A stretch of 63,359 nt of DNA, filler included, from Licmophora abbreviata (Eukaryota), in assembly GCA_900291995.1 (NCBI GenBank). It is 23 parts of 23 records of this genome, joined end to end, with 100 filler letters (N's around TTAATTAATTAA, not from the genome) between each part and the next. Parts side by side here need not be neighbours in the genome. Positions count along the whole stretch, not along the records: positions 16,813 to 17,868 come from OLMU01004970.1; positions 17,969 to 20,592 come from OLMU01004971.1; positions 20,693 to 23,304 come from OLMU01004972.1; positions 23,405 to 25,007 come from OLMU01004973.1; positions 25,108 to 27,086 come from OLMU01004975.1; positions 27,187 to 28,749 come from OLMU01004976.1; positions 28,850 to 30,090 come from OLMU01004978.1; positions 30,191 to 35,035 come from OLMU01004979.1; 15 more parts are not named here. One strand, 5' to 3'. The notes beneath the pieces are model-generated. The model saw only the letters and a list, made by a program, of their open reading frames with translations, was not told the DNA's origin and searched no databases. Positions 1 through 63,359 of this stretch are shown here, piece by piece. Every line of letters begins with the position of its first letter. Position 1 is the first letter of the stretch. The position numbers were made by a program, and so were the translations under genes.

Positions 1-1586
1 GTCGCGCCATCCGCGAAACCGATGGTCGAGCCTTCGCGGTCCGCCTTCACGGTCACCGCATACTCATGCCCCTGCAGCGACACGACCCACGCCTCGCCCA
101 CGCGGCGCTCGTGGTTGTCCATGCGACCCGATACGCGGGTGCGGCGAATCTCGGCCACCCGGTGCATTGCGGCACAGCCCGCCGCGATCCGCCGCAGCGC
201 ATCCTCGCCCAACTGCACCCCGTCGAACCCGTCGGGATACTCCTCGGCGATGAAGGCGGTGGTCATGTCGCCGGCCACGAATTTCGGATGATCCATCACA
301 GCACTCAGGAACGGCAGGTTATGGCCGATCCCCTCGACCTCGAAGGCATCGAGCGCGTTGCGCATCCCTTCGATCGCCTCCAGTCGGGTATGCCCCCAAG
401 TGCACAGCTTGGCGATCATCGGGTCGTAATACATCGAGATTTCGCCCCCCTCGTAGACGCCGGTATCGTTGCGCACGATGGCGCCCTCGACATCCAGCTC
501 CTGCGGCGGGCGATAGCGCGTCAGCCGCCCGATCGAGGGCAGGAAGTTGCGATAGGGATCCTCGGCATAGAGCCGGCTTTCCATCGCCCAGCCGTTCAGC
601 TTCACATCCTCCTGACGCAGCGACAGCTTTTCGCCATAGGCGACGCGGATCATCTGCTCGACCAGATCGATCCCGGTGATCAGTTCGGTCACCGGATGCT
701 CCACCTGCAGGCGGGTGTTCATCTCGAGGAAATAGAAATTCCGCTCGCCATCGACGATGAATTCCACCGTTCCCGCGCTGGCATAGCCCACCGCGTGCGA
801 CAGCTTCAGCGCCTGTTCTCCCATCGCCTTGCGGGTGGCCTCGTCAAGGAAGGGGCTCGGGGCCTCTTCGATGACTTTCTGATTGCGCCGCTGGATCGAA
901 CATTCGCGCTCGCCCAGATAGACGCCGTTGCCATGGGTGTCGCACAGCACCTGGATTTCGATATGCCGCGGCTGCGTCACGAATTTTTCGATGAAAATCC
1001 GGTCATCACCGAAACTGCTGGCCGCCTCGTTCTTCGAGCTTTCGAAGCCCTCGCGCGCTTCCTCGTCGGTCCAGGCGATTCGCATCCCCTTGCCGCCGCC
1101 GCCCGCGCTGGCCTTGATCATCACCGGATAGCCGATCTGCTGGCTGATCGTGACCGCCTCATCGGCATCGGCAATCAGTCCCATGACGCCCGGCACGGTC
1201 GACACGCCGGCCTCCTGCGCGATCTTCTTCGAGGTGATCTTGTCCCCCATCGCCTCGATCGCGCCCTTGGGCGGTCCGATGAAGGCCACGCCCTCGGCCT
1301 CGAGTGCCGCCGCGAATTTCGGGTTTTCCGACAGGAATCCATACCCGGGATGCACCGCCTCGGCGCCGGTCTGGCGGATCGCGTCCATCACCTTGTCGAT
1401 CACGATATAGGACTCGTTCGCCGGAGGCGGACCGATATGCACCGCCTCGTCCGCCATCTGCACATGCAGCGCCTGCGCGTCGGCATCCGAATAGATCGCA
1501 ACGGTCTGAATGCCCATCCTGCGGGCGGTCTTGATCACCCGGCAGGCAATTTCGCCCCGGTTCGCGATCAGGATCTTCTTGAACAT
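1..1586 (-). CDS. pccA: Propionyl-CoA carboxylase alpha subunit (biotin carboxylase), runs off the window edge
   Basis: Minus strand from ATG at 1586 reads MFKKILIANRGEIACRVIKTARRMGI, with HPGYGFLSEN and FLEMNTRLQVEHPVTE biotin carboxylase motifs; close to pccB. Confidence 0.9.
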   Translation of the reverse strand, partial: MFKKILIANRGEIACRVIKTARRMGIQTVAIYSDADAQALHVQMADEAVHIGPPPANESYIVIDKVMDAIRQTGAEAVHPGYGFLSENPKFAAALEAEGVAFIGPPKGAIEAMGDKITSKKIAQEAGVSTVPGVMGLIADADEAVTISQQIGYPVMIKASAGGGGKGMRIAWTDEEAREGFESSKNEAASSFGDDRIFIEKFVTQPRHIEIQVLCDTHGNGVYLGERECSIQRRNQKVIEEAPSPFLDEATRKAMGEQALKLSHAVGYASAGTVEFIVDGERNFYFLEMNTRLQVEHPVTELITGIDLVEQMIRVAYGEKLSLRQEDVKLNGWAMESRLYAEDPYRNFLPSIGRLTRYRPPQELDVEGAIVRNDTGVYEGGEISMYYDPMIAKLCTWGHTRLEAIEGMRNALDAFEVEGIGHNLPFLSAVMDHPKFVAGDMTTAFIAEEYPDGFDGVQLGEDALRRIAAGCAAMHRVAEIRRTRVSGRMDNHERRVGEAWVVSLQGHEYAVTVKADREGSTIGFADGA

Positions 1587-1703
1587 ATCTCGTCCCTTCC
1601 TCCGGTTTCGGGCCGATAGCTGCCCGCAATAAAAAGACCACCGGCGCAAGGCGCACCGGTGGTCATGGTGGTGACATCACGCGCCCTCAGGGCGCGGGTG
1701 AAT

Positions 1704-1913
1704 TCAGCGGCAGCGGCCCGGATAGGCCTTGCAATAGGCGACGTTGCCAGCCGCCCCGACAAGTGCGCCGGTCGCGATGCTGCCATTGAGCACCGCTGCG
1801 GTGCCCGCTCCTGCGCCAGCCCCCAGAAGCGCCTGCTCGGGCAGGCTTTCGCCACAGCCGGCAAGCACTGCCAGCCCGACAATCGCAGCACCTCGTAAAA
1901 ACAATCTCTGCAT
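1704..1913 (-). CDS. Small lipoprotein with glycine-zipper-like segment
   Basis: MQRLFLRGAAIVGLAVLAGC lipobox (LAGC), then GAGAGAG segment; GGAG RBS upstream. Confidence 0.7.
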   Translation of the reverse strand: MQRLFLRGAAIVGLAVLAGCGESLPEQALLGAGAGAGTAAVLNGSIATGALVGAAGNVAYCKAYPGRCR

Positions 1914-2286
1914 GTCTCTCGACCTCTCCATTCTGCTGTCGCAAACCGGCTTTCAGAGTGCGACAGGCCACGGCGCGCGTCAAAGCGCAGACTGCTCTGG
2001 CCAGCATAATGGGCGGACCCCCGCCGAAAGCGGCAAGACACTGAAGATGTTGGAAAAACGGGCGGCTTGCGCCGCATGGCGCAACGCCGCCCGACAGGGG
2101 AAGGGTAACGGATCGGACGCAGGGTCCAAGCCCCTTGGGGACGGGGCTCCACTACGAGGGACAAACTGTCTGTCGCCCCCGCGAAAGCCAAGCCCGGGCG
2201 CATCAACCCGCGCGCATCGGCCATATTTCGCGTAAATCGGCGCGGGCTTGGCAAGAAAGCGCCGCAGCGGTCCGTGCGAGGAGGCA

Positions 2287-2571
2287 TCACCACTCCTCCG
2301 GATCGTCGAAATCATCGGACTCGTCGGCATCGTCGAACACATCCGGAAACGAGGCGCGCGCCACATCCACATCCAGCACCAGAAGCGCCTCGTAGCTCGT
2401 GGGATCGAATGGCTCCTCGGCGGGCTTCACCTCGCGCCCGATCAACCAGCTCAGTCGGCCCGCATCCAGATTGCCGCGCTCGAAAGGCTGATCGCCGAAA
2501 CACGCCCACAAGGCCCGCACAAAGCCCTCATCGGCGCGCCGGTCCGCGGCCCTGCGGTCACGATAGCGTTC
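2287..2571 (-). CDS. Hypothetical protein, C-terminal part with acidic tail (5' end in gap)
   Basis: Open frame from the gap to a stop at 2287, ending DDADESDDFDDPEEW. Confidence 0.5.
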   Translation of the reverse strand, partial: ERYRDRRAADRRADEGFVRALWACFGDQPFERGNLDAGRLSWLIGREVKPAEEPFDPTSYEALLVLDVDVARASFPDVFDDADESDDFDDPEEW

Positions 2572-2807
2572 NNNNNNNNNNNNNNNNNNNNNNNNNNNNN
2601 NNNNNNNNNNNNNNNTTAATTAATTAANNNNNNNNNNNNNNNNNNNNNNNNNNNNNNNNNNNNNNNNNNNNTGCGCGGTGCGCGGCGCTAAGCGTATCGA
2701 AATTTGGAAAGGGAAAGGGGCGTGTCCGCGTCAGGCGCGCATCGCCGCGCAGGACATCCGGGTTTGAGGCAGGCCCGAAGGCCTGCCTCTGCAAGTCCCG
2801 AAAGGGC

Positions 2808-2945
2808 TTACTTGTACTTGCCTGTGGAAACGGGCTCGGCCGTGACCGGCTCGACCACGACGAATTCTTCTTCGGCCTGCTGTGCGCAAGCTGCGACGAA
2901 GGCAACCAGACCGATGGCCAGAATGCTCTTGATGCTGTTCGACAT
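2808..2945 (-). CDS. Small 45-aa lipoprotein
   Basis: MSNSIKSILAIGLVAFVAAC lipobox; AGGAG RBS upstream. Confidence 0.7.
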   Translation of the reverse strand: MSNSIKSILAIGLVAFVAACAQQAEEEFVVVEPVTAEPVSTGKYK

Positions 2946-3159
2946 AAGTGTCTCCTGTGTCCTTGTAAGGGCACGCGCGGCAGAGCGCGCGTTTGATGCC
3001 CGAGTTCCGAGGTATGGGTTACTTGGGTGCAACCGAGGGTCACAATATCCGAATTTTTCGACAATGCATACGCGGCATAAGCAAACACCCGCGTATGTGG
3101 CGGCAAAGCCTCAACCATGACACGATACAGGCCATTGCCCTCAAGATATTGTAGCGTCA

Positions 3160-3576
3160 TCAGAACTCCTCCCAGATGCAGGTGCCATCCTCGATCCGAT
3201 AGGCTTCGAACACCTGTGTCACATCCGGGTCGAACACCCCGAATTCCGCCGGATGATCGGCCAGCGAGATGACCACCTGACGCGGCTGCGGACCGATCGC
3301 CGGCAGGCGCGGAATCGCATAGGACATGCACAGATATTCAAGGTCGGCCATGATGCTGTCGAACTCTTCCTTGCCGGTGAACTCCGGCGCCACGAACCGA
3401 AAGCGATAGGTCAGCCCCTGCCCCGGCTGATCCGAGATCACCTCCTGCAAACCCGCCTCCAGCCCAGAGGGCAGGACAAGGCGCTCCTCCTTCGCCTTGT
3501 CCTGCTGCGCCGTGGCCGGGCTGGCGATCGCCAGCACCAATGCCATGGCGGGGATATGCGCCCCGATGGGCCTCAT
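3160..3576 (-). CDS. Exported hypothetical protein (DUF6497-like)
   Basis: Signal peptide, YRFRFVAP and FEAYRIEDGTCIWEEF ending; directly downstream of pccB. Confidence 0.65.
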   Translation of the reverse strand: MRPIGAHIPAMALVLAIASPATAQQDKAKEERLVLPSGLEAGLQEVISDQPGQGLTYRFRFVAPEFTGKEEFDSIMADLEYLCMSYAIPRLPAIGPQPRQVVISLADHPAEFGVFDPDVTQVFEAYRIEDGTCIWEEF

Positions 3577-3588
3577 GCCCCTATCCCG

Positions 3589-5121
3589 TCACAGCGGAAT
3601 GTTGTCGTGTTTCTTCCACGGCATCTGCCGGTCCTTGTTGCGCAGTGCGGCAAAGGCGCGACTCACGCGCTTGCGGGTGCTGCGCGGCTGGATCACCTCG
3701 TCGATAAAGCCCCGCTCGGCCGCCACGAAAGGATTGGCGAAGCGATCCTCGTAATCCTGTGTGCGCTGCGCGATCTTCTCGGCATCGCCCAATTCCGAGC
3801 GATAGAGGATCTCGGTCGCGCCCTTGGCCCCCATCACCGCCACTTCCGACGTCGGCCAGGCATAGTTGACATCGCCCCGCAGATGCTTGGAGGACATCAC
3901 CACATACGCCCCGCCATAGGCCTTGCGCGTAATGACCGTGACCTTGGGCACCGTCGCCTCGCCATAGGCGAACAGCAGCTTGGCGCCATGCTTGATGACA
4001 CCGTCATGCTCCTGCTTGGTGCCGGGCAGGAAGCCGGGCACATCCACGAAGGTCAGGATCGGGATCTCGAAGCAATCGCAGAACCGCACGAAGCGCGCGG
4101 CCTTGCGGCTGCTGTCGATGTCCAGACAGCCCGCCAGAACCATCGGCTGATTGGCCACGACACCCACCGTGCGCCCTTCGAGGCGGATGAAACCGGTGAT
4201 GATGTTCTTGGCGAAATCCTCCTGAATTTCGTAGAAATCCCCCTCATCCGCGACCTTGGCGATCAATTCCTTCATGTCATAAGGCATATTGGGATTGGCC
4301 GGGACCAGCGTATCGAGGCTGGGCTCCAAGCGGTCCGAATCGTCGAAGAAGGGGCGCACCGGCACCGGCTCGCGGTTGTTGAGCGGCAGGAAATCCACCA
4401 GGCGGCGCACCTCGGCCATGGCCTCCACGTCATTCTCGAACGCGCCATCCGCGACCGAGCTTTTGCGCGTGTGGGTCGAGGCCCCGCCAAGCTCTTCGGC
4501 GCTCACCTGCTCGTTGGTGACAGTCTTGACCACATCAGGCCCGGTCACGAACATGTACGAGCTGTCGCGCACCATGAAGATGAAATCCGTCATCGCCGGG
4601 GAATAGACCGCACCGCCCGCACAAGGCCCCATGATGACGCTGATCTGCGGCACCACGCCCGAGGCTTCGATGTTGCGCTGGAACACTTCGCCATAGCCCG
4701 CAAGACTGTCGACGCCTTCCTGAATGCGCGCCCCCCCCGAATCGTTGATCCCGATCACCGGCGCGCCGTTCTGCATCGCCATATCCATGATCTTGCAGAT
4801 CTTCATCGCATGCGTCGCACTGACCGAGCCACCCAGAACGGTGAAATCCTGACTGAACACATAAACCTGACGGCCATTGATCGTGCCCCAGCCGGTGACC
4901 ACCCCATCGCCATAGGGACGGTTTTCCTCCATGCCGAAATCGATGCAGCGATGCGCCACGAACATGTCGAATTCTTCGAAGCTGCCTTCGTCCAGCAAAA
5001 GCTCGATCCGCTCGCGCGCGGTCAGCTTGCCCTTGGAATGCTGTGCGTCGATCCGCGTCTGACCGCCGCCCAGCCGAGCCTCGCCGCGGCGATCCTCGAG
5101 TTCGCGAAGAATGTCTTTCAT
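3589..5121 (-). CDS. pccB: Propionyl-CoA carboxylase beta subunit (carboxyltransferase)
   Basis: [12 protein letters not shown] start, GGARIQEG and DVPGFLPG motifs, ends KKHDNIPL; 510 aa. Confidence 0.93.
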
Positions 5122-5427
5122 GGCGCTCCCCTTGCGATTTTGGCCGACCATATGGAAAATACAGCGCGGCACAAAGAGAAAACCGGCAAATTTGCAAAGC
5201 AATGCAAAGATCTTGCTGCAAATTTGAAAATATGCAAATTTTCCTGTGCTCATCCCGGCCCGGCTGCCTCGCCCTCTCTCGTCCGTCTCACCCGGCGCCG
5301 CAAGGAGCACGCGCATTCGAATGCGCGTGCCAAGGCCGTTCGAACGGCCTTTCCCCCCGCCTTCTGTGCATCCCGCAACAGGCCGATGTGCGTGGACAAG
5401 CGCGCCGCACGGGCCTAACCGTGCGTC

Positions 5428-6726
5428 ATGACCGATCTGCCCGCCTCCCGTTTTCTGGACCGCGCCTCGCCGCCGCATATTATCACGCTGATCCTGCTGG
5501 CGGGCATTTCGGCGCTGGCGATGAACATCTTCCTGCCCTCCCTGCCCGGCATGACCGCCTATTTCGACACGGAATACCGGCTGATGCAGCTGTCGGTCGC
5601 GCTCTATCTTGCGGTGAACGCGGTCTTGCAGGTGCTGATGGGCCCGATCTCGGACCGGCTGGGCCGCCGCCCGGTGATCCTCGGGGGGCTGGCGATCTTC
5701 CTGCTGGCCACGCTCGGATGCATCCTGTCCACCAACGCCTACGTGTTCCTCACCTTCCGCATGATGCAGGCGACGGTGGTGGTCGCGATGGTGCTCAGCC
5801 GGGCGATCGTGCGCGACATGGTTCCGCAGGATCAGGCCGCCAGCATGATCGGCTATGTCACCATGGGCATGGCCATCGTGCCGATGATCGGCCCGGCCAT
5901 CGGCGGCGTGCTCGATCAGCTCTATGGCTGGCAGGCGAATTTCTGGGCGCTCTTCGTTCTGGGCGCCGCTGTCCTGTGGCTCAGCTGGCGTGATCTGGGC
6001 GAAACCGCGCCGCTGACAGGTCAGACGCTGCGCGCGCAGATCGCCGACTATCCCGAGCTTTTGTCCTCGCCGCGCTTCTGGGGCTATGCGCTGGCCTCGG
6101 CGCTCTCGTCGGGCGCATTCTTCGCCTATCTGGGCGGCGCGCCCTTTGTGGGCGATCAGGTGTTCGGACTGCCCCCCGCCAAGCTCGGCCTCTATTTCGG
6201 CGCGCCCGCGATCGGCTACATGCTCGGCAATTTCCTGTCCGGGCGGTTTTCGGTGCGCNNNNNNNNNNNNNNNNNNNNNNNNNNNNNNNNNNNNNNNNNN
6301 NNTTAATTAATTAANNNNNNNNNNNNNNNNNNNNNNNNNNNNNNNNNNNNNNNNNNNNTGCTATGGGGCACGCTCATCAATGCCGGGGGCATCGCCGCCA
6401 ATCTCTCGCTGTTCTACGCAGGCCAAGGCAGCCCTTTGGGCTTTTTCGGCCTGATGACGCTGATGGGCCTCGGGAACGGCATGGTGATCCCCAATGCAAC
6501 CGCAGGCGCCTTGTCGGTGCGCCCGCATCTCGCCGGCACAGCCAGCGGGCTTGCCGGGGCGCTGATGATCGGCGGCGGCGCGGCCCTGTCGGCGCTGGCC
6601 GGCATCCTCCTCAAGCCCGGAAGCGGAGCGTTTCCGCTCCTGTGGATCATGCTCGGCACGGCACTGGCCGCCATTGCCGCCATCGGCGTGGTCGTGTGGC
6701 GCGAGCGTCAGCTCATCCGGCCCTGA
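5428..6726 (+). CDS. Bcr/CflA family multidrug efflux MFS transporter (interrupted by assembly gap)
   Basis: [15 protein letters not shown] motif A, many TM helices, continues after the gap. Confidence 0.85.
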
Positions 6727-6738
6727 CCCGGCCCTGCC

Positions 6739-7332
6739 TCACATCATCAACAACTTGGCGGCGATCCCCCACATCACCAGCCCCACCAGCGCATCCAGCA
6801 CCCGCCAGCTCGAGGGCCGCCGGAACAAGGGCGCAAGCATACGTGCGCCATAGCCCAACCCGAAGAAGAACACGAAACTCGCCAGCACCGCGCCTGCGCC
6901 AAAAGCGATCTTGTCGTCATATTGCGCGCTCACCGACCCCAGCAGAACCACCGTATCCAGATAGACATGCGGGTTGAGCCATGTCAGCGCCAGACAGGTC
7001 AGAAGCGCCGGGCCAAGTCCTCCCGCCCCCTCGCCCGCCTCGAGCGCCTCACCGCCGCGCCAGGCCGACAGGAAATTGCGCGCCCCGTACCAGATCAGAA
7101 ACGCCGCCCCGCCAAAGCGCATGATCCGCTCCAGCCCCGGCACCGCCTCGGCCAGCGCGCCGAACCCGGCCACACCGGCCACGATCAGCACCGCATCCGA
7201 CAGCGCACAAGTCAGGCACACTGCCAACACATGCGCGCGCCGCAGCCCCTGCCGCAGCACAAAGGCGTTCTGCGCCCCGATCGCCAGAATAAGAGAAAAC
7301 CCGAGGGCAAAACCCGCCAAAGACGCCTGCAT
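6739..7332 (-). CDS. LysE/ArgO family amino acid exporter
   Basis: LILAIGAQNAFVLRQGL and TWLNPHVYLDT motifs. Confidence 0.9.
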   Translation of the reverse strand: MQASLAGFALGFSLILAIGAQNAFVLRQGLRRAHVLAVCLTCALSDAVLIVAGVAGFGALAEAVPGLERIMRFGGAAFLIWYGARNFLSAWRGGEALEAGEGAGGLGPALLTCLALTWLNPHVYLDTVVLLGSVSAQYDDKIAFGAGAVLASFVFFFGLGYGARMLAPLFRRPSSWRVLDALVGLVMWGIAAKLLMM

Positions 7333-7546
7333 GCACCATATCCCCATCGACCTTTGCGCATGCCAGCCAAAGCATGATGCGCCGCCAAGGACAAGTCGGC
7401 AGCCGCCTGCGACGGGCTCCGGCCCCGGCGCGGACGCCGTCTGATCCTGTCACGCAAGAGCGATATCACCGCCTGCAACCGCCCGGCCGGCCATCCGCGC
7501 AGCGCGCTCAGGCCCGCCTCAACGCACCATCATCCGCGCAGCGCGC

Positions 7547-7593
7547 CAAGCGCCTTCGAAGGCGCTTGACCAAGGCTTTTCGAAAAGCCTTGG
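7547..7593. repeat. Two adjacent perfect palindromes (22 bp and 24 bp), possible terminator or REP-like element
   Basis: CAAGCGCCTTCGAAGGCGCTTG (7547-7568) and CCAAGGCTTTTCGAAAAGCCTTGG (7570-7593), downstream of the yebC stop. Confidence 0.75.
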
Positions 7594-7625
7594 CCCAACC
7601 CAAGCACAAAACCCGCCCCGCGCGC

Positions 7626-8375
7626 CTATTCGGCGGCCAGCTGCGCCATCACCTCGTCGGAGGCTTCGAAATTCGTGGTCACCCGCTGCACGTCGTCGTC
7701 ATCCTCGAGCGCATCCACCAGCTTCATCAGCTTCTGCATCCCCTCAAGGTCCAGCTCGGTGGTGGTCGCCGGGCGCCATGCCAGCCGGGTCGACGCACTT
7801 TCCCCCAACTCCGCCTCAAGTGCTGTCGAGACGTCATTCAGATCGGTATCCGCGCACCAGACGGTATGGCCCTCCTCGCTCGACTCGACATCTTCGGCCC
7901 CGGCCTCGATCGCGGCCATCATCACCGTGTCCGCATCGCCCGCTTCGGCGGGATAGCTGATCTCGCCCTTGCGCTCGAACATGAAGGCGACGCTTCCGGT
8001 CTCGCCCAGATTGCCGCCATGCTTGGTGAAGGTCGAACGCACATTCGACGCGGTGCGATTGCGGTTATCGGTCATCGCCTCGACGATCACCGCCACGCCC
8101 CCCGGACCATAGCCCTCATAGCGGATTTCCTCGTAATCATCGCCCTCGCCCGCCTGCGATTTCTTGATCGCGCGTTCGATCACATCCTTGGGCACCGACA
8201 CCGCCTTGGCTTCCTTCACCGCCATCCGCAGGCGGGGGTTCTTCTCGGGATCCGGGTCGCCCATCTTGGCCGCGACGGTGATTTCCTTGGAAAGCTTGGA
8301 AAACAACTTCGACCGCGCGGCGTCCTGACGCCCCTTGCGATGCTGGATGTTTGCCCATTTTGAATGGCCGGCCAT
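7626..8375 (-). CDS. yebC: YebC/PmpR family protein
   Basis: [15 protein letters not shown] start, YEGYGPGG motif. Confidence 0.95.
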
Positions 8376-8499
8376 GCGTGTCTCCGATCGGACTCAAGGT
8401 TGATGCGGCCCGATATAGGACAGCCCGCCCCCCTATCGCAACCCGCTTGCACCGCCCGCCCGGATGCGCTTGGCTGTGACCCCATGACAGGAGTCCTCG

Positions 8500-10141
8500 A
8501 TGACCCATGACCAGATCATTCTTTTCGCCCTCTTCGGCGCGGTCTTCGCCCTGCTGATCTGGGGGCGCTACCGCTATGATCTCGTGGCTTTCTGCGCGCT
8601 CCTTGCGGCGGTGGTGCTGGGTGTGGTGCAGCCCCATGACGCCTTTGCAGGCTTCGGCCATCCCGCCACGATCATCGTGGCGCTGGTGCTGGTGGTCTCG
8701 TCCGGGCTGGTCAATGCAGGTGCCGTGCAGCTCATCACCCGCAAGCTGATGCAGCGCGGCCGCAGCCTGCGCAGCCATGTGGCGCTGATGGGCGGGATCG
8801 GCGCGGTGCTCTCGGGCTTCATCAACAACGTGGCAGCGCTGGCGCTGCTCATGCCCGTGGACATGCAGGCCGCCCACCGGGCCAAGCGCTCCCCGGCCCT
8901 GTCGCTGATGCCGCTCAGCTTCGCCACGATCCTCGGCGGCATGGTCACGCTGATCGGCACCCCGCCCAACATCATCATCGCCTCGATCCGTCAGGACCAG
9001 CTTGGCGAACCCTTCGAGATGTTCGACTTCACGCCAGTGGGCGCCGTCACCGCCCTTGCGGGCATGGCTTTCGTCACGCTGGTCGGCTCGCGCCTCATCC
9101 CCCGGCGCGCCACCGAAACGGACCCGACCGAGGCGCTCGAGGACACCTCGGCCTTTCTCGCCGAGCTTTCCGTGCCCGAAGACAACGACATGATCGACCG
9201 CCCCCTGTCCGATCTCGACGGGGCCGCCACCGAAAGCAATGTCTCCGTCCTTGGGCTGATCCGCGACGGCACCCGCCGCTACGGCAGTTCCCGCGACACC
9301 CGCCTCAAGGCCGATGACATCCTGATCCTCGAAGCGCAGCCCGATGCGCTGGATGATTTCCGCTCTACGCTCGGGCTGGCCTATACCGATGCCGACCGCC
9401 GCGCCGTGATCGAGGACGAGGCCGAGGGCCTGACCCTGACCCAAGCCGTCGTGCCGCGCGATGCCCGCATCGTCGACACCTCCGCGCAGGCGATCGGCCT
9501 GCACTGGCGGCAACGCTCGGTGATCGTCGGCATCTCCCGCGAGGGACGCCGCATCACCGAGAACCTGCGCCGTGCGACGATCCTGCCGGGCGATATCCTG
9601 CTGCTGCTCACCCCGGCCGATACCGGCCCGCAGGTGATCCGCTGGCTGGGATGCCTGCCGCTGGCCGAATCCGGCCTGTCCATCACCCAGNNNNNNNNNN
9701 NNNNNNNNNNNNNNNNNNNNNNNNNNNNNNNNNNTTAATTAATTAANNNNNNNNNNNNNNNNNNNNNNNNNNNNNNNNNNNNNNNNNNNNCAGCTTGTCG
9801 ATCTGACCGGTGCGCTGCCGGTCTGGGCCATTCTGGCGGTGCTCATGGCGGTGACGATGACGCTGTCGGACGTGCTCAACAACACCGCCACCGCGATCGT
9901 CGCCGCCCCCGTCGGCATCGAGATCGCCAACCGGCTCGATGTGGCACCCGATCCGTTCCTGATGGCGGTGGCAATCGGCGCTTCTTCGGCGTTCCTCACG
10001 CCCATCGGCCACAAGAACAACACCCTGATCCTCGGCCCCGGCGGCTATCGCTTCGGCGATTACTGGCGCATGGGCCTGCCGCTCGAGATCATCGTGATCG
10101 CGGTCTCGGTGCCGATGATCCTGTGGGTCTGGCCGCTTTAG
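8500..10141 (+). CDS. SLC13/CitM-type permease with TrkA-C domains (gap inside)
   Basis: TLIGTPPNII, FLTPIGHKNN, GPGGYRFGDY motifs. Confidence 0.85.
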
Positions 10142-10232
10142 GCGTTTAGGTGCGCCGGGCGACACATCGAATTCTCCGCCAAGCCCGGATTGCGTCAAAA
10201 CCTTGCCGCAATCTTCCATCATGGAGAATTGC

Positions 10233-10436
10233 ATGTTCGAGTTTCTGTATCTTCTGGCCTGTGCCGCCGGTATCTTCGTCGTTGTTCAGCTTGTACGCTT
10301 CACGCGTCGGCTGATCCACCGCTCGGCCGCCGTGCTGAACGCCAGCCTCGAAACGGGCCTCATCAGCAGCGGCTTCATCGCGAATACCGCCTATCTGGTG
10401 CTGTTTGTCCTGATTTTCCGTATCTGCCTGGTCTGA
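10233..10436 (+). CDS. Small membrane protein
   Basis: Two hydrophobic segments, GGAG RBS, upstream of the XpaC-like gene. Confidence 0.45.
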   Translation: MFEFLYLLACAAGIFVVVQLVRFTRRLIHRSAAVLNASLETGLISSGFIANTAYLVLFVLIFRICLV

Positions 10437-10446
10437 AGGGGTGCCC

Positions 10447-11283
10447 ATGCTGTTCCAGAAATCCGCGTTTCCCTTCAGCCTTCCCCGAAACCCGCGCAAT
10501 CTCAAATCCGCGCAGTTCCTGGGTTTCGCCGCTCTGCCGCTTCTCTCCAGCACGTTCTTCGGCGTTGCCATGTCGGTGGTAACGGGGCTGGCCCTGCTCC
10601 TGCTGTACGGAGCTTCGATCTGGACACTGACACAGGGCTTGCGCGCCGAGCAGGCCTATGACGCGGCCCCCGTCGTCCGCAAGCCGAAGGTGCCGCTCAA
10701 ATTGGCGGCAGCGGGGCTGATGGGGCTTGCCGTGGGCGCGACTGTCTTTGTCCGCCACGGGCTCACCACCGAGGCCGTGCTTGTGGGGCTGGTCGCCGCA
10801 GGGCTTTTCGTCGCCGCCTTCGGCATCGACCCGCTGAAGAACAAGGGCGTCAGCGGCCCTCTCGCCGAAGAGGCATTGCGCGCCAACGAATCTGTGCAGG
10901 ACGCCACGGCGATTCTGAAGGAAATCGACTCCTGCGTCGCCACCATCGGCGATACCGACGTCAGTATCGGCTTCAAAGACTTGCGGCGCAGCGCCGAGCG
11001 CCTATTCACGATTCTGCGCAAGGATCCCGAACGTCACCGCGACTTGCGCCGCCTGCTGGGCGTTTACCTCGACGCGGCCCGCGAAGCCACCGAACGGTTC
11101 GCCATCCTGCATGCGGCTGTCCCCAACGCCGATGCCAAGGCACGTTACCTCGCGATGCTCGAGCGCCTGCGCGACCAGTTCGAAGACCGCACCCGAAAAT
11201 ATCTCAGGAACGGACACTCGAAACTGGATGTCGAACTCGACGTGCTCCAGAGCCGGCTGACGAGTGAGTCCCGCCTGCGCTGA
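10447..11283 (+). CDS. 5-bromo-4-chloroindolyl phosphate hydrolysis (XpaC-like) family membrane protein
   Basis: N-terminal TM helices with AFGIDPLK, C-terminal helical region LGVYLDAAREAT...LDVELDVL. Confidence 0.65.
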   Translation: MLFQKSAFPFSLPRNPRNLKSAQFLGFAALPLLSSTFFGVAMSVVTGLALLLLYGASIWTLTQGLRAEQAYDAAPVVRKPKVPLKLAAAGLMGLAVGATVFVRHGLTTEAVLVGLVAAGLFVAAFGIDPLKNKGVSGPLAEEALRANESVQDATAILKEIDSCVATIGDTDVSIGFKDLRRSAERLFTILRKDPERHRDLRRLLGVYLDAAREATERFAILHAAVPNADAKARYLAMLERLRDQFEDRTRKYLRNGHSKLDVELDVLQSRLTSESRLR

Positions 11284-11299
11284 GGCGCGCAGCGCAGGC

Positions 11300-12316
11300 T
11301 CACAGCGGCCAGATCACTGGAATGAGCGCACTGGCCAGCACGCCCACGCTCAGGTTCAGCGGGATACCCACCCGCATGAAATCGGTGAACTTGTAGCCGC
11401 CGGGACCATAAACAAGCGTATTGGTCTGATACCCGATTGGGGTGGCGAAACTGGCAGAGGCAGCGACCATAACCGCCACCACCAGCGGGCGCGCATCGAC
11501 CCCCATCGCATCCGCAAGGCCGATGGCGATCGGCGTGACCACCACCGCCACGGCATTGTTGCTCACCAGCTCGGTCAGCACGGATGTCAGCAGATAGATC
11601 GCCCAGACCACCGCAAAGCCGGGCAGCATCTCAAAGCCGGGCGCCATCGCCCCGACAATCAGCCGCACCGCCCCCGAGGCCTCGAGCGCGGCACCAATCG
11701 CCAGCATGGCAAAGATCAGCGCCAGCAGCCGCCCATCGACAAANNNNNNNNNNNNNNNNNNNNNNNNNNNNNNNNNNNNNNNNNNNNTTAATTAATTAAN
11801 NNNNNNNNNNNNNNNNNNNNNNNNNNNNNNNNNNNNNNNNNNNAGCGTGCCCCCGAGGATCGCGGCATAGCTGAGCGGAATGAGCAGCTTGGAGGCCGGC
11901 ATCCCCAAGGTCCGCGCCAGCTGCACGAAAACCGGGATCATCACCACCACCACGGGCGTGTTGTTCATCACCGCCGAGCCGACGATCACGAACGCCATCA
12001 GCATCACGATGGCGAGCTTCGGGCGGTGCCGCGCCTGCCGGTCCGCCAGCGTCGTCAGCGCATCGAGCGCGCCCGTCCGCACCAGCGCGCCCATCACCAG
12101 AAACAGCATCGCGATGGTCCAGGGTGCGGGGTTCGACAGCACCGCAAGCCCCGCCTCATAGGGCAGCACCCCAAGCGCCAAGAGCAGCGCCGCGCCGCCG
12201 ATGGCCACAACCTCGGTGGGGAAAATCTCACGGATGAACAGCGCGAACATCACCCCGACCACCGCAAGGGTGATAACGGACTGCCCTGTCTGTGATGTCG
12301 CGATCATATCCATCAA
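11300..12316 (-). CDS. SLC13 family permease (large middle part lost in gap)
   Basis: MNNTPVV, LSYAAILGG, FATPIGYQTN motifs. Confidence 0.85.
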
Positions 12317-13334
12317 ACCGGCCCGCCACCTTTACCTGTATCGCGGCCATCTTCTCGCAATGCGCGAACCGGGGCAAGGCGCATGGCGGGGCGCGGTTGC
12401 ACCAGGAACAGCCCCGCCATCAGCACGCCGAACGCCGCCCAGACATAGCCCGAATAGCTTTCTCCAAGCAGCGTCATGGACCATGTGACACCGAACGCCG
12501 TCACCAGATAAGCCACCTGCGCGGCAAACACCGCCCCCGCCTGCCCCACCAGCCAGACATAGCTGGCATAGACCACCGCATGAATGATCGAACTGGCCAA
12601 GAGCGCCGCATCCGGCGCGCCCCAGGGTGGCAGCGGGCTGATCCATTGCCCGGTGACCAGCGCCAGCGGCAGCGCGATCATCGCCCCCAGAAGCGACGCG
12701 CCCGACAGCACCTGAATCGCATCCATGCCGCGCGTGCCCCATTTCGACACGATATTGCCCTCGACCGCATAGAAAAACGGCGCCACCAACGCCAGCGGCA
12801 CAAAAGCGATCATCGCCGGATCCGGCAGGCTGGCCCGGGGCGCCACCATCAGCACGACCCCCGCCAGCCCCGCCATCAGACCGCCAAGCCGCATGAGGCC
12901 GAACCGGTCGATGCGCAAGCCGATGGCGATGGGAAAGGCGAACATCGGCACGGTCGAGATCAGGATCGCGATCACCCCCGCAGGCAGATGCACCGNNNNN
13001 NNNNNNNNNNNNNNNNNNNNNNNNNNNNNNNNNNNNNNNTTAATTAATTAANNNNNNNNNNNNNNNNNNNNNNNNNNNNNNNNNNNNNNNNNNNNACCGT
13101 CCCGGTCAGCGCGATCACCAGAAAAAACCGCAGATCGCCCCCCGCCCTCGGCAGACCGCGCCCGCGCAGCGCATTGAACCCCGACAATAAAAGACCCGCG
13201 ATCACCAATTGCCAGAAGATCAACCCGAACGGCATATAACCTTCACTGACGGCGATCTTCGACAAGGGCGTGGTCAGGCCCCAGCCCGCGCCGACCACGG
13301 TCAGCACCGCCAGCAACCCCAGCCGCGATGTCAC
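12313..13334 (-). CDS. DMT/EamA family transporter (gap inside)
   Basis: Hydrophobic EamA-like repeats on both sides of the gap. Confidence 0.8.
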
Positions 13335-14143
13335 GGCCCCGTCTGCTCCAGCCGTCCGCCCTGCCGCACCATGGCGACACGGGTGGCCTTGCCGGTGCGA
13401 TCATCCGTCTCGACATAAAGCCCCGACAGCGTCACATCGCCCATGGCGGGCTGGAACCGGCCACGCGCCATGCCGCTGACAAAGCGGCGCATCGGCTCGG
13501 TCTTTTCCATGCCGATCACCGAGTTGTAATCGCCGCACATGCCCGCATCGCTCTGAAAGGCGGTGCCTTGGGGCAGGATCTGCGCATCGGCTGTGGGCAC
13601 ATGGGTATGCGTGCCCACCACGACACTGGCGCGCCCGTCACAAAAATGGCCCATGCCCATCTTCTCGGACGTGGCCTCGCAATGGATATCGACCAAAGAC
13701 GCCTGCACGGCCCCGCCCGGCGGATGCGCGCGCAGCACCGCATCCACAGCCGAGAACGGATCGTCGAAACACCGCTTCATGAAGACCTGCCCCAAGGCCT
13801 GACAGACCAGCACCTTGCGCCCCCGCGCGTCGCTGAACACCCCCTGCCCGCGCCCCGGCGCATCCTTGGCATAGTTCAGCGGGCGCAGCACGCGCGGCTC
13901 GGTTTCGATGAATTGCAGCATGTCCTTCTGATCGAAGGCATGATCTCCAAGCGTGATGCAATCGGCCCCGGCCTGCAGCAGCGCGCGGGCGTGATCGCCC
14001 GTCAGGCCCATCCCCCCCGACGCATTCTCGCCATTGACCACAACGAAATCCAGCCGCCACTCCTGTCGTAGCTTGGGCAAAACCTCCGCCACGGCGGCGC
14101 GCCCCGCCCGGCCGACCACATCTCCGAGAAACAGAATTTTCAT
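13331..14143 (-). CDS. YmdB/TIGR00282 family metallophosphoesterase
   Basis: MKILFLGDVVG, NGEN, DIHCEATSEK, GTHTHVPTAD motifs. Confidence 0.92.
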   Translation of the reverse strand: MKILFLGDVVGRAGRAAVAEVLPKLRQEWRLDFVVVNGENASGGMGLTGDHARALLQAGADCITLGDHAFDQKDMLQFIETEPRVLRPLNYAKDAPGRGQGVFSDARGRKVLVCQALGQVFMKRCFDDPFSAVDAVLRAHPPGGAVQASLVDIHCEATSEKMGMGHFCDGRASVVVGTHTHVPTADAQILPQGTAFQSDAGMCGDYNSVIGMEKTEPMRRFVSGMARGRFQPAMGDVTLSGLYVETDDRTGKATRVAMVRQGGRLEQTGP

Positions 14144-14239
14144 GACAGCGGTGTTAGGCCCCGCGCGCCTCCGGCGCAAGGGCGCTGTTGCAGAGGTGCA
14201 ATCCACCGACACCCCGAACACGCTCAAGCACCGGACGCA

Positions 14240-15157
14240 TCAGATAAGCCGACCTGTGTCAGGCTCGTACTGGCCAAAGACATTTTCACGATGCCAGCGC
14301 AGATTTTCGGGATGCGGCCAGTTTCGCTCATCCTCAGGCAGGCGCAATTTACCATCCGGCAAGATCAGCCGATCCACCACGTCATTGGGTACCTTGTTAC
14401 GCGAGACAAGAATGGTCCGATCTTCCGCGACCGAGATCAGCCCCCTGTCAAACATCCAGTGCAGCGTCCCCGACAAGGCCAGCCCATTGCGGACCGAGTC
14501 GCTTCCCTGATGCTCGACCGGCTTTATATGCGCGGCCTGAACTTCGGGGCGGCCACCACCATTCCTCAGATACAGGCCCGATATGGCACATCGATACCCA
14601 TAAGCCTCGCGTACCTTTCTGCGAAAGGCGACATCGCGATAGGGTCGCCGCGTCAGACGTTCCAGAACGGGCCGATGGAACAAAGCAGCCGGCTCCTGCA
14701 TCTCGGCAGGCTGCGGATCATATTGCGTGGCCTCGATCTGCTCCAGATCCTCTGGCAAGCCAATGCTCACGATGCGGGCAAAATCCCGCTCCGGCAGACG
14801 GCGCACAGCCAATTGCACCGCACCCCCCTTTTTCGGCGTCCCATCCGGTTCGGCCAAGGCCGCTTCCAGCGGACTGCCGCCTTGCAGCCTTGGAACATCG
14901 CGATCGAATGGCAGGAAGGTGCCCGGTTCGATCACGGCAAGATAGCGCCCCTCGACACCGGGCTTGGCAATCACCTCGGCAATCTTGGCGACGGCGAAAT
15001 ACCCTTTCGGACCGGCTTTAACCGGCTCGTAATAGACAATCCAATCCCCCACGGCCTCGCGCACAGCTTTCAGATAACTGCGGGGAAAATCGTAAACCTT
15101 GTCCGGCTCGTCGTCGTAGATCGAGTCCGCCTTGTGCATCAGAACCAGTTTGACCAT
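14240..15157 (-). CDS. HNH endonuclease, putative restriction enzyme
   Basis: FRRKVREAYGYRCAISG...AAHIKP...NGLALSGTLHWMFDRG HNH_2-type domain at the C-terminus. Confidence 0.85.
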   Translation of the reverse strand: MVKLVLMHKADSIYDDEPDKVYDFPRSYLKAVREAVGDWIVYYEPVKAGPKGYFAVAKIAEVIAKPGVEGRYLAVIEPGTFLPFDRDVPRLQGGSPLEAALAEPDGTPKKGGAVQLAVRRLPERDFARIVSIGLPEDLEQIEATQYDPQPAEMQEPAALFHRPVLERLTRRPYRDVAFRRKVREAYGYRCAISGLYLRNGGGRPEVQAAHIKPVEHQGSDSVRNGLALSGTLHWMFDRGLISVAEDRTILVSRNKVPNDVVDRLILPDGKLRLPEDERNWPHPENLRWHRENVFGQYEPDTGRLI

Positions 15158-15490
15158 CTCTTGGATGCAAGCCGGTAAATCACCAATTGGCAAGCCTTTT
15201 GTCGTATGCCCCCGCCGCCGCAGCAGCTTATGTCGCGATGCGATAGCGCGCGGCGACAGCGACCGGATAAGCCACCGACCGGGCGATGAAGCACACATCA
15301 TGCACCCGCCNNNNNNNNNNNNNNNNNNNNNNNNNNNNNNNNNNNNNNNNNNNNTTAATTAATTAANNNNNNNNNNNNNNNNNNNNNNNNNNNNNNNNNN
15401 NNNNNNNNNNCCCGCCGGAGGCTCCTGCCGGGGCGGTGCGGGCCGCGATCCGATCAGGGGGTGCGGGACCGGCAAACCGGCCTCTCCCGC

Positions 15491-16057
15491 TCACCCCCCG
15501 CCAAACCCGATCACCCCGGCCTCGGTCACCACCATGTCAAGCGGCTGATCCGTGGGCTCCAGAGGCAGCGCCTCGACCTGCTGCGCGGCATAGGCGAACC
15601 CGATGGCCAGCGTGGGCCGCTTGGCCCGCAGCATCTCCAGCGTGCGGTCATAGAACCCCCCGCCATAGCCAAGCCGCCCGCCGCTGCGATCAAAGGCCAC
15701 CAGCGGCACGATCAGGATCTCCGGCTCGATGAAATCGTCCACCTCGGGGATCATCGCCCCGAACGGGCCCTCCTTCAGCGCACAGCCCGGCTCCCAGCGC
15801 GAGAATTTCAGCGGCAGGCCCGCCCCCTGAATGACCGGAACACAGACCGGGCCGTAGGCTGCGGCCTCTTCCATCGCCGGCACGGGGTCGATCTCGGTGC
15901 GGATCGGCATGTAGCCCGACAGCGGCACGCCGCGATGGCCCGCCAGCACCTGCGACAGATGCCCCGCCTCACCCGGTCCCGCCGCCTCATGCGCGGCACG
16001 GCGCGCGGCAAAGGCGCCCTTGCGCGCCGCCGCCTTGATATCCGCAAGATCGCTCAT
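15491..16057 (-). CDS. 5-formyltetrahydrofolate cyclo-ligase
   Basis: VPLVAFDRSGGRLGYGGGFYDRTL motif; overlaps the mgtE stop (ATGA). Confidence 0.92.
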   Translation of the reverse strand: MSDLADIKAAARKGAFAARRAAHEAAGPGEAGHLSQVLAGHRGVPLSGYMPIRTEIDPVPAMEEAAAYGPVCVPVIQGAGLPLKFSRWEPGCALKEGPFGAMIPEVDDFIEPEILIVPLVAFDRSGGRLGYGGGFYDRTLEMLRAKRPTLAIGFAYAAQQVEALPLEPTDQPLDMVVTEAGVIGFGGG

Positions 16058-17476
16058 AGCAACACCACCGCCGCCAGCCCCAGAAAGGCGAAAAAGCCCA
16101 CCACATCGGTCACCGTCGTCACGAACGCCCCCGAGGCCAGCGCCGGGTCGATGCCCACCCGCTCCAGCGCCACGGGAATGACCGTACCGGCAAGCCCGGC
16201 CACCACGAGGTTGATGACCATCGCCGCCCCGATCACATAGCCCAGTTCCGGCCCGCCGAACCACGCGATCCCGACAATCCCCATCACGATTGCGAAGATG
16301 ATCCCGTTGACCAGTCCCACCAGAACCTCGCGCCGGATGAAGCGCCACACGTTCGATCCCGTCAGATCTCGGGTCGCGATGGCGCGCACCGCCACGGTCA
16401 GGCTTTGCGTCCCCGCATTGCCGCCCATCGACGCCACGATCGGCATCAGTACCGCCAGCGCCACGATCTGCGTGATCGCCTCTTCGAACTGCGCGATCAC
16501 CAGCGAGGCAAGGATCGCCGTCACCAGATTGACCGCCAGCCACGGCAACCGCTGCCGGGTGGTGTCGATCACCCGGTCGTTCAGACTGCCCTCGCCCACA
16601 CCGGCAAGGCGCAGGATGTCCTCCTCGTGTTCCTCGTCCAGCACCGCCATCGCGTCATCGATGGTGATGACCCCCACCAGCCGTTCGGTCTCATCCACCA
16701 CCGGCGCCGAGANNNNNNNNNNNNNNNNNNNNNNNNNNNNNNNNNNNNNNNNNNNNTTAATTAATTAANNNNNNNNNNNNNNNNNNNNNNNNNNNNNNNN
16801 NNNNNNNNNNNNGTCCTCCACCACGATCGCGCAACAGCACTTCCCGCCGCGACGCCATCAGCTTGCCCAGCGTGACATTTCCCACCGGCCTCAGCCGCGG
16901 ATCGACCAGCACGATGTGATAGAACTGCTCCGGCAGATCCTCCTGGTCGCGCAGATAATCAATCGCCTCGCCCACATTCCAATGCTCGGGCGCCATCACC
17001 ACCTCGCGCTGCATCAGGCGGCCCGCGGAATATTCCGGATAGGTCAGCGATTGCTGCACTGCGATCCGGTCGCCGGCCTCCAGCGCGCTCAGGATGGTCT
17101 GCTGCTCGTGATCCTCCAGATCCTCGACCAGATCGACCACATCATCCGAATCGAGATCCCGCACCGCCTCGGCCAGCACGTCGGGCGGCAGGAGGCCGAT
17201 GACTTCCTGCCGAAGCCCCTCATCCAGCTCCGACAGCACATCGCCATCGAAATCCGAGCCATAAAGCTCGATCAGCCGACGACGGTCAAAGGCGTTGATC
17301 TGCTCCAGAAGGTCCGCGATATCGGCCGGATGCAGCGCCGACATTTCCTGCAGGAACAGCGCCCGATCCCCGATATCCACCGCATAGATGATCCGCGCCA
17401 CCGCCTGCGGATTCAGCGCATAAGAGGTGTCCTCTCGCTCGGCCTCGGTCTCTGCCAGCTGTTCCTCATCCGCCAT
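16054..17476 (-). CDS. mgtE: Magnesium transporter MgtE (gap inside)
   Basis: HPADIAD, SAGRLM, CBS domains, GGNAGTQ, DPALAS..TTVTD motifs. Confidence 0.92.
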
Positions 17477-17609
17477 GACACCCTCCGCCGATGCGCCCCG
17501 GCGCAAGACCTACCCAAGCCGCGCACGGAAAACAATCACATTGCCCGATTTACCGCGCGCGACGTCCCGCCTATCGTCACCCCTGATCCTTACTGCAGCA
17601 GGCCGCCTC

Positions 17610-19023
17610 ATGACACGGCACGAAATCATCACGGGTCACGTGTTGTCCTTCACCGAAGACCCGTTCGGCAACGCCCCCGACGCCTCGGTCACATGGCACG
17701 AGGCGCTGCTGATCCGCGACGGAACCATCATTGCCACGGGCGATCTGGACACGCTGCGCCAACAGGCTCCCGGCGCAACGCTGACCCGCCATGACGGCTG
17801 CCTGATCTGCCCCGGCTTCATCGACGCGCATGTGCATTACCCCCAGACCGCGATCATCGCCAGCTGGGNNNNNNNNNNNNNNNNNNNNNNNNNNNNNNNN
17901 NNNNNNNNNNNNTTAATTAATTAANNNNNNNNNNNNNNNNNNNNNNNNNNNNNNNNNNNNNNNNNNNNACCCCCAGACCGCGATCATCGCCAGCTGGGGG
18001 GCACGGCTCATCGACTGGCTCGAACGCTACACCTTCCCCGAAGAGATGCGCTTTGCCGATCCCGCCCATGCCGCCACCATCGCCGACCGCTATCTCGACC
18101 TAACGCTCGCCCATGGCACCACCACCGTCTCCAGCTTCTGCACCTCGCACACCGCCAGCGTCGAGGCGTTCTTCACCGCAGCCCAGGCGCGCGGCTTGCG
18201 GGCGGCGGCGGGCAAGACCTGCATGGACCGCAACGCGCCGCCCGCCCTGTGCGACACCGCGCAATCCGCCCATGACGACAGCGCCGCGCTGATCGCCCGC
18301 TGGCATGGGGTCGACCGGCTGTGCTACGTCATCACCCCTCGCTTCGCCCCCACCTCAAGCGCTGATCAGCTGGCCGCGCTCGGGGCGCTCTGGGCCAATC
18401 ACCCCAACTGCCTGATGCAAACCCATCTGAGCGAACAGACCGAGGAAATCGCCTGGGTGGCCGAGCTTTTCCCCAAGGCCCGCGATTATCTCGATGTCTA
18501 TGAGACATTCGGCCTTCTGGGCGACCGCGCGCTTTTCGGCCATGCCATCCACCTCACCGCGCGTGAGGCCTCTCGCCTTTCGGAAAGCGGCGCCGCACTG
18601 ATCCATTGCCCCACCTCCAACAGCTTCATCGGCTCGGGGCTTTTCGATATCGGGCGCCGTCTGGCCGAAGGGCAGCGCATCGGACTGGCCACCGATACCG
18701 GCGGCGGCTCGAGCTTCTCGATGCTGCGCACGATGGCCGCCGCCTATGAGATCGGACAATTGACCGGCACCGTGCTGCATCCCGCGCAGCTTTTGTGGCT
18801 GGCCACCGCAGGCTCCGCCCGGGCGCTGCATATGGGCGACAGGATCGGCACGATCGCCCCGGGGATGGAGGCCGATCTGGTGGTGCTCGATCTCGCCTCC
18901 ACGCCCGCCATCGCCACGCGTCACGCGCGCGCAGACGACATCTGGGACGCGATCTTTCCCACGATCATGATGGGGGACGACAGAGCTGTAAAAGCCGTTT
19001 ATGTGATGGGACATCGCCTGTAA
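17610..19023 (+). CDS. guaD: Guanine deaminase; 3' end supplied by the integrated element
   Basis: PGFIDAHVHYPQ, LIDWLERYTFPEE, ITPRFAPTS, QTHLSE, TDTGGG, MMGDDR motifs; the gap is an overlap (17839-17868 repeated at 17969-17998). Confidence 0.92.
18961..18974 (+). repeat. attL core
   Basis: ACGATCATGATGGG, encodes TIMM(G) in guaD; contains the palindrome ATCATGAT. Confidence 0.88.
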
Positions 19024-19036
19024 CGACTATAACCAT

Positions 19037-19049
19037 CAAGTCATTGATA
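19037..19049 (-). promoter_or_regulatory. Candidate IHF binding site in attL
   Basis: Minus strand TATCAATGACTTG matches the WATCAANNNNTTR consensus; lies between core and candidate arm sites. Confidence 0.55.
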
Positions 19050-19125
19050 TAGGGTACTTTTTGAATCGCGCGCACGGAGACAGAGGGCGTCATGCAATCC
19101 AACCTAATCACAGCTGATGATATAT

Positions 19126-19168
19126 TTGGTTGCTTTTATGTTGCCACGAGCATGCCTGCTGTTGCCAT
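19126..19168 (+). repeat. Candidate integrase arm-type sites (left)
   Basis: TTGGTTGC (19126), TGTTGCCAC (19139), TGTTGCCAT (19160); same motif recurs near attR. Confidence 0.6.
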
Positions 19169-19309
19169 GAGAGCCGATACCCCTTATGTTCATTCTTGCA
19201 TCCAGAGCGACGCGGCCAAAGAGGGCGGCGTCCACCAACCCTCCTCGTAGGGTGGTCGGCCAAAAGGCAGATGCGCGGGGCGTCCCAGCCTCGAAGAGGA
19301 GAAACCACC

Positions 19310-19513
19310 ATGAGCAAAGCTGTGCAAATGCGCCGATGCATCTGCGGCGATGCATGCCGCGATCCCAAAGGTCCCATGCTGCCGATCGAAGCGTTCGCGG
19401 CGTCAGGAGGGCGCTGCGAGACCTGCTACCGCAAACGCCGCCGCAAGAAAAAATCGACGCGGGAAGAACGGCTTGCTAGGCTAGGTCACTTTTTAGCGGG
19501 GCTGCAGCAATGA
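19310..19513 (+). CDS. Small Cys-rich, basic protein (possible zinc finger)
   Basis: GAGGAGA RBS; CICGDAC...CETC then RKRRRKKK; ATGA overlap with next ORF. Confidence 0.55.
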   Translation: MSKAVQMRRCICGDACRDPKGPMLPIEAFAASGGRCETCYRKRRRKKKSTREERLARLGHFLAGLQQ

Positions 19514-19749
19514 CCCGGAACGTGGATCGTCCTGACCCGTGGGAGTTCGGACCTTGGGATGCCGTTGAACATTTCATGGCGGGGTCCGAGGACATCGTTA
19601 TGGCCGACGACATGACCATCGACGATGCAGCGGATCTGCTAGTGCAGTGCGGCGAGATCGAAGGCGCCTATGACATCCGCGTGTTCTACCATGAATGCCG
19701 CCTCGCGCTCACCAATAAGATCGAGGAGATGATCGATGCAACGTCGTGA
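19510..19749 (+). CDS. Small acidic hypothetical protein
   Basis: Overlaps upstream and downstream ORFs in a compact operon. Confidence 0.55.
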   Translation: MTRNVDRPDPWEFGPWDAVEHFMAGSEDIVMADDMTIDDAADLLVQCGEIEGAYDIRVFYHECRLALTNKIEEMIDATS

Positions 19750-20149
19750 TTTCCTGGTCGGCGCAAGCGCGCTCGCCTTGGCGCCTACCCCTCTTCTGGG
19801 CACTAAGCGCGTAGAGGCGCTTGGTTGCGTGCCCCCTGCGCCCCTCAAGTCGAGGCTTTCAATCCCCACAACCGGGGGCGTTTCCCTGCAACGGTTTATG
19901 GTGGAATACCAAGCGTTGAAGGAGCGCGCTGCAACTGCCAGACGGCACGAGGCCGCCTACCGCAGCCGCATCCCTTACGACGACACATCCCCCGCGTCGC
20001 TCGAGACCAACCCCGATTACAACTCGCCGTCCGCTCCACCACCTCGGCCGCCGGCACCGACCCTCTATGGTCCTGGCACCGAGACCAATGATCCGTTCGA
20101 GTTCTGGCACATGCGCCGCGACAACATAAAGAAACAGAACCATGGCTGA
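19736..20149 (+). CDS. Hypothetical protein with twin-arginine-like N-terminus
   Basis: GAGGAG RBS; MQRRDFLVGASALALAP; overlaps the integrase start. Confidence 0.5.
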   Translation: MQRRDFLVGASALALAPTPLLGTKRVEALGCVPPAPLKSRLSIPTTGGVSLQRFMVEYQALKERAATARRHEAAYRSRIPYDDTSPASLETNPDYNSPSAPPPRPPAPTLYGPGTETNDPFEFWHMRRDNIKKQNHG

Positions 20150-21587
20150 TCAACGTAATTTCACCAAAGCATACCTGCTCGGCCTGTCCAAGAAGGAGCC
20201 TGGGTTCCTTGCCAAGGACACTGGGTTTAACGGTACCCTCGGGGCGCGCGTCGCCAAGGCCCGCCAAGTGTCGCTATTCGTGGGCTGGCGTCAGGGCAGC
20301 AAGCAGCGCAAGAAGGTCCTCGGTACCGTGAAGGACCTGCTCGAGCTGGACGGCCTGACAGTCGACGATGTGCGTGAGCGCGCACGCGCGGTCATTCGCA
20401 TGTCAAAGGAAGGCCCCCAAGACGATGGTGCCCGGGCAAGGATTACAATCGCTGTTCTGGGCAAGGAGTACGTCGAAGGGCGCATGTCGGGCACGATCAA
20501 AACGCCGTATGCGGACGGTGGTAGAGCCGCGCGCCTGGCTATCAAGAGGGCGGTCGCGGTGTGGGGCGATCGGCCTGTGGCATCGCTGAGGANNNNNNNN
20601 NNNNNNNNNNNNNNNNNNNNNNNNNNNNNNNNNNNNTTAATTAATTAANNNNNNNNNNNNNNNNNNNNNNNNNNNNNNNNNNNNNNNNNNNNGCCTGTGG
20701 CATCGCTGAGGATGAAGGACGGCAGCGCGCTGTTGAACCAGGTTGTCAAGGACGCCGTCGCAACAGCCAAGCGCGAGAAGCGCAGGCTGGGCGCGAAGTA
20801 TCCAGGCCACGAGGCTGCCAAGAGCGCCCGCGCCCTGATCAAGCCCATGCTTGTCTGGCTGGCCGACGAGCTACCAGAGGTTCGCACTGAGCTGTTCAAG
20901 CAGTTCACTGCGAGGTCGAACGGCCCTCATCGCGGCGTGATGAGCAAGGACGAGCGCATTCTTTTCTTCCGCGCCCTCAACATCTTCGAGAAGCCGCAGA
21001 GCAACCGCACAGGCCGCCGTCACGACGTCAGCAAGGACACCTGCGACATCCTTCGCCTAACCTATCTCTGCGCCGCTCGAAAGTCAGACTGGGTGCAGGC
21101 TCAGTGGCGGGATGTATCGCTCGACGACGGGACCTGGGTGCGCCCCGACCACAAGCGCAAGCAGGGTGAAGAACACCGGCAGATTTTGACGCAGGACGTG
21201 ATCGCAATCCTTGAGGGGGTCAGGAGCCGGCGCGAGCAAAAGTACAAGCGCCCCGTCGAGGGTGAAGACTATATTTTTCCGTCGGTCAGCAAGACTGGAA
21301 AGCCGCACCGCTCAGACCTCTGGAGCGCCTTCCAAACGATCATGGACATCGCGGGGATCAATGAGGACAAGGCCGAGGCACAGCGGATCACGCCACACTG
21401 CCTGCGCGCCTCTAGGATCACCGAATGGGTCGATGAGCACGGCTGGAGCTTTGAGAAAGTTGGGCTGGTGATGGGCAACACGGAGCAGGTGGTGAGAGAC
21501 GTCTACTACCGCCCGCGGCACAAAGTGGAGGCCGTACGCGAAACGGTCGAAGTCGCCGGCGACGCAGCGCTGCTGCAGGGACTGTGA
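20142..21587 (+). CDS. Tyrosine recombinase/integrase with N-terminal arm-binding domain
   Basis: N-term DTG..LGARV..SLFVGWRQGSKQRKKVLG resembles P4-type arm-binding domain; catalytic R (CAARKSD), HCLR, Y (VYY); the two parts overlap across the gap (GCCTGTGGCATCGCTGAGGA duplicated). Confidence 0.85.
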
Positions 21588-21782
21588 ACGCATAGGCGAT
21601 CACACGGGCACGCGCGAAGATCGACGTCGTGGCTGCCCGGCCCCACAGAACCAATGTACTGATCCGGGTCAAGCACTCAGCTTTCCGGCGAGTTGACCAG
21701 GCGCGTTTTCGACGCTGTCATTGGAGCAAGGTTCGGGTTATTCCAATGTAAAACCGAAGAAACGAATGAACGGGGATGCAGC

Positions 21783-24318
21783 ATGGCCATCAAAAAAAGC
21801 GATATCTACCGGTCCCTCTGGGAAAGCTGCGACCAGCTCCGGGGCGGCATGGATGCCTCGCTTTATAAAGATTACATCCTCACTCTCTTGTTCGTGAAAT
21901 ACGTGTCCGACCGAGCCGGTCAGCCTGATGCGCTGATCGAGGTGCCGCGCGGGGCGTCGTTCGATGACATGAAGGCCCTGCGTGGGTCCAAGGATATCGG
22001 CGAGGGGATAGATACGATCATCGCCCGCATCGCAGAGGAAAATGACCTCAGCGGCGTGATCGACCGGGCATTCTTCAACGACGCCGAGAAATTCGGGCGC
22101 GGCACCAAAATGATCAACACCCTCACAGCGTTGATCAACATCTTCAGCCGGGAAGAGCTGAACTTTTCCAAGAACCGGGCCGATGGCGACGATATTCTGG
22201 GCGATGCTTATGAATACCTGATGCGGAACTTCGCGACAGAGTCGGGCAAGTCCAAGGGCCAGTTCTACACGCCTGCCGAGGTCTCCCGGATCGTGGCAAC
22301 CGTGGCGGGGGTCAGCCGGGCCACCAGCCCCCAGCAATCCGTCTATGACCCGACATGCGGCTCGGGTTCGCTTCTTCTAAAAGCCGCCGAAACCGCCCAT
22401 GTACCGATCACCATCTTCGGGCAGGAGATGGACATTGCCACCCGTGGCCTCGCCCGCATGAACATGATCATGCACAACCGGGCCACCGCCGAAATCGCCC
22501 AGGGCGACGTGATCGCAGAGCCGCATTTTCTGGCCAATGCCACCACGCTTCAGACCTTCGATTTCGTCGTCGCAAACCCGCCTTTCTCGGCCAAGGCCTG
22601 GGCCTCGGGTCTGACCGAAGACACCAAGTTCGACCGCTTCACAGATGGCGAACCCCCGGCCAAAAACGGGGATTTCGCTTTTTTGCTGCATATCCTTGCC
22701 TCGATGAAGGCCACCGGATCCGGTGCGGTCATCCTGCCCCATGGCGTGTTGTTTCGGGGCAATGCCGAGGCCCGCTTGCGTGAGAAGATCCTGAAACGGG
22801 GCTACATCAAGGGCATCATCGGCCTGCCTGCCAACCTGTTCTATGGCACGGGCATCCCGGCCTCCATCATCGTGCTGGATAAATCGCAGGCGCAGGAAAA
22901 CCGCCCTGTGTTCATGATCGACGCCTCCAAGGGCTTCATCAAGGACGGCAACAAGAACCGCCTGCGGGAACGCGATATTCACAAGATCACCGATGCCTTC
23001 ACCAAGGCGCAGGAAATCCCCGGCTATTCCCGCCTTGTCCCCTTTGCCGAAATCACCCGCAACGACTTCAACCTGAATATCCCCCGTTACATCGACGGGT
23101 CCGCCCCCGAAGACCTGCAAGACATTACCGCCCATCTGCATGGCGGCGTGCCAGAGCGTGACATCGATGCCTTGGCCGAATTCTGGGATGTCATGCCCAC
23201 CCTGCGGGCCACGCTATTCGGCCCCAATCCCCGTTCGGGCTATGCCGATCCGCTGGTTGCCCCCGATCAGGTGCGCAGCACCATCCGAAACCATCCCGAT
23301 TTCGNNNNNNNNNNNNNNNNNNNNNNNNNNNNNNNNNNNNNNNNNNNNTTAATTAATTAANNNNNNNNNNNNNNNNNNNNNNNNNNNNNNNNNNNNNNNN
23401 NNNNCGGCCTACCGCAGCCAGATCACCGATATCCTGAACGGCTGGATTGCCCAGAACACGCCCCATCTGACCGGCATCACCCAAGGCGATCATCCCAAGG
23501 CCCTGATCGACACCATTGCCGAGGATATGCTGACCCGCTTCGCCACCGCCCCCTTGGTCGATAAATACGAGGCCTATCAGCGCCTGATGTCCTATTGGTC
23601 AACCACCATGCAGGATGATGTCTTCATCATCGCGGGCGGGGGCTGGTTGGCTGCCCGTGATCTGCGAGAGGCCCGCAAGGAAGTGGCGGACGGCAAAACC
23701 AAATGGTTGGAAGAGGGCGATCTGACGGTTGGCAAAACCCGCCTTGTCGCCGATGTCATCCCGCCCGCCCTGATCACGGCGCGGTTCTTCCCGGAATTGA
23801 AGGATGCCCTGGAGACCGCCACCGCACGGGCCGAAGAACTGGGCCGCGAGATCGAGGAACTGGCTGAGGAACACGGGGCCGAGGGCGGGCTGTTGGCCGA
23901 TGCCCTGACCGATACCGGCAAACTGACCGCCGCATCGGTGAAAACCCGCGAGAAATCGGGCGAGGCGGATGCCGAGGAATACCCCCTGCTGAAACAGGCC
24001 GCGAAACTGATCGCGGCAGAGGCGGCGGCGAAAAAGGCGGCGAAAGAGGCCGAGGCAGAACTGACCGCCGCCGTGTTCAAGGCATACCCGGAACTGACCG
24101 AGGGCGACATCCGCACCCTTGTGGTGCAGGATAAATGGATCACCGACATCACAGCGGCGATCGGGGCCGAGGTAGAGGCGCGCACCGAAAGCCTGACCGC
24201 CCGCGTGCGGGTGCTGACTGAACGCTATGGCCAGACCCTGCCGCAGATCATGGACGATCTGGCGGGGCTAGAGGCGCGGGTGGCCACGCATCTGGCGGCG
24301 ATGGGGGTGGCGGGATGA
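21783..24318 (+). CDS. hsdM: Type I restriction-modification methyltransferase subunit (gap inside)
   Basis: GQFYTP, YDPTCGSGSLL, NPPF, LPHGVLFRG motifs. Confidence 0.93.
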
Positions 24319-25007
24319 ATCTGCCTTCAAGCTGGTCACACCAGCGATTGGATAGCATTGCGAGTCTTTCGCGTGGAAAATTCAGCGCAAGGCCAAGAAA
24401 TGATCCACGTTTTTTCGGTGGCGATATTCCCTTTGTTCAGACGGGAGATGTTCGCAACGCTCATGTTTATTTGCGAGATTTTACGCAGACCCTGAACTGG
24501 GAAGGCCTCAAGGTTAGCCGAGTCTTTCCAAAAGGAACGATGTTATTCACCATTGCGGCGAATATTGGCGATCTAGCTTTTCTCTCATTTGACGCGGCTT
24601 GTCCTGATAGTTTGGTGGCAATCGAACCAAAACAAGGCACCGACGCAGTTTGGTTGTTCTATCAGCTTGGGGCATTCAAGGCTGACTTTGAGGCCGCGGC
24701 AACGCAGAACGCACAACTGAATATCAATCTTGAGAAACTCAACCCCTTCAAAATCCCTGCCCCCCCCCTCCATGAACAACATGCCATTGCCTCCGCTTTA
24801 TCGGATGCGGATGGGGTGGTGGCGGGGTTGGAGCGGGTGATCGCGAAGAAGCGCCTGATCAAACAGGGGGCGATGCAAGACCTCCTCACCGCCCGCCGCC
24901 GCCTCCCGGGCTTCTCGGGGGAGTGGGAAGACATTCCCCTTGGTATAATTGGCCCATTCGTCGGGGGCGGAACCCCTAGCATGGCGCGGCCAGATTATTG
25001 GAAAGAT
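24315..25007 (+). CDS. hsdS: Type I RM specificity subunit, partial
   Basis: GDIPFVQTGD TRD, PPLHEQHAIASALSD..KQGAMQDLLT conserved helix, start of second TRD GGGTPS. Confidence 0.9.
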
Positions 25008-25087
25008 NNNNNNNNNNNNNNNNNNNNNNNNNNNNNNNNNNNNNNNNNNNNTTAATTAATTAANNNNNNNNNNNNNNNNNNNNNNNN

Positions 25088-27086
25088 NNNNNNNNNNNNN
25101 NNNNNNNGTCGTCCCTGGTGCATAAAATTCGGCCGCCGCGAAGAGGATGAGATGGGCGCCATGATCGCCGAGATCCAACGCGGCCAGATCGGTGCGCCGG
25201 TGGGCGAGTTTTTCGTGTTCATCGACGAGGCGCATAGGACGCAATCAGGCAAGCTCGCCCGTGCGATGCGGATGATTCTGCCGAATGCGGTGTTCTTCGG
25301 GTTTACAGGAACGCCCTTGTTGAAAACGGATAAACAAACCTCGCTTGAGACGTTCGGGCCATATATCGGCAAGCCCTACCGTTTCAACGAGGCGGTCGAG
25401 GATGAGGTGGTGCTGGATTTGCGCTATGAGGCACGGGATATCGACCAGCGCATCAGCTCACCCACCAAGATTGACGAATGGTTCGAGGCCAAGACCAAAG
25501 GGCTGACCCCTGTGGCCAAGGCAACCCTGAAACAACGCTGGGGCACCTTGCAGCGGGTGTTGTCGTCCAAGGATCGGCTGGAGCAGATCGCCAATGACAT
25601 CATCATGGACATGGCGACAAAGCCGCGTCTGGCGTCCGGTCGCGGCAACGCGATGCTGGTGGCGGGGTCTATCCCCGAGGCCTGCCGGTTTTTCGAGATC
25701 TTCCGCAATTCCGGGTCTGAGCTGTCTGGCAAGTGCGCCATCGTCACGTCCTACCAGCGCAATGCGTCCGAGTTGACTGGCGAAGAGGCCGGGATGGGCG
25801 AGACGGAAAAACAATATGTCTACCGCGTTTATGACCGGTTGATGACTGATCTGGGCACGGATGAAGAGGCTTACGAGGCCGAGGCCCTGCGCAAATTCCG
25901 CAAGGAACCGGCGCAGATGAAACTGCTGATCGTGGTCAGCCGCTTGCTGACCGGCTTTGATGCCCCCACGGCCACATACATCTACATCGACAAACAGATG
26001 CGGGATCACGGGCTGTTCCAGGCGATCTGTAGGGTCAACCGTTTGGACGGGGAGGACAAGGATTACGGCTATGTCGTGGATTACAAGGACCTCTTCAAGA
26101 ATATCGAGGCGGCAGTGGATGATTACACCTCCGAAGCGTTCGATGCCTTTGACGCCGAGGATGTCGAGGGGCTGATCTCGAACCGTGCCGAAAAGGCCGG
26201 GGTTGACCTATTCACCGCACGAGATGCCTGGTTCGGTCTGCTGGATCCTGTGGAGCAGCCCAAAGGGGACGACCAGATCTTCGCCTATTTCTCCAGCCCC
26301 CATGGTTGGGAGAAAGATCCGGAGGCCGAGGAAAAAGCCCGGCGGCGTCAGGCGCTTTATAAATTGGCGGGCGCCTATGCCCGAGCCTTTGCGTCGGTGG
26401 CCGAAGACCCTGCGGCCAGTGGCGTGAATGACCTGCAGCTTGCCCAATACCGCGGTGAGGTCGAGAGGGCCCTTTCCATCAGGGATGCCGTGCGGTTGCA
26501 CAGTGGTGACGCCGTGGACATGAAACAGTTCGAACCTGCCATGCGCCATCTGATCGACAGCTATATCAAGGCGGACGGGTCCGAGGTGATTTCGCATCTC
26601 GACGACATCAGCCTGATTGACCTTGTGGCCAGCAAGGGGGCCTCAGTCGAGGATGGGCTACCCAATGGTTTGAAGGGCAATCGGGAGAATGTAGCCGAGG
26701 CAATCGAGAACAATGTCCGCAGGTTGATCATTGATGAAACTCCGGTGAACCCGAAATTTTATGAGCGGATATCCGAGTTGTTGACGGACCTCGTCAAAAA
26801 ACGGAAAGAGGACGCGCTCGCCTATGCCGAGTATCTCGAAAAGATCGCGGAGTTGGTCAGGGCTGCAAAGGCAGGCCACGGAGGTGACTATCCGGCAACC
26901 ATGACCACACCTGGACGGAAGGCATTGTACGATAACCTCGGTCAGAATGAAGCGCGGGCACAGTCAGTGGACCAGGCGATCCGTGAAACCGCCCAGACGG
27001 GCTGGCGTGGAAACAAGATGAAGGAGCGGATGATCCGGCGAAAGCTGTCGGACCTGTTTGAAGACGAGGACGCCGTCGATCAGATC
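25088..27086 (+). CDS. hsdR: Type I RM restriction subunit, partial
   Basis: DEAHR, GFTGTP, LLTGFDAP, QAICRVNR helicase motifs. Confidence 0.92.
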
Positions 27087-27186
27087 NNNNNNNNNNNNNN
27101 NNNNNNNNNNNNNNNNNNNNNNNNNNNNNNTTAATTAATTAANNNNNNNNNNNNNNNNNNNNNNNNNNNNNNNNNNNNNNNNNNNN

Positions 27187-27661
27187 CCAACAAGCCCAGG
27201 TCCGAGCAGGAAAGATAAGTCTTGAAGGCACAGACCGGATCACCATGACCGTCCCGCGCGACGCCACCCGATCCGAAAAAGCGCGTTGGATGTCCGCGTG
27301 GTATAGAGCAGAACTCCGAGACAGAGCGGCGCCCAGGGTGTCGAAATGGGCCGATCGGTTAAAAGTCGAAGAACCCAGATGGGGCATTCGTGCGATGAAC
27401 ACGAAATGGGGATCCTGTAACCCGGACACCGGGCGGCTCTGGGTTAACCTTGATCTGGTCAAGAAACCCTTGGTCTGCCTTGATTACGTGATCCTTCACG
27501 AGATGAGCCATTTCGTGTCACGTCGGCATGACGACGTTTTCTTGGCAGTGCTTGATCGACACATGCCGGGCTGGCGGCAAGTGCGCGCGGATTTGAACAA
27601 GCTCCCCCTTACTGCGCCAGTTGGTTCGAAACTGACCCGTGACAAAAATTCGGATATCTAG
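27187..27661 (+). CDS. M48/YgjP (DUF45) family metallopeptidase, partial
   Basis: MNTKWGSC and DYVILHEMSH (HExxH); position directly after hsdR. Confidence 0.85.
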
Positions 27662-27993
27662 GACTTACTCAATAGGACCGGGTGATCTTTTCAGTCGGAG
27701 GTGCTGGTCCTGATGGAAATATCCATCGCGAGCTGCGCGCAGCGAGTAAAACCTATCCTGTATATCCTTATCCTTCCTTGGGTCAGTCATAGTTAACGCC
27801 AAAATCGTGTCAGGTATCAATCGAGGGTCATCTTTTGGCAATGGTCGTTTTTTTTGCGCGGTGAGTAGCTTACTCGCTCGCCGGTGACCGGATCAGCCCT
27901 CGAGACGTGATCCCCTATCTCGCGGTCTTATACTGATGGGGACGTGTCTTGGGCGAGTGAACTAAGCGCTTCGCGGCGAAGCGGATATTTTCT

Positions 27994-28749
27994 TCACCAT
28001 GACGGCACCCTCCTCGGCGCGTGGTCGTAATTGTCAGACGTGTCATGGTACGGATCAAACGCTTGGTACCTTATGTCGTGGGCGTCAAACTCCTCTGGCT
28101 GGGTATCGCCACGGGCGATGCCGGTACGGCGGCTGGAGGTGTATGTGCTGCCGTCAGCGGCGCGCTGGATGCGGGCGTCCTCGTCGGCCCGGCTCTGCTC
28201 GGCCTTGTTGCGCAGGGCGCCGTCGTGCAGGCCCGGTGTGGCGACACTTGCGGCGAATGTCAGCGCGAGCGCGTCGAGGCTGTCGGTGCTGTGGCCCAGG
28301 CGTTTCTTGATGTCGGCCTTGGCCTCAATCTGGAGCTTGTTGGACGCGTTGAGCTTGAACGTCGGCGCGGTCAGCTCCTTCTGCAACTTGGTGTCGCCCT
28401 TCTGATCGGGCAAGCTGGCGTTGGGTTTCTCGCTCCAGCTTCTAACCGCGTCGAACATCTCAGCCCGGCGGTTGCTGAACCGCTCCGCGTCGATGGCCGC
28501 GCCGCCAAAATTGACACCGATCGGGTTGAGGCCGAGCTGGACCATCACGTCGATGACGCTGATGCCCATGCTACCGGCGTCCACAAACACCGCGTCGACC
28601 TGCCTCTCTCTGGCGATGTTCAGGGCGGTGATGGCGATCTGCTGGGTCGTGGCCTCGCGCAGCTCCACGAAATCGAGGACGATCGGACCTTGGCGGAGGC
28701 ACATGACCGTGGCGTCGTTGAGGCGCCCGATGTCGATACCCATGACGAG
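27994..28749 (-). CDS. Phage terminase large subunit, C-terminal nuclease domain (5' part in gap)
   Basis: GIDIG..D, VFVDAGSMG, VNFGG, NRRAEMF, IEAKADIKKRLGHSTDSLDALALTFA resemble the RNase H-fold TerL C-terminus. Confidence 0.75.
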   Translation of the reverse strand, partial: LVMGIDIGRLNDATVMCLRQGPIVLDFVELREATTQQIAITALNIARERQVDAVFVDAGSMGISVIDVMVQLGLNPIGVNFGGAAIDAERFSNRRAEMFDAVRSWSEKPNASLPDQKGDTKLQKELTAPTFKLNASNKLQIEAKADIKKRLGHSTDSLDALALTFAASVATPGLHDGALRNKAEQSRADEDARIQRAADGSTYTSSRRTGIARGDTQPEEFDAHDIRYQAFDPYHDTSDNYDHAPRRVPSW

Positions 28750-28849
28750 NNNNNNNNNNNNNNNNNNNNNNNNNNNNNNNNNNNNNNNNNNNNTTAATTA
28801 ATTAANNNNNNNNNNNNNNNNNNNNNNNNNNNNNNNNNNNNNNNNNNNN

Positions 28850-28957
28850 GGCGTCCTCCATACTGTGGCGCCACATGATCGTCTTGCGCTCGTGGTCGAG
28901 GGCGAAGGTCCAGCGGATCAGCTCGGGGTCGATGAGGGTGTTGGCGTGCGTAATCAT
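28850..28957 (-). CDS. Start of an ORF running into a gap, possibly a phage HNH endonuclease N-terminus
   Basis: ATG overlaps the upstream TGA; MITHANTLIDPELIRWTFALDHERKTIMWRHSMED. Confidence 0.35.
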
Positions 28958-29190
28958 GCTGACGTCTTCCCTTCGATGATATTGGTCCAGCGCGTTTTTG
29001 AACGGAGATGCATAACCGCTCGAACGGACAGTCCAGTCTCCTCTGCGATCTGCCGCATCACCCCGGGTGCCAGGCGCTCGACGACCTTTTGGGGGGCTTC
29101 GTCGATGAGTTGGAGCGCGTGCCGCACCTGCGCTTCGCTGTACTTGGCGTTGTGGTGGTCTTCCCCGCGTGCATAGGCATGGTCGGGCAT
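28954..29190 (-). CDS. Small HTH protein resembling the DNA-binding tail of phage HNH endonucleases
   Basis: AGGAG RBS; RGEDHHNAKYSEAQVR...RQIAEETGLSVRAV...RW. Confidence 0.6.
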   Translation of the reverse strand: MPDHAYARGEDHHNAKYSEAQVRHALQLIDEAPQKVVERLAPGVMRQIAEETGLSVRAVMHLRSKTRWTNIIEGKTSA

Positions 29191-29446
29191 GGTCGTCTCC
29201 TTTGTCTTATGCCAGCGATATTACCCGTTATGTGGGGTGCAAAACAGGACAAGCATCATCCAAAGCGACGATAGAGGTCTTAATTCATATAATGATTACA
29301 AATGATTACTAATCACAACTCCAATATGGCAACGATCTCGCATCACGGCGCGGGATTTTGCCCCTTTCTGGCCCTTGCTGCAATCTCGAGGGGCGCTTTA
29401 CTCGTCGTCGCCTGATCGGCGTGGTAGGCCGGCAGCGAGAATGGCC

Positions 29447-29728
29447 TCACTCATCGCTGCTGGCGAGGATCGCGGCGGCGATCTCGCGGTCGGCCTCGTC
29501 GTGGACGTAGTCGGCGGCGGTGGCGGCGTCGGGGAAGAGATCGGGCAGGCGCTCGAGCACTATCGCGACCTTGGCCTCGAGGCCGGTGCCAGAGACCGGC
29601 AGAGGACCGCCAGCGTGGGCGAGGGCGAGCATCCATCCGAGGCGGCGGTTGTGGATCACATCTGTGCAGCGGCGCTCAGCGCGGCTGGGCGCAACATAGC
29701 CGGTGGGGGCTCGCATGACGCCGCTCAT
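29447..29728 (-). CDS. Hypothetical protein
   Basis: Co-oriented with neighbouring element genes; no recognisable motif. Confidence 0.35.
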   Translation of the reverse strand: MSGVMRAPTGYVAPSRAERRCTDVIHNRRLGWMLALAHAGGPLPVSGTGLEAKVAIVLERLPDLFPDAATAADYVHDEADREIAAAILASSDE

Positions 29729-29755
29729 GGCCGCGGACGGGGCCGTGGGACGGGG

Positions 29756-30082
29756 CGTAGCCGGGGGTAGACGTAGCCGACCCTCCTCAACCTTTTTATG
29801 TACACCCCCTTAAAACGTATAATAGATAAGCATTCCTTACCTATTATTATTACTAATAACTCTCTTTTATACTCTTGGAAAAGGTAGGCTACCCGGCTTC
29901 CAGCCACGCCCCTGCCTGTAACCCACTGAAAAGAAGGCCACCGTGACCCAGCCCGGGGCGGCCGGCGTAGCCGCCCCCACCGCCCCTTGCCTCGGTACCT
30001 TCCGAGAGCTTCACGTTTGATACCCTTCCCGACACCCGTCAGCCCTCCTCTCCATCGGCGTTTTCACCCCCGGGCGTAGCCG
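29756..30082. other. Candidate replication origin: AT-rich core flanked by CGTAGCCG iterons
   Basis: CGTAGCCG at 29756, 29772, 29966, 30075; inverted partial copy GGCTACC at 29887; strongly AT-rich 29790-29885; immediately downstream of the primase-helicase. Confidence 0.65.
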
Positions 30083-30190
30083 CACCTCTGNNNNNNNNNN
30101 NNNNNNNNNNNNNNNNNNNNNNNNNNNNNNNNNNTTAATTAATTAANNNNNNNNNNNNNNNNNNNNNNNNNNNNNNNNNNNNNNNNNNNN

Positions 30191-33089
30191 CTACCTTGTG
30201 GATCGCCGACACATTGCTGCCTTCAGGGGCATAGGTCATCGCCTCGGCCCGCTCGTCCTGCGACATCTCGAGGAACCGTTCTGCAGCTTCTTGGCTGCGC
30301 GCCAGCACCCTCATCGGGATGCGCCCCACCTTGAGCTTGTCGCCGCCATCGCGGCCATAGACCCTCACCCAGCCGTTGAACCCGCCACCGCCGCTCGTCT
30401 GTGCCTTCAGCTCGCCACGGATCGCCGACAGCACGTCACGTCCGGCCTCGTCGACCTTCGCCAGCCTCTTCGCCTCGCGCTCCACGTCGCCCGGTTTCAC
30501 GAACTCGCAGCCGCGCTCCTGGTACATCGCGAAGGCGTCCTCGAGATATTCATCCGAGGGCTTCATCGAGGCAGAGGCCATCTTGCGCTTGGTCAACGTC
30601 TTGGGCGCGTTCATGAACAGCTCCCAGCGCGGCGCATGCCCCAGCCTCTGCGGCACCACCTCCTTGAAGTAGTGGACTACGCTGGCGGCCGCGTCAGGTG
30701 TCACCCCGCCATCCCCAGTCCTCACCGCGAGGATGCGGTCGCGCAGCTCCCTGTTGGCCTCGTCATTCAGAGACCCCTTGCGGCCCTGCGCGTAGATCGC
30801 GAAACGCCGGTTCGCTGTTCTCATATCCAGCGGCAGCGCCCCGAGATGGTTCGTCGCGATGATCGTCGAGGCGTAGACGAAATCTGTCCTCGGCGTGCCG
30901 TATTTCACGTTGACCGTGACAAGGGCCTTCTGGACCTCGAACCGAGCCTTCATGTCTTCCCACGCGGCGCGGGGCATCCCTTTGATCTCTGGGACGAACA
31001 GCATCAGCTTGTCGAGCAGCCAGTCGTCATACTGAGCCTGACCCCCGGTGCCGAGCTTGTTCTCCTTGACCGTCGACATGTTCCCCCGGCCCATCGCCGA
31101 GCCGAGGAACGCCTCGACCCATGTGTTCCTGCCGACGCCTTCGATCCCATCCGCGACGAAGACCTGAACGGCGCCCCGCGCGTCGGGGTGCAGGAATTTA
31201 TAGGCCTGCCATTCGAGGTAGAGATCGCGCTCTTTGGGATCGTCGAACATGAAGGTCAGGAAGTCATCGATCAGGTCGACGTGCTCCTGCCGCCACTGCC
31301 CCAGCTTCGGCGCGGTGTAGGTGTTCTCGACGAGGTGGCCGTCCTCATTGCGGGCGATCCGGAAGGACGACCACGGCACGTACCGCATTCCCTCGATCTG
31401 GACCCTGAGCGGGCTGTCCGCGAAAATCAGCGACACGGGCTTCCACTCGGTCCCTCTGGCGGGATCGTCCGGTCTGACCCAGCACTCTGCCAGCTCTTCG
31501 CTGACCGTGCCGAACACGCCGTGCGCCAGCTGCTTGGACTTGCCCGGTATCAAGCACTGCCACCGCTCCGACGACTTGCCGCCGGGATAGAAGGCGTACA
31601 TGTACCGCAGCGCGAGCAGCCTTGCCCGGGCCTCGACCTGATAGCCTTCCTCGCCCTCATTGTCTGCGAAGGCGCGCGTCGCGCGGCGATAGTCATGCAT
31701 CACTTGCGCCATGTCTTCGTCCTCGATCGCGCCTCGCACCTTCAGCTCGTGCAGCATCTCCGCGGCGCGCTCGATGACGGCATCCTCGTTATGCATGGGC
31801 AGCTTCTCGTTCGGCGACGGCTCGATGCCGGCAGACAGCTGCGATAGGCGCTCCGCAAGCCGCTTGGCCCTGACCTCGATCATCTTGGGGTTGGCCTCGG
31901 GCGGATAGTGGATCACGCCCGTGCCGCTGTCGCAGATGCCCAGCACGCCGTCGTGGCGCTCTGTCACGAAGCCGCGTGGAGGGTTCGATCCGTCGACCGA
32001 GGGGTCAATCCCGAGCACCTCAGCCATGCGGATCGGCATGCCCTTCTCGAGCTGGTCGTAGGTCACCTCCCAGATGTTGTCCCTGCTGGTGCCGGTGAAG
32101 AAGGTCACGCCGGTGTCGAGGGTGTATTCCCTCACCCCGCCACCGCCGCTGCCGTCCTCTGCGAAGACCGCCCTCACCCAGCCGTTGTTCTCGAGCAGGT
32201 CGCCATGCGCCAGCACAAACTCGCGGAACGCCTTGTAGCTGACCTTGGGCACCTCTTCCCGGGTGACCGCCACCGGCGAATGGTCGTCCAGCCACTCGTA
32301 CTCGATCCCGTTGGGGTGTGCGTCGTTCTCACCAGGCAGCGTGTGCCAGCCGAGCACGCCGATCTGGCAGCCGCGACCACCGCCCCCGGCCCTGAAGAAC
32401 TCCACGCGGTGCCCCTTCTTGAAGGCCTTGATCCAGCCGTCGGGCATCTTGATGCCGTTCTTGGTGAGACCCTCCGGCAGCTGCGTGCCCGGCTCATAGA
32501 ACAGCGGCCCCGCGAACTTGCCTGGCGCGTCAAGCAGAACGTCACCGCGGGTCGGCTCGTCGACGCGGAACAGCCACGTCTCCTTGAAGCTGCCCTCGCG
32601 CTGCCGGATCAGGACGTTGTCCTCCCACTCTTGGCCAAACAGCCGGCAGGCCAGATCGAACAGGCGCTTGACCGCATCCTTGTTGTCGACGTCCACATCG
32701 ATTGCGATCAGGTCGCCCTCGATCAGCAGGCCGGTACTGGGGTTATCTCGGCTCACCCACTCCCCCGTCTGTTCGTCCTGAAACTTTGGAGGGTTGTCCC
32801 AGTAAGCCGCATCGGCAGGGCTGTGTAGGTCACGCTTCAGCGCGCGTTCCTGCCAGCTGCGGCCGAGGGGTCGCTTGCCCCTGTTCGGGGTCCAGCGAAA
32901 GCCGTTGACCTGCATCCTCAGGCGCAGCGGCGTCTGTGGATTACTCGACGCGGCCCCCGCCTCTGCCAGCTGCTTCTCGGTGGTCTTGCTCATGCCCTTC
33001 GGGGCTTTGTTCTGCTCGGTTTTCATGGCAATGTTCATCCTATGCTTGGTGTTTGTCGCTCTCGGCGACATCGGATCGGGGCGCCTCAC
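30191..33089 (-). CDS. Bifunctional primase-polymerase fused to a C-terminal helicase-like (DUF5906/NrS-1-type) domain
   Basis: GLLIEGDLIAIDVDVD Prim-Pol motif; C-terminal GIEGVGRN, QYDDWL, VNVKYG, IATNH..ALPL..RRF; 3' end in gap, start uncertain. Confidence 0.75.
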
Positions 33090-33193
33090 AGGGGGCGCCC
33101 TTTTCTTTCAGCCGCGGCCGCCTCGTTGTGTGCGTTCTGGTCAAAGGCCGCGAAGCCTGCGCCAATGGCCTTCAGGTCGTCATCGAAACGCAT
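33086..33193 (-). CDS. 35-aa peptide coupled between the AlpA-like gene and the primase
   Basis: TGATG overlap upstream and GTGA overlap downstream; MRFDDDLKAIGAGFAAFDQNAHNEAAAAERKGRPL. Confidence 0.4.
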   Translation of the reverse strand: MRFDDDLKAIGAGFAAFDQNAHNEAAAAERKGRPL

Positions 33194-33816
33194 CACGCGA
33201 TCTCCTTCTGTCTTTCGAATTGGTTTTTGACCCAGGTGAGAATCGTCTTGGGGCTGGGCCAGCACGATCCCGCTGGGCCAGTGTCCCTCAGCGCCCTAAG
33301 CTCAGCGTCGCGCTGCAGAGCCTGCTGCAGCCCAGGCGGCGTCTTGTCTAACAGCGCTGCGGCCGCCGGCCCCGACATCGGCGCGCCGAACCAGACGCGG
33401 TCGAAGGATTCGCAGTAGTCGATCAACTGCATCTGACTGACATGACGAAAGGGATAGTGACGGGCGAAGGCCAACAGCTCCTGCTTCTTCCGCAACACCC
33501 GCATTTTGGGGTAGCCAGCGTCGATTTGGTCTGCCACCCAGCGCAGGACCTCGTGCCGGCTGACATAGTAGCGACCGACCTCCCCGATGCGAACATAACC
33601 GGGTGGCGCGGAACCTCTGGCGCGCGCCGAATTCAGCGCCGGCGGCTTCATCTCGAAAAGACTGGCGATTTTGTCGTTTTTCACCGGTGCGAGGAGATGC
33701 AGAGGGTCTCTCCGTGCCATGTCCTCGATTTTCTGAGTGAGTATCTCGATACTCTCAGGGTTGTCGTGGAAACCCAGCGCACCAATGTACAGCAGCGGAT
33801 CGCATGCAAACTTCAT
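33193..33816 (-). CDS. AlpA/excisionase-like winged-HTH protein with C-terminal extension
   Basis: KIASLFEMKPPALNSARARGSAPPGYVRIG..RYY.SRHEVLRWV pattern; first gene of the replication operon. Confidence 0.55.
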   Translation of the reverse strand: MKFACDPLLYIGALGFHDNPESIEILTQKIEDMARRDPLHLLAPVKNDKIASLFEMKPPALNSARARGSAPPGYVRIGEVGRYYVSRHEVLRWVADQIDAGYPKMRVLRKKQELLAFARHYPFRHVSQMQLIDYCESFDRVWFGAPMSGPAAAALLDKTPPGLQQALQRDAELRALRDTGPAGSCWPSPKTILTWVKNQFERQKEIA

Positions 33817-34214
33817 AGCTCTACAGCCTCTCTCCGCGCGCGGATTCTGTGCATGGTCCTGTTAGGGAGTTCGCGCGCAGTTGAAGAACGCCAGGGACCG
33901 GATTTTATTTGATATTTATCCGGTCTTCCGCGTGCACCAGGCGCGGCAATCCTTCTCTTGCTCGGAGCTAAGCTCAACGAGATATCGCGCTGCCGTAAGC
34001 TGGTGCAAGCAACGCAAACACAACAATAAGGGAAGTGACACCCAAGTCAACACTATTTCGGGGGCTATTCCTGCATGTAGTAATTTTATGATCGAAGGCA
34101 CTACATTTTGCGCCAGGAGGAGATGGGTTAGTGCTCAATTTAGGATCCACTCTTTCAAGCTCACTTCCCGCATGGTCAGCGTCGACCTTGGGTCTCAATG
34201 TGGGGTCAGGCCTG

Positions 34215-34454
34215 ATACGCCTGCGTGGCCCCGACGATGCCAATGACGAATTCCTCCTCGCCACCATCGCCCAGAATTTCTGAAAACTCGCAAAGCTGCG
34301 GCCACAGTGCGCCAACTCGGATGCCACAAAATGAGCTGAGCGGCCAGACAGATGCCACAAGGCGGTGCAACGTGCGCCTTACCGAACCAAACGGCGACAT
34401 CCGCGGCTGAGGGCAGCCCAAAACGGGTTCTCCTGGCCGACTTTTTCAACAAAA
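34215..34454 (+). pseudogene. IS1182-family transposase C-terminal remnant with probable right end
   Basis: Reads IRLRGPDDANDEFLLATIAQNF*KLAKL with an in-frame stop; GACTTTTTCAACAAAA at 34439-34454 resembles an IS terminus. Confidence 0.6.
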
Positions 34455-34609
34455 GGGCAGTAAGCTGTCGTTAACGGCAATTGCGAGACGAGCAGATCGC
34501 AGAGCGGAAAGCTGACCTTCGCTTCGTTTGCAATTGGAATGATCCTAGATTGTAGAAGCGGACCTTCGCGGCAGATTCATAGGTAGATGTGGTCTCTGGC
34601 GATCCAAAT

Positions 34610-35779
34610 TCACACCTCAAGTTTCGGACGAACCGCTCTTTCGGCGCCACAGCTTTGCCTGATGGAGATATATGGCGTCAGCCGTTCTTGCATGGGGGGG
34701 TGTTCGGGCTGCGCCAAACGTCGCCGGAGGATTTTGACAGCTGTTTGTCCGATAACGTCGGCATTATTCGTGACTGTTGTTAGCGGTGGAAATGACACCT
34801 GAGCTTCATCAGTGTCATCTATTCCTACAACTGCAACGTCTTTGCCGACCTCAAGGCCGAGATCCGCCAGGGCGCTCATTGCGCCGAATGCCACAAGATC
34901 GTTAAAACAGGCGATGGCCGTTGGCTTTGTGTCACCCGAGGCCCAAAGATGCTTGATGGCAGTATGTGCATCAAGCCTTTTTGACGGCCCGTCGATCCAA
35001 CTTTCGCGATTAGCGTTAAGTCCCGCCTCGCTCATNNNNNNNNNNNNNNNNNNNNNNNNNNNNNNNNNNNNNNNNNNNNTTAATTAATTAANNNNNNNNN
35101 NNNNNNNNNNNNNNNNNNNNNNNNNNNNNNNNNNNTTAAGTCCCGCCTCGCTCATTGCGGTGAGAAAACCTTCATAGCGTCCGTCAGCTGTCGTTGTGCC
35201 CGGCTTGCCTCCCAGCATGATGATTTGCTTGTGGCCAAGGTCGATCAGGTGACTCGTTGCCAAACGCATGCATTCTGGATCGTCGTTGATTACAAAATCC
35301 AAGGATGTGTCAGGGATCGAGCGCACAATGAGAACAACAGCCCCTCCCGCCTGTTTGAAAGCTTCAAGATCGCTTTCTTGAGTGCCAAGAGCTGGAGATA
35401 GGATAAGACCGTCGGCTCCATGTTCAATAAGGGAGGCCACAAAGCGCGCTTGTTTTCCTAGATCGTCATCATGACTGTTTACGAAAATAGCTTCGCCGTC
35501 ATCTGACAGTCTTGCCTCGGTCGCGGTCAGCATTTCAGCAAAAAATGGGTGCACAATGTCATGAAACCCGACGCCTATGATTCGGGTTCTGCCGGTGCGC
35601 AACGCAGTGGCGGCGCGGTTTTGGATGTATCCAACCTCGCTCACGTAGTCGCGGATTCGTTGTTTTGTGCTGGCCTGAATAAGCGGGCTATTGCGTAGTG
35701 CAAGCGATACTGTAGCAACGGACACGCCAAGCGTTTCAGCGATCGCTTTTTGCGTCAGGGCTTTGTTTTTTCTTGTCAT
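34610..35779 (-). CDS. LacI family transcriptional regulator
   Basis: TQKAIAETLGVSVATVSLAL HTH, NDLVAFG, GIDD, PPLTTV; the gap is an overlap. Confidence 0.92.
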
Positions 35780-35861
35780 GTTGGGGCTGTGGTGCCGTGG
35801 CTTAATCTGTCTGAGCGTCCATGAGGATCGCACAAAACCATGGGTCTGACCACTGTCATTT

Positions 35862-35907
35862 TTCAATCGATAAAACTGCGGTTTAATCGATTAAAAAATT
35901 ATTGACA
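35862..35907 (+). promoter_or_regulatory. Two LacI-type operators and a -35 box upstream of the TRAP operon
   Basis: Perfect palindrome TTTAATCGATTAAA (35882-35895), variant TTCAATCGATAAAA (35862-35875), TTGACA (35902-35907). Confidence 0.7.
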
Positions 35908-35996
35908 CAGGTCGCGCACAGTACCAAACATGCGGTCCAGATGCTCGGGAGGAGCCACTGACATTTCCGGGCGTATCTTGTTCAAGGGAGGACGTT

Positions 35997-36977
35997 ATGA
36001 AACTTAACTGCAAATTTCACGCAGCATTCGCTGCAGGTGTGTTGGCTGTCGCCACTGTGGGGGCGGCGCATGCGCAAACCGAACTGAAGTGGGGGCATGT
36101 GTACGAGGCGCAGTCGCCATACCACGAATGGGCCGAATGGGCTGCTGATACTTTTGAAGAGCGCACAGATGGGCGTTACTCCATCGAGGTCTTCCCAGCA
36201 TCATCCTTGGGGAAGCAGGTAGATCTTGCCGAGGGGCTTGGCCTTGGGACCGTCGATATCATTTATGATGGTCAGTTCTTTGCTGGGCGACGCTATGGCC
36301 CGATGGCCATTGGCAGCGCACCTTTCATGTTCCGTGACTTCGCCCACTGGGAGGCATATCGCGACTCTGAGCTATTTCAGGACTTGTCTTTGGGCTACAC
36401 TGATGCCACTGGCGACGATATTGCCGGGTTGGTTTACTATGGACAACGGCATGTGACGTCGAATTCCGAGATCAAGACACCTGCGGATATGGACGGCATG
36501 AAGATCCGCGTGCCGAACGCATCTCTTTATAAGATGTTCCCTGAAGCGGTCGGCGCGAATGCCTCGCCGATGGCCTTCGCTGAAGTTTACCTTGCCCTGC
36601 AGCAGGGTGTCGTGGATGCACAGGAAAACCCCCTGCCAACCATCCAGTTCAAGAAGTTCCACGAGGTTCAGGACTACATCACTCTGACGGGCCACATAAC
36701 AGACGCGCTGTTGACCATCGTGGCGGGCCGGCTTTCGGATAGCATGTCCGAAGAAGACTATTCCACCTTGATGGACGTGCTTGAAGAGGCGGCCAACGGA
36801 GCCTCTAACGACATCCGGACAGCGGAATTGGAGCTTGTAAATTGGTTCCGTGAGCAAGGCACCACGGTAAACGAGGTTGATCGTGCGCCCTTCCGGGATG
36901 CCGTTGCAAAGGGCCTGAATGGTCCAGATGCAACTTGGGATCGCGAAACATTCGATCGGCTCCAGGCTTTGAACTGA
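35997..36977 (+). CDS. dctP: TRAP transporter substrate-binding protein (DctP/SiaP family)
   Basis: Signal peptide, GMKIRVP, EVYLALQQGVVDAQENP. Confidence 0.92.
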   Translation: MKLNCKFHAAFAAGVLAVATVGAAHAQTELKWGHVYEAQSPYHEWAEWAADTFEERTDGRYSIEVFPASSLGKQVDLAEGLGLGTVDIIYDGQFFAGRRYGPMAIGSAPFMFRDFAHWEAYRDSELFQDLSLGYTDATGDDIAGLVYYGQRHVTSNSEIKTPADMDGMKIRVPNASLYKMFPEAVGANASPMAFAEVYLALQQGVVDAQENPLPTIQFKKFHEVQDYITLTGHITDALLTIVAGRLSDSMSEEDYSTLMDVLEEAANGASNDIRTAELELVNWFREQGTTVNEVDRAPFRDAVAKGLNGPDATWDRETFDRLQALN

Positions 36978-36989
36978 TAAGATCGTGCT

Positions 36990-37013
36990 GGCCGCGACTC
37001 TAGGGTCGCGGCC
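36990..37013 (+). terminator. Hairpin after dctP (mRNA stabiliser or partial terminator)
   Basis: GGCCGCGAC-TCTAGG-GTCGCGGCC followed by a T-rich stretch. Confidence 0.5.
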
Positions 37014-37071
37014 CTGTCTCTTTCTCACGATTCCGCAAATCAAACGGCTGATCAGGCCGAAGGATAAAGTT

Positions 37072-37602
37072 ATGTCCGAACCCGGTTCAACTTTAAATAA
37101 CGACGGCCAAAAGAAAGCCTTTCCTGCTTTTGACCTTGCCGTGGTCATTGTTATTTTCTGGTTGCTTGCCCTTGTGGTGTTTGTCCAGTTCTTCACGCGC
37201 TACGTTTTGAATGACTCGATTGGCTGGACCGAAGAGATCGCCCGCTACTTGCTTGTGGCCGTAACATTTGCCGGATCAGCAGTGGCTGTGCGCCGCAACA
37301 CGCATATCTCGGTCGAATTCTTCTATCGCTACTTGCCGCTGTCCGGCGCGCGCGGGATGGCGCGGTTCGTTGATCTTTTGCGCATCGGTTTGCTGGCGGT
37401 GATGACGGGGCTGTGCATTCAGCTAGCGGGTAATACGCGCCAAATGATGACCTCGATCGATGTGCCCAAAGGATGGCTCTACGGTTTCATCGCGGCCTGT
37501 TTCGGATTGATGACGGTCTATTCCGTGATCGTGGCATGGCGCCACTACAAGACTGGAAAAGCGGATGTCGCGCCCGATGTCCCCGCCGGGCTTGATGAAT
37601 GA
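37072..37602 (+). CDS. dctQ: TRAP small permease
   Basis: RYVLNDSIGWTEEIARY, HISVE. Confidence 0.9.
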   Translation: MSEPGSTLNNDGQKKAFPAFDLAVVIVIFWLLALVVFVQFFTRYVLNDSIGWTEEIARYLLVAVTFAGSAVAVRRNTHISVEFFYRYLPLSGARGMARFVDLLRIGLLAVMTGLCIQLAGNTRQMMTSIDVPKGWLYGFIAACFGLMTVYSVIVAWRHYKTGKADVAPDVPAGLDE

Positions 37603-37612
37603 GGAAAGTCCC

Positions 37613-38887
37613 ATGCTAATTCTTTTCGGAACACTTGCCCTGCTTTTGGTAATCGGCCTACCGGTGGCTTTGTCCTTGGCAGGCGCCTCGCTTGCCTTTC
37701 TGCTGATCGAAAGCCCGATCCCGCCCGTGGTGGTGCTGCACCGGATGATCAACGGGGTGGACAGTTTCCCCTTACTTGCCGTGCCGTTCTTTATCCTTGC
37801 GGGAAGCCTGATGAACCATGCCGGGATCACCGATCGTATTTTCGATTTCGCCAAAGCGCTTGTGGGTTGGATGCGCGGTGGCCTGGGCCATGTCAATATC
37901 GGCGCTTCGGTGCTTTTCGCGGGCATGTCGGGGGCGGCAGTAGCCGATGCCGGAGGGCTTGGCACCATCGAGATCAAGGCTATGAAAGAAGGTGGTTATG
38001 ATGCGGATTTCGCCGTTGGCGTTACCGCGGCGTCCTCGACGATTGGCCCGCTGATCCCACCGTCCTTACCGTTGGTAGTATATGGGGTTGTCTCATCCAC
38101 CTCGATTGGCCAGCTGTTCGCGGCGGGGCTTGTGCCGGGTTTGCTTATGGCCGTGGCGCTTATGATCATGGTGGCGTGGTATGCGCATGTGCGTGGCTAT
38201 GGGCGCGACGCGGGCTTTGCCTGGAATATCCTCGCGGCAACATTCAAGCGCGCCTTTCTTTCGCTTCTCACGCCGATCATCATCGTGGGCGGCATCCTTG
38301 CAGGTCTTTTCACGCCGACCGAAGCCGCGATTGCTGCCTGCGCCTATGCGCTCGTGCTTGGCGGGTTGGTCTATCGCACCCTGAGCTTTCGCAAGATTAA
38401 GGCCATTTCGCTTGATACCATCGAGACCACGGCGATCGTTTTGCTGATTGTCGCGGCAGCGTCGATCTTTTCGTGGATCTTGACCACGAACCGTGTGACG
38501 GAAATGGTCGCCGAGATGATCCTCGGGCATACGCAGAATGTCTTTCTGGTCCTTTTGTTGATCAATGTGGTTCTGCTTATTGTCGGCTTCTTTATGGAAC
38601 CAGTTGCAGCAATCACCATCCTGACGCCCGTTCTTTTGCCGCTTGTCGTGGAATTGGGTGTCGACCCTGTGCACTTTGGCATCATGATGGTTCTCAACCT
38701 GATGCTTGGGTTGCTGACGCCCCCCGTCGGGATGGTGCTTTACGTACTGGCCCGCGTGGCTGACATCAAGTTTGAAAGCGCCGTGCGGGCCACGGCGCCG
38801 TTCCTGATCCCGTTGGGCACAGTGCTTCTACTCATCACCTACGTTCCAGCCCTGTCGATGTGGCTGCCAAACCTTCTTTACCGTTAA
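37613..38887 (+). CDS. dctM: TRAP large permease
   Basis: LLAVPFF, SGAAVAD, LIPPS, GVDPVHFG, TPPVG. Confidence 0.92.
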   Translation: MLILFGTLALLLVIGLPVALSLAGASLAFLLIESPIPPVVVLHRMINGVDSFPLLAVPFFILAGSLMNHAGITDRIFDFAKALVGWMRGGLGHVNIGASVLFAGMSGAAVADAGGLGTIEIKAMKEGGYDADFAVGVTAASSTIGPLIPPSLPLVVYGVVSSTSIGQLFAAGLVPGLLMAVALMIMVAWYAHVRGYGRDAGFAWNILAATFKRAFLSLLTPIIIVGGILAGLFTPTEAAIAACAYALVLGGLVYRTLSFRKIKAISLDTIETTAIVLLIVAAASIFSWILTTNRVTEMVAEMILGHTQNVFLVLLLINVVLLIVGFFMEPVAAITILTPVLLPLVVELGVDPVHFGIMMVLNLMLGLLTPPVGMVLYVLARVADIKFESAVRATAPFLIPLGTVLLLITYVPALSMWLPNLLYR

Positions 38888-38910
38888 TCGAACGAGATTG
38901 GACCGCAGAT

Positions 38911-39921
38911 ATGCCATCCAAAGCAAAAACTAATATCGAAGATTATCTACGGATGTACCGCCAGATGGTGCGTATCCGTACCTTCGAGGACAATGCAAAC
39001 CAGCTGTATCTCTCCGCTAAAATGCCGGGGCTGACCCATATGTATTCCGGTGAGGAAGCAGTGGCTGTCGGTATCTGCGAGGCGTTGACTAAAGACGACA
39101 AGATCACCTCGACGCACCGGGGCCATGGGCATTGCGTGGCCAAGGGTGCCGAGTTCAAGGAAATGTTTTGTGAACTTCTTGGCAAGGAAGAGGGCTATTG
39201 CCGGGGTAAGGGCGGCTCGATGCATATCGCCGATCAATCGAACGGAAATCTGGGGGCAAACGCCATCGTTGGTGGCTCCATGGGGATTGCCACCGGCGCG
39301 GCCTTTACCTCCAAATTGCTCGGCAAAAAAGATGTCACCGTCTGCTTCTTTGGCGATGGGGCCACTGCTCAGGGCCTGATGTATGAGGTTATGAACATGG
39401 CTGCGCTTTGGAACCTGCCGGTGATCTACGCCTGCGAAAACAACGGCTACTCTGAATACACCAAGACCGAGGAAATCGCCGCTGGGTCCATCACCGCGCG
39501 AGCCGAGGCCTTCGGCATAGAGGCGCATCAGGTCGACGGCCAGGACGTGTTGGCGGTCAACGAGTTGACCCAGAAGCTTGTGGCGCGAGCCCGGAAGGGC
39601 GAAGGCCCGTTCTTCATGGAGTTGATGACCTATCGGTACCACGGCCACCATGTGGGCGATATCAACCGCGAGTACTATCGCTCGAAAGAAGAAGAAAAGG
39701 ATTGGAAGGAAAACCGCGACCCGATCATTCGTTTCCGCGGTTGGCTGGTCGAACAGGGCATTGCCACCGAAGACGAGATCGAAGCCATGAATGCCGAGAT
39801 CAAAAAGGATGCCGAAGAGGCCGTCGCCTATGCCGAAGCAGCCCATTACCCCGACCAATCCGAGGTTGATATGCACGTCTTTACCGACATCAAGCACGCA
39901 CTCGCGCGCGACACCGCCTGA
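38911..39921 (+). CDS. TPP-dependent dehydrogenase E1 alpha (acetoin/2-oxoacid dehydrogenase type)
   Basis: STHRGHGH, GKGGSMH, FFGDGA..ENN TPP motif, YRYHGH. Confidence 0.9.
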   Translation: MPSKAKTNIEDYLRMYRQMVRIRTFEDNANQLYLSAKMPGLTHMYSGEEAVAVGICEALTKDDKITSTHRGHGHCVAKGAEFKEMFCELLGKEEGYCRGKGGSMHIADQSNGNLGANAIVGGSMGIATGAAFTSKLLGKKDVTVCFFGDGATAQGLMYEVMNMAALWNLPVIYACENNGYSEYTKTEEIAAGSITARAEAFGIEAHQVDGQDVLAVNELTQKLVARARKGEGPFFMELMTYRYHGHHVGDINREYYRSKEEEKDWKENRDPIIRFRGWLVEQGIATEDEIEAMNAEIKKDAEEAVAYAEAAHYPDQSEVDMHVFTDIKHALARDTA

Positions 39922-39931
39922 GGAGAACGAC

Positions 39932-40927
39932 ATGCGAGAGATTACCCTGTCCCAAGCGGTCAATGAAGCGCTGGCCGAAGAGATGCGCCGCGACAAGACC
40001 GTTTTCATCATCGGTGAAGACGTGGCTGAAGCGGGCACTCCTTTTAAAGTGCTCAGTGGGCTTGTTGAGGAATTCGGAACAGGTCGTGTTGTTGACACCC
40101 CTATCTCTGAGCCGGGCTTCATGGGTCTTGCCGTGGGCGCCGCGATGACTGGCTCGCGCCCTGTCGTGGACCTGATGTTCGGCGATTTCATCTATTTGAT
40201 TATGGATCAGCTTTGCAATCAGGCGGCCAAGACTCATTACATGTCGGGCGGCAAGCTGAATGTGCCGCTGGTCCTGCGCACGAACCTCGGTGCCACCCGG
40301 CGCTCCGCCGCGCAGCACAGCCAATCCCTGCACGCGCTGGTCGCTCATATTCCTGGGCTGAAGGTCGCGATGCCCTCCTCGGCCTACGAGGCCAAGGGCC
40401 TGATGAAAACCGCGATCCGCGATGATAACCCGGTTGTAATCTTCGAAGACAAGCTGATGTACAACGACAAGGCCCCTGTGCCTGAAGAGGAGTTTCTCAT
40501 TCCTTTCGGCAAAGCCAATATCAAGCGCGAAGGCTCCGATATCACTCTGATTGGTACTTCGTCGATGGTGCAGGTCTGCGAAGCTGCTGCCGATATTTTG
40601 GCCAAAGAGAGAATTAAGGCCGAAGTGATCGATCCGCGCACCATCGTGCCGCTGGATGAGGCTGCGCTGCTCAAATCGGCCAAGAAAACGTCGCGCGTGA
40701 TCGTCGTGGATGAAGGCCATCAAAGCTTTGGCATCACCGGTGAAATCGCCAGCCGGATCAACGAAAAGGCGTTCTATCACCTTGATGCACCGGTGCTGCG
40801 TATGGGCGCGATGGATGTGCCGGTGCCCTTTAGCCCCGCGCTGGAAGACATCACCGTGCCAACGCCAGAAGCGGTGGCCGAGAACGCCCGCAAACTGATG
40901 AGTGGGGAGATGATCCATGCCGCATGA
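39932..40927 (+). CDS. Dehydrogenase E1 beta subunit
   Basis: GEDV, DTPISE, AQHSQS, IDPRTIVPLD. Confidence 0.9.
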   Translation: MREITLSQAVNEALAEEMRRDKTVFIIGEDVAEAGTPFKVLSGLVEEFGTGRVVDTPISEPGFMGLAVGAAMTGSRPVVDLMFGDFIYLIMDQLCNQAAKTHYMSGGKLNVPLVLRTNLGATRRSAAQHSQSLHALVAHIPGLKVAMPSSAYEAKGLMKTAIRDDNPVVIFEDKLMYNDKAPVPEEEFLIPFGKANIKREGSDITLIGTSSMVQVCEAAADILAKERIKAEVIDPRTIVPLDEAALLKSAKKTSRVIVVDEGHQSFGITGEIASRINEKAFYHLDAPVLRMGAMDVPVPFSPALEDITVPTPEAVAENARKLMSGEMIHAA

Positions 40928-41815
40928 AGTGATCATGCCAGCACTTGGCATGGCGCAGGATACCGGCCTGATCGTCAGTTGGTTCAAAAGCCCCGGCGAT
41001 GCGGTCAAATCCGGTGATGCGCTCTTCGAGGTTGAAACTGACAAGGCCACTATGGAGGTTGAAGCTCCGGCCGATGGCTATCTGACAGATGTGCAGGCCG
41101 ACGCCGGGGCCGAGGTGCCCGTGGGCAATGTTATTGCACTGATTTCCGACACCGCCGAGGATAGCGGAAACATGACCAACGCCGCGCCCGCTGACGCGCA
41201 GTCAGAATCATCGGCCGAGGCCCTCGCCCAAGAGGCCGCCCTGCCCGAGGGTGCCGAGGTGATCATGCCCGCGCTTGGAATGGCGCAAGATACAGGTCTG
41301 ATCGTGGCGTGGCACAAATCGCCGGGTGACGCCGTTGCATCAGCTGATATCCTTTTCGAGGTGGAAACTGATAAATCCACCATGGAGGTCGAGGCTGGGC
41401 ATGACGGTTTTGTTGCGGCTCTTCTGGCGGAAGCGGGCGAAGAGGCCCCGGTGGGCGACGTGATCGCCATCATCTCCAGTGAAAAACCAGATACCCCCTT
41501 GCAGCGCAGTATTGCGGATGCGGCCAGCCCGATGGCCGCCGCTCCACAGCCGTCCCAAGATGGCGGTGTCAAGGCCGCCTCCGCCGATAAGGCCCAGGCC
41601 AGCGCAGCTGCCCTGAAACCGGCCCCTACGGCCAAGCCGCGGGCGGATGGCCGCATCCTTGCCTCCCCCAAGGCGCGGCGCTTTGCGCTGGAACAGGGCC
41701 TTGATCTGAACCGGCTGGTCGAGGCGGGCCACCCACAGCCCTATCACGCGGCGGATATCGAGGTGCTCAAATCCCTGCCTACGGTGCCTGCTGCGAGCGA
41801 AGCCGCCGCGCAATC
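40917..41815 (+). CDS. Protein with two lipoyl domains and a peripheral subunit-binding domain (3' end in gap)
   Basis: EVETDKAT and EVETDKST lipoyl motifs; ILASPKARRFALEQGLDL. Confidence 0.88.
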
Positions 41816-41931
41816 NNNNNNNNNNNNNNNNNNNNNNNNNNNNNNNNNNNNNNNNNNNNTTAATTAATTAANNNNNNNNNNNNNNNNNNNNNNNNNNNNN
41901 NNNNNNNNNNNNNNNAGACATGGAGTCCAAA

Positions 41932-43356
41932 ATGGAATTTACCGACCTCTATATCAACGGCGAATGGCGCAAGACGTCCGACCGCTTTGATGTACTGAAC
42001 CCCGCCACCGAAGAGGTTCTGGCCTCCGTCGCCTCCGCCGATATTGCCGATGCCGATGCCGCCCTCGATGCCGCCGAAGCCGCGATGAAGGACTGGGCCG
42101 CGCGCACTCCGCGCGAACGCTCAGAAGTGCTGCGCAAAGCGTGGGAATTGATGACCGCAAAGCTCGACTACTTTGCCAATCTGATCACGCTGGAAAACGG
42201 CAAGGCCGGGGTCGATGCCAAGGGCGAGGCCACCTATGCCGCCGAGTTCTTCCGCTGGTTCGCCGAAGAAGCGGTGCGTGCCGATGGCATGATCACCCAC
42301 GCACCCGCCTCGGGCGCCCGCATCATGGTGCAGCACAAGCCCGCGGGTCTGGCCGTGCTGGTCACACCCTGGAACTACCCCGCTGCCATGGGCACCCGCA
42401 AGATCGCGCCCGCGCTGGCCGCGGGATGTGGCGTCGTCATCAAGCCCGCCTCGGAAACCCCGCTGACGATGCTTGCGCTCATGCCGCTTCTTGAAGAAGC
42501 GGGTGTGCCCAAGGGCCTAGTCAACGTCCTGCCCTCGCGCCGCACTGGCGCGCTTGTTGATCACATGCTGCATGACCCGCGCGTGCGCGTGGTCAGCTTC
42601 ACGGGTTCCACGGGGGTGGGCCGAAAATTGCTCAAAAGTGCTGCGAACCAGGTGCTCAAGCCCGCCATGGAACTGGGCGGCAATGCCCCCGTCGTGGTCT
42701 TCGAAGATGCCGATATGGACACCGCCATTGAAGGCACCATGCTGGCTAAAATGCGCAATCTGGGCGAGGCCTGCACCGCCGCCAACCGTATTTATGTGCA
42801 CGAAGACATCGCGGAGGAATTCACCAAGCGCCTTACCCAAAGGATGAGCGCGCTAAAGGTCGGCGACGGCACCGACCCGTCCGTCGATGTGGGGCCTCTG
42901 GTCAATGCGGATACACGAAACAAGGTGGCCGAATTCGTGGCCGACGCGGTCGCCAAGGGCGCAAAGATCGAATGTGGTGGCACGATGCCTGACGGCAAGG
43001 GCTTTTACTATCCCCCTACCGTTCTGTCGAACGTCTCCGAAGATGCTGAATGCGTGCATGACGAAATCTTCGGCCCGGTCGCGGCCATTCAGACCTTCAA
43101 GGACCAAGAAGAGGTCATCAAGCAGGCCAATGACACCGAATACGGCCTTGTCGCCTATGTTTTTTCCGAAGACATGAAACGCGCCTTGCAGGTCTGTGAA
43201 CGGCTCGAATACGGCATGGTCGGCCTGAACCGTGGGTTGGTCAGCGACCCAGCCGCCCCCTTCGGTGGCGTGAAGCAATCGGGCTTGGGCCGTGAAGGCG
43301 GGCATGAGGGTATGCTTGAGTTCATGGAAACCCAATACATCTCGGCCAGCTGGTAA
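41932..43356 (+). CDS. NAD(P)-dependent aldehyde dehydrogenase, succinate-semialdehyde dehydrogenase-like
   Basis: PWNYP, FTGSTGVG, MELGGNAP, GEAC, EIFGP, FGGVKQSGLGREG. Confidence 0.92.
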   Translation: MEFTDLYINGEWRKTSDRFDVLNPATEEVLASVASADIADADAALDAAEAAMKDWAARTPRERSEVLRKAWELMTAKLDYFANLITLENGKAGVDAKGEATYAAEFFRWFAEEAVRADGMITHAPASGARIMVQHKPAGLAVLVTPWNYPAAMGTRKIAPALAAGCGVVIKPASETPLTMLALMPLLEEAGVPKGLVNVLPSRRTGALVDHMLHDPRVRVVSFTGSTGVGRKLLKSAANQVLKPAMELGGNAPVVVFEDADMDTAIEGTMLAKMRNLGEACTAANRIYVHEDIAEEFTKRLTQRMSALKVGDGTDPSVDVGPLVNADTRNKVAEFVADAVAKGAKIECGGTMPDGKGFYYPPTVLSNVSEDAECVHDEIFGPVAAIQTFKDQEEVIKQANDTEYGLVAYVFSEDMKRALQVCERLEYGMVGLNRGLVSDPAAPFGGVKQSGLGREGGHEGMLEFMETQYISASW

Positions 43357-43366
43357 GGAGGCGGAC

Positions 43367-44245
43367 ATGAGCGACATCATCGCACCACCGTCGGTTCGGG
43401 CCCGTGCCCTCGAAAAGGGCATCGACTTGGAAAAACTTGCCAAGGACCTGGGCCGCACAAGCGTTGCCCTTGAGGACCTGGAGGGCGGCAAACCCGCCGC
43501 CGGAACTGCTAGCGACACCTCGTATTGGGATGTGGATCATAGCCAATATGGTCCCGTCACCGAAGAACCGATGAGCCGTTTTGCACAGGTCGCAGCGGCC
43601 AATCTGGGGGCGGCAAACGCGCTGATCCCGCAGGTCACGCACCACGATCGCGCCGATGTCACTGCCATTGAGGCGTTGCGCAAGGACCTCAAGCCCGAGG
43701 CGCAGGCGCGTGGCGTCAAGCTGACCGCTCTAGCGTTTCAGGCCAAGGCGCTTGCCCGTGCGCTGCGGGAGTTTCCGCGCTTCAACGCTTCGCTCTCGCC
43801 GGATGGCAAAACGCTGATCCTCAAGGACTACGTGCATATCGGCATCGCCGTCGACACCGCCCATGGCCTCATGGTCCCGGTGATCCGCGATGCCGATAAA
43901 AAAGGCCTCTGGCAGATCGCAGCCGAAATCGCGGACATTGCTGGGCGGGCGCAAAACCGCAAGGTCGGCCCAGATGAAATGGGCGGCGCGTCGATGACCA
44001 TTACCAATCTTGGCGGCATCGGCGGCATCGGCTTCACCCCCATCGTCAACCCGCCCGAGGTGGCCATTCTGGGCCTCACCCGCACCGAAACCGTCACCGT
44101 CTGGGAGGGCGACACACCGCGCCCCGTGCCCATGGTCCCGCTGGACCTCAGCTATGACCACCGCGTGATCAACGGCGCCGACGCGGCACGCTTTGTGGCC
44201 TATCTGGCTGGGCTGATCACCGATCCGCGCCGCATAATGGTCTGA
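43367..44245 (+). CDS. E2 acyltransferase (binding plus catalytic domains, no lipoyl domain)
   Basis: AAGGAGG RBS; IAPPSVRARALEKGIDL, TITNLGG, DHRVINGAD. Confidence 0.88.
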   Translation: MSDIIAPPSVRARALEKGIDLEKLAKDLGRTSVALEDLEGGKPAAGTASDTSYWDVDHSQYGPVTEEPMSRFAQVAAANLGAANALIPQVTHHDRADVTAIEALRKDLKPEAQARGVKLTALAFQAKALARALREFPRFNASLSPDGKTLILKDYVHIGIAVDTAHGLMVPVIRDADKKGLWQIAAEIADIAGRAQNRKVGPDEMGGASMTITNLGGIGGIGFTPIVNPPEVAILGLTRTETVTVWEGDTPRPVPMVPLDLSYDHRVINGADAARFVAYLAGLITDPRRIMV

Positions 44246-44255
44246 GGGGAAGATC

Positions 44256-45692
44256 ATGTCTGACAACCACGCCGACCTTATCGTTCTTGGCGCCGGACCC
44301 GGCGGTTACGCCTGCGCCTTTCGTGCCGCCGACCTGGGGCGCAAAGTCGTCATGGTCGATCCACGCGCCACGCTCGGCGGGGTCTGCCTCAACGTGGGTT
44401 GCATCCCTTCAAAGGCCCTCCTGCACGCCGCCGAAGTGATCCGCGAAGCCCGTCACATCAATGACTGGGGCATCTCAACCGGCAAGATCTCGGTCGATCT
44501 GAACAAGCTCCGCGCCAAGAAAGATGGCATTGTCGCGCAACTGACCACCGGCCTCACCGGTTTGGCCAAACGCCGCAAGGTGCAAACAATCCGTGGCACG
44601 GCGCAGTTCACGGGTAAAAAGAGCCTCGATATCGACGGCGAAAGCTGGACCTTCGATCAGGCTGTCATCGCTGTCGGGTCCGCCCCGGTGCGCCTGCCTG
44701 GCTGGCCCGAAGATGACCGTATCTGGGATTCCACCGATGCGCTTGCGCTGCGCGATATTCCAAAGCGATTGGCCATTGTCGGTGGCGGGATCATCGGGCT
44801 GGAAATGGCCACAATCTATGCCGCATTGGGCAGTACCGTGACCGTGATCGAGTTCATGGATCAGGCCGCCCCCGGTGCCGATGCCGAAGCGGTGGCGGTC
44901 CTGCATGCCGCGCTTGAGGCCGAAGGCGTCACCATCCACACCGGCACCAAGGTGACCGAGGTGAAAGCCACTAAATCCGCCCTGACACTCAACTGCGAAG
45001 GTGGATATGAGGGCCGCATCAAGGCGGATGCGGCGATCCGGGCCGTTGGCCGTCGCTCGAACGGCGGCCTTGTNNNNNNNNNNNNNNNNNNNNNNNNNNN
45101 NNNNNNNNNNNNNNNNNTTAATTAATTAANNNNNNNNNNNNNNNNNNNNNNNNNNNNNNNNNNNNNNNNNNNNATCCACGTCGATGCCTCCTGCCGCACG
45201 AATGTTGCAGGTATTTTCGCCATTGGCGATGTCACCGGAAACCCGATGCTCGCGCACCGCGCAACGCATCAAGGGCACATCGCCGCCGAAGTCGCCAGTG
45301 GTCATGCCGCCGCCCTAGATACCGATTTCATCCCTTCGGTCGCCTACACCAACCCCGAGTTGGCTTGGGCAGGCCTCACCGAAGCTCAGGCCAAGGATCA
45401 AGGCATCGCACATAAAACTGCCAACTTTCCCTGGGCAGCCAGCGGGCGCAACCTTGCGTCGGGCGGGGGTGACGGGCTGACCAAGCTGGTCTATTGCCCT
45501 AACACGCATCGCCTTTTGGGAGCCTCGATCGTTGGGCGCAATGCGGGGGAATTGCTAGCCGAATGCGTGCTGGCGATGGAAATGGGAGGCCGGCTTGAGG
45601 ACATCGCACTGACCGTCCATGCTCATCCGACATTATCCGAGACCATCGCCTTCTCAGCAGAACGCGCGCTTGGTACACTGACTGATCTCTGA
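44256..45692 (+). CDS. lpdA: Dihydrolipoamide dehydrogenase E3 (gap inside)
   Basis: GAGPGGY, GGVCLNVGCIPSK, HAHPTLSE. Confidence 0.92.
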
Positions 45693-45695
45693 CCA

Positions 45696-46454
45696 GTGCA
45701 GCTCCAGATCGACCTGAGCGGCAAAACGGTCCTTGTCACCGGCGCCAGCCGGGGCATCGGGCTGGCCATCGCACAGTCATTTGCTCAATGCAGTGCTGAT
45801 GTTATCGGCATCGGAACGAAGATCACATCGCAAGAAATTGTACCACTGTTTCAGGATCAGCCCGGCAGCTTCCAACCGCTGGATTGCGACCTCTCCGATC
45901 GCGGCAGGGTTGACGCAATGATCTCTGACCTCGACGACGAAGGGGTGCAGGTCGACATTCTGGTCAACAACGCTGGGATCATCCGCCGAACCGAGGCCGC
46001 CTACCACAGCGACAAGGATTGGGACGCCGTTATGGCGGTCAATCTGGATTCCGTCTTCCTGCTGAGCCGCGCATTCGGGGCGCGCATGCTGGACCGCGGT
46101 CATGGCAAGGTCATCAACATAGCCTCGGTGCTCTCGTTTCAGGGGGGAATTCTTGTGCCCGGCTACGCGGCGGCCAAAGGCGCCATTGTCCAACTGACCC
46201 GCGCCCTCGCCAATGAATGGGCTTCCGGCGGCGTGAACGTGAACGCGGTGGCTCCCGGCTACGTGGCCACTGACAACACCTCTGCCCTGCAACAGGATCA
46301 AGGCCGCTCAGCCGAGCTACTTGGAAGGGTTCCCGCAGGCCGCTGGGGACAGCCCGAGGATATCGCATGGCCCGTTGCTTTTCTCGCCAGTGATCTGGCC
46401 AAATTCATTGATGGCGCCGTGCTGCCGGTCGATGGTGGCTGGCTCTCACGATAA
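45696..46454 (+). CDS. SDR oxidoreductase, KduD-like (2-dehydro-3-deoxy-D-gluconate 5-dehydrogenase family)
   Basis: TGASRGIG, NNAGIIRR, SFQGGILVPGYAAAK, DGGWLSR. Confidence 0.8.
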   Translation: MQLQIDLSGKTVLVTGASRGIGLAIAQSFAQCSADVIGIGTKITSQEIVPLFQDQPGSFQPLDCDLSDRGRVDAMISDLDDEGVQVDILVNNAGIIRRTEAAYHSDKDWDAVMAVNLDSVFLLSRAFGARMLDRGHGKVINIASVLSFQGGILVPGYAAAKGAIVQLTRALANEWASGGVNVNAVAPGYVATDNTSALQQDQGRSAELLGRVPAGRWGQPEDIAWPVAFLASDLAKFIDGAVLPVDGGWLSR

Positions 46455-46957
46455 GGNNNNNNNNNNNNNNNNNNNNNNNNNNNNNNNNNNNNNNNNNNNN
46501 TTAATTAATTAANNNNNNNNNNNNNNNNNNNNNNNNNNNNNNNNNNNNNNNNNNNNCAGCTAAAACACTGCTTCTTTACGTAGCCTGGTCCTAAAAGCCG
46601 GGGATTTAGCATGCTCTTTTCATGAATTGTCGCGGTACAACAAATGCTCCGAAAAAACCGCGGCGCCGGTGACCAGTATCCGCTTGAAGAAAGCGGCTGA
46701 GTGACGAACATATCTTCGTTAAAGTTCTCTAAGGGCCGTGGGCGACGCAATTAGCATAACGGCGGATTACGGACCTTCGCTGCGCACTTCCTGAATGTCA
46801 GGTATCTTAGCATCTCTGATCAGCACGGTTTTACGCCGATGTCTGGCGATACCAAGAACCTCCAATTTCGGGTTTGAAACACGCCTAGGCAGGTGGCAAT
46901 GTGGCGCATATTCCTATGAAAGGTTGTTGACCTGCGCCACATACCATTTCTCGACTT

Positions 46958-47287
46958 ATGATCGTCGGTTTCCTTGTCCTCATGTCTCATCCAGTTTCAG
47001 CGAATTCATTGCTGCGGCAGATCGAAAATACGGGCCTTACACAAGAGGACATCAACATAATGGTGCGATCTGGCGGAGGCATCTATGCCGACCGCAATGC
47101 CCAGCCGGGTGACGATACCATCTGGTCCAACCCCGAGACTGGCGCGCATGGTTCAGTCGAAGTCTCAACGGTATCTGGCAATTGCGTGGGGTTGAGCTAC
47201 AAGTTCATGACACGCCGGAAGCCCCAGATCCAAACGATACAGACACGTCGATGCCTTGATAATGGTCAATGGCGTCTTGCCCCCTGA
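46958..47287 (+). CDS. 17-kDa surface antigen-like (RT0821/Lpp0805) exported protein
   Basis: WSNPETGAHGSV, two Cys, GQWRL ending. Confidence 0.6.
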   Translation: MIVGFLVLMSHPVSANSLLRQIENTGLTQEDINIMVRSGGGIYADRNAQPGDDTIWSNPETGAHGSVEVSTVSGNCVGLSYKFMTRRKPQIQTIQTRRCLDNGQWRLAP

Positions 47288-47377
47288 CCCCCCTCTTTCC
47301 TCCGTGTTCGGCGTACCCATCATACAGCAATCCAACCTATACTGACGCCAGTTCCGAAGAGCGACCAGCTACGAATT

Positions 47378-48238
47378 TCAAAAGCGGATGGTCGCTCCGA
47401 TCAGTGGGCCGGTCATGCTTCCGTCAAAGTCGGCCCCATTTCTGTTGTAGTCGACATATAGATGACGCCATCCTGCCGAGAGATAGAAATGATCACTGAC
47501 CTTGTAATTAACAGTCACCGCAGTCTGCCACGTAAAGTCGGACCCGATGCCAAATCCGCCTGCGTCGACATATGCCAGCAGGGACCAGTGCGGCGATAGT
47601 TTCGTATTCGCTCTCAGTGCGATGATGGGATCGGTGAAATTGGCCTCGCGCGCGACACTCACCCCTACGAGCGGGACGGACACCAAACCGTCAACACTCC
47701 AAAAACGCGTGCCACCAAGCAGGTCGAGCGTGGTCTCTGGCCCGGCCTGGAAACGCTTGCCTGCTGCCAAGGTCGCCGAGCGCATTGTCAACTTACCCGA
47801 AGCAGTGATGCCGGGTGGCACCCGACCACTTCGCGACGACGAGGAATACGTGAGATCACCGAACAGGACGAGGTCACCCCGACGCGCCAGAGCCGTCATG
47901 AAGAAAGCCATGTCCAGATCTTCGAGCACATCGGAAAAGGAATTGTCGAAGGACAGCCGTGGCGCAATCGGCAACGGCCTGAAGTCCCCCGAGACGCCCG
48001 CGCCCCAGCCATAGACGGTGACTTGCCCGGANNNNNNNNNNNNNNNNNNNNNNNNNNNNNNNNNNNNNNNNNNNNTTAATTAATTAANNNNNNNNNNNNN
48101 NNNNNNNNNNNNNNNNNNNNNNNNNNNNNNNCAGTCGCTTGGATCAGCCTTTGCCCCGTAGGGTGCCAAGAACGTCCCGACGCATATCAGCCCCGCTGCG
48201 ACGATTGAACGGGCTCTCGCAAGACGATCGAACGGCAT
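47378..48238 (-). CDS. Outer-membrane beta-barrel protein (gap inside)
   Basis: Signal peptide MPFDRLARARS..AKA, amphipathic strands, DAGGFGIGSDFTWQ, terminal Phe; TGATG-coupled to the amidohydrolase. Confidence 0.7.
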
Positions 48239-49698
48239 CACAGCGTCTCCTTGAAGATGCGCCCGCCCTTCATGACCAGGCGCAGGTTCGTTTCGGGATC
48301 GGCGAGGAAGTCCAGATCGGAGGCCGGGTCGCCATCCCAAACGAGAATATCCGCCAGCGCACCCTCGGCGATCACGCCGAGCTTGCCGGGATAGGGGGAC
48401 CGCTCGCCAGACATTTCCAGCAGTCGGCCGGCATCGCCTGTGGCCATGCGCAAAGCATCGAACGTCGACATGAAACGCGCTAATTTGCTAAGTTGGCGGC
48501 CCTGCGTGGCCGCGCCGGTCGGGTTGAACAGAACATCCGTGCCGAAGGCCATGTTCACGCCTTCGGCGCGGCCGGACTCAAAGGCCCGAATTGTGCCTTG
48601 GGCAACTTGCTGCTGCTTTGCGCGGCTTCTTGGGTCGGAATATTGGTTCGCGTCCTCGTCGGCAAGGAAGGGCTGAATGCTCCACCAGGCATCGGCCTCG
48701 GCCATGGCCTTGATGGTCGCCTCATCGGCCAGTTGTCCGTGCTCGATGGATCGTACACCGGCTTCTAGACAGCGCATGATGCCGGTGGGCGTGTAGACAT
48801 GCGCGCAGACATAAGTGCCCCAGTCGGCCGCGGCGTCTACTGCTGCGCGCATCTCGTCCAATGTGTATTGTGCGGTATCCAGCGGATCATAGGGCGAGGC
48901 CACACCGCCACCGGCCATGATCTTGATCTGGCTCGCACCGCGCATCAATTGTTCGCGGGTTCGGCGCAAAACTTCGGCCCGCCCGTCCGCAATGGCCGCG
49001 ACGCCTGCGCGCTCGGTATAATCCAGCGGTTCGCCCGATGCCTTTGGCAGAGCTGTCGTCATGCGGAAGTCACCATGGCCCGAAGTCTGCGACAACATGG
49101 CCCCTGACGGAAAGATGCGCGGTCCGGTCACGGCACCCTGATCCACCGCCATCTTCAGGCCGAAGACCGGCCCGCCCGTGTCGCGAACCGTGGTGAAACC
49201 ACGCATGAGCGTGGCCCCTGCCTCGCGGCCCGCCATGAGGTGGACCCAACCGATATCCTGCGTCAGTGCTGCGACCTGACTTATCCCGACCAAGGTGGCA
49301 TGCCAGTGGCAATCTATCAGCCCCGGGGTTACGGCGCGTCCGCCGCAGTCGATGATGTCGGCGTCCTCCGCTCCCGTCCCGGTGGCTGGCATCGCGACGA
49401 TGCGGCCCGCCTCGACAAGAATATCACGGCCTGTCTGCATTTCGGGCGTGGTGCCGTCAAAATAGCGCAGGTTCGTCAGCACCGTCGTCCGGCCCGGGGT
49501 CTGCGCCCGAAGATCGTTAGGCGCCAACCCAAAACCGGCGAACATGCCCACGACAGCCGACATGCCACCAAGCATCCTGCGCCGCGAAATGTCGGCCTCT
49601 ATTCGCTGCATGGCGGCCTGTGTCGCGGGCGCCCCGCATAGGCATGGGTTTATCGGCTCGATGCCGGCCTCAATGCTTTCGATACATGACAAACACAT
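48238..49698 (-). CDS. Metal-dependent amidohydrolase (Xaa-Pro dipeptidase-like subfamily) with Tat-like signal
   Basis: PGLIDCHWH, GFTTVRD, SQTSGHGD, KIMAGGG, SIEHG, FGTD; SRRRMLGG signal. Confidence 0.85.
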   Translation of the reverse strand: MCLSCIESIEAGIEPINPCLCGAPATQAAMQRIEADISRRRMLGGMSAVVGMFAGFGLAPNDLRAQTPGRTTVLTNLRYFDGTTPEMQTGRDILVEAGRIVAMPATGTGAEDADIIDCGGRAVTPGLIDCHWHATLVGISQVAALTQDIGWVHLMAGREAGATLMRGFTTVRDTGGPVFGLKMAVDQGAVTGPRIFPSGAMLSQTSGHGDFRMTTALPKASGEPLDYTERAGVAAIADGRAEVLRRTREQLMRGASQIKIMAGGGVASPYDPLDTAQYTLDEMRAAVDAAADWGTYVCAHVYTPTGIMRCLEAGVRSIEHGQLADEATIKAMAEADAWWSIQPFLADEDANQYSDPRSRAKQQQVAQGTIRAFESGRAEGVNMAFGTDVLFNPTGAATQGRQLSKLARFMSTFDALRMATGDAGRLLEMSGERSPYPGKLGVIAEGALADILVWDGDPASDLDFLADPETNLRLVMKGGRIFKETL

Positions 49699-49858
49699 AA
49701 AACAGGCCTCCAAAAATGTTTCCGGCCCAGCCGAAATTTCAATGTAGTCAGTTTTAGGTTGCTTGACGTCATAGGCAACCAGATTGCGTGTTTGATTTCA
49801 GGAAATGAACTTGGGGAATGTGCTTTGATCGCTCCAGTGTCGGTCCGGTTCAGCCTTA

Positions 49859-51532
49859 CTAGAGGCCGTTGGAACAACCTATCTGAAAGCCATTGTCGCA
49901 ATGCGCCATGAGTTTTTCGGTGTCCGACGGCGACCAGTTTTCGGGATCGGTCACTTCGACCCAAGGCGCGATGTAATCTTGCGCGTAATAGGCATGGCCA
50001 TGTCCTGACGGTGCGCCAAAGGACAACGCCATGTCCAGCGCGAGTTGAAACTGCGTTACAACAGGCACGAATATAAAATGATCGGTCATGTCGGCAGCCG
50101 GTGGATCCTGCATCCAAGGCGGCGCGCGCCACAGTGAATAGGGATCGTAGAATACGACCGGGTCGCTCGAATACTGCAGGAAGACGATGCGCATTGGCCC
50201 CCACGAAGCCTCGGCCTCCGAGGCATCTGCCGTATGCGATGCATAGCGCACCAACGATCCGTCCCCAATCCTTGGCAGAACCCACGGGCTACCCGGCGCC
50301 CGTTGTCTCTGGACATAGTTCCAGAAAGCCGAAGGGAAGGGTGGCCCGGCCCAGAACGCGCCGTCGATCGGATCGTCCAGCAAGCGAAACAGGTTGGTTG
50401 CATACATCGACGACCATGCCCCGAGGCTGAGCCCATGCACGTAAAGACGCGGCCGGGCCTCCGGTGGCAGCGTCTTCCAGTAGCCATGTAAAGCCTCCTG
50501 CAAGGCGGTCGCCTGCTCCAGCCCGGTCCGGGTCTCGAGGATGAGGGCAAGGGGTGACTGAAGATAGGAATACTGCGCGGCGACTGTCGCGATGTCGCCG
50601 CCATGCATGTATTCGACCGGGTCATGCGATCCCGGGTCCATCCAGCCCGTCCCCGTCGGGCTGGCCACGATCAGCACCGCGCGGTCAAATGCCCCTTGGC
50701 GCTTCAACTCATCCAGCGCAAGCTGTGCCCGCTCCTGCGGCGTCTCGCCGTTGGCCCGCCCCACATATACCCGGATCGGGTCCAGCGCGGGCCGGCCTGT
50801 CAAGGCCGAGATCGCTGCGGCGTCGGGTCCTGAAGTGATGAAATCCCGCCCCGGTGCTCCAATGGCGGCCCAGTCGATCAAAGAGTGGGCGCTGCCCGTC
50901 ATCCGAGGGTCCGAAGGCGCTGGTGGAGAATTGTCGAAAAGCGCCTGCGCGGCTTCATAGCTTTCATCAAGTCCGGAAACGACGCGGTCAAATAGTCCAT
51001 CGCGCGTCACGAGGAAAAGGAGCGCTACAATGGTGACAAAGCCGAGCACATTGGCGCGGCGCGGCGGCATCACGCGGTAAAACCGTGCCCGGACCAAGCG
51101 GAAAAGGGCCGCGACGAGGCGCCCGATACCGAAGGCAACGGCGAAAACGGCGAGGGCCAGTATAAGGATCTGCGATAGATGCAGGGCGTCCGCAGGCTCC
51201 AACCCCATCTTTTGTCTCAGATCGTTCTGCCACGTCAGGCTGGACCCGAGCATCCAAAGGAACAGGGTAAGAGTGGCGATGGCGAAGATCCATTTGAATA
51301 TCCGCGCCAGTCGGCCCGACAGGCGGGGCAAATCTGCGGCGCGCCACAAAAGGCCCAATATCCGCCCAACCAGATAACCGAGTGCGGTGACCAGCCCACC
51401 GAGTATGCCCTGCACAAGCGGGCCGCGCGGCACCAGCGAGGGTGTCAGCGACGCGGCGAAAAACCCCAGCCCCAGCAAGAGGCTCGGCACACATACAGTT
51501 CCGATGATGCGAAAGATTGCCGCCGGTTTCAC
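49859..51532 (-). CDS. Membrane-anchored alpha/beta hydrolase (Abhydrolase_9-like)
   Basis: SLTPSLVPR, PIRVYVG, PTGTGW, QYSYLQS, GLSLG nucleophile motif, GHGH. Confidence 0.82.
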   Translation of the reverse strand: MKPAAIFRIIGTVCVPSLLLGLGFFAASLTPSLVPRGPLVQGILGGLVTALGYLVGRILGLLWRAADLPRLSGRLARIFKWIFAIATLTLFLWMLGSSLTWQNDLRQKMGLEPADALHLSQILILALAVFAVAFGIGRLVAALFRLVRARFYRVMPPRRANVLGFVTIVALLFLVTRDGLFDRVVSGLDESYEAAQALFDNSPPAPSDPRMTGSAHSLIDWAAIGAPGRDFITSGPDAAAISALTGRPALDPIRVYVGRANGETPQERAQLALDELKRQGAFDRAVLIVASPTGTGWMDPGSHDPVEYMHGGDIATVAAQYSYLQSPLALILETRTGLEQATALQEALHGYWKTLPPEARPRLYVHGLSLGAWSSMYATNLFRLLDDPIDGAFWAGPPFPSAFWNYVQRQRAPGSPWVLPRIGDGSLVRYASHTADASEAEASWGPMRIVFLQYSSDPVVFYDPYSLWRAPPWMQDPPAADMTDHFIFVPVVTQFQLALDMALSFGAPSGHGHAYYAQDYIAPWVEVTDPENWSPSDTEKLMAHCDNGFQIGCSNGL

Positions 51533-51967
51533 AGGCCCTCCTTGACGGTTTCTCTGGTTTGGAATTGTGCCGCCCGTAATTCGCGACGATTTTACAGGCC
51601 CCGTCAATCCATTGTGGTGTCTTCCTGGTGAACCCGAGGCTTTCATCGAGCCGCATCGACCAACATTTCGAACGACTTGGGGAATGGGCTGAAGGGACCA
51701 AAAAAACTACGGCAGGAAATGTTAGAGTTCTTGCAACAAGCGGAGTTAAAAGACTGTTCGTCGACGGAAGTACCCCGATGGACAAGTTAATTACAACTTC
51801 TTGACCATAGTGAGCACGTTGCGAGATGCAATCGGTACGTTAGCTGTAGATGGGTGGGTACCTTTATCTGCGGCTGGCAGATGGATAGCCGAGCGATACT
51901 GGCTTGCGTTCATAAGCCATCTGGATGGTAGCTTTGCCCCGCGTTGCTGACCCTAACCTTCCAAAAA

Positions 51968-52051
51968 TGCTGCATGCTCGACGAATGGCTGGTCTGGTGA
52001 AGCTGCATCGCAGCGCCAAGTAGGGCGATGAATGGCAGGTTTGGGCCGTTC
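51968..52051 (+). repeat. Module-flanking imperfect direct repeat, left copy
   Basis: TGCTGCA..GGTCT..GCTGCATCGCAGCG..AATGGCAGGTTTGGGCCGTTC; last block matches 56460-56480 at 20/21. Confidence 0.75.
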
Positions 52052-52271
52052 ATGTCGAATAGGCAGACCAAGGTCAGTTCGATGGCGCAGCGACACCGAG
52101 GCTGGCGTCCACCCATTTTGGCCGAGGTCGCAAATTGCACCGATGACCAAATTCGAGATGATACGGTCCTTTCCGAATCTTGGACCGTATGGACCAGTGT
52201 GTCTCGTTGGAGTAGGGCGGTTACAAGATCGCCGATGGCGTACCTCAAAAGGGTTGGTGGCAATCAGCGTT

Positions 52272-53132
52272 TCAAAAGAAGCTATCTAGATCAAAATCGC
52301 GCTTTCGAAGAGCTGCACGCAAACGTTCGAGGCCCCGTTCGCGCAGCTGACGCACCCTTTCCCTCGAAATTCCATATCGCATGCCAAGCGCCTCAAGTGT
52401 CGCCGGAGGGTCGCTCACTTGTGTCGCAACAATGATGCTTCGCTCGCGCGCGGGCAAAGTCTGCAGAACGTCCATCAGGACGCGGCGCAATCCTTGTCGC
52501 TGCAGGCTTTTCAAGGCAACAGGCTCTTCGAGGCTCTCCGGATCGACCAGAAGCGCCATACGATCCGCACCATCCTCCTCCAGAACAGGCACATTCAACG
52601 AGCTATCTCTGACGTTGACCTGTTGGCGCAAGTCCGCCGCCTTCTGTAGATCTACTCCCAACGTGGCAGCAAGTTTCTTGTCCGCATCAGCCGGATCCAT
52701 GTCGGCATCCGCTTCCATCTCCGCGTTCAGAGCCGCGATTTGTCTGGCCGCGGCCCGCGAGCGTGCAGAATTCGGACGCCGGACGACAGATGTGTTCGCC
52801 CGCGCATATTCTTGAACCTCCGCCCGTACCCACCACACCGCATAGGTCGCGAACCGAATGCTGCGCTCCGGGTCGAAACGGTCGACGGCCTTTATCAGCC
52901 CTATCTGGGCCTGTTGTATCAGATCCAGATCAACCTCCCCCGACCCTCGACGGAAGCGCTTTGCGATAGAGGCCGCCAATGGTGCGAATGCGTTGATTAA
53001 TCGATCGCGTGCTTGCTGGTCGCCGTGCTGCTGCCAGGCGCAAATCAATGCCCGCTCTTCTTCAGCCGATAACATACCCGGCGTGCGGACGCGCCGGGAT
53101 CCTCGAATAAGGTTTGTGACAGGTTTGTTCAT
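52272..53132 (-). CDS. RNA polymerase sigma factor, RpoH (sigma-32)-like
   Basis: LSAEEERAL, DLIQQAQIGLIKAVDRFDPERSIRFATYAVWWVRA (region 2), TLEALG..YGISRERVRQL (region 4). Confidence 0.88.
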   Translation of the reverse strand: MNKPVTNLIRGSRRVRTPGMLSAEEERALICAWQQHGDQQARDRLINAFAPLAASIAKRFRRGSGEVDLDLIQQAQIGLIKAVDRFDPERSIRFATYAVWWVRAEVQEYARANTSVVRRPNSARSRAAARQIAALNAEMEADADMDPADADKKLAATLGVDLQKAADLRQQVNVRDSSLNVPVLEEDGADRMALLVDPESLEEPVALKSLQRQGLRRVLMDVLQTLPARERSIIVATQVSDPPATLEALGMRYGISRERVRQLRERGLERLRAALRKRDFDLDSFF

Positions 53133-53217
53133 GGCCAAGACCTATTTGATTTTGATTCGATACTACTGCTTGGATTTGAAGATTGTCAAAGTGGTTTCGA
53201 TTCACTACCAAATGCGC

Positions 53218-53817
53218 ATGACCGACGAACCCCAAACACCAGACCGAATCGCAGAACTGCTCATCCATGTCGGACGCGCGGCGCGGAGCGAAGATGCAGG
53301 CTCAGAGTTGACGGCTGCACAGTGGACCTGTCTACGCTTTTTGGCCCGTGCCAATGGCAGCACGCGCACTCCGTCGTCTTTCGCCAACTTCCAGGCGACC
53401 ACGCGCGGTACGGCATCGCAGATCGTCAAGTCGCTGGAGCGCAAGGGGCTTGTTGTGGGAACGCGATCCGACCGGGATCGCCGCAGCGTGTCGTTTGGCC
53501 TAACGGACAAAGGGCAGGCAATGCTCGCGACTGATCCTTTGCGAGACCTTATTGACGTGATCGACGGTCTTGCGGACACCCAACGCGACCTGTTCCTGAC
53601 AACACTGTCCCGTCTGGCCTCACAGTTGGCCATGAGAAGGAATGTCCCCGCGTTTGGGACTTGCCAAGATTGCAGCCATTTCGAGCGCTCCAGCGGCAAA
53701 GCCTATTGCGCCTGCATGGCGGAAGAGTTGGCAGCCGTTGACCTTCCAAAGCTTTGCGCGAGCTATACCCCAACACGCTGGCCACTTAGCCAAGGAGACG
53801 CAAATGACGCAGACTGA
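53218..53817 (+). CDS. MarR family regulator with Cys-rich C-terminal extension
   Basis: LTAAQW, DRDRRSVSFGLTDKG wing; CQDC..CAC..C tail. Confidence 0.85.
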   Translation: MTDEPQTPDRIAELLIHVGRAARSEDAGSELTAAQWTCLRFLARANGSTRTPSSFANFQATTRGTASQIVKSLERKGLVVGTRSDRDRRSVSFGLTDKGQAMLATDPLRDLIDVIDGLADTQRDLFLTTLSRLASQLAMRRNVPAFGTCQDCSHFERSSGKAYCACMAEELAAVDLPKLCASYTPTRWPLSQGDANDAD

Positions 53818-55017
53818 ACAGCCCGCTAGCACGATGATGATTGCAATAAGCAGCGGCAAGGGCGGTGTGGGCAAATCCACGGTGACCGCAAATATCGCGG
53901 TGGCCATGGCCGATGCTGGCTTGCGCGTTGGCGTGGTGGATGCGGATATATATGGGCCGTCGATCCCGCGCATGCTGGGCATAACGTCAGGAAAGCCTGC
54001 GATGTCGCCAGAGCAGAAGATCATCCCCGCCGAGGCCCATGGCGTGAAAGTGATGTCCATGGCCATGTTGTCGGACGATGACAGCCCGGCAATCCTGCGC
54101 GGGCCCATGGTGACGAAATACCTGCAGATGTTCATTCGTCAGGTTGAGTGGGGCGCGCTGGACGTTCTGCTCCTGGACCTGCCGCCGGGCACCGNNNNNN
54201 NNNNNNNNNNNNNNNNNNNNNNNNNNNNNNNNNNNNNNTTAATTAATTAANNNNNNNNNNNNNNNNNNNNNNNNNNNNNNNNNNNNNNNNNNNNGTCAGC
54301 ACGCCTCAGGACGTCAGCCTGAAGATCGCGCGGCGCGGCGTGCGGATGATGGAGCAGGTCAATGTGCCTATCCTCGGCGTGATCGAGAACATGAGCGGTT
54401 TCACCTGCCCGGATTGCGGAACGGTCACGCATATCTTTCACGAGGGCGGCGGCGAGGCGATCGCGCAAGATCTGGGTGTGGATTTTCTCGGCAAGGTGCC
54501 TCTTGACCCAACGGTGGTTGATTGCGGCGATGACGGTCGCCCACTGGTGCGCGCCGTGCCGGACAGCCCGGCGGCTGCGGCCTACCGGAGGATTGCTGCT
54601 ACGTTGGCCGGGACCAACGGCGACTTCGCGGGAATCGCGGCGCCCTTCGCATGGAAGCTTGCCGATGGCTCGGGGAAGCCGCCCCCTGCACCGATGACTG
54701 AGGGAGGCCCGACTGACCGCATCGCCGCATTGGACCATGCGGACGGCGCGCTACTTCTGCGGTGGGCTGACGGCAGAGAACAGCGCTTGACGGATCGCGA
54801 CCTACGCCTCGCCTGCCAATGTGCGCAATGCCGCGACGAAATGAGCGGCAAGCGGCTTCTGGACCCGGAAAACGTGCCGCTGGATATCAGCCTGACGCGT
54901 GTCTGGAGCGTCGGAAACTACGCGCTTGGCATGGCGTTCAGCGACGGCCACGACACGGGTATCTACACGTTCAAAGCGCTCCATACCCTCGCCGGGACGG
55001 AGTTGGAGGATGTCTGA
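53804..55017 (+). CDS. Mrp/ApbC/NBP35 Fe-S carrier ATPase fused to DUF971 (gap inside)
   Basis: SSGKGGVGKST, DADIYGPS, DLPPGT, ENMS..CPDC; C-term LRLACQCAQC..VGNYAL..FSDGHDTGIY. Confidence 0.88.
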
Positions 55018-56245
55018 TCCAACGACGCGGCGCCGCATACGTGCGCAGGCCTCGGCCAGCGACCCACATGTCATGGGCTTCGTACTCGAGACACCACTCA
55101 AAGAGGGATCGTCTTGTCGCATCGAAGCGAGCAGCAATGCCCCGCTTGGGCACGCACTTTTTGCGCTCCATGGTATTGATCGGGTCGAAGTGAGCGACGC
55201 GACGATCTGGGTCAAGAAGCAAACTGAAGCAAGCTGGGAAACGTTGAAACCTGGCATCGCTGGGGCTATCCGCGTTGTACTCGACAGCAGCGAAGCACCA
55301 CTCGGCGCGTGCGCGCCCGAGGATACTACTCCAGATAAAATCCTTGGCGAGGCGGTTGAGAAACTGCTGAACCAGCAGGTCAACCCCGCAGTCGCTGCCC
55401 ATGGCGGGCATATCTCGGCGGAAAAGGTTGAGGGAGGCACCATATATTTGCGTATGTCCGGGGGCTGTCAGGGCTGCGCGGCATCCGCGGCCACGCTTCG
55501 CGAAGGGGTGGAGCGCATGTTGCGCGCCGCCCTGCCACAAATCGTGCAGATCGTTGATGTCACTGACCATGAGGCGGGGGAAACCCCCTTCTACGCCCGA
55601 AATGATGGCCCCTCACCAGTCTTGAACCGCCCAATCCCGCAGGATGTCATCGGTTGGGAAGACGGTCAGGTTGTAGTCGACCCGGACTATTTGGCACCGA
55701 AGCTTGGTCTGAACCCGGATACGCTCCGCGCTGGTCTGCAAAGGGGGGACGTCGTCGGTGTAACAGAGACCGGTCAAGGCGATGATACAGGCAAGACGCG
55801 AGTGATTATTCACACCCCAACACGGGCATGGGCAGCCGAAATCGACGCAAGTGGTGCCGCCCGCGAAATTCCGCCTCCGCGTGTGGTGTCGTCGGCCCAC
55901 GCTCAGGAGGAAGCACTGTCTGATCGGGTCCGCGCCCATCTTGAAGGCCTTGCCGAAACAAAGCTTCCGATCACCTATGGCGCATTGGCGCGGGCCCTTG
56001 GGTTGTGGGCACCGGGCTCGATCGCGAAAATCACCAGGGCACTTGAAACCACAATGCGGGAGGACGCCGCAGAGGACCGCCCCTTTATCGCCGCCCGCGC
56101 CGTCAATCGCGGGCGCGACAAGTTGCCGGGAAAAGGCTATTTCGATCTCGCCCACGCCCTTTCACGGGGACCAAGACCCGGCGAGAACGACTCTGAGTCG
56201 CATGCCCGGGAACTCCGTCGCTTGAATGAGGTACTTGCCAGATAG
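55010..56245 (+). CDS. Multidomain Nfu/NifU-like Fe-S carrier protein
   Basis: Nfu N-terminal scaffold-like region, VNPAVAAHGG..GGCQGC NifU-C motif, then two further domains. Confidence 0.82.
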   Translation: MSDPTTRRRIRAQASASDPHVMGFVLETPLKEGSSCRIEASSNAPLGHALFALHGIDRVEVSDATIWVKKQTEASWETLKPGIAGAIRVVLDSSEAPLGACAPEDTTPDKILGEAVEKLLNQQVNPAVAAHGGHISAEKVEGGTIYLRMSGGCQGCAASAATLREGVERMLRAALPQIVQIVDVTDHEAGETPFYARNDGPSPVLNRPIPQDVIGWEDGQVVVDPDYLAPKLGLNPDTLRAGLQRGDVVGVTETGQGDDTGKTRVIIHTPTRAWAAEIDASGAAREIPPPRVVSSAHAQEEALSDRVRAHLEGLAETKLPITYGALARALGLWAPGSIAKITRALETTMREDAAEDRPFIAARAVNRGRDKLPGKGYFDLAHALSRGPRPGENDSESHARELRRLNEVLAR

Positions 56246-56405
56246 ACAACCAGTGATGCAGTCCATCGAATTTCGGGTGCCTAACTAAAACAGAAGTTTC
56301 GCATTATGACTGCTTCGGGGCTGATAGCAGTTCATGGCATCGGACCGATACGAAGGTAATATAGATTTGCTTTCTGCGAATTTTAGTGGATCAAGGGTTC
56401 GGCAG

Positions 56406-56480
56406 TGCTGCAAAAGTCCGGTCTAATGGGCCGCACCGCAGCGGTGGAATGGTATGGTCAATGGCCGGTTTGGGCCGTTC
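56406..56480 (+). repeat. Module-flanking imperfect direct repeat, right copy
   Basis: TGCTGCA..GGTCT..GCCGCACCGCAGCG..AATGGCCGGTTTGGGCCGTTC. Confidence 0.75.
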
Positions 56481-56675
56481 GCAACATTTATCGCCGCCAC
56501 GCGGGAGGTCCGGCACCTCCAAAACTCGTTCCTTTACACGATTTTTGGAGTTTCCGCTGTTGGTAGTAGAAGCTGCTGTTGAGTTTTGTGCCTATTTATA
56601 GGTCCTGAACCTAAAGCCCAATTGCTTGGTGAAATCCCCTGGATTCGGTCACGGTATTTCCTTTGCGTGGTGTTT

Positions 56676-56695
56676 TGTTGCCACTTGGTTGCCAC
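56676..56695 (+). repeat. Candidate integrase arm-type sites (right)
   Basis: Tandem TGTTGCCAC (56676) and GGTTGCCAC (56687), 11-bp period. Confidence 0.6.
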
Positions 56696-56764
56696 AGCCG
56701 CATGAGCACCCTACCCCACAACCCTTATTTCAAGGCATAAAACGTTATTTTAGCACCTATCACT

Positions 56765-56836
56765 ACGATCATGATGGGCGATGACCGCGCCATCCGCGAT
56801 CTGCGCATCATGGGCCAGCCCCTTCGCGCGGCCTGA
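56765..56836 (+). pseudogene. attR core plus displaced original 3' end of guaD
   Basis: ACGATCATGATGGG then host-like codons: TIMMGDDRAIRDLRIMGQPLRAA*. Confidence 0.88.
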
Positions 56837-56955
56837 GCGCGCCATCCTCGCGACCGTTCGCAAGGCCAGTCAACCGGGCCGGCCCCCAGCCTCACCTCAC
56901 CACCCGCGCGACCGCCCGTCAGGGCGGGCAAGCCCGTCCCCCGGCCCGCCCCCCA

Positions 56956-57417
56956 TCAGCAGCCGGGCCGCCCCAGCACCATGACCCACAGGTTATCCGG
57001 CCCGCGCACCAGCCCGAACTCCACCGCCTGCTCGGCAAGGATGTTGCGCCGATGCCCCGGCGAGGCCATCCACCCCTCCAGAACCTCCTGCAGGCTGCCC
57101 TGCCCCTTGGCGATGTTCTCGGCCACGAAACAGAACCCGTAGCCGTGCTTGCGCACGCGCTGTCCCACGCTGCTGCCATTGCTGCCCTCGTGGCTGAACC
57201 GTCCCGAACCCGCCAGATCATCGGCATGGGCGGCCGCCGCCCGCGTCAGCGGCGCCGAAACCGCCAGCGCGCCGCGCCCGTCCTGTGCCCGCACCTGGCT
57301 CAGCCAGCCTTGCGCCGATCCGCCCAGATCGGCCATCTGCGCCTGCGCCTGCCCCGCAAGCATCAGTCCCGCCAGCATCAGCGCCGCCGCAATCCGCCCT
57401 GCAAACCTGGTCGCCAT
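56956..57417 (-). CDS. CAP (SCP-like) domain protein
   Basis: Signal peptide, AAAAHADDL, FSHEG, AENIA, WMASPGHRRNIL. Confidence 0.88.
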   Translation of the reverse strand: MATRFAGRIAAALMLAGLMLAGQAQAQMADLGGSAQGWLSQVRAQDGRGALAVSAPLTRAAAAHADDLAGSGRFSHEGSNGSSVGQRVRKHGYGFCFVAENIAKGQGSLQEVLEGWMASPGHRRNILAEQAVEFGLVRGPDNLWVMVLGRPGC

Positions 57418-57478
57418 GTCACACACTCCCGTTCCGTTCCCGCATCACCCGCATCATGTCGCGTGATCCGATCCGCGT

Positions 57479-57851
57479 TCACCCGATCCCCTGCAACAGC
57501 GCCAGCGCCTCGGCGTGCTGCTGGCGCCCCGCCGCCGCCAGAACGCGCCCCCCATCATGGGCCGGGCCGCCCTCCCAATCCGTCACGATGCCACCCGCTG
57601 CCTCGATCACCGCGATGGGTGCCTGTATATCATAGGAATTCAGCCCCGCCTCGATCACCAGATCGATCTGCCCGGCGGCCAGAAGCGCATAGGCGTAGCA
57701 ATCCATCCCGTAGCGCACCAGCTGCACCGCCTCCGCCACCCGCATGAAGCCCGCCCGCTCCTGCGCTGTGCCCACCTCGGGAAAGGTCGAGAACAGAATG
57801 GATTGCGCCAGAGGCCGGTCGCCGCGCACCTTCAGCCTGCGCTCGCCTTGC
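57479..57851 (-). CDS. Inositol monophosphatase family, histidinol-phosphatase-like, C-terminal part
   Basis: RYGMDCYAYALLAAG, YDIQAPIAVIEAAGGIVTDW. Confidence 0.8.
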
Positions 57852-57952
57852 NNNNNNNNNNNNNNNNNNNNNNNNNNNNNNNNNNNNNNNNNNNNTTAAT
57901 TAATTAANNNNNNNNNNNNNNNNNNNNNNNNNNNNNNNNNNNNNNNNNNNNC

Positions 57953-59008
57953 CTGCCGGTGCAACAATTCATTGAGCGCGCGCGGCTCGATCCGAATCAA
58001 CGCCTCCTCGCGCGAGATGATGCCATCATCGGCCAGCGTCACCGCGATCGCCACCGCCGCGCGGGCATTGCGCGCCACCCGCACACCGTCCAGCACATAG
58101 ACCTCACCGTTTTCGATGGTGAACTCGACCTGCATTTCCTCGCGCAGCTTGGCGCGCATCAGCTGGGTATAGCCCTTGAGCTTGGCAAAGGCCTCGGGCG
58201 CCACCTCCTCCAGTGACGGACCGCGCGGATCGCGCATCAGGAACATCGCGTCCGACCCCGCGCGCAGCGCGTCCCGGCCCTGACTCTGGCTCATGTAGCG
58301 CCCGGTGATCCGCCGTGCCCCCGTCGCACTGTCCACCAGCTGCATCACCCCCGAGCCGGACTCGCCCTGTCCCAGCCCGAAGGCCATCTCCTGCACCACA
58401 AGGCCCAGCCCCGCATCCGCCGGCGCACCCTTGGCCTGTCGCAGCAAGCGCGCCGTCGTCCCCTCCCAGGCCCGCGCCATCGAGCGCAGCACCTCGGCCA
58501 GTTGCACACTCGTCTCTTGCGGAAAATCCTCTTCGGTCTCGGTCTCATAGGCGCGCACCGCCTGCCCGAGCCCGACCACAGGATCAGAATCCACGTCGTC
58601 GAAAATATCCGGGTCCAGCCGCGCCACATGCGTCGAATAGGACTGAACGAAGCGCAGATACAATTCCGACGCCGCCTCCTTGCCCAGCCGGTCGCTCAAT
58701 TCCACGAACTTGGCATCGTTCATCCCGATATTCAGCACCGCCCCCGGCCCGCCCCAGTCGGGGTCTTCCGACGACGGGCGCACACAGAGCAACGCCTCCG
58801 CGCTGAACGGCGCGATCAGCGCCTCGAGATCGGGCATATCCCCGGCAGCGATGCCATGCACCGCGTCGAAGGACAGCGCGATGGTGCGCGGCAATGGCAG
58901 ATCGAGCCGCACAAGGCGCTGAAGACATTTCGCGCGCCCGCCATGCGTTTGCGCCGCCATCGGAGCGGTCGGTGTGATGAGAGTGATATCTGGATCGTCT
59001 TGCTGCAC
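57953..59008 (-). CDS. ppdK: Pyruvate phosphate dikinase-like protein, N-terminal part
   Basis: HGGRAKCL, VLNIGMND, VVQEMAFG, SQGRDAL, EFTIENG; follows glyS. Confidence 0.7.
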
Positions 59009-59270
59009 TGCGGCACCCTGATTGCGTTGGCGCAGAATACGCGCGATGTGCCCCTTGGCAAGAGCAAGCACACCCTTGCCCCCGGATTACACGCCCCGGC
59101 TGCGCGCCCCTGTTTCCGGCCCCGAAAATGCGACTTGTGTACAAGATGGACACAATTTGCCGGTATCCGGCCCCGGATCGTCCCAAACGCGCGTAGGTTT
59201 TGTACAAATCGTACACAAAACCCTCGCCCGGCCCGTTACAGCGGTCCCGGGCCATCGGGGGAGGCGAAAC

Positions 59271-61162
59271 TCAGCCTTCCAGCTTGGTCAGGTCCGCCGC
59301 CTGCAAACAGATATCCCGTATCTTTCCAAGCAAATTCAGCCGGTTACGCCGCACCACCTGATTGTCGGTATTGACCTGCACCGCATCGAAAAACGCATCT
59401 ATCGGCCCCCTGAGCGCCGCCATCGCCGCCATGGCGCCCCCGAAGTCCTCAACGGCATTCGCCTTCGCGATCTCATCCTCAGCCTTGGCCAGAGCGGCAA
59501 AAAGGTCTTTCTCTTCAGACACTTCCGCGAATTTCGGGTCCGCTCCGAACGAATATTCGACGCCATCTTTCTCTTCGGCCTGACTCAAGATGTTGTTGGC
59601 CCTCTTGAAGCCCTGCACAAGATTTACCCCGCCTTCGGTCTCCAGCACGTCTCCCAACGCCTTGGCCCGTGCCACGATCAGGGCAAGGTCATCGCCGCCA
59701 TCTAGCATCAGGCACGCATCGATCACGTCATGCCTAAGCCCCTGATCTCTCAGGTAAACTTTCAGCCGGTCATGGAAGAACGCCAGCAAATCCGTGCTCA
59801 GATCCGGCACCAGATCGCCCACGCTGCGCAGCAGACTACCCTCCTCGGTATCCGGCGCATTCCTTTTTCCTTCAGCCGATCCATCACCGCCCAAAACGCC
59901 GCCCCGAAGACTCCGTGGTCCGCAATCTCGTCCAGAACCTCTTCCAGCGTGTCAATTTCGTCGTCGCTGGCTTTGGCGTGATTGAGGCTTATCTTGTGCC
60001 TGAGAAGCTGTGCATCAATATATCTGTCCAGTTTCAGCCGGAAACCGCCATCCAGAATGATCCGGATCACCCCAAGCGCCGCCCTGCGCAGCGCGAACGG
60101 ATCCTTCGATCCGGTGGGTTTTTCGTCGATCGCCCAGAACCCCGTCAGCGTATCCAGCTTGTCCGCCAGCGCCACCGCCACCGACACCGCCGCCCCCGGC
60201 ACCGCATCCGATGGCCCAAGCGGGCGGTAGTGGTCTTCGCAGGCCGCCGCCACATCATCCGGCAGGCCCGCCGCCTCGGCATAGTAGCGCCCCATAAGCC
60301 CTTGTAATTCCGGGAATTCATAGACCATTTCCGAACTCAGATCGGCCTTGGCCACCCGCGCCGCCTGCTCCGCGCGCCCGGCATCCGCCCCCACATCGGC
60401 GGCAATGTCCCGCGCCAGCGCAGCGATCCGGCCGATCCGCGCGGCCTGCGTTCCCAGCTGTCGCTCGAATGTCACGTTCGACAGTTGCTCGATCCAGTCC
60501 TCCATGCCCGCATGGGCGATACGAAGGTCGTTTTCCCAGAAAAACTTGGCATCCGACAGCCGCGCCGCCAGGACCTTCTGGTTCCCGGCAAGGATCGTGG
60601 CGCCATGATCCGCGCTTTCGATATTGGCCACGGTGATGAACCGCTCGATCCTTCCCGTCGCCGGATTGCGCACCGAAAAGAACTTCTGGTGTTCCTTCAT
60701 CGAGGTTTGCAGCACCTCCGCCGGCAGGCCCAGAAAATCCTCGTCGATCTGGCCCATCAACACGACCGGCCATTCGACAAGCCCGGCAACCTCGGACAGA
60801 AGCCCTTGATCTTCCACAACTTCCAGCCCTGCGGCAAAGGCCTGACTGGTGGCGTCGTGCCAGATGTGATCGGCGCGCTGCTGCGCATCCAGGATCACAT
60901 GATCGCGCTTGAGCTTGGCCTCGTAATCCTCGAACGACGAGACAGCAAACCGTCCCCCGCCCATGAACCGATGCCCTTCGGTGGTGTTACCGGCCCTGAT
61001 CCCGTCAATCTCGAGGTCCACGATATGGGCCTCTCCGGCCTCATCCGTGAGGATACACAGGATGGATTGCAGCGGACGCACCCATCGCAGGCTGCCAGAC
61101 CCCCACCGCATCGCCTTGGGCCACGGAAAGCTCCGCACCACATGATCCAGCACCTCGGCCAC
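59271..61162 (-). CDS. glyS: Glycine-tRNA ligase beta subunit, partial; apparent frameshift near 59865
   Basis: [32 protein letters not shown] in one frame; [14 protein letters not shown] in another. Confidence 0.9.
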
Positions 61163-61262
61163 NNNNNNNNNNNNNNNNNNNNNNNNNNNNNNNNNNNNNN
61201 NNNNNNTTAATTAATTAANNNNNNNNNNNNNNNNNNNNNNNNNNNNNNNNNNNNNNNNNNNN

Positions 61263-62037
61263 CGCGATCGACGACATGTTCGGCGGAGAATTCGGCGACG
61301 CCGGCGCCGAAGTGGTGATCGAAGAATTCATGACAGGCGAAGAAGCCAGCTTTTTCGTGCTCTGCGACGGTGAGAATGCCCTGCCCATCGGCACGGCACA
61401 GGATCACAAGCGCGTCGGCGACGGTGATACCGGCCCCAATACCGGCGGCATGGGCGCCTATTCCCCGGCCCCCGTCCTGACCGATGCGGTGGCCGATCTG
61501 GCGATGGAGCGTATCATCCGCCCCACGTTGCGCGAAATGGCCCGGCGCGGCACGCCCTATCAGGGGGTGCTCTATGCCGGTCTGATGATCGCGAACGGCC
61601 AGCCCCGGCTGGTGGAATACAACGTGCGCTTCGGTGACCCGGAATGTCAGGTTCTGATGATGCGCCTTGGCGCTCAGGCGCTCGATCTGATGCAAGCCGC
61701 CGCCGAAGGGCGTCTGGCCGAGGCTCAGGTCAACTGGGCCACAGATCACGCGCTCACGGTGGTGATGGCCGCCAAGGGCTATCCCGGCCCTTATGAAAAA
61801 GGCAGTGCAATCAAAGGGCTGGACGACACTACAGAAGACAGTTTCCACATGGTCTTTCATGCGGGAACCGCAATGGCCGATGGACGGGTCGTGGCTTCGG
61901 GCGGACGGGTGCTGAACGTCACCGCGCGCGGCGCCTCCCTGCAACAGGCCCGCGACCGCGCCTATACGATGGTCGACCGGATCGACTGGCCCGAGGGCTT
62001 CTGCCGCCGCGATATCGGCTGGCGCGCTCTGTCCTGA
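61263..62037 (+). CDS. purD: Phosphoribosylamine-glycine ligase, C-terminal part
   Basis: QDHKR, GPNTGGMGAYSP, EYNVRFGDPE, GGRVL. Confidence 0.93.
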
Positions 62038-62076
62038 TACCGAACGCCGCTCAGGGCCTCTGACCGTGGTCGCCCC

Positions 62077-62832
62077 TCAGCGGCAGGCCATCGCCCGATC
62101 GAACCCCGCCGCATCGGCCCTTATCCCCAAGGACCGTGCCACCAGTTGGCGCCCCTCGAACGCCACCGCCAGCACGCGCTGAAACCCGGCATCCGCCACC
62201 ACGATTTCAGGCCCCTGCCCGCAATCGCGCAAACCGCCCCAGATCACCTCGTCGCCGATGCGGTGATTGGTGACGCCGCTCAGACGCGCGATCTCGGTCA
62301 GCCCGCCCGGCGCCCAACTCCAGACCCGCAGCGTCTTGCCCAGATGCGGCGTCTCGACATAGGCGATGTCGATCACCCCGTCACCGTTGAGATCGGCAAT
62401 CGCCGCTGGCGCAAGCCAGCGAAACCTCGTGCCGATATGCGGCGTGGCGGCGGCCTTGACCAGACGCCCCTGCCGCAGGCTGTAGACCGCAAGCTGCGCG
62501 CCAAGGCGCGGATCGGCCTCGACCAGAACCACATCCAGCCGCCCGTCTCCATCCGCATCCACGACGCGTGGCGCGATATCCTCGAACACATGATCCGGCT
62601 CCGGCCCTTCGCGCAGATCGAACCGGATCTCCCGGCCCTGCGCATCGCGCACCGCCAGAACCCGGCGCTCGGGGATCGCGCCCATGATCCGGTGCGGATA
62701 GCTGTCGTCAGCCGCCTCGAAACGCGCCGCGGTGATGCCTTGGCCCTCTGACGTGACCCAAGGCTCCTCAGCGTGCAGCGACCCCGCAAGACAGGCGGCG
62801 GCACATGCGATCCATGCCCCCGCCCACCGCAT
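62077..62832 (-). CDS. FG-GAP/VCBS repeat exported protein
   Basis: Signal peptide, DADGDGRLD and DLNGDGVID repeats. Confidence 0.75.
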   Translation of the reverse strand: MRWAGAWIACAAACLAGSLHAEEPWVTSEGQGITAARFEAADDSYPHRIMGAIPERRVLAVRDAQGREIRFDLREGPEPDHVFEDIAPRVVDADGDGRLDVVLVEADPRLGAQLAVYSLRQGRLVKAAATPHIGTRFRWLAPAAIADLNGDGVIDIAYVETPHLGKTLRVWSWAPGGLTEIARLSGVTNHRIGDEVIWGGLRDCGQGPEIVVADAGFQRVLAVAFEGRQLVARSLGIRADAAGFDRAMACR

Positions 62833-62834
62833 TC

Positions 62835-63359
<525 letters not shown>

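Follow-up and report, generated by a model that had tools for sequence, protein, structure and literature searches.

A genomic island of about 40 kb, probably inserted at the 3′ end of guaD by its own tyrosine recombinase, in a Roseovarius-like marine bacterium

The DNA analysed here (the window, 63,359 nucleotides) comes from a Roseovarius-like marine bacterium and very probably carries an island of about 40 kb that was inserted site-specifically into the 3′ end of the guanine deaminase gene guaD by its own tyrosine recombinase, the gene being restored in the process. The preliminary description had placed the same 14-mer in the guaD 3′ end and about 37.8 kb away. This repeat is exact: the window contains ACGATCATGATGGG exactly twice, on the + strand in each case (18961-18974 and 56765-56778), against an expected count of 0.00 (100 dinucleotide-preserving shuffles), and a pattern allowing up to 3 mismatches found no third core in the window. 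The features at the two junctions are:

17610 to 18960, + strand: host-derived part of guaD (TIGR02967, Pfam Amidohydro_1), with an artificial linker within it at 17869-17968
18961 to 18974, + strand: attL core, left copy of the 14-bp direct repeat, codons T-I-M-M-G
18975 to 19023, + strand: island-borne replacement 3′ end of guaD, GDDRAVKAVYVMGHRL and a stop, recognised by its GC and consensus
19140 to 19168, + strand: two GTTGCCAY motifs, candidate arm-type integrase sites
56677 to 56695, + strand: two GTTGCCAC motifs, candidate arm-type sites
56765 to 56778, + strand: attR core, right copy of the 14-bp repeat
56779 to 56836, + strand: displaced native 3′ end of guaD, GDDRAIRDLRIMGQPLRAA and a stop, recognised by its GC and its match to empty sites
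56956 to 57850, − strand: host flank encoding a CAP-domain protein and an inositol monophosphatase (IMPase) (Pfam)

The left core sits where a genuine guanine deaminase gene encodes the conserved FPTIMMGDDRA stretch. The residues encoded by 17971-19023 scored 458.8 bits against the equivalog model NCBIfam TIGR02967 (cut-off 375.4), and guaD of the window showed 83-84% amino acid identity to Roseovarius guaD; its start is probably at 17610, judging by the reading frame. The frame is kept through the core to a stop at 19023, and the replacement end supplied by the island retains the GDDRA-x-x-x-V consensus of 65 native tails. The GC content is 0.49 in this tail, 0.674 in the guaD body and 0.707 in the displaced tail. 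The alternative guaD C-terminus that had been reported after the second core proved to be the displaced native tail: the right core is followed in frame by TIMMGDDRAIRDLRIMGQPLRAA and a stop, and the 34 nt at 56765-56798 are 94% identical to the guaD tail of Roseovarius halotolerans. The CAP and IMPase genes beyond it also occur directly 3′ of guaD in R. halotolerans (locus L003), after attR in genome G439, and after the native tail in genome G184. In addition, of the 8 window matches to the arm-type motif, 4 are grouped next to the two cores, each of them on the + strand.

These junctions fit a mechanism in which attP on a circular element would be recombined with attB in guaD by the island's tyrosine recombinase. 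The attB site would be the invariant FPTIMMGDDRA-coding stretch of guaD, with the crossover within ACGATCATGATGGG. The island would bring a surrogate guaD 3′ end beside attP, and guaD stays intact after insertion, reading through the core into a new consensus-like tail of 16 residues, with the native tail left as a fragment at the far end of the island.

The empty guaD-CAP junction that had been expected in relatives was found twice. In R. halotolerans, MgtE, guaD, CAP and IMPase are contiguous without interruption (guaD end at 11041, CAP at 11146-11568 and IMPase at 11647-11982 of L003). In sequencing run X5, which represents a near-identical strain, a Logan contig matches window positions 18414-18981 with 2 differences and then runs on after 18981 for 30 letters that are the same as 56786-56815, in the native tail next to attR. 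Thus guaD of X5 is 99+% identical over 568 nt, and the island is absent exactly at the core. Occupied sites were found in two further genomes. In G439, guaD (84% amino acid identity) leads into a new tail, and an integrase follows after 0.75 kb; contig C8 holds attR together with the native tail and the CAP and IMPase genes, the core is 18 nt, and the island is at least 35.5 kb. In G184, the guaD contig overlaps the integrase contig by 55 nt, the shared core is 21 nt, and the native tail, CAP and IMPase are on contig C53; the same arrangement is unbroken on a 226-kb metagenome contig (L131). Among 401 family genomes, G184 was the only one with a true second core. Taken together, the direct repeats, the empty sites and the use of the same codons in G184 and G439 bear out the proposal that the guaD 3′ end serves as attB.

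The left end of the island encodes:

19736 to 20149, + strand: small ORF with a twin-arginine-like RRxFL motif, overlapping the integrase start
20142 to 21587, + strand: tyrosine integrase of 441 amino acids (PF00589), with an artificial linker at 20593-20692

The integrase, which the preliminary description had put 1.2 kb inside the left end, indeed starts 1.17 kb inside the left core. It matched PF00589 with 41.6 bits (cut-off 27.1, on 20694-21587) and is 95% identical to the full-length 441-residue protein P0001. Residues R273, H379 and Y415 are invariant in 17 relatives, and K300 and R385 are at least 90% conserved; R...K...HxxR...Y is the catalytic set of tyrosine recombinases. The 17 family members have the consensus TPHxLRASR, with GN at the second His position in P0001, and the family profile (A1) matched the catalytic domain of XerD (chains 5dcf_A and 1a0p_A). 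The small RRxFL ORF has a syntenic counterpart in all five integrase family members compared (alignment A5), and its match to Pfam TAT_signal was weak (E 0.008, below the cut-off).

By its sequence the integrase ORF is intact, and the island may still be able to excise. The island could instead be a fixed relic that entered guaD site-specifically and is now immobile, with the strain difference reflecting a single old gain or deletion. In favour of a relic, neither an attP circle nor a restored attB was seen in the island-bearing run among Logan contigs, which drop rare variants; the integrase family is rare, with every occurrence in a different species; and the large metabolic cargo suggests domestication. 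However, the integrase ORF is whole with its catalytic residues kept, the two 14-bp cores are identical, and the X5 strain lacks the island exactly at the core, where a deletion would demand equal site-specific precision. We regard a relic as unlikely.

The integrase family is very small, with 15 clusters at E<1e-30 among 1.84 billion representatives, and was present in 4 of 548 Rhodobacteraceae species genomes and in none of the 401 genomes of the class sample. Genomic context covers five members, among which the 17 sequences of A1 are represented only by P0009, identical to the G261 integrase. Three of these five (the window, G184 and G439) occupy the same guaD codons, and those of G261 and G312 are located elsewhere, so the expectation that integrase homologues would lie beside guaD holds for three members but not for the other two. 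Searching from the other side, no integrase of this family was present within 10 kb of any of the 80 closest guaD loci. The integrases linked to guaD, three in all, share only 28-38% identity with one another and occur on either side of the deepest division in the family tree (support 100/99). The idea of a guaD-targeting roseobacter island family thus stands in so far as three distant members use the same codons and share a backbone, but the family is rare and not exclusively guaD-specific.

Both junctions lie well within single contigs: contig 9 (17969-20592) holds attL and the integrase N-terminus, and contig 21 (54295-57851) holds attR, the native tail and the CAP and IMPase genes. Single Logan contigs of run X1 (43,322 nt) and run X3 (40,463 nt) read from guaD across attL and the integrase into 38-40 kb more, extending 39.9 and 38.3 kb, respectively, past position 20592. 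The ends are therefore contiguous with the island; the window itself may derive from runs X1-X3, which are not independent support. Since the window is a pseudomolecule in which 22 artificial 100-nt linkers, each N44-TTAATTAATTAA-N44, separate 23 short contigs, the interior order and the length are approximate: the core-to-core distance of 37.8 kb given earlier is measured along the window and counts in 12 linkers and gaps of unspecified size, and the real sequence in the island is 36.6 kb plus unsequenced gaps, about 40 kb in total. The cargo on these contigs is:

21693 to 27661, + strand: type I restriction-modification genes hsdM, hsdS and hsdR and a YgjP-like peptidase, with hsdS and hsdR incomplete at gaps (Pfam N6_Mtase, HsdM_N, Methylase_S, T1R_D3-like, SWI2_SNF2, YgjP-like)
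34610 to 46454, no single strand: LacI regulator (− strand), TRAP transporter DctPQM and a 2-oxoacid/acetoin-type dehydrogenase cluster of E1 alpha, E1 beta, E2, aldehyde dehydrogenase, E3 and short-chain dehydrogenase (Pfam, NCBIfam)
47378 to 56245, no single strand: an ORF without assigned function, amidohydrolase, Abhydrolase_9, sigma-32-like factor, MarR and, as Fe-S carrier genes, Mrp/ApbC and NifU-like plus DUF6522 (Pfam, NCBIfam)

This make-up leaves room for an artefact of contig order, in which the junctions are real and some interior contigs, notably 17-19, are foreign, or two elements are conflated. Sequence overlap was found at only 2-3 of the 12 joins inside the island, including 9/10 and 15/16 (20 nt each; contigs 8/9 overlap by 30 nt within guaD), and the given order is the sole support for joins 16/17, 18/19 and 19/20. 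Contig 16 ends at 41813 within the E2 gene, which does not resume on contig 17, where the aldehyde dehydrogenase gene comes first; in addition, the terminase-like protein described below is without its N-terminal half. In contrast, gene continuity backs join 10/11 (HsdM, with PADLOC MTase_I profile positions 509-808 of 810 on contig 11), join 17/18 (E3, split by the gap) and join 20/21 (Mrp, where the ParA profile runs to position 123 and resumes at 142), and synteny with G439 backs joins 13/14/15. The GC content of the island is 0.593 and uniform over segments of 4-12 kb (range 0.584-0.617), compared to 0.645 and 0.648 in the flanks. The long reach of the X1 and X3 contigs and the absence of a third att copy also argue against such an artefact, which we consider quite improbable, and for one inserted island.

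Between the restriction-modification genes and the metabolic cargo lie the backbone genes:

27994 to 28749, − strand: terminase-large-subunit-like (TerL-like) protein, C-terminal half, the N-terminal half falling in a gap
29447 to 29728, − strand: conserved backbone ORF, 37% identical to a G439 ORF of 153 amino acids in the same order
30192 to 33089, − strand: primase-like replication protein (DUF5906; PF19263 at 5.7e-8)
33193 to 33816, − strand: excisionase/AlpA-like HTH protein, candidate directionality factor

Their order and strand agree between the window and a contiguous G439 contig. The identities of the terminase-like and HTH proteins rest on the G439 homologues, the window copies being truncated or below threshold. 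The TerL-like fragment, which itself matched no family in Pfam or PHROGs, is 41% identical to residues 261-454 of a G439 protein of 478 amino acids that matched PF03237 (5e-11) and phrog_2, terminase large subunit (6e-23); BLAST found no similarity between the TerL-like protein and the other PF03237 protein of the same genome. The HTH protein gave a weak HTH_17 match (E 0.063) and is 41% identical to a 127-residue G439 protein that matched PF12728 (27.6 bits, cut-off 27) and phrog_66, excisionase (3e-4). The primase-like protein is 41% identical over 923 amino acids to its G439 counterpart, and its N-terminus matched Prim-Pol weakly (E 0.015, below the cut-off). G439 and G261 both retain the primase and TerL-like protein, which the window retains in part. 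The family backbone comprises the integrase, the small RRxFL ORF, the excisionase-like HTH protein, the DUF5906 primase and the TerL-like protein. The HTH protein would act as a directionality factor, replication of the excised circle would fall to the primase, and the terminase-like protein would lead to helper-phage-dependent packaging.

An element of this size, that of a phage genome, in a family with a terminase-large-subunit-like gene might be a prophage or an integrative conjugative element instead of a non-self-transmissible island. However, no capsid, portal, tail, relaxase, coupling-protein or type IV secretion families were found by Pfam among 51 window ORFs, nor among the 27 ORFs of the gap-free G439 island. 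PHROGs matched only the integrase among 19 window proteins, and only terminase, a weak primase and excisionase among 12 G439 backbone proteins. An integrative conjugative element was rejected for want of relaxase, coupling-protein and type IV secretion genes in both ORF sets, and a prophage for want of capsid, portal and tail genes by PHROGs in the window and G439; taken together, the two are highly improbable, which leaves an island without transfer genes of its own. P4-like and PICI-type phage satellites carry an integrase, an AlpA/excisionase-like HTH protein, a primase and a packaging-related gene, are about 10-15 kb in size and need a helper phage. The guaD islands share these genes, with the integrase, replication module and packaging-related gene of a satellite, but are three times larger (at least 36.6 kb here and at least 35.5 kb in G439), have no known helper, and no capsid-remodelling or terS genes were detected.

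Among known systems, SGI1 inserts at the trmE 3′ end and restores the gene (PMC8409611), and GIsul2 is an island of the same gene-end-inserting, gene-restoring kind (PMC9376610). Both resemble the guaD islands in the integrase at one end, the short flanking direct repeats, the target kept functional by island sequence and the variable cargo; the guaD islands differ in their target, their small separate integrase family, their Rhodobacteraceae hosts, and a backbone of primase and terminase-like gene where SGI1 has mobilisation genes. The insertion site of GIsul2 is reportedly guaA. Integrases specific for dusA, with >200 cases (Farrugia et al. 2015, PMC4482086), are likewise a lineage bound to a single conserved housekeeping gene in many species, and their passengers are prophages or islands. 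The dusA islands enter the 5′ end and guaD islands the 3′ end, guaD has 3 cases, and its integrase family also uses other sites. Tycheposons of Prochlorococcus target tRNA genes, measure 10-20 kb and carry terS or a capsid gene, some being PICI-like with a packaging gene (Hackl et al., bioRxiv 10.1101/2020.12.28.424599). Compared by description, the guaD islands are similarly marine and cargo-carrying, with a tyrosine recombinase, excisionase and primase/helicase and no capsid or conjugation genes, but they target a protein gene, are at least 36 kb and have a large-terminase-like gene.

A more speculative reading, which we hold to be doubtful, is that guaD islands form a distinct class of phage-genome-sized, helper-dependent roseobacter elements, a counterpart of tycheposons, with guaD as the ancestral site of the integrase family. 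The conserved backbone of such cargo-carrying elements would be the integrase, excisionase, primase and TerL-like protein; the excised island would replicate, and its own large terminase would package it into the full-size capsid of a helper phage. Integrases <30% identical would have kept guaD because the crossover DNA is nearly invariant in Rhodobacteraceae.

Coding sequences hold 43.4% of 1.75 million mapped islands (PMC12424338). The insertion mechanism is not new, since islands that enter and repair conserved protein genes are well known. As far as our searches reach, three things appear new: guaD as a target, a very small integrase family that uses it in at least three deep lineages, and a shared primase and terminase-like backbone with 20-25 kb of metabolic and defence cargo in roseobacters. 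The literature searched did not contain guaD as an insertion target; large island databases may already list it. Roseobacters are an ecologically important group, for which the guaD 3′ end is a hot spot for strain comparisons and the precise attB/attP pair, which is open to testing, could serve genetic tools in Roseovarius and relatives. The island also raises the question of how 40 kb travels with neither conjugation nor capsid genes.

The region at 47378-56245 has a GC content of 0.587-0.593, like the remaining island. Since the Mrp/NifU block within it has a homologue of 69-77% DNA identity elsewhere in Roseovarius sp. PS-C2, it could be a displaced core block instead of cargo.

The 14-mer ACGATCATGATGGG is found on the plus strand at 18961-18974 and 56765-56778 and at no other position in the window, and chance would be expected to supply none (none across 100 shuffles of the window). 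A degenerate 20-mer, allowed up to three mismatches over the whole window, matched just these two core copies and no third. The preliminary description had placed the same 14-mer in the 3′ end of guaD and about 37.8 kb away, with a guaD C-terminus after the second copy and a tyrosine integrase inside the left end; the repeat does have exactly two copies, the displaced C-terminus is present, and a PF00589 gene lies at 20142-21587. The NCBIfam equivalog model for guanine deaminase, TIGR02967, matches the ORF that stops at 19023 with 458.8 bits (cut-off 375.4), and the product of this ORF is 83-84% identical to that of guaD in Roseovarius species. The core encodes T-I-M-M-G within the motif FPTIMMGDDRA, and of the 80 closest guaD loci, 65 have this motif in near-invariant form and 15 are unmatched by the motif pattern. 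After the left core, the tail reads GDDRAVKAVYVMGHRL up to its stop and its DNA has a GC of 0.49; the frame after the right core reads GDDRAIRDLRIMGQPLRAA up to its stop, with a GC of 0.707. The right tail thus resembles the guaD body in GC (0.674) and the left tail does not, which indicates that the tail now joined to guaD is foreign and the displaced one is native. The native tail (56765-56798) shows 94% identity to the guaD tail of Roseovarius halotolerans. In addition, four of the eight GTTGCCAY motifs in the window are grouped no more than 200 nt from the two cores, in the same orientation, and these would be candidate arm-type sites.

The empty guaD-CAP junction that the preliminary description proposed to look for in relatives was seen twice. 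In R. halotolerans (L003), MgtE lies upstream and guaD is directly followed by the CAP and monophosphatase genes, as in the window minus the element. In sequencing run X5, a Logan contig matches guaD at 18414-18981 with two differences and continues with letters identical to window positions 56786-56815, which are found nowhere else in the window. The X5 contig is an unoccupied attB in a near-identical strain, with its break point at the core. No excision product was seen in the Logan contigs of the sequencing runs.

The window is a pseudomolecule in which 23 contigs (1.1-6.7 kb each) are separated by 22 artificial linkers (N44-TTAATTAATTAA-N44), and its long-range features rest on the depositor's contig order. 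Contig ends overlap at three joins only, 8/9 (30 nt, guaD), 9/10 (20 nt, integrase) and 15/16 (20 nt, LacI gene), and the interior joins 11/12, 12/13, 16/17, 18/19 and 19/20 are supported by operon logic or by nothing. Both junctions fall within single contigs (9 and 21). Contig 9 is present without difference in runs X1 and X3, inside contigs of 43,322 and 40,463 nt that continue 39.9 and 38.3 kb beyond position 20592, and a piece in the low-coverage run X23 spans attL. Since the window may itself derive from runs X1-X3, these contigs are evidence of contiguity and not of independence.

Features of the window and the element
2572-2671, 17869-17968, 20593-20692: examples of the artificial linkers, identical at 22 places
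17969-20592: contig 9, with guaD body, left core, short tail and integrase N-terminus
19736-20149: small ORF with RRxFL motif, overlapping the integrase start
20142-21587: tyrosine integrase (PF00589), 95% identity to the 441-aa family protein P0001
21693-27661: type I restriction-modification operon and YgjP-like gene
27994-33816, minus strand: conserved backbone gene block
34610-46454: LacI regulator, TRAP transporter, 2-oxoacid dehydrogenase E1/E2/E3, aldehyde dehydrogenase, short-chain dehydrogenase
47378-56245: amidohydrolase, Abhydrolase_9, sigma-32-like factor, MarR, Mrp/ApbC, NifU-like/DUF6522 ORF
54295-57851: contig 21, with island DNA, right core, guaD tail, CAP and inositol-monophosphatase genes

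From core to core there are 36,590 nt of real sequence with a GC of 0.593, against 0.645 and 0.648 in the flanks, and six sub-segments of the island lie at 0.584-0.617 throughout. Since hsdS, hsdR, YgjP, the terminase-large-subunit-like (TerL-like) gene and E2 are all cut at gaps, several kb are missing, which implies a true island size of about 40 kb or slightly above. The E2 gene, with two lipoyl domains (40917-41813), breaks off where contig 16 ends, and a separate ORF on contig 17 (43292-44245), downstream of the aldehyde dehydrogenase gene, encodes only a 2-oxoacid acyltransferase catalytic domain. At this 16/17 gap, either some 0.8 kb has been lost or the contigs stand in the wrong order.

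Gene content was determined by Pfam, NCBIfam, PADLOC and PHROGs scans, which turned up no capsid, tail, relaxase or type IV secretion families in the island. The RRxFL ORF lies directly upstream of the integrase start and overlaps it in all five family members compared (window; L108 8474-9022, minus; L133 12041-12487; L106 11403-11810, minus; L107 1843-2100, minus). It carries a twin-arginine-like motif and an alanine-rich stretch, three of the five copies share an N-terminal YxRQQARADKR motif, and no family match was obtained for it. The sigma-32-like/MarR/Mrp/NifU block (52807-55594), which has island-like GC in the window, has a colinear homologue in Roseovarius sp. PS-C2 (G002:C12:151354-154197) with 69-77% DNA identity; this homologue lies about 190 kb from the guaD of that genome, with 79-87% identity in the core genes on either side, and the block may be displaced core DNA instead of cargo. 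Towards its right end the island also contains two direct copies, 4.4 kb apart, of a 21-nt repeat (AATGGC[A/C]GGTTTGGGCCGTTC, 20/21 identical) at 52031-52051 and 56460-56480, which may be due to chance.

The island of genome G439 is gap-free over 32.8 kb, and its backbone agrees with that of the window in gene order and strand. This backbone consists of an excisionase-like HTH_17 protein (PF12728 at threshold; phrog_66), a DUF5906 primase with 41% identity to that of the window over 923 aa, small conserved ORFs, and a 478-aa TerL-like protein (PF03237, 5e-11; phrog_2, 6e-23, residues 26-459) encoded at L139 2052-3488, minus strand. The window ORF at 27994-28749 (minus) is the C-terminal half of the TerL-like protein, and the copy in genome G261 (L106 2654-4090, minus) is full length with 42% identity. 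The TerL-like protein is conserved in islands from which capsid, portal and tail genes are missing. A gene-transfer-agent link was not seen, as BLAST comparison of the protein with the second PF03237 protein in G439 and in G261 showed no similarity. PADLOC and NCBIfam gave no match for the backbone proteins, and a PDB sequence search gave none for the primase. The cargo is wholly different between islands, that of G439 comprising amidases, transporters and a glutamate-mutase cluster. Taken together, the shared backbone and differing cargo lead us to read the islands as non-conjugative elements: the integrase and HTH protein would excise the island, the primase would replicate it, and it would perhaps be packaged with phage help.

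The integrase family is very small, with four proteins in a 5.8-billion-cluster collection and, at E<1e-30, 15 clusters out of 1.84 billion representatives. Profile A1, built from 17 family members, gave strong matches (E<1e-100) in three of 401 genomes of the family sample (G261, G312 and G184), one of 147 genomes in the genus of R. halotolerans (G439) and none of 401 in the class sample. In the large samples only four candidates were scored per genome, and members may have been missed there. No further member was found in the genera of G184 (6 genomes), G261 (1) or G312 (1). Of the integrase alignments used for scanning, the wide one (A2) proved too divergent; the close alignment A3 had no match in metagenome_contigs or viral_contigs, and alignment A4 had none in viral_contigs. 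In metagenome_contigs, A4 matched L131 only, a 226-kb contig on which the G184-type attL arrangement is unbroken and the integrase is identical, so it is not independent.

The idea that integrase homologues are linked to guaD held for G184 and G439 and failed for G261 and G312. In G439, guaD (84% aa identity) is followed by a new tail and, 0.75 kb further at the contig end, by the integrase; contig C8 has an AT-rich end, then CATCATGATGGGCGACGA, a native tail IMMGDDRAIRAVLVAGEHLNTALAA ending in a stop and close to that of R. halotolerans, and the CAP and monophosphatase genes. In G184, the guaD contig C27 and integrase contig C13 overlap by 55 nt, and C53 begins with the 21-nt core followed by native tail, CAP and monophosphatase. 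These contigs (L110, L108 and L123) end exactly at the core borders, with C27 stopping at the core end and C53 starting at its first base; as assembly behaviour, such breaks would fit occupied and empty sites coexisting in the sequenced population. No right end of the G184 island was located, and the one remaining near match to the core in this genome falls within fusA.

The three guaD-linked integrases (window, G184 and G439) share only 28-38% identity, and the deepest split in the family tree, a well-supported one, runs between them. G261 and G312 are sisters of G439 (100/100 support), and neither adjoins guaD. In G312 (L107 464-4593), the integrase, 70% identical to that of G261, lies beside a gene for a GH116 glycosyl hydrolase, at the 3′ end of that gene, and the family may thus have a second target among protein genes. 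In this GH116 gene, the last 54 profile positions of the catalytic domain are unmatched, and a tRNA-Arg lies 70 nt past the gene. With five contexts, the simplest reading would be that guaD is the older site and that the G261/G312 pair switched.

No family integrase was found within 10 kb of guaD at any of the 80 closest guaD loci. The core pattern ATCATGATGGGNGAYGAY occurs in 269 of 401 family genomes, with at least two copies in four, among which G184 is a true second-core case. In G244 the additional match fell by chance in a different gene, in G143 it reflects two overlapping contig ends, and both matches in G138 lie within 200 nt on one small contig. The absence from these 80 loci and the few second cores show that guaD islands are sporadic.

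The suggestion that guaD is an attB without earlier description stands for the full-text literature searched, in which no paper was found naming it as an attachment site ('guaD' in PMC11578063 abbreviates Guadeloupe); the TIGER/Islander catalogue, where coding sequences hold 43.4% of the 1.75 million mapped islands (PMC12424338), may already list guaD. As a target, guaD thus appears new in the literature searched, and islands in protein genes are a kind already known. The nearest published parallels are SGI1 at trmE, islands at guaA, dusA-specific integrases and, for their modular logic, the tycheposons.

Follow-up and report, generated by a model that had tools for sequence, protein, structure and literature searches.

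An integrative element from a Roseovarius-like marine bacterium with its own large terminase and no detected virion genes, a possible helper-dependent satellite

In a stretch of DNA of 63,359 nucleotides, filler included (hereafter the window), I find an island of a Roseovarius-like marine bacterium that carries an integrase, a replication module, a large terminase (TerL) and a type I restriction-modification (R-M) system, whereas structural genes were not found anywhere in the window with Pfam and PHROG scans. As the element has its own integration, replication, TerL and R-M genes but none for a virus shell, it probably travels in helper-phage capsids, and from its genes I tentatively read it as a satellite-like element that depends on a helper and uses its own terminase for packaging itself (probability about 0.45). 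This combination of genes without capsid genes is not among the satellite families that I found described.

A direct repeat of 21 nt flanks the insertion, with copies at 18961 and 56765 (2 matches vs 0 expected in a pattern search of the window). The left copy, attL (18961..18981, + strand), found by the pattern search and the empty-site alignment, lies in the 3' end of an amidohydrolase gene (17971-19023); the right copy (56765-56785) is followed by the displaced ancestral amidohydrolase 3' end (attR, 56765..56850, + strand). In the Roseovarius references L020, L022 and L039 the aligned target site is empty, and with a tyrosine integrase, a flanking target repeat and an empty site in relatives, the island is a site-specific integrative element. 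From the positions of the repeats, the insertion therefore spans about 41 kb (18961-56785; about 40.5-41.3 kb with gaps), and does not end at 33816 after ~15 kb, as an earlier note on this DNA had it. It consists of a mobile core of ~19 kb with the gaps added (~15.6 kb as assembled) and ~22-23 kb of metabolic cargo. This cargo (34610..56764, ~22 kb) lies inside the att-bounded insertion, has a GC content of 0.585 vs 0.64 in the flanks, and according to a Pfam scan of its 28 ORFs encodes LacI, TRAP DctPQM, 2-oxoacid dehydrogenase E1/E2/E3, aldehyde DH and SDR proteins, as well as an amidohydrolase, a hydrolase, MarR, and Mrp-like and NifU-like proteins. A third att copy, between core and cargo or at the AlpA end, was not found in the window.

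The window is made up of 23 assembly pieces joined by 22 linkers of 100 nt each (N44+TTAATTAATTAA+N44). Six of these linkers lie within 19310-33816, where only two gaps (~28750-28849 and ~30091-30190) had been noted before. Domain accounting across the cut genes puts the sequence missing from the core gaps at ~3.6-3.9 kb in total, which agrees with the 3.2-4.3 kb implied by a contig of 43,322 nt in run X1, assuming that this contig begins at a piece boundary. At these estimated sizes, the gaps leave no room for a head module. DNA of the element is present in three runs, as contigs only, and no RNA runs are listed among the runs that match it.

The decisive evidence comes from a gap-free relative of the element, found in the metagenome contig L102 and, at 99.5-99.8% nucleotide identity, in the Roseovarius-genus genome G439. 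In L102 the order is AlpA-like gene, two small ORFs, DUF5906 primase-helicase, iterons, small ORFs, TerL, type I R-M and integrase; common to the window and L102 are the integrase, TerL, the primase, the AlpA-like protein and two small proteins (93/153 aa and the 78/92-aa HTH protein). The element in G439 has the same amidohydrolase 3' end as its target, with an att repeat of its own (~33 nt) and an att-bounded insertion of ~41.4 kb. Its cargo is also metabolic but completely different from that in the window, IS fragments occur in the island, and no att copy was found at the AlpA end of the core in G439 or L102. The flanks of the L102 core are 94% identical to sequences that lie elsewhere in G439, vs 99.5% for the core itself, which points to recent mobility of this core. 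Judging from their shared genes, the window element and L102/G439 form a small conserved element family, and a rare one: it was found in 1 of 147 genomes of the genus, with one distant match in 401 genomes of the family, and no close relatives were found in IMG/VR with the primase or the TerLs as queries.

The ORF at 27994..28749 (- strand) encodes the C-terminal nuclease domain of TerL and a conserved C-terminal tail. Residues 249-415 of a 442-aa TerL with Terminase_3 and Terminase_6C domains are matched by the fragment (P0001) at 43% identity, and 324 phage records match the ORF. Its identification as a TerL nuclease is thereby upheld, but not its status as a whole ORF, as the linker at 28750 cuts the gene on the 5' side of the ORF and leaves its 3' half; ~258 residues, including the entire ATPase domain, lie outside the window sequence. 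As the assembly lacks this ATPase half, the intactness of the window TerL has to be judged from its relatives. In an alignment of the subfamily, the window fragment included, the C-terminal tail is conserved, and D6, D57 and D159, which I take to be the catalytic residues of the nuclease, are invariant. In TerL proteins, the C-terminal tail contacts the portal. The L102 TerL is full-length (478 aa) and matches Pfam Terminase_6N at 5e-11; its ATPase domain can be aligned with 4zni, a TerL ATPase of known structure, with GKT and VDE, presumably the Walker A and B motifs, at the aligned positions. From the conserved motifs and tail, TerL of these elements looks functional.

Element-type TerLs form a clade of seven tips (support 0.999), with the genomic context known for two of the seven, and this clade is sister to phage TerLs with T7-type portals, including that of a Roseovarius prophage contig. 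The nearest phage relatives have T7-type portals (PF12236/phrog_332) on records of 38-44 kb, distant ones sit in complete podovirus-type TerS-TerL-portal-capsid-tail modules, and a T7-type portal is located downstream at 29 of 101 TerL loci. By these sequence affinities, TerL is evidently phage-derived. Searches with Pfam and PHROGs revealed a TerS family neither in the window nor in L102. However, the small gene just upstream of the L102 TerL, without a family, is scored as virus-like by a language model (0.93), and its ORF overlaps the TerL start by a few bases, the classical position.

The earlier observation that no portal, capsid or tail gene follows terL is borne out in the window and likewise in the gap-free L102. 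The TerS, portal, scaffold, capsid and tail proteins of L001 gave no match in the window, the Pfam scan of the 28 cargo ORFs revealed no virion genes, and portal, capsid, head-tail adaptor and connector genes were found neither in the window nor in the L102 core or the G439 cargo. In the L102 core, no unassigned ORF exceeds 215 aa, and none is large enough for a portal or capsid protein. The genes expected of a complete prophage, for portal, major capsid, tail and lysis, were not found in the assembled sequence, which has an estimated 3.2-4.3 kb of gaps in the core.

The rightward int operon starts with a small Cys-rich ORF of ~56 aa (19310..19480, + strand), read from the sequence and without a match in a family search. 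Two listed ORFs of 79 aa and 137 aa (19510..20149, + strand) are located 5' of int; no Pfam, PHROG or PADLOC family matched them, and no similarity was detected to the 65-aa and 148-aa ORFs at the same place in G439. The tyrosine integrase (20142..21587, + strand; Pfam PF00589, phrog_1) is one open frame of 441 codons across the linker at 20593-20692, once this linker and an exact overlap of 20 nt between the two pieces of the gene are removed; it is 32-40% identical to the integrase of L102/G439. The AlpA-like, excisionase-type HTH protein of 207 aa (33193..33816, - strand) has a weak HTH_17 match (E 0.063) and 41% identity over 63 aa to its L102/G439 counterpart, which itself matches HTH_17 at 2e-6 and also phrog_66. 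The primase-helicase (30192..33089, - strand, the last few codons in a linker) combines a Prim-Pol-type N-terminus with a helicase that matches DUF5906 and the PDB entry 6k9e 'Primase', and is 41% identical over 923 aa to that of L102. Directly downstream of it lies a candidate replication origin with GC-rich repeats and an AT-rich palindrome (29730..30090), which separates the primase from the small genes; in the L102 equivalent an 11-mer occurs six times vs 0.37 expected. These small genes include one for a 93-aa protein (29447..29728, - strand), the counterpart of a 153-aa ORF in L102/G439 (37-38% identity, E 1e-12 to 7e-17, tblastn), and one for a 78-aa HTH protein (28954..29190, - strand) with weak HTH matches and 30% identity (E 4e-8, pairwise BLASTP) to the 92-aa protein of L102. 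The integrase, AlpA-like protein, Prim-Pol/helicase, origin repeats and HTH protein of the earlier note are thus all present, AlpA by its weak match together with its likeness to L102/G439. The possible HNH gene of that note was not confirmed.

The region from 21.7 to 27.7 kb, which had been left unnamed, contains a type I R-M system, taking up about half of the "core" as first noted, and a YgjP-like gene. The methyltransferase gene hsdM (21693..24318, + strand; PADLOC, TIGR00497) is interrupted by the linker at 23305-23404, which costs it ~2 residues: the PADLOC profile PDLC03027 is matched at positions 1-506 before the linker and at 509-808 after it. It is followed by the linker-cut first half of hsdS (24315..25007, + strand; PF01420, PADLOC Specificity_I) and by hsdR (25110..27086, + strand; PADLOC PDLC03044, TIGR00348, Pfam), which is cut by linkers at both ends and covers profile positions 354-1020 of 1034. 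All three genes of a type I system are therefore matched by Pfam, NCBIfam and PADLOC, and the gaps in hsdS and hsdR fall only at linkers. The YgjP-like metallopeptidase gene (27188..27661, + strand; PF01863, profile positions 83-206 of 207), linker-cut at its 5' end, shares one uninterrupted piece (27187-28749) with the 3' end of TerL. A convergent M48 peptidase had been proposed here; the convergent metallopeptidase is there, but its M48 label has to be replaced by YgjP-like. The R-M systems of the window and L102 occupy the same position, though they belong to unrelated type I subfamilies and have opposite orientations.

How does the element compare with known satellites? It shares an integrase and a large primase-helicase with P4-like satellites, which have a defence hotspot. 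However, the P4 genes psu, sid, delta and alpha were not found among the scanned ORFs of the window and L102 (Pfam, PHROG), its primase-helicase is of the DUF5906 type, and P4 is not known to have a terminase gene.

Like PICIs, the element combines an integrase, an AlpA-type regulator, a primase-replicase by an origin and genes for accessory or defence functions, and is devoid of structural and lysis genes; the integrase, regulator (alpA/merR/stl) and primase-replicase of the PICI model are all found (PMC10085698). However, in the description of the SatelliteFinder model, PICIs redirect packaging by small terminase or capsid-morphogenesis genes, without TerL (de Sousa et al. 2023, PMC10085698), while here TerL is present, and Pfam and PHROG scans detected neither a TerS nor a capsid-morphogenesis family. 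The core of ~19 kb and the insertion of ~41 kb also differ from the median PICI size of 9.5 kb given there, as does the target, the 3' end of a protein-coding gene, from those of PICIs as described. With cfPICIs the element shares its own TerL plus integrase, regulator and primase, but the same description defines these also by capsid, head-tail adaptor and connector genes (PMC10085698), which are absent in the window and L102/G439. The proposal that an own TerL without head genes fits neither PICI, cfPICI nor P4 thus gains backing from the contiguous L102/G439 relative.

Marine VEIMEs resemble the element in being integrative, with tyrosine integrase, AlpA and primase/helicase, without a major capsid gene and in some cases with R-M (PMC9618062). 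They are proposed to fill helper capsids of normal size (Eppley et al. 2022, PMC9618062), encode homologues of the small terminase and presumably rely on the helper for the large one; TerL has 0 occurrences in the main text of that paper. Furthermore, VEIMEs are defined by DNA found in virus particles, as concatemers, whereas packaging of the element described here is a prediction from its genes. In marine bacteria, cargo-carrying tycheposons likewise join small integration and replication modules to niche-adaptive metabolic genes over many kb, but in the account of Hackl et al. (bioRxiv 10.1101/2020.12.28.424599) those equipped for packaging carry terS or a capsid gene and lack cargo, and TerL, present here, is not mentioned for them.

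If the element is indeed a helper-dependent satellite, the integrase and AlpA-like protein would excise it at the att repeats, and the Prim-Pol/DUF5906 helicase would replicate it from the iteron region beside its own gene. Its TerL, perhaps together with the small upstream virus-like protein, would then cut the replicated DNA and pump it into helper procapsids, the helper most likely being a podovirus-type phage with a T7-type portal. The type I R-M system in the slot between TerL and int may defend both host and element.

Alternatively, the element could be a decayed podovirus-like prophage, in which head and tail genes were lost and replaced by R-M and other DNA, with TerL as a leftover. 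The complete modules of distant TerL relatives, the T7-type portals downstream of TerL at the loci counted above, the unrelated convergent gene that TerL abuts and the IS fragments in the G439 island agree with this. However, the capsid-less order is common to two elements at only 41% protein identity, the L102 genes are open and full-length, and a 99.5% identical copy recurs against another genomic background. Conservation extends to the motifs and tail of TerL, the TerLs of these elements group in a separate clade with good support, no complete prophage is present at the nearest element-type locus, and the distant TerLs in podovirus modules belong to the sister clade; I therefore regard decay as quite improbable. 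A self-replicating integrative defence or cargo island, transferred by another route and with a TerL that does not serve self-packaging, is rather unlikely, though less so than decay. TerL might then be a decoy terminase or nuclease against invading phages, or might process the element's own replication products. Its place next to the defence slot would suit such a role, as would the lack of a detected TerS family, of IMG/VR relatives in searches with primase or TerLs, and of an att copy at the AlpA end of the core. This reading does not account well for the conservation of ATPase motor (in L102), nuclease and tail alike, or for the classical position of TerL after a small gene overlapping its start. 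The gene transfer agent heads suggested in the earlier note find no support and are hardly credible as carriers. Rhodobacteraceae commonly carry GTAs, but GTA heads hold a few kb, far less than the ~19-kb core or the ~41-kb island, and the nearest phage TerLs pair with T7-type portals on records of 38-44 kb.

A further alternative bears on the unit of mobility and not on the nature of the core: either all 41 kb form a single unit, or only the ~19-kb core is mobile now and the adjoining 22-23 kb on the right are remains of older islands at the same att, accreted in an integration hotspot. Such accretion is doubtful but deserves attention, as the cargo differs completely between the window and G439, and as the 99.5% identical cores of L102 and G439 have different neighbours past a sharp breakpoint. 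However, a truncated gene, IS110-like as I take it from the translated flank, is found exactly at the G439 core junction, so rearrangement can explain the differing neighbours. In addition, a third att copy is missing both from the core-cargo boundary of the window and from the core end in G439/L102, and both att-bounded insertions measure ~41 kb.

Returning to the satellite reading, the packaged unit could be the whole ~41-kb island, a phage-genome-sized cargo satellite whose own TerL fills the headful of a podovirus-type helper. I consider this extension unlikely, though it is supported by the near-equal sizes of the G439 insertion (~41.4 kb), the window insertion (~40.5-41.3 kb) and many phage records with related TerLs (38-44 kb). 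If it is true, metabolic operons of 22-23 kb would be interchangeable cargo on a 19-kb core of int, R-M, terminase and primase, and transporters, catabolic operons and a restriction system would be moved in this way between bacteria of the Roseobacter group.

The window of 63,359 nt is a pseudomolecule and not a single stretch of DNA; it consists of 23 pieces of 1.06-6.7 kb, and its 44 runs of 44 N form 22 identical linkers, N44-TTAATTAATTAA-N44. Six of these linkers (20593, 23305, 25008, 27087, 28750 and 30091) lie inside the finding, for which an earlier note, made from the sequence alone, had counted two gaps. At three of the 22 junctions the pieces overlap exactly (17868/17969 by 30 nt, 20592/20693 by 20 nt and 35035/35136 by 20 nt), and these could simply be merged. 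From 6.7 to 19.0 kb the window is collinear, linkers included, with Roseovarius reference loci and with the Roseovarius genome G439. Furthermore, hsdM spans a linker while matching one PADLOC model at positions 1-506 and then 509-808, and the genes for the E3 component and LacI likewise run on across linkers at consecutive profile positions. Because of these overlaps, the collinearity and the continuing genes the order of the pieces can be trusted, and claims on synteny within the window must allow for the linkers. The Roseovarius reference locus L022 lacks, in its collinear part, an equivalent of a 353-aa open reading frame region of the window at 14240-15301, which suggests a small indel, specific to the strain, in the flank of the core.

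A 21-nt sequence is observed twice in the window, at 18961 and at 56765, with 0 matches expected by chance. The left copy lies within the 3' end of an amidohydrolase gene, the product of which is 83-84% identical to its Roseovarius homologues, and behind the right copy comes a stretch that resembles the ancestral 3' end of this gene more closely. Next to it are the genes for a CAP-domain protein and an inositol monophosphatase, the immediate downstream neighbours of the amidohydrolase in reference genomes. The two repeat copies, the displaced gene end and these two genes therefore define an insertion spanning 18.98-56.77 kb (36,543 assembled nt), instead of the 19310..33816 that the earlier note had assigned to its proposed phage satellite. 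GC content is 0.599 in the core and 0.585 in the cargo, versus 0.64 in the flanks. The right-hand 22 kb contains LacI, a TRAP transporter, a 2-oxoacid dehydrogenase complex and other metabolic genes, and no virion gene was present among the 28 open reading frames scanned there. Between core and cargo I found no att copy by a pattern with up to 3 mismatches, by k-mer matching or by short-word BLAST, and the window holds no tRNA or tmRNA. Within the cargo, at 40914-44242, an open reading frame with an E2 lipoyl domain enters the linker at 41816, and on the next piece an aldehyde dehydrogenase comes first and an E2 catalytic domain after it, which means that the cargo has two E2 genes or that some sequence is lacking at this place. 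An accessory gene for a 449-aa NifU/Nfu_N/DUF6522 fusion protein (54896-56242) adjoins attR. It has a close homologue in two of the five Roseovarius genomes searched, G439 (74%) and G001 (53%), and a separate copy, 32-33% identical, occurs in all five.

In the core, three small open reading frames separate the amidohydrolase gene from a tyrosine integrase, which is one 441-codon frame across a linker. To its right lie the type I restriction-modification genes hsdM, hsdS and hsdR (Pfam, NCBIfam and PADLOC), and after hsdR a metallopeptidase gene convergent on the large terminase gene (TerL); this convergent peptidase, called M48 in the earlier note, is YgjP-like. On the strand opposite to the integrase operon are found the 3' half of TerL, identified by homology searches, and the genes for a 78-aa HTH protein, a 93-aa protein, a DUF5906 primase-helicase of 970+ aa and an AlpA-like protein of 207 aa, with a repeat-rich stretch between the 93-aa gene and the primase-helicase. 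A 14-mer is not enriched over the whole window at up to 3 mismatches (16 found vs. 16.5 expected), and at up to 2 mismatches three of its four matches fall within 29770-30086, which is a weak signal. The start of a 36-aa open reading frame at 28850-28957, the 'possible HNH' of the earlier note, shows no detectable likeness to a 109-aa open reading frame of the related metagenome contig L102 or to TerL N-termini. Some 800 nt around 34000-34600, between the AlpA-like gene and LacI, contain no convincing gene and several inverted repeats, and just past this stretch (35-36 kb) GC falls to 0.46; it could be a promoter or regulatory region, or the end of the core.

The TerL fragment P0001 (27994-28749, minus strand) matched no Pfam, PHROG or NCBIfam model. 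Despite this, the earlier call of TerL is sound, as the fragment shares 43% identity with a 442-aa TerL, over residues 249-415 of the latter, that has Terminase_3 and Terminase_6C domains, and matches 324 phage records and, at E<=1e-3, 5,021 proteins of a representative library. The best matches are about 500 aa long and their alignment begins at about residue 259; the window therefore has only the nuclease half and the tail, and the ATPase half is absent from all of it. No linker separates the 3' end of TerL from the YgjP gene convergent on it, both being on one piece, and hence the lack of a portal gene after terL, also pointed out in the earlier note, is a real observation.

A scan of metagenomes gave a relative without gaps, L102, in which an AlpA-like gene (HTH_17 at 2e-6; phrog_66), two small open reading frames, a primase-helicase, an 11-mer cluster, small open reading frames, TerL, a type I restriction-modification system and an integrase follow each other in continuous sequence. 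Its DUF5906 primase-helicase is 41% identical to that of the window over 923 aa. The window and L102 further share the integrase (32-40%), TerL (41%), a 93/153-aa protein (37-38%), the AlpA-like protein (41% over 63 aa) and a 78/92-aa HTH protein (30%, E 4e-8). The 11-mer is present in six copies in a cluster of 350 nt, versus 0.37 expected. A 126-aa 'open reading frame' just past the primase gene of L102 (7222-7602) is full of direct and inverted copies of this 11-mer, and is more likely a replication origin than a gene. TerL is full-length in L102 (478 aa), and all unassigned open reading frames of its core are at most 215 aa, too short for a portal or capsid gene. The small terminase (TerS) candidate of L102 belongs to no PHROG or Pfam family; its Atlas model is poor (pLDDT 0.54), and its viral neighbours are at the features level only. 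Since the restriction-modification systems of the window and L102 belong to different PADLOC subfamilies and have opposite orientations, the interval between TerL and int marks a cargo slot.

The earlier note itself had named portal or capsid genes in the gaps as grounds for refuting its reading. By domain accounting, the gap at 23305 is estimated at about 0 kb, the one at 25008 at about 1.7 kb (for the second half of hsdS and 353 hsdR profile positions), the one at 27087 at about 0.35 kb and the one at 28750 at about 1.5 kb (258 aa of TerL and the genes upstream, by analogy with L102), with little missing at 30091; for the core this makes about 3.6-3.9 kb. Independently of this, sequencing run X1, which may be the source of the window DNA, has one contig of 43,322 nt in which 30191-35035 corresponds to positions 15853-20697 with 0 differences, and which appears to cover the whole island. 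Runs X4-X6 have identical low-depth fragments on 30191-35035, and no joints or informative loose ends were seen in the run contigs on this stretch; no RNA run was among those listed for this DNA. With its end placed at the piece boundary 57851, the X1 contig would leave 429 nt for all right-hand gaps, and with its start placed at 17969 or 16813 it would leave 4,250 or about 3,220 nt for those of the core. From these coordinates of the possible source run I infer that the gaps hold no space for a head module. By both estimates, 3.6-3.9 kb and approximately 3,220-4,250 nt, the gaps would be too small for such a module.

Among 147 Roseovarius-genus genomes searched, one, G439, carries the L102 element, at 99.5-99.8% nucleotide identity and over two contigs. 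It is inserted in the same amidohydrolase 3' end as the element of the window and has its own att repeat, which measures about 33 nt; 23 kb past the AlpA end come the ancestral end of the gene, the CAP gene and the inositol-monophosphatase gene. These 23 kb consist of metabolic genes and transposase fragments unrelated to the cargo of the window, with 0 virion genes among 23 open reading frames. The insertion would be about 41.4 kb in G439, as calculated from coordinates, and about 40.5-41.3 kb in the window with its gaps. L102 and G439 diverge sharply about 360 nt beyond AlpA, and the far flank of L102 has its match, at 94% identity, on another G439 contig; the core is therefore more alike than the chromosomes that carry it. 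Exactly at the AlpA-side core boundary of G439 (locus L184, G439:C8, 9833-9960) lies a truncated gene end, which I take to be that of an IS110-type transposase, and a partial Mutator-family transposase adjoins attR (locus L190, 12206-13084). These remnants at the core boundary and beside attR suggest that the cargo arm of the G439 island was reshuffled by insertion sequences. As to the unit of mobility, the att repeats bound about 41 kb, whereas the sharp breakpoint between L102 and G439 suggests the 19-kb core.

In an alignment with 4zni, a TerL ATPase of solved structure, the ATPase domain of the L102 TerL has GKT and VDE at the corresponding positions, and three aspartates and the C-terminal tail are kept across the subfamily, the window fragment included. 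In a FastTree phylogeny of 94 TerLs (100 open reading frames were extracted and 12 of <380 aa left out), those of the window and L102 and the related P0006-P0010 form one clade (support 0.999), nested in a group of 15 tips (0.998) the other members of which mostly have a T7-type portal downstream. As the clade sits inside this group, TerL was taken from podovirus-type phages and has diversified since inside these elements. Within the 15-tip group, a contig of the Roseovarius-genus genome G497 (L196, G497:C404, 1-9039) carries a podovirus-type module of TerS, TerL, portal, protease/scaffold, capsid and tail-tube genes; with a portal of the T7 type (phrog_332) and its TerL in the sister group of the element TerLs, it is a candidate helper type. 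Further members of the element family are represented by the primases P0004 (Roseovarius pacificus), P0157 (Maritimibacter fusiformis), P0005, P0156 and P0158, and by the TerLs P0006-P0008 and P0010. Scans of IMG/VR with P0001, P0006 and P0007 gave distant TerLs only, at most 43% identical. No relative of the window primase was found in IMG/VR, in GTDB representative genomes (peptide-pattern scans), in 5 Roseovarius reference genomes or among 72,556 plasmid records, and phage records match it over the helicase part only, at 24-34% identity.

These gene sets are read most economically as a satellite-like element that would depend on a helper and combine four functions. Excision would be provided by Int and the AlpA-like protein, replication by the Prim-Pol/helicase with its adjacent iterons, and packaging into borrowed procapsids by the element's own terminase, with the defence slot as the fourth function. 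The observation of the earlier note is hereby confirmed in part, and its interpretation partly supported. By the published definitions, as far as these are set out in the passages cited here, the element departs from every known family in a defining feature. PICIs are described with int, a regulator, a primase, capsid-morphogenesis genes and TerS and without the TerL that the element has, and cfPICIs with TerL together with capsid and connector genes, whereas the element has TerL without capsid genes (PMC10085698). VEIMEs resemble it in the absence of capsid genes, but are described with TerS and as presumed users of the TerL of a helper (PMC9618062), while the element has its own. PICI-like tycheposons have a terS or capsid gene (bioRxiv 10.1101/2020.12.28.424599), neither of which is recognisable in the element, and PICMIs are given as having no terS (PMC10803314). 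A full-text literature search returned no account of an integrase/primase/TerL element without capsid genes; the supplementary tables on VEIMEs and of SatelliteFinder, in which such cases could be listed, were outside this search.

Known satellites either borrow the motor of their helper (PICI, P4, PLE, PICMI and VEIME) or supply both motor and capsid themselves (cfPICI). With a motor only, an element would represent a third strategy, in which the shell is taken and the enzyme choosing its content is replaced. The family offers a testable pair, the TerL tail of the satellite and the portal of the helper, and a clean natural experiment, as one core, 99.5% identical, is found against two different backgrounds. 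Even on the rival readings, the locus remains a neat case of a defence slot kept at a fixed place in a mobile core. Members of the Roseobacter group are ecologically important marine heterotrophs and, if the satellite-like reading is true, the element would be a concrete vehicle for defence systems and large metabolic operons among these bacteria.
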